A DNA stretch of 64,000 nucleotides from Epithemia pelagica (lineage: Eukaryota; Protista; Bacillariophyta). Both the position numbers and the translations under genes were made by a program. The stretch covers positions 186,001 to 250,000 of the forward strand of contig OX337242.1 of NCBI GenBank assembly GCA_946965045.2. The letters are read 5' to 3'. Every line of letters starts with the position of its first letter. Position 1 is the first letter of the stretch. The notes beneath the pieces were generated by a model. The model saw only the letters and a program-made list of their open reading frames with translations, was not told the origin of the DNA and made no database searches. Below are positions 1 through 64,000 of this stretch, one piece after another.

Positions 1-1794
1 TTCGACGGAATAGTGCCGATGGGGCGAGGGTGTCGGAGTCGCACTGCGATGTCGTGGAGAAGCAGCCGGCGTCGTGGTACGGGACGAGGGTGGCACCACG
101 GATCGACCCCGCGAACGACGTCGGTTGTGTGGACGATCGACACTGTTGGACCGCGATCGAAGACGACGAGGAGGCGGACCCGGACGACGAACCGGACTGG
201 GACTAGCACGACGAGGAAGAGGAGAATGTGACTGGTTGATATTGTTGTGGATCGCTGCATTGCTTGTTGTTGTAGTGTGGGACGAACGAGATTGACTGGA
301 ACTCTTGCTCTCGTTGTTGTTGTTGTTGTTGCGGCGACGAGGGATCCCCAGACTGGTGGACCGCAGTGTCGATGGAGACGGAGAGGATCGTCCGGTCGTT
401 GTTGGTGGCGATGTCGCAGAAGAAGAAGAAGAAGATGATGATGAGAAAGAGGAAGAAGAAGGGGCAGCTTGTACACTATTACTGCGAGAATGATCCCGAG
501 TTGGTGGTAATGGTGGTGATGAGGCCTCCTTCTCCGAGAATTCCTGCGGCGTTTCCTTGTCGTTTGTCTCTCTGTGCGTTGGACGGTTCGAGGGAAAAAG
601 TTCGTCGTCGTCATAATTGTCTTCGGGAGGTTCCAAACACGCTAGAGATGCCGAAATCACTGCCGCCAGGGTGTTGGTGCTTGGATTGCTTGCCACAACG
701 GATAATGTCGAAGAAGAAGAAGAAGAAGAAGAAGAAGAAGAAGAAAAGGATGACGAGATGTCACTTGTTTGGTGAGCAGCCGGGACACTACTGCGAGAAT
801 GATCCCGAGTTGGGAGTGATGAGGCCTCCTTTTCCGAGAGCTTCTGCTGGGTTTCCTTGTCGTTTGTCTCTCTGTGCTTTTGACGGCTCGTGTTTCTGGG
901 AAAAGGTTGGTCGTCCTCAAAGTCGTTGTCGGGAGGTTCCAAACACGCTAGAGATGCCGAAATCACCGCCGCCAGGGTGCTTGTGGATGGCGTGTTGACC
1001 AGGACGGATCGTTTCTTGTTGTTGGTATTGTCCTCGTCGTCATCGTCGTCATCGGTAAATTGTTCCATGAGAATGGGTGGATGGACCGAGGCCCTCCGAG
1101 AATGGCTTTTTCCTCCTCGTTCCTTGTTTCCGCGGTGCTCGGATGGTCCAGCAGTGCTGGTCGTGTTGGTTGTACCGTGCTGGAGTGTCTTGTTGTAGTT
1201 TTTGTGGTTGCGTTCTTCCAGTACTGGTGGTGCTTCTTGTTTGGGTGGTGGTGGTGGTTCTTGTGTTTCTTTTTCATCTTGTTTTGGGTCTTGTTCCGTG
1301 TCAATTTCCACCACATAAAAGGGATCATCCTTCTTGTTGTTGTTGCCGTTGGCTGCTGGTGTAAATGGTTTGGCTGGCACACGAACGCTGTTGCTCCTAC
1401 TTCGGCTCCTACTGGTACGACGACCATGACGATCCAAGGAGGCGTTGCGGGTCGATCTTGTTCGAGACGGAGACGACGAAGCAGCAGAATGATGAGTGGT
1501 GGTTGCATGACTGCTGGCATCTTCTTTGCTGGTTCGAGAAGCTGTTTCCTCGTGGGGTTGCACACGGACGCTGCGACTGACACTGCGGCTGCTGGTACGA
1601 CGACCATGACGACGATCCAACGAGGGGTTGCGGCTCGGTCTCCCTCGAGAAGAAGAAGAAGCAGTAGAGTGGTTCGTGGTGGCATGGCTGCTGCCATCTT
1701 CTTTGCTCGTTCGAGACGCAGTTTCCTCGTAAGGCTGACTTTGTGGCAAAGAATACGAGTCTCGAACCATTGTGTTGGTAGTAAAAGGAGGCAT
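1..1794 (-). CDS. Ser/Arg/Thr-rich disordered protein, 3'-truncated by the window edge (at least 598 aa); absent from the ORF track
   Basis: Manual translation from ATG 1794 (MPPFTTNTMVRDSYSLPQSQPYEETASRTSKEDG...) stays open to base 1 (...RSATPTPSPHRHYSVE). It contains two pairs of internal repeats. The listed ORFs 963..1880(-), 366..998(+) and 1060..2046(+) are off-frame or antisense shadows. Confidence 0.8.
   Translation of the reverse strand, partial: MPPFTTNTMVRDSYSLPQSQPYEETASRTSKEDGSSHATTNHSTASSSSRGRPSRNPSLDRRHGRRTSSRSVSRSVRVQPHEETASRTSKEDASSHATTTHHSAASSSPSRTRSTRNASLDRHGRRTSRSRSRSNSVRVPAKPFTPAANGNNNKKDDPFYVVEIDTEQDPKQDEKETQEPPPPPKQEAPPVLEERNHKNYNKTLQHGTTNTTSTAGPSEHRGNKERGGKSHSRRASVHPPILMEQFTDDDDDDEDNTNNKKRSVLVNTPSTSTLAAVISASLACLEPPDNDFEDDQPFPRNTSRQKHRETNDKETQQKLSEKEASSLPTRDHSRSSVPAAHQTSDISSSFSSSSSSSSSSSSTLSVVASNPSTNTLAAVISASLACLEPPEDNYDDDELFPSNRPTHRETNDKETPQEFSEKEASSPPLPPTRDHSRSNSVQAAPSSSSFSSSSSSSSSATSPPTTTGRSSPSPSTLRSTSLGIPRRRNNNNNNESKSSSQSRSSHTTTTSNAAIHNNINQSHSPLPRRASPSPVRRPGPPPRRLRSRSNSVDRPHNRRRSRGRSVVPPSSRTTTPAASPRHRSATPTPSPHRHYSVE
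476..985 (-). repeat. In-frame internal duplication, period 309 bp (103 aa)
   Basis: actgcgagaatgatcccgagttg occurs at 481 and 790. Both copies encode TLAAVISASLACLEPP...HRETNDKET...SEKEASS...TRDHSRS. Confidence 0.9.
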
Positions 1795-2816
1795 GCTTCT
1801 AGAGAGAGTGTGTGTGTGTATTGTTGTTCTGTCTCTTTTTCTCGAAGCGAAAGAAGAGTGTTTCTCCCCAGATATCTCAAAAATCTCTCTCTAGTAGAAA
1901 ATGAGGAGAGGATTGCAATCCATCAACCGCTGTCGTTCTTGTTGCTGTGCCTGTGTAGAGATTTATCCCTTGTTTTGTCGCCTTCGTTCTTGATGCCGTC
2001 TCGTGCAATCTCACCCCTGGCACTACAAAAGACAATGAATGAATGAATGAGGCAGTGGTGCCTTCTTGTTGTTGTGTGTGTGTGGGTGTCGTATTCGTAT
2101 GTGGTATAGTGGTACACCCCTAAATCTAACAATCCAAAAAACGAACCAAAGTGCCGCCGGAGGACACGGTAAGCGGTAAGAGACGAGTGAGTTGTTTGTA
2201 TTTGTAGTGTGTATGGCTACATTAGTATTTGAGAGTGTTTCTCATAATAGAGTTGTTGGTTTGAAACCAACGACGAGAACGAGACACTGCATCCGGGCTA
2301 GCAACAACTTGGAAAAATGTGGCGAGCAAACCTCGGTTCGATTTTTGGCACGCCGGTATTGCTTGGGTTCGAACAATACTTAGGTAGGCATGCACATGAG
2401 TCTTACCGATACATACGGGCGTGACGCATGCGTCGTTTGCGATGCACATGGTCACCAAATCCAATTATTTGAATGCCCTCCGAGCGGGCACAATGACCCG
2501 CCCAGGATTTGGACGAGTTGTGACTCGTACGCGCCAGACGACAGGACAATCTGACAAACCATGGCTGGTATGCCACAAACCACCGAATCTGGAACTCCAC
2601 ACAAATCCCTTATTATCGTAGCATGGATCCAAAACAAAGCCGTGGTGTTCCACGTTCCAACCGTGCCTATCTTCAGCTACCTACCCTAATCCGAAAGAAA
2701 AGAGAGGGAGTGGACAATCTCTCTCCCCTCTCGCTCTTGCCAGTTTGGATGGAGAGACTACAGTTTCGTGGTGACCAAATCATGCTACTACTCACGTTCT
2801 ATATGGACGCCTTGCA

Positions 2817-4694
2817 CTACCGATCGTACAAGGCGGCATCGGCCAGGAGGGGCATGTTCCGAGACAATGACAAATCATCGACCGAATCCTCGGGCCAATG
2901 AGGCACGACATAGGGTTCCAAGGCATCCGTGCCTTGGGCGGCCAAATCAAAGACGGCTTGACCTAATCGATTGGCCCAAAACTGTCCGTCCATGGTCTCC
3001 TTATTGCTAATGGTGCTGCTGCTATTGTTGATGTTGTCGTGGACGGCACCATTCTCGGAGCAGCAGTCGGTCCAGACGGCCGAGTGTTTGTCGAGTTCGT
3101 CCCACAGCGCTTGGCCCGTTTGGGCAACCAGCTGCTTGGCGGCCATGGGTGTGAGTGTTGTCGTACTACCAGTGTGTGTCGCGACCCATGCCAAGGGTCT
3201 GGGCAAGCCCCATCCAGTGTCGGAGGAATATGCCGTTGCCATTGAGGAGGAAGTGGATGCATCTCCATTGTCCTGGTTGTCTTGTTTTCGGAGACAGTCT
3301 TCCAACCGGCGCCTTGGGAGAATCTCTTGTTGTGGTTGTTGTTGTTGTGTCTCTTTCTTTTCTTCAAACTCCCCGTGAGCTTGACCTACTGGTACATGTG
3401 GTCTAGGTTGTGGGTCCCCAATGACACGCACTGTAGAAAGAGGACGAGGAAGATGACACAGCTTGTCGGTATGGGAGACCGACACGACGGCCGCTTGGTG
3501 GGCATGGTTCAGGACGGTCGTACACAAGTGCTCGGCCGAATCCCATTCCCCAACCATGGCGGATTCCAAGTAATCCAACAGGGTCACGGTATCCTCCTGG
3601 ACCGTGGAATCCAGGTCCTTGTTTTCAGTATAACTGGTGTCACCCTCCGCCTCGTCGTATTCTCGATCCGATTCCAAAATGGGGTCCATGGTTCGATCGA
3701 TAAATCCATCCTGCCAGCTCTGTTCCTGCCATTGTCTATAATCGAGTCTTGTTGTCGTTGTCGTTGTTGGTGTGGTTCGAGGAGAAAAGCCATAGCGGGA
3801 GTTGTGTGTACAGGGGGGCACGGAACGTGGCCTGGTCTTGGACTCGCCCAAAGGTTCGGGCAGTGGCAATTTGTCTTGTTGTGGTTGTGTCTGAAATTTT
3901 TGCCGTGCACCGTCACCTCCGAACCTTGGTGGTGGTGATGGTTCTTTGTCCGTGGAAAGACACGAGATGGGAGAGTGTCGTGTTCCTGGAGTGCTGTCGG
4001 GGACAGAGTGTGGACCGTTCGGATCCACCACCATTCGTGGTGTTGGAGTGGTGATGAAATCCTTTGTACTCCCCATAACGTCGTGTTGCTGCCGCTGTGG
4101 TTGCTGCTGCTGCTGCTGCAGTGGCTTGTGTTTGTGTTTACGAGTGTTCTTGTTCTTGTGGTGCTGAAACAGCTTCCTTCCCCTGATCCACCGTCGTTGT
4201 TCTAGATTTTGCTCTCTTGTTTGGATGGGATGATTGATCAATTCCACCGAGGAGGGTCGAATTCGTACCAACAGCTGTTGGCTCCGTTCCTCCTGTTCGG
4301 GCTCCTCATGTTCCACCTCGGCATTTCCTCGACCATTATCATTACCCAGGTTCCTCAACGAGTCATCACCAATTCTTGCTCTACTGCTGCTTCTGCTGCT
4401 GCTGCTTCTCCATGGTGATGCTTGGACGGACTCGATCCGGTCCGAACGGTCCTCGTCGGAATCTTGGATTGAGGCGTTTGTCCAAGTACCACTTGTCCTC
4501 GTTGTCTTGTGGTTGTTCTTGCCTTGACTTGGACGTTCTCGTTTCTGGTTGGGGACCAACCATTGAGGCTGTTCGGGTCGTGGCCCCTGGATGGAACGAT
4601 GATTGTTCATGGAGGATCCTCCCTTGTCCACGACTTTTTGGGAGGAATTGGTCGTGGCCTGGGATGCCAATGTTGTCCGTCGATGGCGTATCAT
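2817..4694 (-). CDS. Disordered protein of the tandem array; C-terminal helical motifs (QALWDE, LGQAVFDL, AAQGTDAL)
   Basis: 653-aa ORF, first ATG at 4694; S/T/Q-rich; motifs shared with neighbours at 5456 and 22202. Confidence 0.8.
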   Translation of the reverse strand: MIRHRRTTLASQATTNSSQKVVDKGGSSMNNHRSIQGPRPEQPQWLVPNQKRERPSQGKNNHKTTRTSGTWTNASIQDSDEDRSDRIESVQASPWRSSSSRSSSRARIGDDSLRNLGNDNGRGNAEVEHEEPEQEERSQQLLVRIRPSSVELINHPIQTREQNLEQRRWIRGRKLFQHHKNKNTRKHKHKPLQQQQQQPQRQQHDVMGSTKDFITTPTPRMVVDPNGPHSVPDSTPGTRHSPISCLSTDKEPSPPPRFGGDGARQKFQTQPQQDKLPLPEPLGESKTRPRSVPPCTHNSRYGFSPRTTPTTTTTTRLDYRQWQEQSWQDGFIDRTMDPILESDREYDEAEGDTSYTENKDLDSTVQEDTVTLLDYLESAMVGEWDSAEHLCTTVLNHAHQAAVVSVSHTDKLCHLPRPLSTVRVIGDPQPRPHVPVGQAHGEFEEKKETQQQQPQQEILPRRRLEDCLRKQDNQDNGDASTSSSMATAYSSDTGWGLPRPLAWVATHTGSTTTLTPMAAKQLVAQTGQALWDELDKHSAVWTDCCSENGAVHDNINNSSSTISNKETMDGQFWANRLGQAVFDLAAQGTDALEPYVVPHWPEDSVDDLSLSRNMPLLADAALYDR

Positions 4695-5455
4695 GACAAT
4701 GGCAAGAGAACGAAGAACAGCCCCTGGAACGAGACGTTGCGTATCGTCAATGCACCGTGTCTTCCACGAGAAAAACACAACGCCCTCTCCCTATCTCCAA
4801 CTGTATATTAGTGAAAATGATGCAGAAACACACTTCGTCCTGCAGGATCGTCAATCGCTTCGGTTGCTGCACTCTCCTCGTCTCATTCGAAGTTTTCTGT
4901 CTCTCTCACGAAAACGTTGTGCGGAGCGAGAGAATGTTCCATCCATCCATGCTTTTGAAAACACAACATTGAGGGGCATAAAGGGAAGAGACATTCTGTA
5001 TGTGTGCAACAAGGTGCACCAAAGAGGTGGGCCTTCCTCTTGTTTAGAAAATGCCAAAGCTCAGTCCAATCCACACGTCTGCCTATAGAACTCAGGAGGT
5101 GCGCGGTGTTGCTCCTTGTCATGATCAACGGTTCATATTCTAGGAGTTGAAGCATCTTGGAGTCTATCGACCTTTTGCTATCCTTGCTATATCCTGGTTA
5201 AAAAGTTTGAAATAGAAATGTCGCGTGTAAGTCGCTGATAAAGGCTGTTGGTCGCCTTCTGATCCTATGGTGTCTACCCCATTCTGTCACATATCAAGGC
5301 CAACACCACTCGAAGCACAACGATCAAAAGACATATGCCGATGATCTGGCAACTAGATATTGTAATTTGAAGACTTCAGGAAACATTGAAAATCTTGATC
5401 TAAAGGTGTTTGTCGGACGTATACAGTGTGTGCATGTAGAAACGCCCGGTGGTTC

Positions 5456-7786
5456 TCAACCTTCCAAGTGTTTTTCCAACAGCGTAGGCTTCCTTGTCGG
5501 ACGGTTTCCTCCCTTCTTGGCAAGACCTTGTTCTCCCGAATGTTGTGTTTCAAACGACATAGTGTAGGGCATGGGGATTGCCCCCAACTGATTGGTGGCG
5601 GAGCGGGGAATATTGAGGAGGGTATAGGCCACTGCATCCGTTGCTTGGGCACTGTTAATATACACTTGACTGGCACCATTCCAAAGAGCTTCCGTGAAAG
5701 ACCATGAAGATGCCTTGCCGTCCTCCTGTTTGTCCAAGTTGCGGGCCGTCATGCTAGCGTCGGATGTCATATTGTGAATCGTTGTATTCACTATATTGGC
5801 CACGACGGATCCCGTCTCGGTCACATATTCCGCCACGACGGTTCCCGTGTCGCTCAAGGCTCGACCAAAAAAATTGGCCAAGTTGCGGGCCGTCATGCTA
5901 GCGTCGGATATCATATTGTGAATCGTTGTATTCACTTCATTGGCCACGACGGATCCCGTCTCGGTCACATATTCCGCCACGACGGTTCCCGTGTCGCTCA
6001 AGGCTCGACCAAAAAAATTGGCCAAGTTGCGGGCCGTCATGCTAGCGTCGGATGTCATATTGTGAATCGTTGTATTCACTTCATTGGCCACGACGGGTCC
6101 CGTCTCGGTCACATATTCCGCCACGACGGTTCCCGTGTCGCTCAAGGCTCGACCAAAAAAATTGGCCGTGATGGGTGAATCGTCGCTGTCGTCGACGCTG
6201 CTATCTTCATCAGGGTCATCACCATTATCGTCATAATAAGTATCCACCTCGTCGTCGTCTCCTCGATCCAACCAATCCTTATCCGGACGGTCGGCCTTCT
6301 TGGCTCCTCTTTGTTCAATCCTCAGTACCCGTCGACCGTAGCGTTGGGAATATCCAAGAGTGTCCTCTGTCGCATCCAGTATGTTACACAGCATTTGAGC
6401 AACTTCACCTTGAGGATGCTCCTGTTCCATCGTCCGTTCGGATCGTTTCGTGTCCAGGTAATTTCCTAAGGAGACGCGACTGGACTGCTGACTGGATTCG
6501 GCTGGTGGTGGTGGGGGAGATGCATCTTGAGGTTTAGTGCCTTGGGTTGCCGTTGCCTTTGCTGATTTGTGTTTGTGGAACAGACTGAATGGTCTTGTTG
6601 TCTTGTCGGGTGTACTGCTCGTCGGACCTTTTTTCTTGGTTACTACCATCTTGGATTGTCGTGCCTTATTGGGTACCTTGGATTCACTGTTCGGTCCTTT
6701 CTTATTTGTGGATGTTGAGTGCTTGGCCTTTATCGTACTGGATTCCTTGATTGGCCCATCCGTTGTGGTTGCCCTACTGGTCGGCTCTTTCTTCTTGGTC
6801 GTGGTGGTAGCCACAGTGGATTCGTTTGCCGTCGGTTCCTTGGTTTCCGTATTGGTCGGCTGCTCTTGAGGATTCTTGATGGTCGAAAGAAAGAAGGAGG
6901 GCCACATGCTGTTGTTGCGAGACAATGCCAGAGCTGAATCGGTCTTGTGCACAGTCGATTCGTTTGTCGTCGGTTCCTTGGTTTCCGTAATAGTCGGCTG
7001 CTCTTGAGGATTCTTGGTGGTTGTCGGAGAGTCCATCGGAGAAGCTGACTCGGGTTTGGAGTCGCTGCTCGTCGACGAAAGAATCATGGAGGACGACATG
7101 CTGTTGGTGCGAGACGGTGCCAGAGCTGGACTGGGCTTGTTGGTGGTCGCCACAGTGGATTCGTTTGTCGTCGGTTCCTTGGTTTCTGTAGTCGTTGGTT
7201 CTTGAGGATTCTTGGTGGTTGTCGGAGAGGCCATCAGAGAATCTGAATCTGGTTTGGAGTCGCTGTTGTTGTGAGACGGTGCCTGAGCTGGAGTGGGAAC
7301 GAACCGGTAGTCGACAAGTTCGACCGATTCTTCATGGCTTTCAATGTTGACTTCCGATGGAGCCTCTTGGGTCGCAGTTCGTTCCTCCTTGCTTGGTTGC
7401 TTCAATCGACTCGGTTCCTCTTCCTTTGCGGCAACAGACGAGTGCTGGACGCTTTCGTCCCGTTGTTCGTCTTGCAATGGTTGTTGTTGTCCTTGTTCTG
7501 TCAATAGTGTTGGAGTCTCTTGCAAGGTTTCTGGCGCAACTGTCGTTTGTTCAAGAGGCGTGGCAACTGCCGAGTTGCTGTCAACGGAGGAAGCAGGAGC
7601 CTTGTTGGAGGTCTGGACGACAAAACCTCGTTCGGAAGAAGAGGACGACGGATTCACCACCTTACTAGAAGTAGACGACTGCTCCACCCCCTCGGATTGT
7701 TTCATCGAGCCTTTTGAACTCCATGGCTTGTCGCGACGACTGGTCGATTTCCTCGAGTTTCTTGCCTTTCGCATATTGAAAACCAT
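5456..7786 (-). CDS. Disordered protein of the array, with Thr/Glu/Pro repeats and 3 x 48-aa amphipathic repeats
   Basis: 786-aa ORF, first ATG 7786; carries ANFFGRALSDTGTVVAEYV x3, EALWNGA, SAQATDAV. Confidence 0.85.
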   Translation of the reverse strand: MVFNMRKARNSRKSTSRRDKPWSSKGSMKQSEGVEQSSTSSKVVNPSSSSSERGFVVQTSNKAPASSVDSNSAVATPLEQTTVAPETLQETPTLLTEQGQQQPLQDEQRDESVQHSSVAAKEEEPSRLKQPSKEERTATQEAPSEVNIESHEESVELVDYRFVPTPAQAPSHNNSDSKPDSDSLMASPTTTKNPQEPTTTETKEPTTNESTVATTNKPSPALAPSRTNSMSSSMILSSTSSDSKPESASPMDSPTTTKNPQEQPTITETKEPTTNESTVHKTDSALALSRNNSMWPSFFLSTIKNPQEQPTNTETKEPTANESTVATTTTKKKEPTSRATTTDGPIKESSTIKAKHSTSTNKKGPNSESKVPNKARQSKMVVTKKKGPTSSTPDKTTRPFSLFHKHKSAKATATQGTKPQDASPPPPPAESSQQSSRVSLGNYLDTKRSERTMEQEHPQGEVAQMLCNILDATEDTLGYSQRYGRRVLRIEQRGAKKADRPDKDWLDRGDDDEVDTYYDDNGDDPDEDSSVDDSDDSPITANFFGRALSDTGTVVAEYVTETGPVVANEVNTTIHNMTSDASMTARNLANFFGRALSDTGTVVAEYVTETGSVVANEVNTTIHNMISDASMTARNLANFFGRALSDTGTVVAEYVTETGSVVANIVNTTIHNMTSDASMTARNLDKQEDGKASSWSFTEALWNGASQVYINSAQATDAVAYTLLNIPRSATNQLGAIPMPYTMSFETQHSGEQGLAKKGGNRPTRKPTLLEKHLEG
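5735..6166 (-). repeat. Three near-identical 144-bp tandem coding repeats (48 aa each)
   Basis: Units start at 5735, 5879 and 6023 (caagttgcgggccgtcatgctagcgtcgg...) with only a few substitutions between them. Confidence 0.95.
6810..7300 (-). repeat. Imperfect coding repeats (KNPQEQPTxTETKEPTxNESTV, about 3 copies)
   Basis: Recurrent ctcttgaggattcttg and gattcgtttgtcgtcggttccttggtttc blocks. Confidence 0.8.
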
Positions 7787-8857
7787 GATTGATTCTTCGA
7801 AATCGCCCGAGTCCAAACCAAAGACACTGTGTCGTTCGTTGCGGGTTCACTATTTTGAAATGAACGGTAGAGGAACAGGACTGAGCACGATCAAAGGATG
7901 CTCTTGTTAAGCCGAAACCAAAACAAAGAAGAGTGCTTGTTGGTTGGGTTTTCAAGATTTGCGCGCCAAAAGACAATGCTTCTTTTGGGAGGGAACATTA
8001 TCCAGAAAGGGCGTGGAGGCCTTCATCCCACGTTCCGCACAACATGCGGATCAACGGTTCCTTGGTGCGCTCCAAGGGCCTCAATAGAAACAAGTTGCAC
8101 CTTGGATCCATTGTGCGGTACAAGATCGCGTGCCGGAATGCACCGTGGAGTGCACCGCTCCTTTTGGTTTCTAGCAGAAAGAATAGGTTTTTCGTGGTAC
8201 AGTCTTTTTTCAAGTGTAGGAACCAGAACCTACTACGCAGCGTTTGCACACTCCTGCAGAAAACGTTGTTCGTTTTTGTGCCATGTGTGTGACACACTGT
8301 CATAGTATAGTAGACGGTTCAACGCAGTTTTGGCGCACTCCTTGGAATGCCGGCGGTGCACGCCCATTTTAGACAAATGGCGATAGAGCATGTTTTGGAT
8401 TGCTGTGTGGTCGCCCCGCTCGCTGCGTCTGCCTTTCGTGGGATCATGCGGCTTAATGTACTTTATTTCGTATATTTAAGAATACACTACTCTACTAGGA
8501 GTTAAAGTATGTATTTGGCGATGGTTGATTGTGGTATCAGTCGCAGAGGATTCCGCTATTCTCTCATGAGATCATCTGCGAGCATGCCAACCCTATAAAG
8601 AGGCGTCTTGCCATTGCCACAAACTTAGAAACGCAAACACTTTTTATGGAAGGAGACGCGCCAGGTGCACCGTATGACAGAGCCAGTGACTGGCCTTTCT
8701 GCATGGACCCATAGTCCAAGCATTTCTCCTCCAAGACAAAGACCCTCTATACTCTAGTAAAGGGGAGAAATAATATTGAATACAGCTCCATTATTCATCA
8801 CTTTTACACTATACTAATGAGTAGGATATCCAACACTATGCCAATGAGAAAAGGACG

Positions 8858-11113
8858 TTACAACACAAGGGGAAAAGGCTCGCCACCATTTCCTTGCCGT
8901 TTCTTCTTCTTGTTTTTCACAGTAGGCACCATGAGTTCCTCCACGGCTAGTGCCGATTCCGAAAGAGCCTGGTCAAAGAACTCGGCATTGGGTGTAGTGG
9001 TATATTCGCTTACACTCCGACCTTCCAACTCTCCCACAAACTTGGTATAGCCCATCATTTCCGCCACGGTCAAAATGGCATCGTCAAAGACTCGAATGGG
9101 TGTATAAAACGATTGTTCCTTGTGGCTTTTTGGATCGGACCATTCCGTCAAGGCGGATGTAACCGAATTGCTACCAGTCGAGGAGGATGCTGACGACGAG
9201 GATTCGATGGAAAAGCGTTTGGGATATACCTCTTTCTCCACCTTCATGGTGTTGTTGTTTTCTTGAATGGTAACTGTTTTGTTCCCTGTTCTTTTGGATG
9301 GATGAAGAACGGATGGCGAGGATTCTTTTGGAGAAAGGTTGGTGGTCTTGGGGGAACGCGGTGGACTTATTGTCATGGCTTCCTCGTCGTCTTCGCTAGC
9401 TCTGGTAGTCTTGTCGACTGGACTCGTAGAGTTTGGAGATTTGATTCCATCCGGCGATTGGTCGCGAGATTTTCGTGCCGTGCTTTCCTTTGCAAGAACC
9501 TCTTGGGAATCCTGTGTTCCCGTGTTCGGACCAAGAATGGTTCCTCCTTCTTGTACTATCTTGTGTACCATACCATTGGTTTTGGTGGAGCTGGTCATCA
9601 ACGTCTTGTTACCCTTCGTTGGTGTAGTAGTCTTTTTCTCCGTCTTTGGAGAAGAGCTCTTGTTGGTGGCGCGTTTTTCCTCCTTCTTGGAGGAATTTGA
9701 CAGAGCAATGATCTCTTTGGTTTGGGGAACGACGCGACCCTTTTGTTCGTTTGATGGCACGGAACTACCACCCGACGACGACAATGTTTCTTCCGACTGG
9801 TTCGAACTCAACGATCCTCGTTTTCTACGGAACAGCGTTTCTCGAATGGACTTTTGTTTCATTTTCTTGGTAGCTTGTTTTGCTGGAGTGGCCGTCGTCG
9901 TCGTTGTCGGAGTAGGAGGCACCTCCTAGTTGGCAGTACTTGGGTTGGCAGTGGTTTGGGTAGTGCTCGAAACGACGCCATTCTTGTTGGTGTGATTCTC
10001 GGTTGCAATCTTCTTGTTGTTGATGTTACTGCTGCTGTTTGGGGGCTGTTCGGTTTCTTTCTCCTTGTTCTCCTTGTTCTTATTCTTATTCTTGTTGTTG
10101 TTGGATTCGTCGGCCTTTTTGTTCATGGACGCGCGTCGAGACGCCAAGGAAATGACCTTTTTGTGGAGCTTATTCTTGATGGGAGCCGTCCCATTCTTGG
10201 TGGTGGCTGTGGTGGTGGTGGTACAAGGAGTTTTCTCCTGGTCCAGAACCGTGGGTGCGGAGGAGTCTTGGTTGGTGGGTTGCGGCGAGGGAGAATTGGG
10301 ACCTTGGGGTTCGGTGGGAGTCGTTGTTGTTGTACAGGTGGAAGATTTTGCCTCCTCATTCTTGTCCGAGGAAACGACTGCGTCCTCCTCTGAGGCCACG
10401 ACAGCTTTGGGCGGCGGCGGTGGCGGAGGTGGAAGAATATCGTCCTTGGTGGAGAGAGTTTGCTTAATGGAGGATGCTTGGGACAGTAAGGACGTGAATT
10501 GCAATCTCCAGTTCGACGACGACGACGCTGATTCCTCCTTTGTGGGTTCTGGTGACGTCGTTTGCAATGCCTCGGAGTAGGCTGATCCACCGGGTTGATA
10601 GGTTTCGGAAAGATTGTCCTTCAAGGAGGACAGGAGTTGAAATTGCACGATGGAAGCCTTGGTGTTCTTGTCGTCCGCCTTGGGGGTGTCTTCGGCCTTG
10701 GTGGTGGTAGTGGTAGTGGTGGTATCCTCCAACGATTGTTTCGTGGTCAACACCGAACCGGCTTTGCTTTCCTCGTGTTGACGATGATGATTTGGCAATG
10801 GTTGCACCGCGACCACGCTCGATTCTGATGGCGCCATCGCAGTTGCTTGTTTCGCCTGTGGCTGGCGTTGGTTTGTCTTGGGGAGGGATGGTTGACTATT
10901 CGTTGTAGACGGCGACGTTCTTGATGAGATGGACGAATTGTCCTCATGACGATGATGATGATGATGATGATTCGACAATGGATCCACTGAGGCAACATCC
11001 ATCGACGATTTCGGTGAAGATATCACCGTTGCTTGCTTTGCCATTTGCTTCACCTTTTGCTTACGCTTCAGCATCTTGGAGAGAGATGATCTGCTATTCT
11101 TCGACGATGGCAT
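8858..11113 (-). pseudogene. Array member (about 750 codons) split by one in-frame TAG at 9926-9928; disrupted allele or assembly error
   Basis: ORFs 9926..11113 and 8858..9922 are in the same frame and read ...NPSTAN*EVPPTPTTT.... The downstream part has no ATG start and carries DAILTVAEMMGY (9047-9082) and PNAEFFDQALSES. Confidence 0.75.
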
Positions 11114-11485
11114 TGTAAAATGGATTACCGAACAATCAACGAATGGATGGATCGATCGACTTTATGAGAGGTTGGTGTTGGTGATGCTTTTTGTGTGCCT
11201 GACCACCGTGGCGTTGTGTTTCCTGTTTTTCCTCTCTCCAACGCTCTCTCTCCAACTCTCTCGTGCCATGGAACGTACCCTCGGCGCTATATCTTTCTCA
11301 CCTACCCTGAACCAAAAATTCAATCGGTTCTAGTTGCAAGCATGCGTCTGGTGCGTTACATCAATACGAAGGGCGAGGTGCAACAGGATGTGTACGTTGG
11401 ACAAGGTCCTCGGTGCACCCTCTCGTTTCATTCTTTGTGGGCGCACCCACAACTTACCCCTCCCACTATCCACAGCGTGACCGTT

Positions 11486-13940
11486 GTCTAATTATACCCT
11501 CAGTTTTAGACGCGTCTAAAAGGTATAATTATTTTAGACAGAGGTCTTGTCTAAAATAAAATTTTTAGACAAATAGCCTTAACCCTTTCGTAGCGCCACC
11601 GCGATTAACCTTAACCCTTCAGTAGCCCCACGACTGTGGGAGAGTACAGAGTACCCCCAAGCGCTGGGCGAGTATTGAGTCGCACTTAAAAAGGGCTTTC
11701 GTATACTCACCCCCATGGCGCGATCCTGAGCTCTCGGTGTTGATACAAAATGCCAAGCATCTCCCCACTGTCATCACGGTGGTGAAGGTGTAGGGGTCCC
11801 AAATCGATCTCCATCATGTCCATGTCTTCCCACAAATGACACTGTGTCGCTCAGACCACACCAAGAGAACCTTACGGGGCGCGATGATACTCTGGAGCAT
11901 CGATGGCATCCACAGGAGAGGGTTCTAGGGAGAGGTAAATCGCCAAAACTTTCACTCCTGTCTCACAGAACAATTCATCGCCCAAACCCGGTGTTTCCCT
12001 GTTTCCTTTCTCTTCTTCCGTTGCGGGTGTAACCGTTCGAGCGGAGTACAACATAAATCATAAGAAGGAAGACGACTAAGACGAAAATAGCACAACAATC
12101 AACCATATGTGGCTGCATCGACAGATGGTGAGTCAGGAGAAGTCAGAGATAAAGACAAGGACTTGATGACAATCAACCACAGTCTGCTTCATGGCAGAAA
12201 CATGGCCATGATCCTAGCAAAGACAACAGCGAAGGATACGCAACAATCAGCTAATGAAACAACATAATAATCAGCATCTGTGATCATGCAACAATCAGAC
12301 AGCAAAACAACTTATTACAATTGCCAATTCCAAGAGGAGCTACCGGTAGTGGCTGGGCAAAAAACAAGCAAATGGTTCATTATTTGTCTTATTGTTGTTT
12401 TTCTATCTTGGCTTGGTATGAAAGTGGATGCAAAACAAAGACAAAGAGTACACAATAATCAGCCACAATTTGGGATATGGTTGAGGAACCATGATTGGTC
12501 GTTTCCAGTGCCGGTACTTGTCCTCCATTGGTGGTGATCGCTTACTAGAAATTCTTTTCCTCTTCATTGCGACTCAAACTCTTTAATCGATCGGAAAATG
12601 CGACGGCCCTGGTGGAAATCCAACACAACGTACTTGAAACCAATTTGGAGCTCTTCATTGTTTTGTTGGTAGCTTCCTCTTCCTCCTTGTAGTCTTCTCC
12701 CAACAAGGTTCATACAAGTTGTTGTTCCTTCAGAGGCAAGAATAACCAATTGGCACGTGATTTCGGGGTATTGATCACGAGTTGCAACTTTCGCCAAGCC
12801 GAACAGGGATGCAACACGAGGCCTGAGATCAAGGCCAATTGCAACCGGGGACGGTCCAAGTTAAAAACAAATGCAGATCCATCAGGATTAATCCAGTCGC
12901 ACCCAACAGATAGGTAACGACCACATCTGGTGGATTGTTGTGATAAATTTGTTGTGACAGAGTTGAAATGAGTGTATTCCAACCTTGTAGTGGTATGAAA
13001 GGAGGATGGCCCGTTCCCATAGCGGCAATTGGAAAGAGGGAGTGGTGGGCGAATGCGAAGAGGGTCGGTGGAGGGAAATGTGGTTGTCTTGTGGGTTTGT
13101 AGACACGTCGTTGCTTCCAGTCATGATGGTGGAAATGGTGCTTGAGTGTGGCAGTTTGGCAGACACAACAGCAATGTTTCGGTGGGAGTTCAATAGCCGA
13201 GGCCCTTCAGTAGTGGCTATAAAACAGACCTGCAAGCAAGGGCGCTGTAGCAGCTCCAATTGCCGATGCACTGGACCTCACTCGGTTGGGTCCACGGTGG
13301 AACTGTGGAGGTGAAAATGGATTTGTATCAACCTCGAGAAATCGCCAAATTTGGAGGACGCGCCATGGGGGTGAGAACACGAATGCATATTTTCTCCGAC
13401 TCAGGCGGGATTCAAAACTCACCCGGCGCTGGGGGGTAGAGTACAGAGTACATCTCAACAAACGAAGTAGAAGTTCTCAGTTATCCTTTCTGCTACCATG
13501 CTTGATGCCAGAGTTATTGGATGGTTAGGATGACATTGTTCTTGCATTCTCTAAGCATGAGAAATGCTGGTTTCTCCTCCCGTACAACACGGGAAATCCC
13601 ACCAGTGACAAGGACCAGAGCTGCAAATGACACATATGACAACACTGTATGAGGATATGAGGTCCTCTGATTGTGATTCATCTTATTCTGAGTCTCTCCA
13701 AAACAACCTACAAGGGAGCCAGGAAGACTGATGATGTTCCTATCGAATGTGTTGTGGTAGTCCAAAGCTCCTATTACTCACCTTGGTAGAATAGCGGTAT
13801 GTTTAGGGTTAGGGTTATTGCTTCGCCGTATAAAACCACGGAGAGATTTTAGACACCATCTTAGACATTTTATACCGTCTAAAAATGATTTTAGATTTAT
13901 TTTAAACACGAAATATTTTAGACCGTCTAAGCGTGCACCC
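11486..13940. mobile_element. Outer non-autonomous foldback/MITE-like element with subterminal TTTTAGAC/GTCTAAAA arrays and telomere-like (TAACCC/TTAGGG) tracts
   Basis: Left motif copies at 11504, 11514, 11532, 11549 and 11563, then ccttaaccct (11577, 11609). Right end has tttagggttagggtt (13802-13816), then about 6 copies between 13847 and 13930. Exact termini and TSD were not resolved. Confidence 0.6.
11654..13436. mobile_element. Inner 1.78-kb TIR element flanked by TA, non-autonomous
   Basis: Left end cccccaagcgctgggcgagtattgagtc versus reverse complement of right end ccccccagcgccgggtgagttttgaatc: 23/28 identical. Further inverted blocks ctcacccccatggcgcg (11706-11722 / 13359-13375) and gttgatacaaa (11739-11749 / 13322-13332). 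TA at 11652-53 and 13437-38. No transposase motif recognised inside. Confidence 0.75.
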
Positions 13941-14643
13941 TGCTATCCAGCCTATTCTTTTCGCTATGTCGCTAGACTATGGACTATGAATCTATGGGAT
14001 ACTCTCCTCGCTTGGCAAAGGCCCATGCCTACACATCAATGCATCATGCAGATATTATCTACCAAAGCAAGGCGTTTGTGTGGAAAAAGCTCCCAATCAT
14101 GCCTCTGGAAAAATCTAGTACGATCTGGGTCAAAAGTCCTCCCTCAAAGGATTATTGTCCTCGGGCTATATGATAGTATCTCTCCATGAGTTTTCGAATA
14201 AGAGTTGCTCGAGAAGAAAGAACGGTTAGTACTATATTAATAGTAGAGTGAATTGTCTTTCCCAGCGTATGGGAATGTGCTAACAAGATTGGGCATTGTA
14301 ACGTTTCTACCCACATGTTTTCCGGTACTACCGGTATCCTCATTTCCTGGTCCATTACCTAGAAGTAAAGATCTTCCACAAAGATTGGCTCTACACAGGC
14401 GGATAGCGAGAGAGCTATGGTTGGCTGAATTGTGCAACCACTCACCAGCTATTGTTTCAGTTTTGTCCAATCCCAGTCGAGCGATACAACAATTAGAATA
14501 CTCCAAACGCAAATTCAAATTCATATATTCCAAGTCCCAAGTCCACAGTTCTAGCAATGACTTGTCCCCCGACCGGCAATTCTATGCACTTCGTTTCCGC
14601 TTCCATGTTTGGAATCCTGTGTCAGCATGGCCGTCGTCTCGGT

Positions 14644-17600
14644 TCAAGCCCAACAGGGCATGGGACAGGCTGTGGGGTTCGTGCTGGTACTATGCCACAA
14701 ACTCGTCGTCGTTAGCGTAAAAGATCGTGGGTCGTCATGGTCGTCGTCATCCTTGTCCCTCAGTTCTGGATGGTCGTCCTCGAGGAATCCAAACATCTCA
14801 CCCGTGGCCAACCAAACTTCCTTCGCCAAGGCCCTGGGACTCTGGAGGCAGGAGGGTTGCGAGGACTCTTGCGAAAGACTCCAATCTTCATGGGTGGACA
14901 AGGAACCGTCAGCACCATCGTCGTCGTCGGAACCAACAAGGGATGGCTTTCCGGGTGGCTCTCCTACTCGGCGGGTATTTCTATCGGTCGTCATGGGTCG
15001 CCCGGATAGTTTGGAAAAAGGCCGAACCGGGCCAGAAAAGAGTTTGGACCATTTCCACGAATGCGGTTGGGGCGAAAAGGGTTTGGAGGTGGAGGCGGAG
15101 GACGACACGGAACGAAGACTGGTACTCCGGCCAATAGAAAACAACTTTTTGATACTCTTGTTGGACCGTTTCAATTTGTTGTTGTGGTTGGGGCTGGATG
15201 GTTCCGCATCCTGTTGTTGCGATTGCTCCGTTGGGTGGTGGATACGACGGTTCGCCCGATTCAACTCTAAAAAGGGATCCGTTTCGGTTCCTTCAGGAGA
15301 GACGTCTGGTTTGTGAGGAATGTCGTCGTGGCCTTGTTGTTGCTGATGACGAGAATGCTGGCTCAGTGTGGTTCCCAGTGGCGTGTTGTTCCATCCACCC
15401 CCTTGTTTTTCTGGTTTTGTTGGAGCGGTACCCTTATAGGACGTGTCGTCAATCGTCGAAACACTATCCAGATCTCCTCCACCAACAAGACTGGTTGACG
15501 ACAGTGTGCGATCCAACGTGAGTGATTCAACATCTTGTAGACTCTGCTCTACCAACGGATCATCAGTGTTCATCAGTTCTTGCAAAAATTCCGCAATCGT
15601 CCCTGAGACGGTCAAGTCCTTGTCCAGATTCTTATTGGGATACAAGAGTGCATTAATTTCCATCAGAACCTGTGCTTCGTCGTAGTCCAAGGAGGACATG
15701 CCGTAGTTATCGTCATCGTTGTTGTTGTCATCATGTGATGAACGAGACTCCAAACTCTGGATTCGGTCGTCCTGACTTTCGTTGGAAACATAGTCTAGAA
15801 TTCGTTGCGTGATAAATGAGACATCTCGAACCTCTGGCGACTTGCCCGTAGGATGGTCTGTATTCTTGCCCGAAAAACTAGACATTTCTTCAAGGAAGCT
15901 TTCGGAATGATCAATGGCCTCGATAATGACAGGATCTGATGTCTCCTGGGCACCTTGGTCCGTGACCGCTGCTTCACACTGTGGTGCATCCTGCCGCTCT
16001 AATACTGGTTCTTCTGAAACTGTATTGCTGCTGAGATCCTCTCGAGTCGATTGTCCCACTGTCGTGTCCACGGCACTGTCGGGAGTTTGTGTTGTGGCGG
16101 TGGTGCCTTGTGAGATGCTTGCCACACTGTGGGAATGACTGGTGCTATTGGCGTCCCCAGAAGAGAGTTTCTTGGGTTTTAATACGATCGACCCTTTTCG
16201 TGGCTCGACCGAAAGAGTGTCGTTTGTTGTTGTCATGACCGAAAGAGAAACTGGGTTCCTCTTTTTCAAGCTGCTGCAGTGTAACGACTTGGTCCGGGCC
16301 AAGAGTCGTTTCACAAAGGTAGCTGTCGGTTTCCGTTCGACCACTTCTTTGTTCGGTTCTCTTTCATGCCATGTCACTTCAAAGGCGTCATCGTCCTCCT
16401 CGTTGTCTTTGGTCAGGGCAAGGACAAGAGTCTTTTGTGGCTGTTCCGTATCCAGTACGGTGTCCTGTTTCCCCGTGTAATCGTCTCCTTGTCTCCCCGT
16501 CATGGGTTGGTCTGGTCCCTCTGCCTGGTCCTGCGTTGGTATAGGTACAACAGGTAAGGACTGTGTATTAGCAGTTCCTGTCCTACCGCCATTCCTTTGG
16601 CGTTCGGTCGATAGATCTGTCTCGTTGTCCATACTGTCTCGTAGGAGCGAATTGTCGTCGTTGTCTCTGGATGGAGTTCCTACGTACTCCCCCGATACAG
16701 TAGAATCGTGATTATTACCACCACCATCTCCACTGTCTGCCACCTGTTCAGCATGTTCTTCTTTTCCTTCGTCTTCGTCTTTTGTAGGCAAGGATTTTGG
16801 TGGCATTGGTCTGGATGTGGAACCCATTCGCGATCGTTGTGGTGGTGGTGCTTCGTGTTTGGTGGTGAGGTTTGTACTAGTGTCGGGTGCTTTGGTGTCC
16901 TTGGTGATGCATGACTCTGTCGTTTGGGTCGCTGCTGTCCTATTGTCTTGTTCTTGTTCTTCTTTCAGGTCGTCGTCGTGGTCATCGATCGTGGATGAAC
17001 ATTCGAGTGGGACAAAGGCCAAGGGAGAACGAGGACGAATCGATACCCCACTGATTCGTCGCAAGGACCTCCTTCGTTGTGTTTTGTCCTTTGGACGAAT
17101 GGTTGGCGTTGGGACGCTCTCAATCTGTTTCGTTGTGTGTGTTGTATGTGGTTCGCCCGACCACGATTCCTTGTCGTGAGGTGCTGGTTGTGGAGTATCC
17201 CCATGTTGTTTGTTGGGTGGTTGCTCTTGTGTGCTAATTCGATTGTTGCCAACTTGTTCCTGATACTCTTGTTGTTGTTGTTGTTGTTGTTGTATCGTTT
17301 CATCCTCATCCTCACAAGTAGTAGAAGCTGTCGTGACCAGCTCGGTTTCCAAAGCTTCGTAGTCTTGTTCCTCCTCTTCTTGGTCATGTTCTTGTTGCTG
17401 TTGTTGTTGTTCCGAAGAGGGCGTGACAAAGGCCCGAAAGGGTGAGGCGGGCATGTGACGAATCGACACCACCATGTGGTTGGTGGTTCGTCGTCGTTGT
17501 CGTTCTTTTTTGGGTTGTCGGGTGGTCGTGGTAGAAGTTTTGGAAGCCATATCCTCCTCCTCCTCCTCCTCCTCCTCCTCGGTTTCGTCCCCCACAGTTT

Positions 17601-18207
17601 CGTGTCGTTCCTTGTTGTTTGTGCCGCATGCTTCGAATGGTTCTCGATCCTTGTCGTTGTCGTCATTGTACTCCGCCTCCTTGTAACGTTCTGTCGTATC
17701 CACCAGCAGTCCTCCCATGGTTCCTCCTCCCGGACGTGTCGGTACCACCAAACTGTGGCGTCGTCGTCGTGGTCGCGACCTTGGCGTACTGTTCGTATTG
17801 GTGTCCTTGTGATGAACCGGACTGTCTTGTCGTTTCTCATTCGTGTCCTCCCGTACATCCGGCTCTGCTGGTTGGGACACGTGCGTCAACAAGTTTGTGG
17901 TCAAAGACCACCGCGTTTCTTCCTCCACCACCATCACCATGGTCCTGGTTGTTCCTTGCCATAATACATCCTCTTCCTCCTCATCGTCGTCATCATTTAG
18001 CTCGTTTTGGTGATTTTGGGACACGGACGACGGACTATTGACAAATGGGATATAGGAGGAATTTCGAGACCGCATCATTCGTGATACAGTGGTTCGTTTC
18101 GTTCGACCAGTTCGTGGTGCTTTGCTTCGTTCCATTGAGCCCGGATGGAGCGGAGATCGTGCCGAACGAGCCACTGGTGTGGCTAGACGATTCGATTCGT
18201 CTCGCAT
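14644..18207 (-). CDS. Large (about 1190 aa) acidic disordered protein of the array
   Basis: 1216-aa ORF, first ATG 18207; C-terminal KEVWLATGEMFGF (14785-14820) and FTLTTTSLWH resemble motifs in the neighbours. Confidence 0.85.
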   Translation of the reverse strand: MRDESNRLATPVARSARSPLHPGSMERSKAPRTGRTKRTTVSRMMRSRNSSYIPFVNSPSSVSQNHQNELNDDDDEEEEDVLWQGTTRTMVMVVEEETRWSLTTNLLTHVSQPAEPDVREDTNEKRQDSPVHHKDTNTNSTPRSRPRRRRHSLVVPTRPGGGTMGGLLVDTTERYKEAEYNDDNDKDREPFEACGTNNKERHETVGDETEEEEEEEEEDMASKTSTTTTRQPKKERQRRRTTNHMVVSIRHMPASPFRAFVTPSSEQQQQQQEHDQEEEEQDYEALETELVTTASTTCEDEDETIQQQQQQQQEYQEQVGNNRISTQEQPPNKQHGDTPQPAPHDKESWSGEPHTTHTTKQIESVPTPTIRPKDKTQRRRSLRRISGVSIRPRSPLAFVPLECSSTIDDHDDDLKEEQEQDNRTAATQTTESCITKDTKAPDTSTNLTTKHEAPPPQRSRMGSTSRPMPPKSLPTKDEDEGKEEHAEQVADSGDGGGNNHDSTVSGEYVGTPSRDNDDNSLLRDSMDNETDLSTERQRNGGRTGTANTQSLPVVPIPTQDQAEGPDQPMTGRQGDDYTGKQDTVLDTEQPQKTLVLALTKDNEEDDDAFEVTWHEREPNKEVVERKPTATFVKRLLARTKSLHCSSLKKRNPVSLSVMTTTNDTLSVEPRKGSIVLKPKKLSSGDANSTSHSHSVASISQGTTATTQTPDSAVDTTVGQSTREDLSSNTVSEEPVLERQDAPQCEAAVTDQGAQETSDPVIIEAIDHSESFLEEMSSFSGKNTDHPTGKSPEVRDVSFITQRILDYVSNESQDDRIQSLESRSSHDDNNNDDDNYGMSSLDYDEAQVLMEINALLYPNKNLDKDLTVSGTIAEFLQELMNTDDPLVEQSLQDVESLTLDRTLSSTSLVGGGDLDSVSTIDDTSYKGTAPTKPEKQGGGWNNTPLGTTLSQHSRHQQQQGHDDIPHKPDVSPEGTETDPFLELNRANRRIHHPTEQSQQQDAEPSSPNHNNKLKRSNKSIKKLFSIGRSTSLRSVSSSASTSKPFSPQPHSWKWSKLFSGPVRPFSKLSGRPMTTDRNTRRVGEPPGKPSLVGSDDDDGADGSLSTHEDWSLSQESSQPSCLQSPRALAKEVWLATGEMFGFLEDDHPELRDKDDDDHDDPRSFTLTTTSLWHSTSTNPTACPMPCWA

Positions 18208-19416
18208 GCTGTTGTTCTTGGTAAGGAGGTGGTTCAATGGAAAAAAAGAGGAGGGGTGCTTCCGATCACACCAATGTATATAGTCCCAGATCAATCGGAC
18301 CGACTTGTAGAATATTTGTGTCTATCCAAACGTTTGGGAATACAAGAAACTTCACGTGAGAAGTGTGCTCGTACTCGTTTGCAATTGAAATAAAGAATTG
18401 TCGTGAGAGATGGATTCACACACTCTTTCCAGTTTGACGGGTCTGACCAATCTCCGCATGGTGCGCACCTCCTACTAGTTCGGCTCGCAGAGGCATAATA
18501 CTATACTCTGCTTCGCCTCATTTCTTTCTTTCTTTGGGTTGTACCGCAAAGGCTGTTGTTGTTGCTGTATCGTCTGGAACTGCCCGGCCGCCTTCAGATC
18601 TATTATCTTTCAACGCACTCTCTCTTGTGTCACATACACAGTAACGCAGGCAAGGCCCCTTGCTCTTTTAGTTGGCTTGGCGCACCCCCAAACTACACAT
18701 ATGTTGTGATGTTGTTGTTACGGCAAAGCCATGGCGAGCTGCGCCAACCTTGAACGGGGCTTACCAACTGGGGTGCGCCATGGCCCCAAAAGGCCAGCGC
18801 CTCCAGCGGTAAAAGTTTTTCGAGTCCACTCCAACGCTCAGGGTTCTCTTTTCGTGGTCGCAAACGCGACCACTCTGTGCGTGCTCGCAGAAGCTTCTCA
18901 GGCGACTCAAGGAAAGAACTACTATATGACACAAAACATGAATATCTATGTATACCATCCTCGCACGCTCCAGAAGACGACCCACCCTCTGGATGGTCCA
19001 TTGACTCACAATCATTCTCAAGCTATTCGAGAAGAGTGTGAATCTATAATATTTCTCTACTACTAGTAGAAGAGCTAGGAGAGAAGGAATCGAACCAGAA
19101 AGGTCAACTCTCACAACGAAACTAGTTAGTTTATATCATCGATCCGCAAAAAACCAATGGTCCGACCACAGGTTTTTGCGGCAACGACATTCGCTCGCGC
19201 AGGATTGTTGTTGTTTGTATTTACGACAAACTAGAGGCATCCACAATGTTGTAGTGTGTGTAGAAAGGCATGGAAGGTTGTGTAGTACAATCACAGAAAG
19301 AGAACAAAGGTGATGATGAAGATGATGATGATGAAAGTTCATAGGCATGTGCGTCGACTAGTGCTGATGTGTACCAATCCATGGAGCTTGCCGTACCATC
19401 CTGGAAGGAAGGGGGA

Positions 19417-21122
19417 TTATTGCTGTGGGATATTGCACAGAGTCGGCTCAATGGTATCGTCATCATCGTCGTCGACGGCCGTGGACATCATATCCTGCAG
19501 TCGTTCCTTGCCAATCCAGGCTTGGGCCTTGTTCCACGACGCGGTACGAATACTGGTGGAAAAATTCGTCATTTCTTGTTCCGTCTCCTTCATATTGGTG
19601 GCAATGGTTTGCAAAAAGGGCGCCTTATCCGTTTGCAATTCTGGTTGTGTCACCCAATCCGTCATGGCCTCCTGAAAAATTCCGGATCGGGCGGCGTACC
19701 GACACTGCTGGGTGCCGTACTAGCATTGCTGGAATCCACACCGGAATAGCCCAAAAATTCAGCCGTGGTAACAATGGCATCCTTGAGCAAGCCATCGGGA
19801 AACCACGACAAGGTGTCCTTATTGTCGTAGTTATGGTGGTGGTGGTGATTGGTGACGACCAGACTGGTCGAGTTTCGGCTGGTGGTTGTGTTCCGATGCG
19901 TATCGTCCACATCGCTAAAACTCGCGGTGGAAAGGGTGGCATCCTCCGTCTTTTCATCCTCACTGCTAGTCCCGGTGTTGTTGTGGTGGTGGTTGGGGGT
20001 GGTTTTGCAAAAGGTGACCACGCGTGGTGTCCCCATGGAGGAACGGTTGTTGTTGTTGTTGATGGGCGTCGAATATGGAGAGGGACGCTTGAGAGCAGGA
20101 GGGGCGTCATTGTCGGGCAATGTTTGGGTCATGTAGGACAAGGACTCCAAGGAGGTGGCTCCGATCGAGGGTGGGTGGTCCGTAGTCGTGACTCCCGACG
20201 CAAAAGGGACGTTTTGGTTCTTGTTGTTCATGTTGTTGTTGTTGTTGTTCTGATTCTTGTCGACAGAATCAGATGCTGGTTGTCGTTGTGCCGATCGACG
20301 GGGACTCGGAGTTTGACGACGCCGACGCGGACTGGGCGTGGAACGAGCACTGCTGGTACCACGGCGACGACGAGGTGTACTGGGGCGACGACGACTTTTA
20401 GACGGACTAGTATTGGTGGCGGTGGTACCACTCGTCGTCGCCATCATCATGGGGAGACCACTACTCGTAGAATGACTCACGAGAAGAAATTCTTCGCCCG
20501 TCTTGACATTGACCAGCTTGAATGGCTCTGGAGATTCCACTGGAGAAGAAGACGGATTGGCAGCGGCCTTGACTGGTACGGATTCCTCAGTTTCATCTTT
20601 TTTTGCTTCCTTCGGTTTCGCTTGCGGCCTTGTTATTGTTGCTGTTGCCGGATTGGACGCCGCCTGAACTCGTCGAATAGGAGTGACTTGTCGACGAGAC
20701 GAACGAGAGGCACTCGATTGTTTGGAGGATTTTTTGGGCAACGCCGGCCTTCTCGTATTCGAAGCGACCGTGACACGCTTGGAGGGAGACTTGCTTCGTC
20801 GAGTCCTTGTCTTTTTTCCAGTAGTATTAGTAGCAGGTGACTTGGTGGTGGCTCCAACAACTAGGTTCTTGTCGGTAGTAGAAGGAATATCTTGTTTGGG
20901 GCCTGTGGTTGCCTCGGGTACTTGTGCCAGTCGCGGCTTCTCAACGGCAATGCCTCTTTGTTGTTGTTGTTTCCATGACTTGTTGTTTCGAACCGAGGCT
21001 CGGTGAAGACTGCTCGAGGCACTCAAACTCACATCATCCTGGGGAGGAGGAGGCAATAGTTGGGTCACCATGTCGAGGGGGATCCCCATATTCATGTTAT
21101 TGCCGCTTGGAAAGGCTTGCAT
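19417..21122 (-). pseudogene. Array member with one -1 frameshift in an A5 run (19675-19679); disrupted allele or homopolymer error
   Basis: ORF 19662..21167 ends PDPEFFRRP*. Adding one T on the coding strand gives PDPEFFQEAMTDWVTQPEL, which joins ORF 19417..19665 and restores the family FFxxAL motif. DAIVTTAEFLGY at 19746-19781. Confidence 0.75.
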
Positions 21123-22201
21123 CTTCTCCTGCAACAATAACGATGAGTTTGATGGCTCAATACACAATGGTCAAGAAGGAGGAGAAGGAAGAGAAGAAGA
21201 AGGAGGAGGAGGAAGATGTTGGACCACAAAGAAAAACACTGAGATTCTGACCTCGTGACCTGGGTGTTTTGAAATGCTGAATCTAACAGACGCATTATTC
21301 TGGATTCTTGTGTTGATCGTATAGGGGCCTAATAGCAGAGTTACACCCGGCGAACGACACAACCTATCGCATCCGGTTCATGTTCATGTGGATCCTTCCC
21401 TTTTCGATATAATAGGTAGTCGTGGGGAACCAAAGAAAAATAGTGAGCCAACGTCAATCGTCATCAATGTTTGTATTTTGTGTATCGAAACATATGTCAG
21501 GGTTGCTATTGTTTGCTAGGAGTACCTTCTTATTGTGGCGGTGAGCCTCGTAGCGAAGGACGGACGACTTACAGACAAACCTGTGGATAAGTAATGGTTT
21601 TTATTCATACATGTAGTGTACCAGCACGTGCTTACTTATTTTGCAAGACCGAATCACAATTGAAATTTTCTGGGGAACTCCGGCCGGTCTTTCGTCCCTC
21701 TCTCACAAATTGATGGACACGAACAATCCTACTTATGGTGTGTGTGACCCACCGAATCGAGACCGTTGGGGTTGGAGACAACGACGAATGCACTCGTTGT
21801 CCTGGTTGGTTGGGCACTCTCGTCGAGGCACTCGGCATGAGGACAGACGGTTTTAGGAATACCTTGTTTAGTCGGTGGGTATACTAGTATAGATTGGATC
21901 TCGTCGTGTTGTGAGTTGTGAGAGAATGCCTGCAACCGTGGAAGCCAATGCATGGATCGATTTCATCCTATATTACAATATGTCACCTACATTCCTTCAT
22001 CCGCGTGCCCGGAATGACACACAAATAATGGAACCAGAAACTACAAAATAAGAATTGGCATGGACGAGCTAGATACTGTAGGAATACGACAGAATATATA
22101 CTAAGAGTTCCAGAAGTAGTAATCACTGGTTCTGACGATCATGTAGAAACCCATTTCCGAGAATGGCCCACACACATCGAATTCATTCCACACTCGACTA
22201 C

Positions 22202-23227
22202 CTAGTCGATGGGATCTGAACAGCAAGAAACAGAAGGAAACACGACAATCATCACCATTGGAGCTTTTTTTCTCGTTTTCGTTGGTATTGCTTGGTTGCT
22301 ATACCGGACAAGCACATTCGATGAGGACGTTTCCTCCTTTTTCCCCTCGGTCGTGGCATCTGGCGGAGACATCTCAGTTCGAGAATCGTCATTTGCTGCC
22401 GTGGACGACACGAGTTCGTTCCAGTGTTCCTGGCCCATCCTCCAGGCTTGTGCGGCCGGGGTCCACGAAAATTCAATCACGCGAGGAATGTCCGGTTCCT
22501 TCGTGTCGTGCAGGTCGTCGTCCTGGTTGTGGTCTTGCGTTTGGGCCCATGTGCTGCTGGTCCACTGGTACATGGCATCTGTCACGGCCTGTCCCAAAAA
22601 GGTGGCATTGGGTGGGGCTCACTCTTCCACATTGTGAGTATCGACTGGGTCCTGCTGCTCCTCCTCATTGTCCTTGCCCTGTGACTCGTCGTGTACGACT
22701 CGGGGCATGGGTTTGGTTTCTTCTTCTTGGTTGTTGGTAGGACTATTACTAGTACTACTACGGGAAGGAGTGTATCCAAGCAACTCGGCCGTGGTCAGGA
22801 CGGCATCGTTCCACAAACTGGTCGTGGTAAAGTAGTAGTCATAAAAGTCGTCGTCGTCATCGTCCCCCACGACTCCATGGTCCTTGGACAAGGAGCCAGC
22901 GGAGGAATCCGTGGCCACCCAGGACCTGGTGTCGGAGGAGGAGGACGAGGAGGACGACACGGCGACCACGGGGTCCCGAAAGGAGACCGAGGAGGACGAC
23001 GACGACGTTGGTATGGTCTTTTGGTTGGTCCTTCTTTTCTGGGGAGAAGAAGACCGTCCCCGCCAGAACCGAGAGAGTCCTCGTCGATTCGAATAGCTCG
23101 TCGGCACGATCTCTTGGTTGGAGAAGGAACTTCCTGCTATTGTTTCCTCTTCGGACACTTGCTCATCATTATCATCATCTGGATGGTATGATGACTCATT
23201 CTCATCATCACTGGAGTTCTCGGGCAT
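22202..23227 (-). pseudogene. Array member split by one in-frame TGA at 22619-22621
   Basis: ORFs 22619..23227 and 22202..22597 are in the same frame and read ...HNVEE*APPNATFLGQAVTDAMYQW.... FTTTSLWNDAVLTTAELLGY lies upstream (motif 22772-22807). Confidence 0.75.
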
Positions 23228-23297
23228 TTTGGAAAGGTGTGAAGGGCAGATGAATGAGGGTTTTTGCTACGTTTAGGGACTTTCCGGTAGTCCGGGT

Positions 23298-23397
23298 GCT
23301 TGAGCGCTTGAGCTCTCAAGCAACACCCTTTCTGCGCTGGAGCTCCTCAAGCGCTTGAGAGGTCAAGCGCATGAGCGCTTGAGCGCTTGACGCTTGA
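23298..23397. promoter_or_regulatory. Cluster of nine GCTTGA/TCAAGC hexamers in the divergent intergenic region
   Basis: GCTTGA at 23298, 23306, 23353, 23377, 23385, 23392; TCAAGC at 23316, 23347, 23363; perfect palindrome ctcaagcgcttgag at 23346-23359. The regulatory role is inferred only. Confidence 0.35.
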
Positions 23398-23785
23398 CCC
23401 AGCTCTAATAATTATGCTAACGGACCATCAAACGGTCGGAATAGGTGGCCTACAATACGAGTACTCGTAGCTCTCTAGACTCTACTACCTAACCTTACAC
23501 TACTGATTTGGTCGTGTTTGGTCGCGTTACGTGATCGTGATCATAATTAGATCGCTTTCAGGTCGCATTGAAATCGGTCGCGAATCCACGTCAGGACTGA
23601 CGACACCCATTCTTTTGTTTGTCCAGGACCCTGTGGACCATGATAAACACCCGTTAGTTTTGTGGAGTAGAAACATAGAATCAGTCCAAGTGTGACGATC
23701 GTCCAACAACAAGAACAACAGGGACAGCGAGAAAGAGAGCGAGAGAGAAAGAGAGAGAAAGAGACCGAAAGAAGAGAAACAATCC

Positions 23786-26700
23786 ATGGACCAAAATGAG
23801 GACCACGACAGAGTCACACGTCGACGACCCAGTGAACCAGAGGAGGATGTGCTGACCGATGAACCGTCCATTGGTTTGTCACCATTGGAACATCCTCAAG
23901 TCCCTACCAGCCATGCAGATTCACCACTATCCTCATCCTCACTGCCCGTAGAACCGAGTCATCATCCCTACACGGACGCTTCCTGGTGGTCGCGTCTCAC
24001 CTTTGCCTGGCCGTGGCCCTTGTTGAAGCTCGGATTGGAACGACCCTTGACGCACGACGATTTACCACCCATTTTGCCCGATGATTCCTCTCGTGCCAAT
24101 CTCGAGCACTTGCAGTCCATTTATTCGCCAAACACAGTTCAACCACCACACCACCAACAACAACAATCCAACCGACCAAGGCAATCCTTGCAACGAGCCT
24201 TGTTGATCAATTTTGTCACGTCCGAAACGTGGATTTTGCAACCCTTGATTGTAATTTCCTTCATTGCCAAGGTCGTGCAAGCCGTCTGTTTGGGATTTCT
24301 CATTAATGTCTTGGAGGAGGAAAAAGACGACAATGACAAGAAGGGTGACGGATATTATTGGGCCAGTGGCATTGTACTGTCCGGGTTGGTGATTGTTTTG
24401 GAATTTCACACCTTTGCCTTTGCCAGTTGGCGCAAGGGCATGCAATACAAGATTGCGTGTACCGCCGCCTTGTTGGAAAAGATTCTCACCTTGTCGTCGA
24501 CCCATGCCGAAACCACCTTGGCCAGTACGGGTCGCATTTTGAATTTGGCCTCGAACGATGTCGAACGATTTCGCTTTGCCTGTATTTTTGGCAGTTGGTT
24601 GGTTTGGGCACCGCTGCAAGCTCTTGGCATTGGCCTGGTGGGAACGCTGTGGTTGTTGGGACCCGCCTTTGGTGTGGGTGTGGCCGTCTTGTGTTTGGGC
24701 TTTGTCCCCTTGCAAATGTATGTGTCGCATCACTTTGCCCAGTCACGGTCCCAAATTGCTCGATATACCGATGTCCGCGTCCAATGCGTCTCGCAAGCGA
24801 TACGAGGCGCCCGCGTCGTCAAAACCTTGGGCGGGGAACCGGCATGGTATGACCGCATCTCACAATTGCGACAACAGGAAGTCCAACACTTGCAAACGGC
24901 AATGCGATTGCGAGCCGCCAATGAAGCCGTCTTTTTTGCCACTAACATTGTCGTTTCCCTGGTCGTGTTGGTCGTGCACGTGTGCTGGTTCGAGTCTCGT
25001 CTCACACCCGGTGACGTCTTTGTCGTCTTTACCCTGGTCAATGTCATGCAATTGGAATTGGTCAAACATGGCTCGTTGGCACTCATGGCCGTGTCCGAAT
25101 GTCGCGTGTCGGTCCAACGCCTGCAAGACTTTTTCGAATTTCCCCAACATCCCAAAAGCACCCTTGTACGGACCGACAACGACAGGGTGGGGGAGAAGGA
25201 GGAACGAAACGGCACGAACGACCGAGCAGCAGGGTCCTCCCAGGATTCATTGGCCGGCACTGGAGGAGGAGGAGGAGTCGCCGGACTGTCACAACAAGCA
25301 CCAACATTCGACGAAGGAACATCCTCCTCCTCGGCCTTGTCCCCAAAGAAGAATTCCTTGGTGATGATTTCCCTGCAAACTGTCTCGTGTCGATGGGATC
25401 ACGTGGAACCGATTGTACCACCACCCAACCATGCCAAGGTTGCTGCGGCAAGTAGTAATACGACGAATCGTTCCGAGAAACAACCATTGGAATCCACAAT
25501 TCCCTTGGCCTTGGATAATGTGTCGATTGACTTTTCTGCCGGAACCTTGACTTGTGTCATTGGGGCCGTGGGCAGTGGCAAGAGTGCCCTCTTGTTGCTC
25601 TTGGCGCAAGAATTGGCCGTCACGGCGGGACGCGTCGTCGTCGTCGACGCGCCGAGGAACGCCTATCCAACCGTGGCCTATGCCGCTCAAGATCCTTGGA
25701 TCATGAATGGGACCTTGCAAGACAATATTCTCATGGGACGGGCGTACGAGGCCGACTGGTACCACCACGTATTAGAGTCGTGTTGTTTGCCCGTCGATTT
25801 GGCGCAATTGCCACGAGGCGATCAAACCGTCGTTGGCGATCGCGGCGTTCAATTGAGTGGCGGACAACGCGCCCGCGTTGGATTGGCCCGAGCCTTGTAC
25901 CAACGAGCCCAATTGTTGATTGCCGATGATCCCCTCTCGGCCGTCGATGCCCGCGTCGGACGACACTTGTTTCAACAGGCCCTCCAGAATACGGCTCGGG
26001 CCGGCACGTGCGTCGTTTTGGCGACCCATCAACATCAATACATTCATCACGCACGCTGTGTTCTCGTAGACAATGGGAGAATTCAGTGCATTGGATCCTA
26101 CCACGCCTGTGTGCAAGCGTCCCAGGGCACACTCAAGGAACATGAAGATGCCACTCATACCACCACATCATCAACAGTAAACGACAATACAGTACCGATA
26201 CCATCAACCACTGAAAAAGAGAACACCAGCAACAAAGAAAGTGACGAACAGGGCGATACCGCCGCTACTTCAACCGAGTGCAAGAATGAATCCACAAAGG
26301 AGAAGGCCGGCATGCCGAATGGGTCTTCTTTGGAGGATGACGGTAATGCGAAGCAGAGTAAAGCCGAGCAGGAAGAACGGAGTAAACAAGGCCTTGTTCA
26401 ATTCGAGACCTATATGCACTACATGAAGGCATTGGGAGGAATCGGCATGGTCATCTTCTTGTTAATTTTGTACACGTGTACACAAGGATCGGTTCTGGTC
26501 ACCACGGCTACCATGGCCCGGTGGGCCGAGCGGGATGCCGCCAATCAGCAAGACACGGATATTGTGGCCACGGTTTGCGCCATGTCCGCCTTGGTGGTAT
26601 TCTTATCCGTCTTTCGAGCCTTTTTCTCCTTGGAACTGACACTCAAGGCCTCGCAAACCCTCCACGATCGCATGGCCATGGCTGTGTTGCGTGCCAAGAT

Positions 26701-28189
26701 TGAATTCTTTGACACGAATCCATTGGGACGTATTTTGAATCGGTTCAGTGCCGATATTGGGATTGCCGACGATCAGCTTCCTCAAACTCTGTTTGATCTC
26801 TTTGTCATTTCCTTCATTATTTTTGGGGCCGTCCTTACCGCCCTGACAACCTTGCCCTTTGCCCTCGCCGTCTTGCCCTTTCTGATTTGGTACTTTGCCC
26901 GGGTCCGCAAGATTTTTGTCACCAGTACCCGTGAACTCAAGCGATTGGAGGGTGTGGCACGGTCGCCCATTTTTGCCATGCTCAGTGAGGCCTTGAGTGG
27001 CATTGCCACCCTTCGGGCCAATGGGTACATTTCCTTTTTTCGCCAAAAGTTTCGACACGCCCATGATTCGCACACGCGCGTCTTTTTTGCCTTTCTGTCG
27101 GCATCGCGATGGGTCGGATTCCGTATGGACTCGATTGTGTTTTTGTTCACGTCCGCCGTGAGCTTTTTGGCCGTCCTGGTCCACGAACAAGGATGGTTTG
27201 ATGTCGATCCCGCCATTCTGGGACTGGCCTTGTCCATGCTCATTTACCTGTCTGGTGTTTTTCAATGGTGCATTCGACAAAGTGCCGAAGCCGTCAACCA
27301 AATGGTGAGTGTCGAACGCATTCTCGAATTTGGAAATCTAGAACCGGAAGCAGCCCTGTATTGCAATGGCGACAATGAGCTACTCGCAAAGAATTGGCCA
27401 ATCGCCGGTAAGATTGACTATGAGGGCGTTTCGGTCCGGTACCGAGCCTCTCTGCCGTTGGCCTTGCGCCAAATCAGCTTTTCCATACCGGCGGGTGCCC
27501 GTGTGGGAGTTGTGGGGAGAACCGGATCCGGAAAAAGCACCATTGTTCAAACTTTGTTTCGTCTGTTGGAAGCAGAAGAGGGTCGGATTCTAATTGACGG
27601 TCAAGATATTTCCAAAGTCGGTTTGCACATTCTTCGCACAAAGATATCCGTGATTCCACAAGTTCCGACGTTGTTTAGTGGTTGCACCGTTCGAGATAAT
27701 CTTGACATTTTCCAACAGCACACAGACGATGAGATTCGAGCTGTGTTAGCCTCATGTCACCTGACAGAAGCTGTATCAGAACTTCCCGATGGATGGAACT
27801 CTATTGTGCTGGAAGGAGGTTCCAACTTTTCCGTGGGACAGCGCCAACTGTTATGTCTCGCGCGTGCTCTCTTGTGCCAAAACAAAATTCTGGTCCTGGA
27901 CGAGGCCACTGCTTCTGTGGATCGTCGGACGGATCAGTTACTACAACAAGCGCTTCAAGAATCCTATCAAGATGGAACTATTTTAGCAGTGGCACATCGA
28001 TTGGACACGGTGATTGACTATGATTTTATCTTGGTGCTCGGTCACGGACAAGTTTTGGAGTTTGGCTCACCTGCAGAGTTGCTCATGGATGACGACGGCG
28101 TTTTCACTCGCATGGTCAACGATACCGGAGAAGTCATGTCCGCAGCCTTGAGAGAGAAAGCATCGACGGCACCCAAGAAATCATGGTGA
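23786..28189 (+). CDS. ABC transporter subfamily C (MRP-type, short form without TMD0), 1467 aa, intronless
   Basis: TMD-NBD-TMD-NBD layout. NBD1: GAVGSGKS, LSGGQRAR, LLIADDPLSAVD, LATHQ. NBD2: GRTGSGKS, NFSVGQRQL, ILVLDEATASVD, AHRL. Also FFDTNPLGRILNRFS and N-terminal ASWWSRLTFAW. Confidence 0.97.
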   Translation: MDQNEDHDRVTRRRPSEPEEDVLTDEPSIGLSPLEHPQVPTSHADSPLSSSSLPVEPSHHPYTDASWWSRLTFAWPWPLLKLGLERPLTHDDLPPILPDDSSRANLEHLQSIYSPNTVQPPHHQQQQSNRPRQSLQRALLINFVTSETWILQPLIVISFIAKVVQAVCLGFLINVLEEEKDDNDKKGDGYYWASGIVLSGLVIVLEFHTFAFASWRKGMQYKIACTAALLEKILTLSSTHAETTLASTGRILNLASNDVERFRFACIFGSWLVWAPLQALGIGLVGTLWLLGPAFGVGVAVLCLGFVPLQMYVSHHFAQSRSQIARYTDVRVQCVSQAIRGARVVKTLGGEPAWYDRISQLRQQEVQHLQTAMRLRAANEAVFFATNIVVSLVVLVVHVCWFESRLTPGDVFVVFTLVNVMQLELVKHGSLALMAVSECRVSVQRLQDFFEFPQHPKSTLVRTDNDRVGEKEERNGTNDRAAGSSQDSLAGTGGGGGVAGLSQQAPTFDEGTSSSSALSPKKNSLVMISLQTVSCRWDHVEPIVPPPNHAKVAAASSNTTNRSEKQPLESTIPLALDNVSIDFSAGTLTCVIGAVGSGKSALLLLLAQELAVTAGRVVVVDAPRNAYPTVAYAAQDPWIMNGTLQDNILMGRAYEADWYHHVLESCCLPVDLAQLPRGDQTVVGDRGVQLSGGQRARVGLARALYQRAQLLIADDPLSAVDARVGRHLFQQALQNTARAGTCVVLATHQHQYIHHARCVLVDNGRIQCIGSYHACVQASQGTLKEHEDATHTTTSSTVNDNTVPIPSTTEKENTSNKESDEQGDTAATSTECKNESTKEKAGMPNGSSLEDDGNAKQSKAEQEERSKQGLVQFETYMHYMKALGGIGMVIFLLILYTCTQGSVLVTTATMARWAERDAANQQDTDIVATVCAMSALVVFLSVFRAFFSLELTLKASQTLHDRMAMAVLRAKIEFFDTNPLGRILNRFSADIGIADDQLPQTLFDLFVISFIIFGAVLTALTTLPFALAVLPFLIWYFARVRKIFVTSTRELKRLEGVARSPIFAMLSEALSGIATLRANGYISFFRQKFRHAHDSHTRVFFAFLSASRWVGFRMDSIVFLFTSAVSFLAVLVHEQGWFDVDPAILGLALSMLIYLSGVFQWCIRQSAEAVNQMVSVERILEFGNLEPEAALYCNGDNELLAKNWPIAGKIDYEGVSVRYRASLPLALRQISFSIPAGARVGVVGRTGSGKSTIVQTLFRLLEAEEGRILIDGQDISKVGLHILRTKISVIPQVPTLFSGCTVRDNLDIFQQHTDDEIRAVLASCHLTEAVSELPDGWNSIVLEGGSNFSVGQRQLLCLARALLCQNKILVLDEATASVDRRTDQLLQQALQESYQDGTILAVAHRLDTVIDYDFILVLGHGQVLEFGSPAELLMDDDGVFTRMVNDTGEVMSAALREKASTAPKKSW

Positions 28190-28934
28190 ATGTGAGATTC
28201 TGGTCGGAGACGAAAAGTGTTGAAGCGACTGGAGCGAGTCCTCATGTGCGACTACGGTTCGTCCGCGAGCACGCCAATGGAAAAAGAACCGTCGCGGAGG
28301 AGTTCGCATTATTTCATCACGGCATTGCGCAAAAATCATCCCGTCTTCGTCTTTTCGTGCAGGTCACCGGCTCACCTCTATCATTATTCGATATGTCTTA
28401 TTCAAGCCTCGCCATTGCGTTATTTATGGCGTTATCTCTTATCTCTCCACTCTCCATTTCATACGCTGGCTGCGAACTGCGAACTGCGAATCCCTAATCT
28501 CTGAGAAGCACGCTTCGCAAGTTCGCAAAGCATTCTGCTTCCGAGTTGCCCAAGGATACCCCATACAACATTTGCTATCTGCTATCCCTCCCATCAGTCT
28601 CCATGCGACTACTGGGAATGCACGGCAGCAAGAAACTGACCCACATTCCTGAGCGGAAACCTTCATGCCAAGGTTGGATGCCTCGTCGACAGGTCCACAG
28701 CGACTCTCCATCATCCTGCACACCCCATCGTAGCGTGATTAGAAGACCAAACACAGATATGAACGAAAATAATTAGGAGTACTGGCAAACCTCGATGCCA
28801 ATTTCAAGTTGGATGCCAAATGGTTTCTAGGGACGGTACCACACCATGTATACCCTCTCCAAGCGTGTTTATGAGAGAGTGAAGATATCCACGGACATAC
28901 ATGCGCTCACAATTCTCTTTGATCACTAATCATC

Positions 28935-29789
28935 ATGGCTATAAAACTTGGTTCAAAGAAGCTACTCAAGGCATTGGCCCGACGTAGCCGCAATTCGGTG
29001 AAGCATGAAGGTCAAGAGATGATTGAAAAGAACTGTCATGGTCCAGACAGTACTGATGTATCTTCCGCGTACTGCTCTTCCACCAAGAGCATTGTCACAT
29101 TTACAACATGCTCAGAGCGATCGCTTTCATCATGCATCACAGACTTTGAAAACGGAGATTCACCAAGTGTGGCCAAAGAACGCAAACTTTCTGTGCGGTT
29201 TGACGAAAGACGTAACAGAAGCTACAAGAGACCAGGCTCAGTATTGACTTTGGAAGAATGCGAGGAAACATGGTATAGCAAAGACGACAACTCGGCCATG
29301 AAGGTAGAGGCATCGCTTTGTGTTTGGGAACGCGTCGAATTGTATCGCACTTGGCTTGAAGAACCAACCCAAGCGATTCCAAGAAAAGGCGGGCGTTTGG
29401 CTGCTGTGAATGTCAACTCGAACAAGGAACCGGATGTGTTCAACCTAGCCTACATGAAGTGCCGAAACAACATGGAGTTATCGGATCAGGAAGTGCTAGC
29501 CCTCAAAGCCTTTTTGGACGATGATGCGACGGGATTGGAAACAAACATTCTCAAGTACTCAATAGCGTCCGTCAACCAGGACCGAGACTTTCGAAAGCAA
29601 AAGATTCTATCTTTAGTAATGAAGCGTAATCGGAGGCCACATGGCCGATCTCGGTCATCATCCCTCATCAACCAGACAAATGGTATATTGGATAACAAGG
29701 ATAATGACAAACTCTTGCGCTTGTCGCAAACAGACCGACTGTTTGCTCGGGTCCTTGCTCAAGTGCATCACGCAGTAGACCAGGAGTAG
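28935..29789 (+). CDS. Hypothetical protein of the VxF...WY...GLE type (paralog 1)
   Basis: 284-aa ATG ORF; SVRFDE, LTLEECEETWYS, FLDDDATGLET and DRLFA are shared with the gene at 31130. Confidence 0.85.
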   Translation: MAIKLGSKKLLKALARRSRNSVKHEGQEMIEKNCHGPDSTDVSSAYCSSTKSIVTFTTCSERSLSSCITDFENGDSPSVAKERKLSVRFDERRNRSYKRPGSVLTLEECEETWYSKDDNSAMKVEASLCVWERVELYRTWLEEPTQAIPRKGGRLAAVNVNSNKEPDVFNLAYMKCRNNMELSDQEVLALKAFLDDDATGLETNILKYSIASVNQDRDFRKQKILSLVMKRNRRPHGRSRSSSLINQTNGILDNKDNDKLLRLSQTDRLFARVLAQVHHAVDQE

Positions 29790-31129
29790 CTCATAGCGTG
29801 TGTAGCATCAGTTTTTGCTCACAAAGGAGATTAACTCGTCACGAAGTTCAGTATCTATCTATGGCCTTCTCTATACATAGTCCTTCGACGACGTAGCGAA
29901 GGGGAGTACAAAGAAATGTAAATGCGTGGCTGCGAAATGTGATTGACTGCACTTTCTCATCGTCCAAGCAACGCCTATGCCATGTGTAGGCATTAGGCAT
30001 TCTAACTTCCGAGGCTCATGGAACAGAACTCTTGCGGTATCTGTTCCGGAGTACGGTTGGATTTTGGTTCCACGCGCGTTGAGTTTGACCACGGCAGCTC
30101 TAACTCTACAGCTCTACTGTATATCGTATAACCAACCCGTCACGCTCTGACAGAAAAGAAGGTGAAATAATACTAGGAGTAATACGGTCAAATTACAATT
30201 ACCGTTGGCAAAAGGTAAGGGACAAGCTACGACTATATCTGTGGTATTACTAATCCAGAGCCAAAGCCTCCGACTAACACTTACCACTCACCAGTCGCTA
30301 AGCCATGCTCAACTCTTTCGCTTTACATTCTCGGTCAACATGCTGACATTAGTCATTCCCTGAGTTCTTGATTGTTAATTGATATACGGTGTACGGTGAG
30401 CGACATGCCGGCATTGTTCCAGGTCTAAAAGGTGACACCGATTGTCCTTTGGGCAACTGTGATTGACATTCCTCATCTGTCTCTTGTCTCTTGGATCGTT
30501 ACCTGCCGATCAGCTTGCAACATGATCGTAAACTCATAAATACTACACTATTTGATGGGCTACCGACCTTTGCTCCCTTGGCATTACCAACATACCTAGC
30601 ACCCCTTTTTCCAAAATGAAGAATCATCATTAACTACCCCCAGAAAAGGACGAACCCTCCCGTTACCCCCTTATGAAGAGTGTCGACGTGGTCGTAAGGA
30701 ACGTACCGCGGCAACCAGAACTGTATGTTTCTTACGTGGCCGGAGACCCCCTGATGTATGTTCCATGCCCCAAGAATGAGAATTTCGTACTATTGCTCTT
30801 ATCACTCCCACGCGCTTAACGGAGACAACATGGATCGAAAAACAAACGTATTTGTCAAGAAACGAACGCTCAGATGTATGATACTTCAGAATGTCGAAAA
30901 CAATAACTCCGAAGGCAGCCAAACAACGGTTCGATCTGTGATTGAAATTAGGGAGTGGCAGAGAAATGAGAACACTGAGAACCGACGAGGCGGTGAAACT
31001 GCGACCACATGTATACGAGGATTCTTCGCCTTGATGGATGCCTCTGTCATAATTTTGGATGTCGTCTGAACGACAACACATCGAGATCGATCCTACTGAT
31101 TCAACTTTCCACCACCAACACTCTCAACA

Positions 31130-31963
31130 ATGGCAATCTTTGGTTTGAAGAAAAGCTCCGCCTCCAACAACAAGAAGACTATGTCTCTCTCGAAAAAGTT
31201 GGCCGACAACCGACCCAAGCTCCTCCGAGATGACTTTTCTTCTTCCAGCACAACCATGTCGTCGTCTTGCTCGTCGCTGTCGCTCAGTGACTGTGACCCC
31301 GCCCAAGAGAGCACGCCCTTTCAAGTTTCCGTTACCAGAAGAAAGCCAAACCGCAAAGGACATTTGGTCTCTTTTGATGAAAGCAAGAACGTGGAGTATG
31401 CCAGACCTCACACCTCCTTGACCTTGGAAGAATGTGCAATGACATGGTACAGCTTCAAGGAGACTCGCTTCATGAAAGAGGATACCGCGTTAAGTGTTGC
31501 CAAACGATCTGATTTGTACTCCGCATGGCGTTCCTTACCTCCCAAGAAGACAAACAAGGGTGGTAACAAGCGAGGATCTGTCGTGATGAGCAACAAGAGC
31601 TCCGATCCATACTTCAACGCCTATGAAACATGCTGCAACGGATCCATGGTATCAAACGAACAAATCCGCTTGTGGAGAGAGTTTCTAGACGACGACGCTA
31701 CTGGCTTGGAAACCCTGGTATTGAAGCACACTGTCAAGAACGTGGACCAAGATAAAACGATTCGCCACAAGAAGATGATGGACCTGGTGGTCGGTGTCCA
31801 CAACAAGAGCAAGAAAACAAGCCACCGCCGGCGGAGCTCCTCGTCCTTCTCGGTTTCGTCGTTTCGTGGAGATGCAAAAGACCAGGAACAATTGTCCCTC
31901 TTGACGCGTTCCGATGCGTTGTTTGCGTTGGCGATTGGCCAACTGCAACAGCAACAACAATAG
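31130..31963 (+). CDS. Hypothetical protein of the VxF...WY...GLE type (paralog 2)
   Basis: 277-aa ATG ORF; LVSFDE, LTLEECAMTWYS, FLDDDATGLET, DALFA. Confidence 0.85.
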   Translation: MAIFGLKKSSASNNKKTMSLSKKLADNRPKLLRDDFSSSSTTMSSSCSSLSLSDCDPAQESTPFQVSVTRRKPNRKGHLVSFDESKNVEYARPHTSLTLEECAMTWYSFKETRFMKEDTALSVAKRSDLYSAWRSLPPKKTNKGGNKRGSVVMSNKSSDPYFNAYETCCNGSMVSNEQIRLWREFLDDDATGLETLVLKHTVKNVDQDKTIRHKKMMDLVVGVHNKSKKTSHRRRSSSSFSVSSFRGDAKDQEQLSLLTRSDALFALAIGQLQQQQQ

Positions 31964-34900
31964 GCTATGAGAATTTTAACTTTTTAATAGAATTTTGAGT
32001 TTTGAACACCACGTCTACCGTATTGTCCCAATTCTTCATCTTGTCGAGAACGAGACACTTGCTTGCTTCATGATGAGGTCGTCGTTTGGGGCCCAACGTC
32101 AATCGTCAATTACATCATCGCGGCATGACATCAGACAACACATCATAATCATCCGAGAGATTCTCAACATCATATTATAACACAAGCATAATATTGTGAG
32201 GGAGTTTCTTAACTCGACGATTCACACTTCTTTCTTTTCTCTTTTAGGAATGTACTTGTATTGCCCTCATCCATCGTCTAACGCTTCGATGGTCTTGGTC
32301 GTGTGACCATGAAAAAGCTACGCGTACGAGTTACGAGTACGAGTATTGTGTACTAGCAAGTAAAATAATTATTGGAGAGCTCCATTCACACTTCTTGATC
32401 ATCTTGCAGTATTGCCCCGATCGATGCGAAGAACCAGACTCATCCGATCGTTTTGGTCTTGGACACGTAAACAGCAACTCTCAAGCGGTCATTTCAAAAC
32501 AAAGTTCTAATAAGTCTTTGAAAAATATATGTATTTGACCACCGAGAATTGTGGGAATACCTCGAAGAACCCTCCGCAAGTGGGACACAGTACACAGTCC
32601 GAGGTCCAAGCACGGGCCGATCCTCTTTTTGCTACTCGTATTTGTAGCTTGCAACGAAGATGCCATCTCTTTCAATCCAAGCGTACACAACAAACTACTC
32701 CTAAGGAAGAAGGGGTAAACAAGCCTGATTCGCTGTCAGGATTCAGGATCACACTATGGAGAACCTCCAAGATGTCATGATCGTTTGCTTGCACGAATGC
32801 ACTCCTGGAGGATGCCGTTGGTCCAGCCGCATGCCTTGCCGTCGTGTGTGTGTTTTTGAGTTGTTGTGCTTTCTCGAGAGAGAGAAATAGAAGATCCCTA
32901 TGTCGTCCGGTACTACAAGGGTGTTTGCTGCCATGGGGTTGTGTGGGGAGATTCTCCACTCTCCACACATCTTGAAGGTGTAGAATGCTAGGCTCATTCA
33001 ATGACCCGAACGGTCCATCCACAGGTCGGCCAAGTGCCGTTTCGGTCCAAGAATGCAATTCATTCGAGACGTCATTGGGGTCGATGCCGGCGGAACGAGC
33101 GTAGTCGTTGCTTTCTCGGTCGAGTCGGAGGCGATTGACCAATGCTCGTCGCCCTTGCCACCAGTGGAACGGGCGACAAACCGCGACTCTACAAAACCTA
33201 CAATGCCACGGCAAGAGTTCCGCAAAAAAGGACTCTGTGGATGTGTTCGACTGTCTTGTTCAGTTCACTGCAGTACCAGCAACTACGAAAGAGTGTTTGG
33301 TTGTTGTTTAGAACGCAAGAAGATTTCAAAATTCAAAATCCTGGAGTACGGGACCGGGGCAACGGGATTGGAACGACACTTTTCTTACCTTGTATCGGTT
33401 TACTTGAATAATATTGCGATCTATGAGGTGAACCTATCGACGTATCTTAGAGAAGAGAGAGTGTCAGTCTCTCCAGCAAGAGGGACAGTCGGTAGACAAG
33501 AATACTCATCATACTACTCGTATATCGTAAAAATATTATACTCCTCCAAGACTGTCCATTGGTTCGTAGCCAAAGAGGAGACCAGTGTGTGTGTGTACAA
33601 GACTACATGGAGCTCCGCCCCATGGGAGAGGTTGAGAGAAAGCCTGGCCATTGGACTCGCAGCAGTTTTTTGTTGCGTTGCCGTTTCCTCCGAAATGCCA
33701 ATTGGGAAAACAACAACAAGCGACGACGACGAGGCGGAGGAAACGGCAAAGAAACTGAAACAGCAGCAATCTCTCAACGTTGCTGTTGCTGTTTCTGTTT
33801 CGTTGCAGCTTCCTCCGCCTCGTACGGGGGTTGTTCACGGATATACAAGGTGTATGGGTTCCTGGCCGATTGGAACGGAACTTCCAAAACCATTGTGCAA
33901 CGTGAAATAGAAAAGGGGATCCGAAACTCGCGCGCAAAAAGGATCCACTGGTGGGAGCCGAACGGGCCGAACAGGAGAAGGAACTGTGTTAGCTACCTAG
34001 CCCCGTACGTTTGCTCGAGAGACGTGTGTTTGTCAAAGGCGCTCCCGAGGCACTTGGTGGTACGGCCTTGTTCAAATTCAGAGTCCGGATGTGCACGATG
34101 GAAACCGCAAAGAAAAAAGGACTTGGCATTAGAGAACACGAGCGGTCCGATAGAGTCCTATACCCCTACCATCCATCCTTTGTTGTACCATGTCTCTTTC
34201 CAAGGTGCTGTCGTACGGCCGCATGAGCCAACGGGCTTTCCCACAATTGTCACCGGGAGGAGAGACGACGTTTGCTCGTCGTGTTGGCCTATATGGCGGT
34301 GCAAATCCACCGCAATCGCCGGATTCGTACTTGCTGGTAATGAGAAGCACAGGGAATCAGCAATAATTTAACCCCCTGGAGCAGTCATGAGCTTTGGAGT
34401 ATGACACTGTGCGCATGCAGAAATTTTGGGAAATGTAAAGACACAACACTTTCTTCCAACAAAGAAACTGTTTCCTTTACATTTTCCAAAATTTCCGCAT
34501 ACGCCGCGCCGCCGGACAGAGTGCAACAAGTTCCGCTTTTGCGCGTTCAAATGTTTTCACGTCCAGCCTTTGGCCAATGATCCACCCACACCACACCAGG
34601 CCAGTCAAGAGGAGGAACACACTACGGTGATGGAGATTCTTCCAGGTATGGCACAAACTCAGGCTGACTGTTGGAGATTGCTCGACAAGGATCAATCGAT
34701 ATCCTCCTGTCCATCCAGTGGATCGGGGCGGACGCCCGTGGTGATGCCATGTTTAGCGCAGGTCGAGGATCGCGATTCCTTCGAAACAAATCGTGAGAGA
34801 AGAATTGTCTCGATTTGCCAAACTAGACGCTTTCGGTATAGAAAGAATGAGATGCAATGACAAGACGTGCTCGTATTCACATGGCGAATTATTTCTGAGG

Positions 34901-35719
34901 GACTTGGTATCACTCAAAGAGCATCAAGAGAAGAGTCATGGATATGTAGGTGTAACAGGTCAACAGTTGGACACAGTTCGCTTGCGCAGCTCTTTTATAC
35001 AGAGGAGAGGAAATGGCTGGCTGTGGGTGCATCCGTCATTGTCTGCCCATGGCGTTACCGGTGATTCTCGTTCAACATATGACTAAGAGAGCTCGAGTCC
35101 ACTCGAGACCAAGGATCGTCTGGCTGTGGCGATACCAATCCTCTGGTTGCTTGGACAGAGAGAGAGAGAGAGAAGTACACCAGCAAACGATGGAATGTGC
35201 GCTGCTTCTCGGCTATGGCCTGTGACCTCCAAGACTCCATGTCATCGTGTCGGGTCGATTGCTGGGGGGCGTAGTCCCGCGCTAAAGTCAACGGTGGTGG
35301 TTGAGTCAAGTCAATACACATGTGCATCGGCCCGTAAGTCAAGAAGTCGTTCCTTTGGGATGGCTGGATGATGTCGCGCGTCAAGGAGCTTTGTCATAGA
35401 TTCTATGATACGAGGATGAAAGTGATCCCTTATCCTGATCGTAAGAGTCCGCGTCACGAAACAGACGGATCTGTCTCTTGGGAACAGAAGCAGGCTTCAA
35501 TAAGAGTAGGTCATCTTTAGCTAGCTCATCGTTTGTTGTTCACGTACTCGTAGACTATGCGAGTCTTCCTGGAGGAGGAACGGGATCGACAAAAGTCTTC
35601 CTGCGCGCCTGCCGATGTTGCACGGTTCCTTCATTTTCTTCTCATAATTTCTCGTCCGCTTTGGAAGCTCCATTGCTCAAACCAAGCACTCAAAGTCTTC
35701 TTCCTTTCCTGTCTTGCCG

Positions 35720-36412
35720 ATGGCATGTCCAAGTCGTCTTTCAAACGTTGACGACGAACGAAATTGCTGTGTTTACGACAAACGCCCTCGCCTTGTTACC
35801 CAAGGTAAGCTGAAACACAACAGGAGACTTCAAATCGATCGTTTCCTTCCAACGTTCCTTTTCATCAATCAAGCTCACCGCGATATCTGTGCTTCCTACA
35901 GAATAACAACCATAGGCCGTCCGAACACCATACGTCTTTTCAGAGAGACAATTTCCATCATGGAGGCTGATAGAATTACTACTGTAGTAAGAACTCGCAT
36001 GTTCAGTGAGGCGGATGCCGTTGGGGCGCTTCTCGACCGGGGCCGAGAATTGGAACACGAAGAAATCAGGCGGGACGCCATGTTTGTGGCCAATCTTGCA
36101 AATCTGCAGCATGCTTTTCTCGTACCTGTACTAGACATGAAACTCAGGCACACTTCTGCCAGGTTTCAAGCCGGCGTTGCTAGGCGTATTGAAATACGCA
36201 CGTCGTGGAAAGACGGTTGCCGTGATCGACTTCGGAATTGTATCCGTCACTACGAATTGCTGAGACGAACGCATCACGAATTGACCTTCCATTTTGCCCG
36301 ATCGGCCGCGGTCGAAGCTGCCGAAGAAGCGGAAGAAGAACAAGAAGAGACTGCTGCTCCCGTGGCTGCTCCTGAAGATGATGATGAAGAACAAGAAGCC
36401 GTAGCTTCCTAA
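35720..36412 (+). CDS. Hypothetical helical protein with acidic tail
   Basis: About 230-aa ORF with globular-like composition ending EAAEEAEEEQEETAAPVAAPEDDDEEQEAVAS; no family recognised. Confidence 0.6.
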   Translation: MACPSRLSNVDDERNCCVYDKRPRLVTQGKLKHNRRLQIDRFLPTFLFINQAHRDICASYRITTIGRPNTIRLFRETISIMEADRITTVVRTRMFSEADAVGALLDRGRELEHEEIRRDAMFVANLANLQHAFLVPVLDMKLRHTSARFQAGVARRIEIRTSWKDGCRDRLRNCIRHYELLRRTHHELTFHFARSAAVEAAEEAEEEQEETAAPVAAPEDDDEEQEAVAS

Positions 36413-36758
36413 GCTAGCAGCCCATTTAGTTTTCAATCAATGAAATGAAGAGTATCTACTTTTCTTCTTCTATTTTGGCAGTCGTCACGTTGTCCAGTAG
36501 TACTTCCATCCACAGGGACGAAGAAGCATCCGCTCTCACGGCGACATCTACCGATGCGGTGTCAAGTACCACCCATCCCAAGGACCTGCAGTAACCACTG
36601 TCCCAACCCAAACCGCGGCCGTCACCACCACCACCACCACCACAGCCACCAGCTGAATCGTGCAAGACCAGGTGTCTGACAGTAAACCATCACCACCACC
36701 GCCATCAGAGTCAAAATCACCAAACCTATTCGACTCATAGTTTCTCCTTTGTTCTCCG

Positions 36759-37810
36759 TTAGTTCGCTGTGAACGCTTCCATAAATTCTCCCTTGTCGAC
36801 AATATGTTTTCCCAAGAAAAAGCATAGGAACAAAACCAAAAATAAGAAGCATATGAACAAAAACAAAGAACAAATCCAAATCAAGAGTTGGCATAAAAAC
36901 CAACCATGTGTGTAAAGAACGATTGACCCAACCACAACCACCAAAAGTTGTTCCAGGAGTGGTTTCAGGACCTCCCAAACTTCTTCCCATGTACCTTCCA
37001 CCACATCATTTCGTTCGGACTGGATACCGCCCAGAAACCGTAGCGCTCGTACCACCCACCCGAGAACGCCCTTCTGTATCAATGTCTTCAAGTCCCGCAC
37101 AGTCTTTCTCCATGTCGGACTCGCCGACATAAACTCATAGAGCTCTTTTGTGTCTGCCGTAGGATCCTTAAGATTACGCAGTGTCTGTCGCCACTGATCC
37201 ATCGCAGCCACGTTCACAGGACCAGTCGTATCACACTGGACAGGGAACTCTTCCATCAAAGTCAGTGCTACAGTCCAGTGATGCTTCATCCCTTGTCCAA
37301 TCTCCAATCTTGTCTTTTGGTGTTCCGATTCCTGCAGAGTTCTCATGTTCCTGCTGTCTCGTTCAAGGTTTTCTGCAACTCTGATAGGGCAGACATCGTT
37401 TCAGTCATTCTGGAAAGTGGACGTTCGAGCTTTTGAACGATGAAATCCGTGGTAGTTTGTCGTTCACGGAAACGACGATCCATGTCGGTGAGTGTGGAAT
37501 GAGTCTTGTTCCATTCCGATGCAAGCGTGGTCTCCCAACGAGCTGCAGTGGAAGCCTCCATTTTCTTGACCTGCCACTCAAGCCCTTGCACTGCAGTAAC
37601 GAGGTCATGCAGCGTTGCTTCATGCTGTGTTATTGTGGACAGTGTCGTGTGCCGTTCGGACTGAAGCAGTTTCTCCCAGGAAGCAGCCAATGACTCGGTC
37701 CGAACATTGGCGCGTTCTTCCATCGTCTCCAAGTATCCCTGCAGTCGGTGTGTCCTTGCAGCAGACCTGTCATCGAGTCTTGTTTCTATAAAAGAATCGA
37801 AACGCCACAC
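36759..37810 (-). CDS. Coiled-coil protein with a C-terminal hydrophobic/TM segment; one apparent frameshift at about 37345; 5' end unresolved
   Basis: ORFs 37343..37810 and 36759..37346 overlap by ATGA; one extra A gives ...NETAGNMRTLQESE.... Hydrophobic tail LLVVVVGSIVLY...FLFICFLFLVLFLCFFLG. Confidence 0.55.
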
Positions 37811-38567
37811 TGGAGCAACAACAGCCTAGCCAATATCCAAATCAAGGCCTTGTAATGACCCTGTACTTTAAGGGGCCTGGAACTACTAGATGTCTTGTGG
37901 GGTCCGTCCAAGAGGATCAAGGGATCTCGATGAACGGCGAGCAATCCATTTCATACATGGTTTCGGTTTGTTGTTTGGTGGTCGCATCGGGATCATCCGC
38001 CAACCACACTGACTTTTTTGGCTGCGGCTGTCGTTTGCCTTGAGGATTTGAGTGAAGCATGATACAAAATTGGGTCTTGACGGACTGTAGGATGGAAGCT
38101 GCCAACGACTGTTGGGGATCGTGCTTGTAGTAGCTCGGATCAGGTTCCCCGCAAAACAAAATCATCACGGTCCAGTGTGCTGTTGGGCAAGGGACTATGC
38201 TACACCAACTCTGCATCTTTCGAGAGGGGGGTTGGCGTTCTGCTCCTGTGGTATTCCGGAATGCGTCGGCACACGCAATGGCAGTCACAAACGGAAAACG
38301 TCCATGGACAGTCACGACTGTGACGGGCTGCCATACGGATTCTTCATTGTCGCTTCATTCGATGTGGAGCTGGTGGATTCTATCGGAGGATGCATGCATT
38401 TGGTGAACCATGCCAAGGATTTCTTCCTCACCAGTGAGTGAGTGGTGCAACATTGAGAGCCGAAAAGCAACGAATACGGAACCACGACAAGTCTTGACGC
38501 GCAATAAGTGCGTGACCAAAGAAACGATCCCAGAGAAAACAGCGCCATATAGACGATGATGATGCCC

Positions 38568-39218
38568 TCATCCTTGACACAATAATTTACAGAGCTCATT
38601 TTCGGGGCTCTTGCGCGATCGAACCGCTTGGATGAAAGTACCGCTCTGCGAAATCTTGGTTGTGGTGTTCACGTAGGTGCACAAAAGTGAGAGCATGCTC
38701 TGGTGTACAGCCTTGAGCACGAAGCATAGGTCCCAGTGAACCGGTGAAGTTATTCCATTCCAAACCGAGAAGAGAGAGGCTTTTAGAGGCTTTACGCTTG
38801 ACCGTAAGGTTCCGCAACAGCTCATCTCCTTGTTGTCATGCGTTTTCGCTTGGAACAAGGAGATTTTGTGGATCCTGCTGAACTTGGAGGAGGTGGCACC
38901 AACCTCCACATGGCGCGCGCATGACATTCTCCACGGCGGACCAAGTGCCTTAGATCGGCAGTGCCACAAAATGTCTGTGTCGAACGTCTCCCTGTGTTTC
39001 TTGGATGAATCCTCTTTTTGGTAGCCCTCAACATGTCTTTTTCCGAAACGCACTCGTTTTTGCGGGAAACAAATGGTGGTGGAGTCTACGGAAGCGCAAG
39101 TCTTTCTCCAGTCACCAAATTTGTGTGCATGGCTCGTGTCTTGTGTTCTATTGTATTGAAAATATGAGAAGAATGTCCCCAAACTTTGGCGGTCGCAGAC
39201 GACTCGTGACACTTCCAT
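38568..39218 (-). pseudogene. Possible eroded VxF...W...GLE-type gene
   Basis: KRVRF and DILWH in one frame, SLLGLEW in another frame downstream; weak, read by eye. Confidence 0.25.
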
Positions 39219-39486
39219 AGAGGGCCTAATTCATGGTCTATTGCCTCGCTCGCAGCGATATGCAAAAAGACGACTGACCATATATAACGCCTTCTCACAA
39301 TTTGGTGAGTGCAAAGGACTCCGAGGCAGGTCCACACGACTAATGGATTGTCTCTCGAGAGAGAAGAAATGAACTATAATAGAACGACAAGAACAAACAA
39401 ATCATTCATTCTCCTTTACTACTACTCTCGAGAGACCAAGACGAAGCAACAAACGGACTCTGGAACGACCAACACCCCCGTGGACC

Positions 39487-41679
39487 ATGTATGTGCCCTA
39501 CCACCCACCCGACCCCAACGACGACCCCAACGACGAACAACTCCACCATACGCACCAAGACGACGACGACGATGAGGAATCCACCTGTTTGGCACTGTCC
39601 CATGTGTCGGATCCCACCGTATCACCCCGCAGTGGATTTACGAGTACCGTGTTGCTCTCCCACCACCAGGATCCTGGCTTCAGTCCCACCAGTACGACCA
39701 GTCCCTTGCCCCAAATGCTCTATTTGTCGAGCAGTGGCAGTAGTAGCGGCAGCACCGCAACACCACCTCCTCTGGTAATTGCCGCAACCACCACCACAAG
39801 TGCTAATACGACACCCGTCGTGACTCGTTACCATGCGGCGTCCGCCGCCTTTTACAATCCTCCCAACACCAGTGGCAAGGAGGAGGATGATTCCAGTACA
39901 CAAGGGGTCTGGAATGATATCCAAAATGACCAGGAGGACAATGAAGATGACGACCATGCCGATGAAACTGACAGCTTGCTTCGCAGTAGCAGCAGTGACA
40001 ATTCCTCCTTGTCATCATCGTCCTCGTCTGGTTCCTTGGAGTCCTACAGTCGTAGCAGTTCCTCCCAGGACAGTGACAAAGATTCCTCCTATGACAGTGA
40101 CAGCTATTATAGTCGCAGTGGCAGCAGTTATACGGCCAGTGACGATGACGACGACTCGTGCAGTTACCATACAGGCATGAGTCGCAGTACGGGTGCTACT
40201 TCGTCGCAGTGGTATTCCAAGAACAGCCACGGCAATGACGAGGATGACGACGATGAAGAATCGTCCATCTTGTCCGAACAAGCTCAACGGACCATGGCCC
40301 TCGATGTTGCGGCCGCCTTGGAACGGTTGCGATGGCGACGGACGCAACAGCCACCGGCACCACCAACGGACAACACTACAGGTAAGGATTTCAATCCAGA
40401 CAAGACTGATCCACCCGAAGACAAGGACAGTCTTGCCGAGACCCACAAGCAAGAACAACCACCACAACCACAAGACGCCACGTCGTCCCCAACAGGACCA
40501 CGACGACGATGGTGGTTCCAACCGAAGCATTCGCCGTCTCGTATTAGTACGATGGATTACAAAACTCTGCAGCAGCAGCAGCATCACTTGTATCACCAAC
40601 CCGATGCCGTGGCTCGACCCCGCAGTGGAGGTTGTGTCTTTTGGTTTGTCCCATCCGAAGACGAAGGAGTAGGAGTGGGTCTGTGTGGCGGCAATTTGGC
40701 ACGCGTCGACTCCCCGGGCCCCACCACCCACTGGTGGACCGATCCGAAACATGACGACATCACCCCCAAACGAACCAAGTCTCGAAACGACGACCAGAAT
40801 TCACACAATTCCATGACTGCGGCGTTGGAAACCATTCCATCCTTGTCCCGGTCTTCTACATCTTCGGACGCGACCAGTCGTGCCCCGAGTATCCTCGACC
40901 TGCCCGAAACACTGGCCCCCCAACAACAACCAAACCAACCAAATCCGGAAACCACAACAACAACAACACCATCATCCTCCAGCCCCATCCTGAGACGGTC
41001 CAATCCCTTGTCGGCAAGTGGGAGTATTTCCACAGCAGGGGAGGATTCCTGTTCCACACCCACAACTAGCCCTACAAATACAAATCAGCAGCATCGTCCG
41101 GCCTGGATGCGAGACTTGTTGGCTCCGGCTCCCATGGCCCGACGACAACGAACTGCTCATGTGGTGGTTTCTCCCCAAGCAGCAGCAGTATTGTCACCCA
41201 CACGGTCCTCTCCCTCTCCAACCAAGCAACAAGAACAAGAAGAGCAAGAACAAGAACAACAACAACGTCCCTGTCCGTCGCCCTATCCCATGGATGAACG
41301 AACCGTCTCAGGTTCTCCTCGAAAGGACGAAGCGTCTTATTCCTTTGCTCTGTCACGATATCAGGAACACGAAGAGGTATCCTCCTTGGATGGGCCTCGT
41401 CGCAGTCCAATGGCCCGATTCCGACTCGACGACAACGACAATGAAACGAACAACCAGAACAAGAACCAGCACAACCCCACGAACCTGCGGTCGCGTCTCC
41501 AACAAACAAGAAGAACATCAACAAAAAACAGCACCTCCACGACCAACCAGAACAAGGACAAGAAGGACGACGATTCAGATTACCCGTCCGATGAAGAAAT
41601 GGATCATTCCGATATTGAAGCCGTCTTGACTTACGGTCACAATGAACTGTTGTCGGCCGTGGTGGTGCACAACCATTAA
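39487..41679 (+). CDS. Ser/Thr/Asp-rich disordered protein (730 aa)
   Basis: Long ATG ORF with low-complexity runs and a short hydrophobic island GGCVFWFVPSEDEGVGVGLCGG. Confidence 0.85.
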   Translation: MYVPYHPPDPNDDPNDEQLHHTHQDDDDDEESTCLALSHVSDPTVSPRSGFTSTVLLSHHQDPGFSPTSTTSPLPQMLYLSSSGSSSGSTATPPPLVIAATTTTSANTTPVVTRYHAASAAFYNPPNTSGKEEDDSSTQGVWNDIQNDQEDNEDDDHADETDSLLRSSSSDNSSLSSSSSSGSLESYSRSSSSQDSDKDSSYDSDSYYSRSGSSYTASDDDDDSCSYHTGMSRSTGATSSQWYSKNSHGNDEDDDDEESSILSEQAQRTMALDVAAALERLRWRRTQQPPAPPTDNTTGKDFNPDKTDPPEDKDSLAETHKQEQPPQPQDATSSPTGPRRRWWFQPKHSPSRISTMDYKTLQQQQHHLYHQPDAVARPRSGGCVFWFVPSEDEGVGVGLCGGNLARVDSPGPTTHWWTDPKHDDITPKRTKSRNDDQNSHNSMTAALETIPSLSRSSTSSDATSRAPSILDLPETLAPQQQPNQPNPETTTTTTPSSSSPILRRSNPLSASGSISTAGEDSCSTPTTSPTNTNQQHRPAWMRDLLAPAPMARRQRTAHVVVSPQAAAVLSPTRSSPSPTKQQEQEEQEQEQQQRPCPSPYPMDERTVSGSPRKDEASYSFALSRYQEHEEVSSLDGPRRSPMARFRLDDNDNETNNQNKNQHNPTNLRSRLQQTRRTSTKNSTSTTNQNKDKKDDDSDYPSDEEMDHSDIEAVLTYGHNELLSAVVVHNH

Positions 41680-42461
41680 TCACACTACTAGAACTGCCGT
41701 CTGTTGACGAGTATTCCTTCTTCTATTACCTTAGATAGGTGTATAGGGACGATGAGTGATGAGTGTGACGCATTCCAATGGGGGTACTCGCCATTCTAGT
41801 AATGAAACTATTACCGTAATAGAATGATTCTATCTAGTTCGGTCTGTCGTACAAAAGGCCACTGTTGGGAGTATGTAAAGAAACAGAAGTCCAAGAGTGT
41901 GACCCATTCCTCCATGACATCTTCTCCGCAGCCCCAAGAGTTGGGGTTACATTCCGATCCATGATCCTGGAGCTGGGTAGCGAGATAAACATGATGCGCA
42001 GTGTCCTGTTTCGTCGTGTCGCGCATTGTTGACTGGAGCTGGAGCGCGCACAGATGCGAAACAGATTCCCCGCTCGCCAACCTCCGTCCGTCGTCAGCAC
42101 GCGCGACAGGCTCACCGGAGAAATGAGGTTCGGGTTTTCTTGTGCTCTACTGATTCATTCGTACTAAAAAATCGGCGGATCCGGAATATCCGTTGAATCG
42201 CGCCAGTCGGAGAGTCCCTTAGTTTATTCCTAACCGTAACGGGTAACTTTCAAACTAGCGACGAACCTACTTAGACGATTGGCGGTAGTGTGACCCGCCA
42301 ATGGCGATTCGTTACAGCACGTTCTCGTCTCACCAAGAGACAGAACGATCCAAGAGCCAGTCGCTCATTGGAGACAAGGTTCGCCATTCGTCGTCGCGTA
42401 CAGCACACACTGTCGTCTCATTTTTTGGACGCCGCCACATACAACCACACACCACCACACC

Positions 42462-44288
42462 ATGATTGTTCATCTTCCACCGCCACCACCGCCTCCACCG
42501 CCTCCACCATCGTCCGTACTGTTGACGCGACGACCAGCCAGTGATCCACCGGAGGAACAGCATCATCATCATGGCATTATCGGCATGGTCGATTCGATTG
42601 ATACCAAGGATTTATTGGTGGAACCCATGCATTCGGCGTCCGTCCTCTTGTTGTCGGGAGAGCAGAATAATGGCGCCAAACAACAACCACAACAGCCCAT
42701 GACGTTGAAACCCTCCATGTCCTCCTCGTCGTCCTTTTCCAACATGTTTCGCACCAATACCACCAGCGATGAAGAGGAACAACAACAACAACAAGATCCT
42801 CACATGACGATGATGATGGAAGATCCACCCGCGGAGGATCGGCGCCACCACCACAATCATAACAACAACAACAGTTTCTCCATGGACCCGGTTGCCGCTC
42901 ACGCCGCTGTCGTGGAGCTGGAACCTGAAGAAAAAGAAGAACAGCATATCCCTGCAAAAAGTTTTGCGACCGAAACAACAGCCACCTCCCATACGAGCAG
43001 CAGTAATAGTACCACGTCCTCCTCCTCCTCTTCCCCCGAGTCTCACCACCAAGGAGAAACGCCCGTTGTGGCTGCTCCAGCAACGACCACTACCACAACA
43101 ACAACGCTTCACTATCTATCTCAAGGTACTGGACCACAAGGACACAAAACGGTACGACATCGGGTCCACGTGACCAGTACCAGTCCCCAGTCTCAACAGC
43201 AACAATACCAATACCAACCACCACCTTATTCGGATCCTCATCATCGACCGCACACGGCCCGAACCACACGCCGTCGCAATGGTGGCGGTCGTAGTGCTGG
43301 TGACGGCGAGTATCATTCCAATTCGAATGGTCATCACTTTGGCTTTGCCAGTCCGTTTGCACGACAACGGTCGTATCATGATGATGGCAATGACGATGAA
43401 TTGCGGGATGATGATGGACCCTGGTACAACAATCCCCTGGCCGCATTCCAACAACGCTTGGCGCAACACAAGAAACGACACGACCACTACCACGACAGCG
43501 ACGACCACCATCGCTTTGCGTCGTCGCATCCACACCAACAACCCGTTCATCTCACCGCCTTGGATTTGGTGGCGTGGGTCGTGGACGGAGGCGCGGCCGA
43601 ATTATTTCAATGTGGCGCCGGTGGTGGCGATTTGGACGACGACGATCGGTACTATCGATCGCAACGACGACGACGAAGACGATCACGAAGACGATCCTCA
43701 CAAAGAAACCACAGTCGTAGCAGCAGTAGACACGGACGACGTCGACACTCTTCCTCCAAGAAAAAGAAACAACACAAGAAGAAGAAGGACCGTAAAAACA
43801 AAAAGTCCTTGGTCCGCAAAGTCAGTACCTTCTTGACCGCGTCGTCCGACGACTTTTCGTCCGATTCCTCCTCGTGTGGCTCCTCCTCCGATGACGACGA
43901 TTCCCTGTATTCGTCCTCCTCCTCCTTTTTGGACGATGACGACGACGAGTATTATTCCATGGAGGATGAGCATGATCCTCGGTACGGCGCCCACAAAGAA
44001 GACGAAGAAGAGCCCTATTATCCACTCTTGCAACACGACCAGCAACAACAACAGGCGTCTCCACCATCCATGGTGGTCATGACTCCACCATCCTCGTCGT
44101 CGTCGTTCCCACCCCAAATGGAATTGGAACTGGAAGTGCAACAACCAGACGACCACGAACATGTGATCGAGGACGACGACGCCAACCAACACGAAGAGTA
44201 CCACAAGGATGGTACCGCCACCAATCATCATCATCATCATGGCGTGGATGTGTCCAACGGAGGAGGATATATTTACTACAATGCGTGA
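42462..44288 (+). CDS. His/Asp/Arg-rich disordered protein with a basic NLS-like tract (608 aa)
   Basis: ATG ORF; RRRRRSRRRSS and KKKKQHKKKKDRKNKK tracts; island LDLVAWVVDGGAAELFQCG. Confidence 0.85.
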   Translation: MIVHLPPPPPPPPPPPSSVLLTRRPASDPPEEQHHHHGIIGMVDSIDTKDLLVEPMHSASVLLLSGEQNNGAKQQPQQPMTLKPSMSSSSSFSNMFRTNTTSDEEEQQQQQDPHMTMMMEDPPAEDRRHHHNHNNNNSFSMDPVAAHAAVVELEPEEKEEQHIPAKSFATETTATSHTSSSNSTTSSSSSSPESHHQGETPVVAAPATTTTTTTTLHYLSQGTGPQGHKTVRHRVHVTSTSPQSQQQQYQYQPPPYSDPHHRPHTARTTRRRNGGGRSAGDGEYHSNSNGHHFGFASPFARQRSYHDDGNDDELRDDDGPWYNNPLAAFQQRLAQHKKRHDHYHDSDDHHRFASSHPHQQPVHLTALDLVAWVVDGGAAELFQCGAGGGDLDDDDRYYRSQRRRRRRSRRRSSQRNHSRSSSRHGRRRHSSSKKKKQHKKKKDRKNKKSLVRKVSTFLTASSDDFSSDSSSCGSSSDDDDSLYSSSSSFLDDDDDEYYSMEDEHDPRYGAHKEDEEEPYYPLLQHDQQQQQASPPSMVVMTPPSSSSSFPPQMELELEVQQPDDHEHVIEDDDANQHEEYHKDGTATNHHHHHGVDVSNGGGYIYYNA

Positions 44289-45376
44289 GAGAACGTGAGA
44301 AAAGAAACAATAGATCGAGCGAGCGAACGAACGAACGAACGAACGAGAAAGAGAGAGAGACAGACAGATTAGAATAGCTTCCATCCTTGTGATGCCATCC
44401 AAAAAACGAACCCTACCACACAGTGCAGTGACGCAAGGCGTCACAGCAGCGCTCTCTCGTGTGGATGATAGAACAAAAATTCCACAGACTTGTGATGGAT
44501 TCTTGAGAGAAACAGAGTTTTTGGTAGACGGGGTGGAGGAGTGGTCCGCGAGAAGAAACAGACTTGGATCGGGAGAGAGGGCGCCAGTTGCCTGACTTTT
44601 TGTTCATTGTCACTCCGTAAGCTATTATTAGCAACTCTTGTACACTATGAATTCTTTTCTCCATAACTTGTATCATATTATGATGGGGCGAATAAGGAGA
44701 GAAAACTAAGGTCACACCACCTGCGTCATCGAGTGAGTTTGATTGTCTTTTGTGATATTTTGGATGGTGAAACTGTTGTCAGCCATCATACAATACAATA
44801 CAGTATGGAACCTTGCTTAGTTTTGCTCTTCATTCGATTTACTTTTGCTTGCAACAAGCTATTTCCGGTACCAATATCGTTTCAGATTTATCGGAGTAGC
44901 TGTATGTTGTTCTTGTTGGGCGACCCCTCTAGCTAGGAGTATAATATAAAAATAGGTAGAGTATTTTTATGGCGCGCGCGCGAGAAATAGGTGGCTTTTA
45001 AATGTCTCACCGGTACCCAATCGCGCACGGCGGGGCTTGCTTTCTCAAGAACATTTTTGTCGACACACATCCAAGACTTGATACCCGTTTTGGCAAACCA
45101 ATGGCGCGGTTCGCCATCTTCTCTACCGTCCATGTCTGACACATGCGTTGGTATAAATCTGAAGAACACTGGTGGATTGAAACAAGAGAGTGCGATTTCG
45201 AGAGGAAAAATGCCCAACAAGACGACAAAAAGTTGCGCACGACTTGCACAAATCTCACAATTCCAGAGGTCATCTCTATATACGGTGACACACACACACG
45301 CACATCTCCAGGCTCTTCTCCTGAATTTTCTGCCTCGGTGAGATCATTTCCGTGCTCTTGTTGGTGTGGTCGAATC

Positions 45377-54696: not shown

Positions 54697-57600
54697 ATGC
54701 CAGGCGGCAAACGAAACAAAAAGTTTCATCATCATCAAAAGAAGAAGCCATGGAAGAATCAACGCAAAAAAGAGCAGCAAGACGACCAGAAGAAGGAAGA
54801 TCGCCGGGGGGCCGAATCAACCTCGAATGATTTCATCTTGGCCACCATTACCAAGGGCAATTACAAATTCGAAGCCTATTATGCCGCCCAAGGCTTGCAT
54901 GATCATCGATACAACAAAGTTGATAATGACAAGAATGGTGAGGAGCCACAAGATTCGTTGCTCCACTCCAATTCAACCTTGGAGGAATGGCAGACGGAAC
55001 GCTTGGCGTGGCGGACTGCCTTGGGAAGTATTTTGCCCGCCTCGTTTCGATTCAATGGCATGTTGTCGCCTTCGGTCCAACAAACCATGCACCAGGAACT
55101 CATGCAATTGGTGCGTCAAGCACGTGACTGGAAACCATCCTCTACACAACCAAAGGAACAGCAGGAACAGGACGACGACACACCCAAACAAGACGACGAT
55201 GACGACAAGGAGGAGAAACAAGACACACTGGAGGATCCGCAGCAGCAACAGCAGCAGCAGCAGGACACGACGGCTGCCAACACCAACACCACAACAGCAC
55301 CTACACCGTTGCCGCCACCCGAGATGGATGGAACGACGAATGAAACGAACAACAACCATGACACCACGGTTGCCGATCCTAGTACTACGACTACGACGAC
55401 TCCACAATTGGTCGACTGGCAACCACTGACCGAAGACGATACCCACTTGACCCGCATTCCATTTGTCACGGACCCCTGGGGCTTGGCCTATCAATGGTCC
55501 GTCTTGGATCGCAATCAATTGCGCAAACATCCCGCCTTGCAACCCATTAAGGAATGGTTGGTTCAAAAAACCAGCAGTGGACAAGTGACGCGTCAAGAAA
55601 CAGTATCCATGATTCCCCCCATTGTGTTGCTGTCCCAATTGTTAGTGCAACAGCAACAGCAACAGCAAGAACTGCCAACCGAACCATTACCGACTGTGGA
55701 TACCACGAGCAACGACCCAACGAAAACAAAAAAGAATACCAGTCACAGTAATAACAAGATTGGATTGACCGTCTTGGATTTGTGTGCCGCACCGGGCAGC
55801 AAAACATCACAACTTTTGGAGGGCATGTCCCAATTGCATGGCAGCAGGACAAGGACAAGTACTACGAGTCATGGTTGGCCGGAACAGGCGGGCGTATTGG
55901 TGGCCAATGATGTCAATCCCAATCGGGCCAACATGTTGACGCATCAATTGAAACGCGTCTTGCATCAATTTCCCGTGGCCGTGGTGACGGCGGCACCGGC
56001 CCAATTTCTCTCCTTTGGTTCATCGAATTCACAAGAACCACAACAAACCTTTGATGCCATTTTGGCCGATGTGCCCTGTTCGGGCGATGGCACAACGCGC
56101 AAAAATATTCAAGTTTGGAATACCTGGTCCCAAATGGGCGCCCTGTCCTTGCATCCCTTGCAACTCGACATTGCCTGGCAGGGATTGTCCTCCTTATTGT
56201 CCAACGACGGCAATGGAATCTTGTGTTATAGTACCTGTTCCATGAATCCGATGGAAAATGAAGCGGTCGTGGCGGAATTGTTACGACGCGGTCAAGGAGC
56301 CGTCGAATTGGTCGAGTGTCGACCCGTCGTCCATGGGTCGACGACTCCCAAAAGTGGTGGCTTTCGGACCCGACCGGGATGGTCCACATGGAAAGTCTTG
56401 TGCGAACCCTTGTCCCGCAAACAAATGAAGCATCGGGACAACAAACACAAGGCCAAAATGCAAGAAAAACGCCAACAACATCATGAACAGGAACAAGCAC
56501 AAGCCAAACAAGATGGTCCCTCCTACAAGTCCACCACCACCACCCACAACGACCAGGACGATTCCTTGTCGGCGACTGCGGCTGCTCCTCATCAACCACC
56601 GGGCGATGGACACGAACACGAACGCAATGTGGCCCTGGCGGCTCAACCCTACAGTCCCACCTCGATGGATCCATGCTACTTGATGGAGTTGGCCACACAC
56701 GTGGCGGGCTATCGTCACTTTACCAGCATGGATCAAGTCCACGAAGCGGGATTGCACCAACGGATTCGACCCTCGTGTTTTCCTCCCACCGAAGCCTGGA
56801 TTCAAGACCAATTGAAACGATGCATTCGATGTTTGCCCCACGATAACAACACGGGTGGATTCTTTGTGGCCTTGCTCCACAAAAAGGGACCCATTCCCAA
56901 TGCCAACAAGAAGGAGGTTGACAAGAAAGACGTTGACAAGAAAAACAACGACGACGACGACAAAAAAGACAAAGAATCGAACGAGGCGGAAACAAAGTCG
57001 GTCAGCCCACCGAAGGAACCTCCCATCAAACGAGCCAAGATGGAACGAGACGCACCCGAGAATCCAGAACCAATCAAGGATGCGGTGGATACGACAACTA
57101 GTACAACGGCCACCAAGGAGCAAAATCCCCAAGGAGGACAGAAACGCCGTCGCAACGACCATCAGCAAAATCAACGACAAGTGTTTGTCCCCGTCAAGGA
57201 CGAATTGTTGGACCCCTTGATTGAGTATTATGGTTTTGGTGGACCCGGTTTTCGCAAAGACTTGTTCATGGCTCGGTCCAACAGCGAATGCAAGGTCATT
57301 TATTTCTTGGCACCGTCCGTCAAGGACTTTTTGTTTCCTCCCAGTTCTGGCAGCAATACTAGTAGTAGTGTGTGTGACAGTGTCAATGTGATTGCCACGG
57401 GTCTCAAGGCGTTTTGCAAAAACAATTCCATCAAGGAATGTCCCATCTCGCATCGAATTGCCCAAGAAGCGGCCCATTTCCTGGCACCCTACATGTCGGA
57501 TCGTCGCAAATTAACCGTCTGTCGGTCGGATTTTCAAGCCTGTTTGCGACCACCCCCCGAGGGCAAGGGAGCGGCCATTCCATTGGATGAGAACTTTTCG

Positions 57601-57903
57601 ACCGAATTTGTCCAACATGTTCGAGGACTGGATGTGGGAGCCTTTGTGGTAGTCTTGGAGCAGGGAGAGGAAACCACGGATTCCATGGTCTTGGTCCTTT
57701 GGAGATGTCGTGGCGATCACATCAACACATTGGTGTCGGCCGTGGAAGTGGATGCCATTCAAAGCAAATTGGCCGCCCAGACCCAACACGGCAATTCTGC
57801 GGGTGCAACAACAGCAACAAAGACAGCAGCGACAAACACCAACACGAGCGGCCTACAGGAGGAGCAGGAGCAGCATCAAGACATGTCGACGGAGATGAAA
57901 TAA
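54697..57903 (+). CDS. NSUN2: tRNA (cytosine-5)-methyltransferase, NSUN2/Trm4/NCL1 family, with long low-complexity insertions
   Basis: VTRQETVSMIPP, motif I VLDLCAAPGSKTSQL, LVANDVN, motif IV DAILADVPCSGDGTTRKN, motif VI YSTCSMNPMENEAVV, RCLPHDNNTGGFFVALL. Real start MPGGKRNKK at ATG 54697. Confidence 0.95.
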   Translation: MPGGKRNKKFHHHQKKKPWKNQRKKEQQDDQKKEDRRGAESTSNDFILATITKGNYKFEAYYAAQGLHDHRYNKVDNDKNGEEPQDSLLHSNSTLEEWQTERLAWRTALGSILPASFRFNGMLSPSVQQTMHQELMQLVRQARDWKPSSTQPKEQQEQDDDTPKQDDDDDKEEKQDTLEDPQQQQQQQQDTTAANTNTTTAPTPLPPPEMDGTTNETNNNHDTTVADPSTTTTTTPQLVDWQPLTEDDTHLTRIPFVTDPWGLAYQWSVLDRNQLRKHPALQPIKEWLVQKTSSGQVTRQETVSMIPPIVLLSQLLVQQQQQQQELPTEPLPTVDTTSNDPTKTKKNTSHSNNKIGLTVLDLCAAPGSKTSQLLEGMSQLHGSRTRTSTTSHGWPEQAGVLVANDVNPNRANMLTHQLKRVLHQFPVAVVTAAPAQFLSFGSSNSQEPQQTFDAILADVPCSGDGTTRKNIQVWNTWSQMGALSLHPLQLDIAWQGLSSLLSNDGNGILCYSTCSMNPMENEAVVAELLRRGQGAVELVECRPVVHGSTTPKSGGFRTRPGWSTWKVLCEPLSRKQMKHRDNKHKAKMQEKRQQHHEQEQAQAKQDGPSYKSTTTTHNDQDDSLSATAAAPHQPPGDGHEHERNVALAAQPYSPTSMDPCYLMELATHVAGYRHFTSMDQVHEAGLHQRIRPSCFPPTEAWIQDQLKRCIRCLPHDNNTGGFFVALLHKKGPIPNANKKEVDKKDVDKKNNDDDDKKDKESNEAETKSVSPPKEPPIKRAKMERDAPENPEPIKDAVDTTTSTTATKEQNPQGGQKRRRNDHQQNQRQVFVPVKDELLDPLIEYYGFGGPGFRKDLFMARSNSECKVIYFLAPSVKDFLFPPSSGSNTSSSVCDSVNVIATGLKAFCKNNSIKECPISHRIAQEAAHFLAPYMSDRRKLTVCRSDFQACLRPPPEGKGAAIPLDENFSTEFVQHVRGLDVGAFVVVLEQGEETTDSMVLVLWRCRGDHINTLVSAVEVDAIQSKLAAQTQHGNSAGATTATKTAATNTNTSGLQEEQEQHQDMSTEMK

Positions 57904-58976
57904 GTAGGGGAAGAATGTTCTCTGGAGCGCCGGAAGCAATGGAAACTATATCCTACCACTACGAACAAGGGTGCATAGTTCGGTGATGGCTTTGGTTTGT
58001 GTCAAGACACACTCGATAGGCGCATTACTCGTACAGAGAACGACATGACCAGTGATGGGAGGATACCAACCACAAAAAAGACTGCTTCTTGATGTACGAA
58101 TAGGGCGGTGTGAAAGAATGTACCACACTGTGCTCATTAAAACTACTTCCAGACTAAACTAGCGAGAGAGTTGTGCATTTGCCATATCTCGTCCAATTTG
58201 GATGTCTAGCTAGGCGCCGGACTTGCTCTATCGTGAAAGTGGAAGCACAATACCATTGTATCCAGGTTCTTTTTGTCTCGAATGAGTGTTGCGAGAAAAC
58301 ACACAAGAAAAAATCCAGCCTGATATATCGTACATGAGGCCCTTTCCGTTTGGAAAAGACCCGAGATCGATCTGCGTCAAACGTCATGTCTTGCCTCAGG
58401 GAAGAAAACCGTTTTGTCGGTAGGGCACTCCCGTTTCTCCCAACTGGGACCGCATCGAGATCGCTCTGGACAGACACAACAGGTCATCCCAGCTATCGGA
58501 GTCGTAGTTTGTCCTGAAATTGTGACGGACATGTCCCTGTTTCGGACGCTGACATTTCGACCGGCGTGAACCCTTCCAACTACCATATCGCGCAAGCATG
58601 CTCATGCCAGTTCCTGTCCATTCGGAAGAAAAGACACGCGCGTCCAAAATTTGGAGCTACACAAGAGCGCTCATAGAAACAATAAATTTGGCCGCCGTTG
58701 CACCAAAAACGACCCGATCCGTATCTTTTTCGCCCGCCGACATGCCAAAAATGCCCTGCGTTGCTGCCAAAAGACCACAGTTTTTTGGTTTTTCGCGGAA
58801 GCCCACATACATACATAAACACCGACACAAGTTTGTGGGTGTCTGCGCGCGCAAATCGTTTGCTCTAGAGTCTTTTCTCGGTGTCCACTCCCACTATTCA
58901 ATTTTTTTGTGGCTCTCTCGTTCCATGTTCCATTTAGTTGTGTTGCTTGGACACACACACACATACAGACAGGACC

Positions 58977-59696
58977 ATGATGAACCGTTGGCTGGCGGCC
59001 CTCGTGGCAAGCTTTTTGGTTGTTTCCGGAACCGAGGCGTGTTCCTGTCTCAACACCACGTTGGAAGCGCAATTTGAAAACGCCGGCTATGTCGATACCG
59101 TCTATGTCTTGGGACAAGTCAAGGTCTACCATGGCCGCATTGTGGGCTGGGTCCGCTCCTGGGAACAAGACGAAAACGACGAAGATCCGGAAATGAGGAA
59201 TGGCAATATCTACTATTTGGCGCAAATCCTGCGCCATCACAAGGGATATTGCCCCGTCTATGAAGACGAAGAGGAGGAGGAAGAAGAAGACGATCCAGAG
59301 ACGTCGTACGATGAAGACGAAAAAACTCACCGGTACCCACATGAAGACGAAGAAGACGGAGGCTATCGCAACTTGAGAAGCTATTACCGTCCTCCCTACC
59401 ATGGCGGCGGCCGCCGCCGTCGTCCCCGCCGCTTTCCCTGGTGGCGCTACGACAATGACAAGTACCAACTCTACGTGACGGGTGCCAATTCGGCCATGTG
59501 CGGTGTCCGCTTGGAACGCGGACGCCACGTATTGGGCTCGTACGAGACTGTTGGCCCCACGGACGCACCCGATGGTGTCAAGAGTATCAACAGTTGCGGT
59601 CTCCAAATTGCCTGGGAAGATTACACTTGGGAACAGTATTATTACATTCGAGACAATACCGAAGTCTGCTACTACGACGACTACGGTCATTACTAG
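58977..59696 (+). CDS. Secreted TIMP/NTR-fold-like protein (single domain)
   Basis: Signal peptide MMNRWLAALVASFLVVSGTEA followed directly by CSC (TIMP mature N-terminus C-x-C); downstream TGANSAMCGVRLERGRHVLG and SINSCG match the N-TIMP SxCG and ixxC positions. Confidence 0.75.
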   Translation: MMNRWLAALVASFLVVSGTEACSCLNTTLEAQFENAGYVDTVYVLGQVKVYHGRIVGWVRSWEQDENDEDPEMRNGNIYYLAQILRHHKGYCPVYEDEEEEEEEDDPETSYDEDEKTHRYPHEDEEDGGYRNLRSYYRPPYHGGGRRRRPRRFPWWRYDNDKYQLYVTGANSAMCGVRLERGRHVLGSYETVGPTDAPDGVKSINSCGLQIAWEDYTWEQYYYIRDNTEVCYYDDYGHY

Positions 59697-62585
59697 TTAT
59701 TCGTAGAGAGGCTCGGAGAGCACAAAGCATAAAATGAGGTACATGGAGAATCCCTCATTGTCCTGTTGTGCTGCTGGTGAAAGGCAAGGGTTTACCAGAC
59801 ACAGGAGAATGATACAATCAATACTAAAATTACGACTTGTGTATATACTATATATGAACCTTCCGGATGTCACCTCTTGCATTGGAGCTTGGAGCTGGAC
59901 CTCTGTTGTTGGCTATTGGGGTAGCCTCCTGATGGGGTAGTCTACCTGCCCTCCCGCGACCAGTCACCAATCGCTGCTACTCCTAGCTTCTTGAGAGGAG
60001 TGGTAGATTTTCGAGCATTCGCTCTACTCTAGAATCTAGTTTAGTACGCGAATCTGAATTCCGACCTTGAAGCTACAAAGCGGCGCATCCGATCGATCAT
60101 CGATCATGCATAGTGCATACACTTTGTCGTTGGTGGTCATGGTTCATGGTGGATGGATTTCGGTCACAGGTGGTGGTTGGTGGTCATGGTGGATGGATTT
60201 CGGTCACATTATTTTTCGGTCACATTTCCATGTTCCGTATATCACACCACGACGAGCCAGTGCTAAGAAGTCTCTACTACCTAGAGCTCTCTAGTGGGAG
60301 TTTGTTTCTTCTACTAGCTAGCTAGCTAGCCAACCCCAACTTCCCCCATTGCCCCTCCATCCTTGTGCCATTGTTTCTGATTCCTTTCTAATTCTGCTCC
60401 TAATTTCTACTCGCTTTCATCTGAAGTCTACTAGAAAAGCTCTATTCGTAATTTTTTGTCGAAGGATAATGGGCGTTGGGCGTGGGGTGATACTGGTAGC
60501 TGGTAGGTGAAAAGAGAAAAGAGACCACCTAATACCTTTTAATTCCCAATACATCATGTTTATAGTTTATAGGATCAGAGAGACATGGCGTCATCAGAAG
60601 GGACTTTGATAGGCCCAAAAGTTTGATGACAAATAATATCGAATGTCACACAAACTTATGCCGAACCTTTGGTTTTTGGTTTCGTAAGAGGTAAGAGGTA
60701 GAGGTCGGTCCCTCGGTAAGCGGTCACGCAGCTCCAGCGCTGAAGAATCTCCAGCAGAGATTATCTGTTGCGTGTAGGATAAGCGCCAGATTGGTCACCA
60801 TGCACCATCCACTCTGACTCTGACTGCTGGATGTCATTCATTTGCTCTGCACTGGTCATTATTCACCATGTGTCATTCATTTGCTCTACACAGTACACAG
60901 CCTTCTAAAATGTCTGTTGTTTTATAAAGTCAATGGTATAACGATCCTTTGAATTCGAGAATGGGGAACATCTCACCATGGATAAGTTCTTGTAGCTAAG
61001 CATTTTCATTCAGGTAGCACAGGTAGTCTTTTCTCGCCTACCAAGCTCCAGCAGAGCCGTCTCCAGCGCTTACCTAGAGTAGCTCCGTGTTGCGAGACAG
61101 ACGTCTAGCTGGGTAGTGGGTAGTGGTAGGTACGCATATGTGATTGTAATTTTTCGCTCAAAGGGATATAGACAGACTGCCTTTTCGGAGCAATGTTGTT
61201 CGGTATTCGCCCTTTTCTCTCTTTAAGAACTAGCTGTACTAAGCCCTTTCGTCTCCTGAGTCAGAAGTTATAGAGACGAGTTCCACACTCCACCAAAGAC
61301 ATTCCATCAAGCCCGCATCCTCAACATCGCTTTTATTCTTCCGGAGCCAATCGCAGCCCTTCACGCCCACGCCGATATGCGATGGACGATGATGATGATG
61401 GGGGGAGATCTGCTCCTACGACGAATAAATCAAGGAATTGGAGATGTCCGCAAGAGTAGATTATAGATCATTAGGAAATAGGAAAGCCTTCCAAGACTTG
61501 GTTCTCGAAAGATGAAAGAGATGCAAATAGCAAATAGGGCATGGCAGTACTAAGTAATATTTCCCAATCTTGTTGCTTGATCGGAAATCGGAATTCGGAA
61601 TGTGCAAGACGGTTGTCAAGAAGTAAGGGCAAGGATTTGAGACTTTCTAACCGGGTAGATCGAAAATCCACCGATGTTCCGAAAGATATGATATATGACA
61701 TATTCGATTTATCGTCTTCTTTCTCTTTTTCTTTCCCCTATCTGGTCGTTGTTCGTTCCACATGCGAATAGGTGTACTTCTAAAATAGAGAGAATCTCAA
61801 AGCGACTAGCTTTGCTAGATAGTCACTGGTAACTCCGAGCGAGTCGCCAGGAGAAAAATGGAAAATTGCCTGAGTAGGCTTTCCGTTCCTTCTAGATAGA
61901 TCTCCCAGTGCTTGATAAGCATTCTGAACTCTGTAGGCGTCGTAAGCGCCGGGAATCATGATAACGAATAACGACCTACCTAGTACCTAGTATTGGTATT
62001 GAAAGTTCCCGATGATTCGTTTTCAGTCTTCGCCATATTATATCGTCACTTATCATCTATGTTAGTCATCCGGCGCAAGCCCTATGCCCTATGCCCTAAG
62101 CCCTCATCTTCGGTGGGCGTGGAAAGAAACAATGACACAAAATAAACTACTCCTATCCATCTCTATTCTCTACATATACTCCTAGAGGTCATAGGTCATA
62201 GTATGAGTCGATTCATGCACATCGCTCCATGTTTTGTTGCTGTCTCTCTAGAAGGGTGACCGTTGTCCTTCGTAAAACACAGCGATTCATTGAATGGGCA
62301 AAACAGCTTCCTCGTGGGAGTAGGTAGAACTATTGATAATCAAACAGATTGGAGTAAATACTTATTCGTAGCTTATCTGGAGCAACTGAAAAAACCAAAG
62401 ACCTTGCCAACAAGACGGCCTTCGATGCATTTTGCTAGAATTACCAAACGTTAGACATGCCCAATGAGCCTAGGATTTCTCCAAAAGACAAAAGGCCGAC
62501 TGCATTGTGAAAATGATGCTGATCTCGTCTCGATCCCCAAATCCCGTGGGAACAAAATTGCACTTTTCATCCTTCCAATGAAACA

Positions 62586-63377
62586 TCATGCGGCACGGGA
62601 TACGGTTCGGGGAATGCTGTTGAGAAAAGCATTGAGGGCAAAAAAGCCGTGGGAGTTGTTGTGCAAAGTGTCGAGGGAGGAATTGCAACCACAACTGTCT
62701 CTGGGATCGTCACTTTCCCGACAAAACACTAGGATGCGACAAAGAGCTTGATTCCAAACATTAACATTGTCCACGTTACCCATTTCGCAATGACAGTGCG
62801 TAGCATTGGTACAAACTGCCATGAGAATCTTGAGGGTCGAGTCAGTGGGCTTGAAGCATGTAGGGCCATTCCCGTTGTTTGACTTTGCGAGTAAGTAAGC
62901 TTGTTCGTAACAATCAAGGGCGGATGCAAGAAGAGCCGTATTCTCTGTCCTTCGTCTTTCCCATTCTAAGTGATAGCACAGGCCTAGATTGAAGAGAACG
63001 CATATGTTCATCGATATATGCTGAGTGCTTGTGGCAAAAGATGGGCAAGGCTTCGGTTGTGCTCCATTGTTACATTCGAAAAGAAAAGCTTGGACGTAGA
63101 ATTCCCGTCTGGGATCAATAGACTCATCGTTGCTATCGTCATCGGTAGCATAAAAAGAGAAGGAAGTTTGGCCATTCATCTGATCATCAGTCGTACATGA
63201 TCGATCTGTCGTCGCGTCAAAGGCATTACTAGGGGGAAGTGGTGATGGGGACAAGATGCACCATGACAACTGAGATAGACAATATGAAAACGCAGAAGCG
63301 GCCTCTTTAAAATCATACTGCTCCATTAGGTCAATACCGACCATGTTCAAAGCTTGTATTTCGTCAATGGATGTCAT
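62586..63377 (-). CDS. TPR-like helical repeat protein
   Basis: ALNMVGIDLMEQYDFKEAASAFSYCL, VLFNLGLCYHL, ALDCYEQAYLL, AVCTNATHCH pattern; first plausible ATG 63377 (MTSIDEIQ). Confidence 0.75.
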   Translation of the reverse strand: MTSIDEIQALNMVGIDLMEQYDFKEAASAFSYCLSQLSWCILSPSPLPPSNAFDATTDRSCTTDDQMNGQTSFSFYATDDDSNDESIDPRREFYVQAFLFECNNGAQPKPCPSFATSTQHISMNICVLFNLGLCYHLEWERRRTENTALLASALDCYEQAYLLAKSNNGNGPTCFKPTDSTLKILMAVCTNATHCHCEMGNVDNVNVWNQALCRILVFCRESDDPRDSCGCNSSLDTLHNNSHGFFALNAFLNSIPRTVSRAA

Positions 63378-63627
63378 GGTTAGGAGACTTCTCGGTGAGG
63401 AGTTAGAGCATTGGAAAATGAATAGTGGAACTAAGATGAGAGATGAGCTCGTGTATCGTTTACTATTGTTCCCTATCTCTTCTCTTCGAGTACTCTTTGC
63501 TGGATACTCAGTGGTCCGACTTCCATCCTTAATCCATAATCCTTCCAAATTCTCATTATTATTCCTGATATCAAGTTGAGCTTTAGGGCAAGCATCATAT
63601 TATTAGTACGGGCATCCGAAGCGCAGA

Positions 63628-63709
63628 ACGCAGAGCGAACCTAGAGCTAATCAAGGTTCGCCATTCGACGCAGAGCGAACCTAGAGCTAATCAAGGTTCG
63701 CCATTCGAC
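63628..63709. repeat. Exact 40-bp tandem duplication with an internal 8-bp inverted repeat
   Basis: acgcagagcgaacctagagctaatcaaggttcgccattcg x2 (63628, 63668); gcgaacct/aggttcgc stem in each unit. Confidence 0.9.
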
Positions 63710-64000
63710 CCAACATCAATCATCAGTCATCAGGACCACAAAAATGAAAGTTCCTAGGAGTTGTAGCTAGCTAGCGAATTATCTCTTCTTTTAGATCCTC
63801 TATTCTCTTCTCTTCCTACTCTACTAGTCCCAAAGGATGCTCTCGGCTCGGTGATCCCACCAAAGAAAAGTACCCATCATGGGTTATGGGTTAGGATGGC
63901 TGACTCTTCTACTACTCCATCTAGTAGCTAGCTAGTACTCCTAATACTCTTGGATCTTGGAAGCTACTCAAGAGCCCTCTAGCTAGAGCATCTGGGGCTT

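Follow-up and report, generated by a model that had tools for sequence, protein, structure and literature searches.

The seven consecutive genes on the minus strand of the Epithemia pelagica DNA analysed here (the window, 64,000 nucleotides, positions 186,001 to 250,000 of contig OX337242.1) are the left-hand array, one half of a larger family on chromosome C18. The reading that we favour, and hold to be fairly probable, is that this family of disordered proteins is undescribed and restricted to Epithemia, and that the C-terminal module shared by its members is a docking or localisation tag.

Results

Genes of the left-hand array

The source strain of the assembly is E. pelagica UHM3201, and C18 is the chromosome that carries the window. 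A preliminary description of this DNA had reported seven co-oriented genes for disordered proteins without long-range similarity, six of which shared short C-terminal motifs (A to D). The count of seven holds when G4a and G4b are merged into one gene, G4: the premature stop codon of this haplotype cuts an upstream ORF of 411 residues (395 from the first ATG) off from the module, while the other haplotype has AAG for TAG and one uninterrupted 768-aa ORF. The charge-hydropathy boundary classed all seven products as disordered, none of them contained a hydrophobic segment, and BLASTP matches were confined to the motif-A/B stretches, as had been claimed. Every motif string quoted earlier was recovered on the minus strand, at or near its position; motif A of G3 (NILDATEDTLGY) and the module of G1, which lies to the left of the window, had been overlooked.

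Table 1. Features of the left-hand array and of the related genes on C18 (window positions unless marked C18)
Feature	Position	Strand	Remarks
G1, window part	1..1794	-	1207-aa ORF continuing to C18:184270, 1.7 kb left of window
G1, A+B module	C18:184654-184932		1.1-1.3 kb left of window; 84.9 bits (profile)
G2, orphan disordered-protein gene	2820..4694	-	coding by haplotype dN/dS
G2, motif strings	2946-2969; 3096-3113; 2919-2942	-	RLGQAVFD; QALWDE; AAQGTDAL
G3, family member	5459..7786	-	112 bits in total; one helix A, triplicated helix-B unit
G4 (G4a + G4b), family member	8861..11113	-	85 bits
G4, premature in-frame TAG, this haplotype	9926..9928	-	AAG in other haplotype
G5, probable member	14647..18207	-	helix-A-like EVWLATGEMFGF; TTTSLW at 14692-14715
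G6, family member	19420..21122	-	44.5 bits
G6, T5 run one base short	19674..19679	-	1-nt frameshift inside helix B, this haplotype
G7, family member	22205..23227	-	
G7, probable intron, 144 nt	22618..22761	-	from sequence; GT..AG, phase-1; in-frame TGA 22619-22621 within
Motif A (helix A)	9047-9082 (G4); 19746-19781 (G6); 22772-22807 (G7); 14785-14820 (G5); 6350-6385 (G3)	-	
Motif B (helix B)	8957-8992 (G4); 19657-19691 (G6); 22577-22612 (G7); 5849-5878, 5993-6022, 6137-6166 (G3)	-	
Right-hand array genes with C-terminal A+B module	C18:361966, 364910, 369871, 380882, 382757, 391721	+	window-built profile

The significance of the motifs was assessed with profiles built without the tested gene, against composition-preserving shuffles. 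G6 scored 18.2 bits and motif A of G7 11.4 bits, values that none of 1000 shuffles reached in either case, and motif B of G7 scored 7.2 bits (2/1000). Motifs A and B are thus significant; motifs C and D, at 4-8 residues, are too short to count as evidence on their own. G1, G3, G4, G6 and G7 are clear members of the family, with helix A, linker and helix B at the extreme C-terminus and scores above composition shuffles. G5 is a probable member by sequence likeness: its motif A scored 5.6 bits with the held-out profile (1/1000 shuffles), the stretch of an acidic run and TTTSLW is common to G5 and G7 (0/2000 shuffles), and its nearest relatives are the E. clementina TATEMFGF members; helix B was looked for in G5 and was not found. 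In place of the six motif-sharing genes claimed earlier, the seven genes thus comprise five certain members, one probable member and G2, whose membership is unproven. G2 is a real coding gene, with dN/dS of 0.37 and indels of 3, 3 and 9 nt between haplotypes. Profile searches of G2 for the A+B module gave no match and its motif scores were not above shuffles, its weak pairwise likeness to the repeat region of G3 was reached by 9 of 2000 shuffles (uncorrected), and its own allele was the only relative found in a homologue search.

The G3 gene encodes a 48-aa unit in triplicate, each copy with helix B at its start, and the unit ANFFGRALSDTGTVVAEYV aligns with AVFFDRALGESDRLVAEYV of G1; its dN/dS between haplotypes was 0.96, a value derived from few substitutions. 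Contigs of runs X1 and X2 have an extra base in the T5 run of G6, which leaves the frame open 85 residues further. Two of the seven genes, G4 and G6, carry disabling alleles in this haplotype. The 144-nt stretch between the helices of G7 is probably an intron, and the alternative reading is a coding linker bearing a nonsense codon; the stretch has many variants, including a 1-nt insertion in another haplotype contig. Co-regulation of the array, suggested earlier, was not borne out: the upstream spacers of the seven genes had no 8- or 9-mer common to at least five of them, and the Myb-type box YCAACGGAY was not enriched in the window (5 found, 3.2 expected) and occurred in no family promoter. 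Nor did any result point to lipid bodies, the sexual cycle or valve morphogenesis, the processes proposed earlier for the array.

The C-terminal module

Motifs A and B are parts of one C-terminal module of about 60-90 residues, which is composed of helix A (consensus φφxDxWLxxAELLG[YF], often then S-K/R-Y/F-V), an acidic linker, an SQxTP cap and helix B (xAxFFDxAφxxS). The linker varies greatly in length, with about 15-20 residues in most members, about 60 in G3 and, if the G7 transcript is spliced, about 6 in G7; some members have helix A only. In many members helix B is followed by P-W and a polybasic Lys/Arg tail (KNKKKK, RRSRRK, KKKVPKK, WRRKK), which is absent in several clear members, e.g. 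G1, G6 and P0014. AlphaFold2, run on 14 sequences, predicted both motifs to be helical, as had been anticipated, with helices at residues 4-17 and 41-59 (block-mean pLDDT 76 and 81), a disordered linker and no packing of the two helices against each other (pTM 0.29); the predicted pattern is that of binding motifs, not of a folded domain. The motifs had also been called amphipathic, a term that the data do not support: the hydrophobic moments are modest, 0.07-0.46, and for the most part shuffled sequences reach them too. Each helix has a net acidic charge, and the flanks are strongly acidic. With this net acidity and the modest moments, the helix chemistry is better suited to a protein groove than to an anionic membrane.

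The FFAT motif (EFFDAxE, set in a tract of acidic residues) is a ligand of the MSP domain of VAP, and the module resembles it in having acidic residues ahead of F-F-D (EFFDQA in G4). It was rejected on alignment A4, in which position 5 is K/Q/R/N/D and not small (Ala) and position 7 is L/M/I and not acidic; moreover, the module stretch is predicted to be helical, whereas FFAT is extended. LSm14/Scd6 proteins have an N-terminal LSm domain, an FDF motif and an FFD box followed by a TFG box, and the FFDxxxS-like string in a disordered C-terminal region is similar to the FFD box. This candidate was also rejected, as Pfam found no LSm or FDF domain and alignment A4 has no TFG after helix B. The p53 transactivation helix, FxxxWxxL, is an acidic-hydrophobic binding helix of a disordered protein; helices of this type are likewise short and acidic, with F/L-W-L on one side, and isolated in disorder, but the analogy is in kind only and there is no sequence relationship.

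Distribution and evolution of the family

Profile searches of the E. pelagica genome gave no matches outside C18. Those on C18 lie at 184-209 kb (minus strand), at 301 kb and at 362-395 kb (plus strand), so the family has at least 13 genes (about 14) on a single chromosome: two tandem arrays that face outward, and a lone gene at 301 kb. Random scatter of the matches over unrelated proteins would have spoken against a family; the module is found repeatedly at the very C-terminus, in the same A-linker-B order, and is confined to the C18 arrays. Between the two haplotypes of the sequenced clone the array differs by the G4 nonsense codon, the G6 frameshift and whole extra genes, and in the other haplotype G4 and G6 are both intact. 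These haplotype-specific genes and nonsense and frameshift alleles therefore indicate that the family evolves by birth and death. In G4a, G4b and G2, dN/dS between haplotypes was 0.17-0.37 and all indels were multiples of 3.

An hmmsearch of 1.84 billion representative proteins gave 17 matches, of which four were tandem-repeat artefacts and the others came from E. pelagica itself or from E. clementina, and the module was found outside E. pelagica only in Epithemia clementina. The profile has 68 positions and needs about 36 bits against this library, at which divergent diatom relatives could escape; at this sensitivity the family appears to be restricted to Epithemia. At least eight E. clementina members are co-oriented on JBGMNV010000204.1, with two sub-clusters (ACA910_008787-92 and 008808-09) that are 16-22 gene numbers apart, and near-copies are found on two further contigs; the array arrangement is thus kept in the second species. 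In one E. clementina member the reading frame shifts between helices A and B. Together with the disabling alleles of G4 and G6 and the helix-A-only members, this shows that individual copies are under loose constraint.

Between E. pelagica and E. clementina orthologues the module alone is alignable and the remainder is about 25% identical; for P0002 and P0010, overall identity was 25% and windows of at least 50% identity were present only in the last ~80 alignment columns. Species labels are intermixed in the module tree, which contains one cross-species pair with 88/88 support, and the two species split about 35 My ago by the estimate of Frail et al. The earlier view, that the paralogue array is old and evolves fast and that conservation in it is limited to small helices, agrees with these data. 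The absence of a named family was likewise confirmed in the databases searched: no Pfam-A family reached its cut-off on the pieces of G1-G7, the E. clementina members have no Pfam hit on record, PDB sequences gave 0 profile matches of the module at E <= 10, and the ESM Atlas gave no match to the module family.

Discussion

Our favoured reading is that the module acts as a tag for docking or localisation. Its two short acidic-hydrophobic helices would most likely become folded when they bind a protein partner or surface common to the members, and the basic tail would assist their docking. The module would gather very different disordered chains at the same place, and the variable chains would supply gene-specific activity, e.g. 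spacing, scaffolding or coating. Alternatively, helices A and B, the Trp and the polybasic tail may form a peripheral membrane anchor that binds acidic lipid, so that the family coats one membrane. Many members do end in P-W and K/R runs, and G3 multiplies helix B plus an 11-residue-periodic extension, but the hydrophobic moments lie mostly within the shuffle range, both helices are net negative between strongly acidic flanks and clear members lack the basic tail, and we regard such an anchor as unlikely. The K/R tails also look like monopartite NLSs, G6 and G1 have SPRR/RS-type basic Ser-rich tracts, and basic N-termini such as MKFLRFKRRNS and MMRRRWF are present, all of which would suit nuclear or chromatin proteins whose helices bind a nuclear partner; these features are compositional, however, and the restriction to Epithemia would be left unexplained, which makes a nuclear role rather improbable.

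The disabling alleles of G4 and G6, the frameshifted E. clementina member, the presence or absence of whole genes between haplotypes and the dN/dS of G3 could be read as signs of a functionless orphan array, with motifs merely inherited from a recent ancestor and genes drifting to loss. Against this, the module has been kept for about 35 My (Frail et al.) while the remaining sequence became saturated, G2 and G4 show low dN/dS and only frame-preserving indels, G4 and G6 are intact in the other haplotype and the arrays are kept in both species, and we judge simple decay very improbable. Chance likeness of short strings in low-complexity proteins is hardly credible as an explanation of the family: it may still apply to motifs C and D, for their shortness, and to G2, whose matches did not exceed shuffles, but it is refuted for motifs A and B by the held-out scores of G6 and G7 and by the ordered module, with which at least 13 E. 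pelagica genes and at least 8 of E. clementina end.

If the module is a localisation tag, its destination may be the diazoplast. Six host-encoded proteins were enriched in purified E. clementina diazoplasts, and three of them (Ec_g24166/03819, Ec_g12982 and Ec_g13000) belong to OG0000250, a domain-free orthogroup that E. clementina has in common with E. pelagica alone (Frail et al. 2025; PMC12377750). It is possible, and we propose it tentatively, that our family is OG0000250 and that the module takes host proteins to the diazoplast, either to its surface or inside. Both are found in E. clementina and E. pelagica and in no other diatom, have several members and lack domains; the large size of the module family fits the low orthogroup number, and its E. 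clementina sub-clusters, 16-22 gene numbers apart, are comparable to the 18-gene gap between Ec_g12982 and Ec_g13000. There are also near-copies on other E. clementina contigs, and the family was already diverse when the species split, close to the time at which the symbiosis began. On the other hand, the match is one of spacing and properties; the near-copies P0009 and P0018 differ by one residue and are therefore not the 'identical' pair of that paper; the two species have 1,109 unique orthogroups in common; and the authors concede that the enrichment may have been non-specific (PMC12377750). For OG0000250 the same paper gives neither a motif nor a terminal extension.

The C-terminal UCYN-A transit peptide (uTP) of Braarudosphaera bigelowii is similarly a conserved C-terminal motif region on nucleus-encoded proteins in the host of a Crocosphaera-related nitrogen-fixing endosymbiont. 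Several hundred proteins are imported, many of them with metabolic or information-processing functions; most (62%) bear uTP, which is apparently cleaved (PMC12176269). In contrast, the module is present only on about 14 paralogous disordered proteins in arrays, and the two are set apart by description, not by sequence. By its distribution the module does not look like a uTP-type transit peptide, since profile searches of the genome find it only in the C18 arrays and not on many unrelated conserved carriers. More speculatively, and with considerable doubt, the family could be the diazoplast-enriched orthogroup and the module the first recognisable host signal for delivery or attachment to a diatom nitrogen-fixing endosymbiont, an independently evolved counterpart of uTP. 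Its emergence and expansion would then date from about the time when the symbiosis began, and its turnover between haplotypes would be continuing.

Epithemia is a leading model of a nitrogen-fixing bacterium becoming a permanent cell compartment, and the published view is that the host adds almost nothing recognisable to the endosymbiont. Defined here is a large, fast-turnover, Epithemia-only family with a sharply conserved C-terminal tag, which gives, through the profile, the two-species gene list and the natural truncation alleles, a handle on the question whether the endosymbiont is a destination of host proteins. Even without a link to the diazoplast, the family offers a clean natural case of disordered proteins whose terminal docking module is almost the sole target of selection, and in which birth-and-death evolution can be seen between the two haplotypes of one clone.

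Results

Seven co-oriented genes and their proteins

Epithemia pelagica is a diatom with a nitrogen-fixing cyanobacterial endosymbiont (diazoplast), and the assembly of strain UHM3201 comprises 60.3 Mb in 21 scaffolds and two organelle genomes, chromosome 4 measuring 4.03 Mb and the alternate haplotype forming an assembly of its own (PMC11167328). The nifH gene was not found in the E. pelagica assembly because the endosymbiont genome was deposited separately. The window spans C18:186001-250000, and the seven genes G1-G7 at its left end (left array) are co-oriented and encode disordered proteins, as the preliminary description had proposed: all are on the minus strand within 1-23227, disorder-promoting residues make up 69-77% of each product, all products fall below the charge-hydropathy boundary and hydrophobic segments occur in 0/7. 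The motif strings quoted in that description are all present at their positions, and its statement that the seven lack long-range similarity agrees with BLASTP, in which similarity among the proteins was confined to short motif stretches. A Pfam search of all pieces of G1-G7 gave no match. A full-length ABC transporter gene (1467 aa, two ABC_membrane and two ABC_tran domains) is divergent from G7, the spacer between the two measuring about 560 bp.

Positions of left-array genes, family modules and associated features (bare numbers, window; C18, chromosome; L036, contig of the alternate haplotype at G4)
Feature	Position	Strand	Remark
G1	1-1794	-	module carrier; continues past left window edge
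G1 module	C18:184654-184932	-	just beyond window
G2	2820-4694	-	
G3	5459-7786	-	module carrier
G4	8861-11113	-	module carrier
G4 in-frame TAG	9926-9928		separates G4a from G4b
G4-G5 spacer, primary haplotype	11162-14646		3.5 kb
Composition shift in spacer	12001-14000		
G5	14647-18207	-	
G6	19420-21122	-	module carrier
G6 T5 run	19674-19679		missing base
G7	22205-23227	-	module carrier
G7 interrupting segment	22618-22761		144 nt
G7 in-frame TGA	22619-22621		between helix A and helix B
ABC transporter gene	23786-28189	+	
Lone module gene	C18:300793-302229	+	
Right-array module genes	C18:361966, 362889, 364910, 369871, 380882, 382757, 391721	+	
Stretch upstream of G4, alternate haplotype	L036:1-6313		6.3 kb
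Complete extra member	L036:3901-5187		45.7 bits
Weaker extra member	L036:119-1135		

The C-terminal module and its carriers

Motifs A and B are the two halves of one C-terminal module. In an alignment of 14 modules (A4; module sequence SIGNIFICANCE), helix A has the consensus φφxDxW(L)xxA(E)LLG[YF], often continued by S-K/R-Y/F-V, and is followed by an acidic linker, an S-Q-x-T-P cap and helix B, xAxFFDxAφxxS, after which many members carry P-W and a Lys/Arg run. Most members have a linker of 15-20 residues; G1 has one of about 46 and G3 one of about 60, and that of G7 would be about 6 residues if a putative intron is spliced out. G3 has a single helix A, overlooked in the preliminary description, and a 48-residue unit, starting with helix B, that occurs three times; the AVFFDRALGESDRLVAEYV of G1 is matched by ANFFGRALSDTGTVVAEYV of G3. 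The N-termini of G3, G4b and the gene at C18:300793 are alike and basic (MVFNMRKARNSRKS, MKFLRFKRRNS and MKQKSIRETLFRRKRGS), and similar basic N-termini of several members may represent a second, weak family motif.

A profile made from clear module copies was searched against the whole E. pelagica genome and matched chromosome C18 only; the full member list came from a six-frame scan of C18:106-436 kb. The locus at C4:1502566 was a chance match and is not a family member. Significance was assessed with a profile built without the tested genes (no G7 sequence) and 1000 composition-preserving shuffles each, the interrupted products of G6 and G7 being searched as separate pieces. The motifs stood out from the shuffles: G6 scored 18.2 bits (0/1000 shuffles), helix A of G7 11.4 bits (0/1000), helix B of G7 7.2 bits (2/1000) and helix A of G5 5.6 bits (1/1000). 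The latter is nearest to the E. clementina members with TATEMFGF, and an acidic run with TTTSLW is common to G5 and G7 (0/2000 shuffles). The claim that six genes share C-terminal motifs therefore stands for the modules of five, G1, G3, G4, G6 and G7, with G5 a probable member through its helix A. It is not supported for G2, for which profile searches and shuffle tests gave no module support and whose C-terminus shows only a pairwise similarity to the G3 repeat region (9/2000 shuffles, uncorrected). On their own, motifs C and D are not long enough to count as evidence.

Haplotypes and interrupted genes

The left-array genes are real coding genes. Over 10 kb of the G1-G4 stretch the primary and alternate haplotypes are 96.4% identical, a divergence of about 3.6% that is locally very high, and the frames of G2, G3, G4a and G4b are open in the other haplotype, with all indels multiples of three. 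Haplotype dN/dS was 0.37 for G2, 0.17 for G4a, 0.33 for G4b and 0.96, from few substitutions, for G3. Directly upstream of G4 the alternate haplotype holds a stretch without counterpart in the primary C18:106-436 kb, with one complete and one weaker extra family member, whereas the primary haplotype has a spacer and then G5; P0015 is an extra member in the right array of the alternate haplotype. These differences in gene content are birth-and-death evolution within one diploid clone. Within the G4-G5 spacer the GC content falls to 0.449 and the sign of the AT skew is reversed, a composition shift that may have been left behind by the haplotype difference.

Three left-array genes are interrupted. 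At the TAG of G4 the alternate haplotype (ENA ERZ21939226 ctg1353l, L036) has AAG and one ORF of 768 aa; G4 is therefore a single gene, heterozygous for a nonsense allele. Helix B of G6 is broken by the missing base in the T5 run; with the additional base present in contigs from the DNA runs X1 and X2 the frame is open for another 85 residues, and run X4 agrees with the window. In G7, the segment containing the TGA is bounded by GT and AG, and the exons on either side of it join in phase, so that, judged from its sequence, it is probably an intron. The alternative is a nonsense allele within a coding linker; the segment is variant-dense, and another haplotype contig has 1 nt inserted in it. 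Within 19200-23300 of the window, compared with runs X1-X4, exon 1 of G7 also differs from other haplotype contigs by many SNPs and small indels.

Distribution and conservation

An exhaustive hmmsearch with the module profile over 1.84 billion representative proteins returned 17 matches, namely the gene calls of E. pelagica itself, E. clementina proteins (KAL7563488, KAL7563489, KAL7563491, KAL7563511 and KAL7556024) and four artefacts (P0008, P0011, P0012 and P0016), which are not members, their scores being sums over unrelated tandem repeats. Word-indexed searches with the C-termini of G4, P0009 and G2 found nothing beyond self or allele, and the sole database relative of G2 is its own allele. 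The E. clementina members are co-oriented in arrays on JBGMNV010000204.1 (locus tags 008787-008792 and 008808-008809), and two other contigs carry copies 97-99% identical to them. In ACA910_008788 (L030:8300-8500) and its near-copy L034, helix A and helix B are put out of frame with each other by 1 nt within a run rich in A. This frameshift is either a genuine allele that decouples the helices or an error that the Nanopore-based assembly makes systematically in homopolymers.

The preliminary description had envisaged a fast-evolving paralogue array keeping only small helices, and the comparison of species bears this out: the orthologues P0002 and P0010 are 25% identical overall, and windows of at least 50% identity occur only in the last ~80 alignment columns, which are the module. 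Members from the two species are interspersed on the module tree (support of the P0002/P0010 pair, 88/88), and therefore the family diversified before the species split, for which Frail et al. give an estimate of about 35 My, close in time to the origin of the symbiosis. The gene at C18:369871-373200 (L006:3871-7200) and its orthologue P0010 both start basic (MMRRRWF and MRWRFGANRRKK) and have an N-terminal TH[ATS][DE]F[FI]L repeated twice, as THADFFL and SHADFIL in E. pelagica and as THTDFFL and THSEFFL in E. clementina. Between P0007 (C18:364910-369295) and P0017 the sole conserved island outside the module is [LM]x[KN]RF[YH]xAVG[VLI]M, an internal motif that resembles helix A and occurs repeatedly in the protein from E. 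clementina.

Predicted structure and promoter motifs

AlphaFold2 on A4 predicted helices at residues 4-17 and 41-59 (block-mean pLDDT 76 and 81), a disordered linker and no packing of the helices together (pTM 0.29). The motifs are thus predicted to be helical, as had been supposed, and their proposed amphipathic character was not upheld: both helices are net acidic, with modest hydrophobic moments mostly within the shuffle range. The family matches no named one, since, besides the blank Pfam search, a PDB sequence-profile search with the module found no relative and an ESM Atlas search by features no usable match. A WH2-like reading of helix A with SKYV was rejected (the register differs in A4 and Pfam is blank), and the same alignment led us to reject helix B as a FFAT motif.

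Co-regulation of the left array, also suggested earlier, is not supported. The Myb-type box YCAACGGAY occurs 5 times in the window against 3.2 expected and in no G1-G7 promoter, its core CAACGG is at chance level in the left array, and no 8- or 9-mer is common to at least five of the seven spacers.

Discussion

Our results establish a previously undescribed family of disordered proteins, restricted to Epithemia, with the anatomy and conservation of the C-terminal two-helix module that defines it. The family lies in two arrays, in which genes are still gained and lost, and is more extensive than the preliminary description had recognised. We infer that the module is best read as a tag for docking or localisation. 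Its two short acidic-hydrophobic helices would fold upon contact with a shared partner, the Trp and polybasic tail would assist docking in many members, and the fast-evolving disordered chains could thereby be gathered at one place.

In diazoplasts purified from E. clementina, Frail et al. (2025, PMC12377750) reported enrichment of six proteins encoded by the host, three of which belong to orthogroup OG0000250, and the module family may be this orthogroup. The two have the same distribution and both lack domains, the module family is large, and the 18-gene gap from Ec_g12982 to Ec_g13000 fits the spacing of the two E. clementina sub-clusters, which are separated by 16-22 gene numbers; however, 1,109 unique orthogroups are common to E. 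pelagica and E. clementina, and we regard the identity as a lead that is rather unlikely to be correct. The uTP of Braarudosphaera (PMC12176269) is also C-terminal and would be a parallel to the module if the identity is true, in which case the module could be put forward as a host signal for the endosymbiont.
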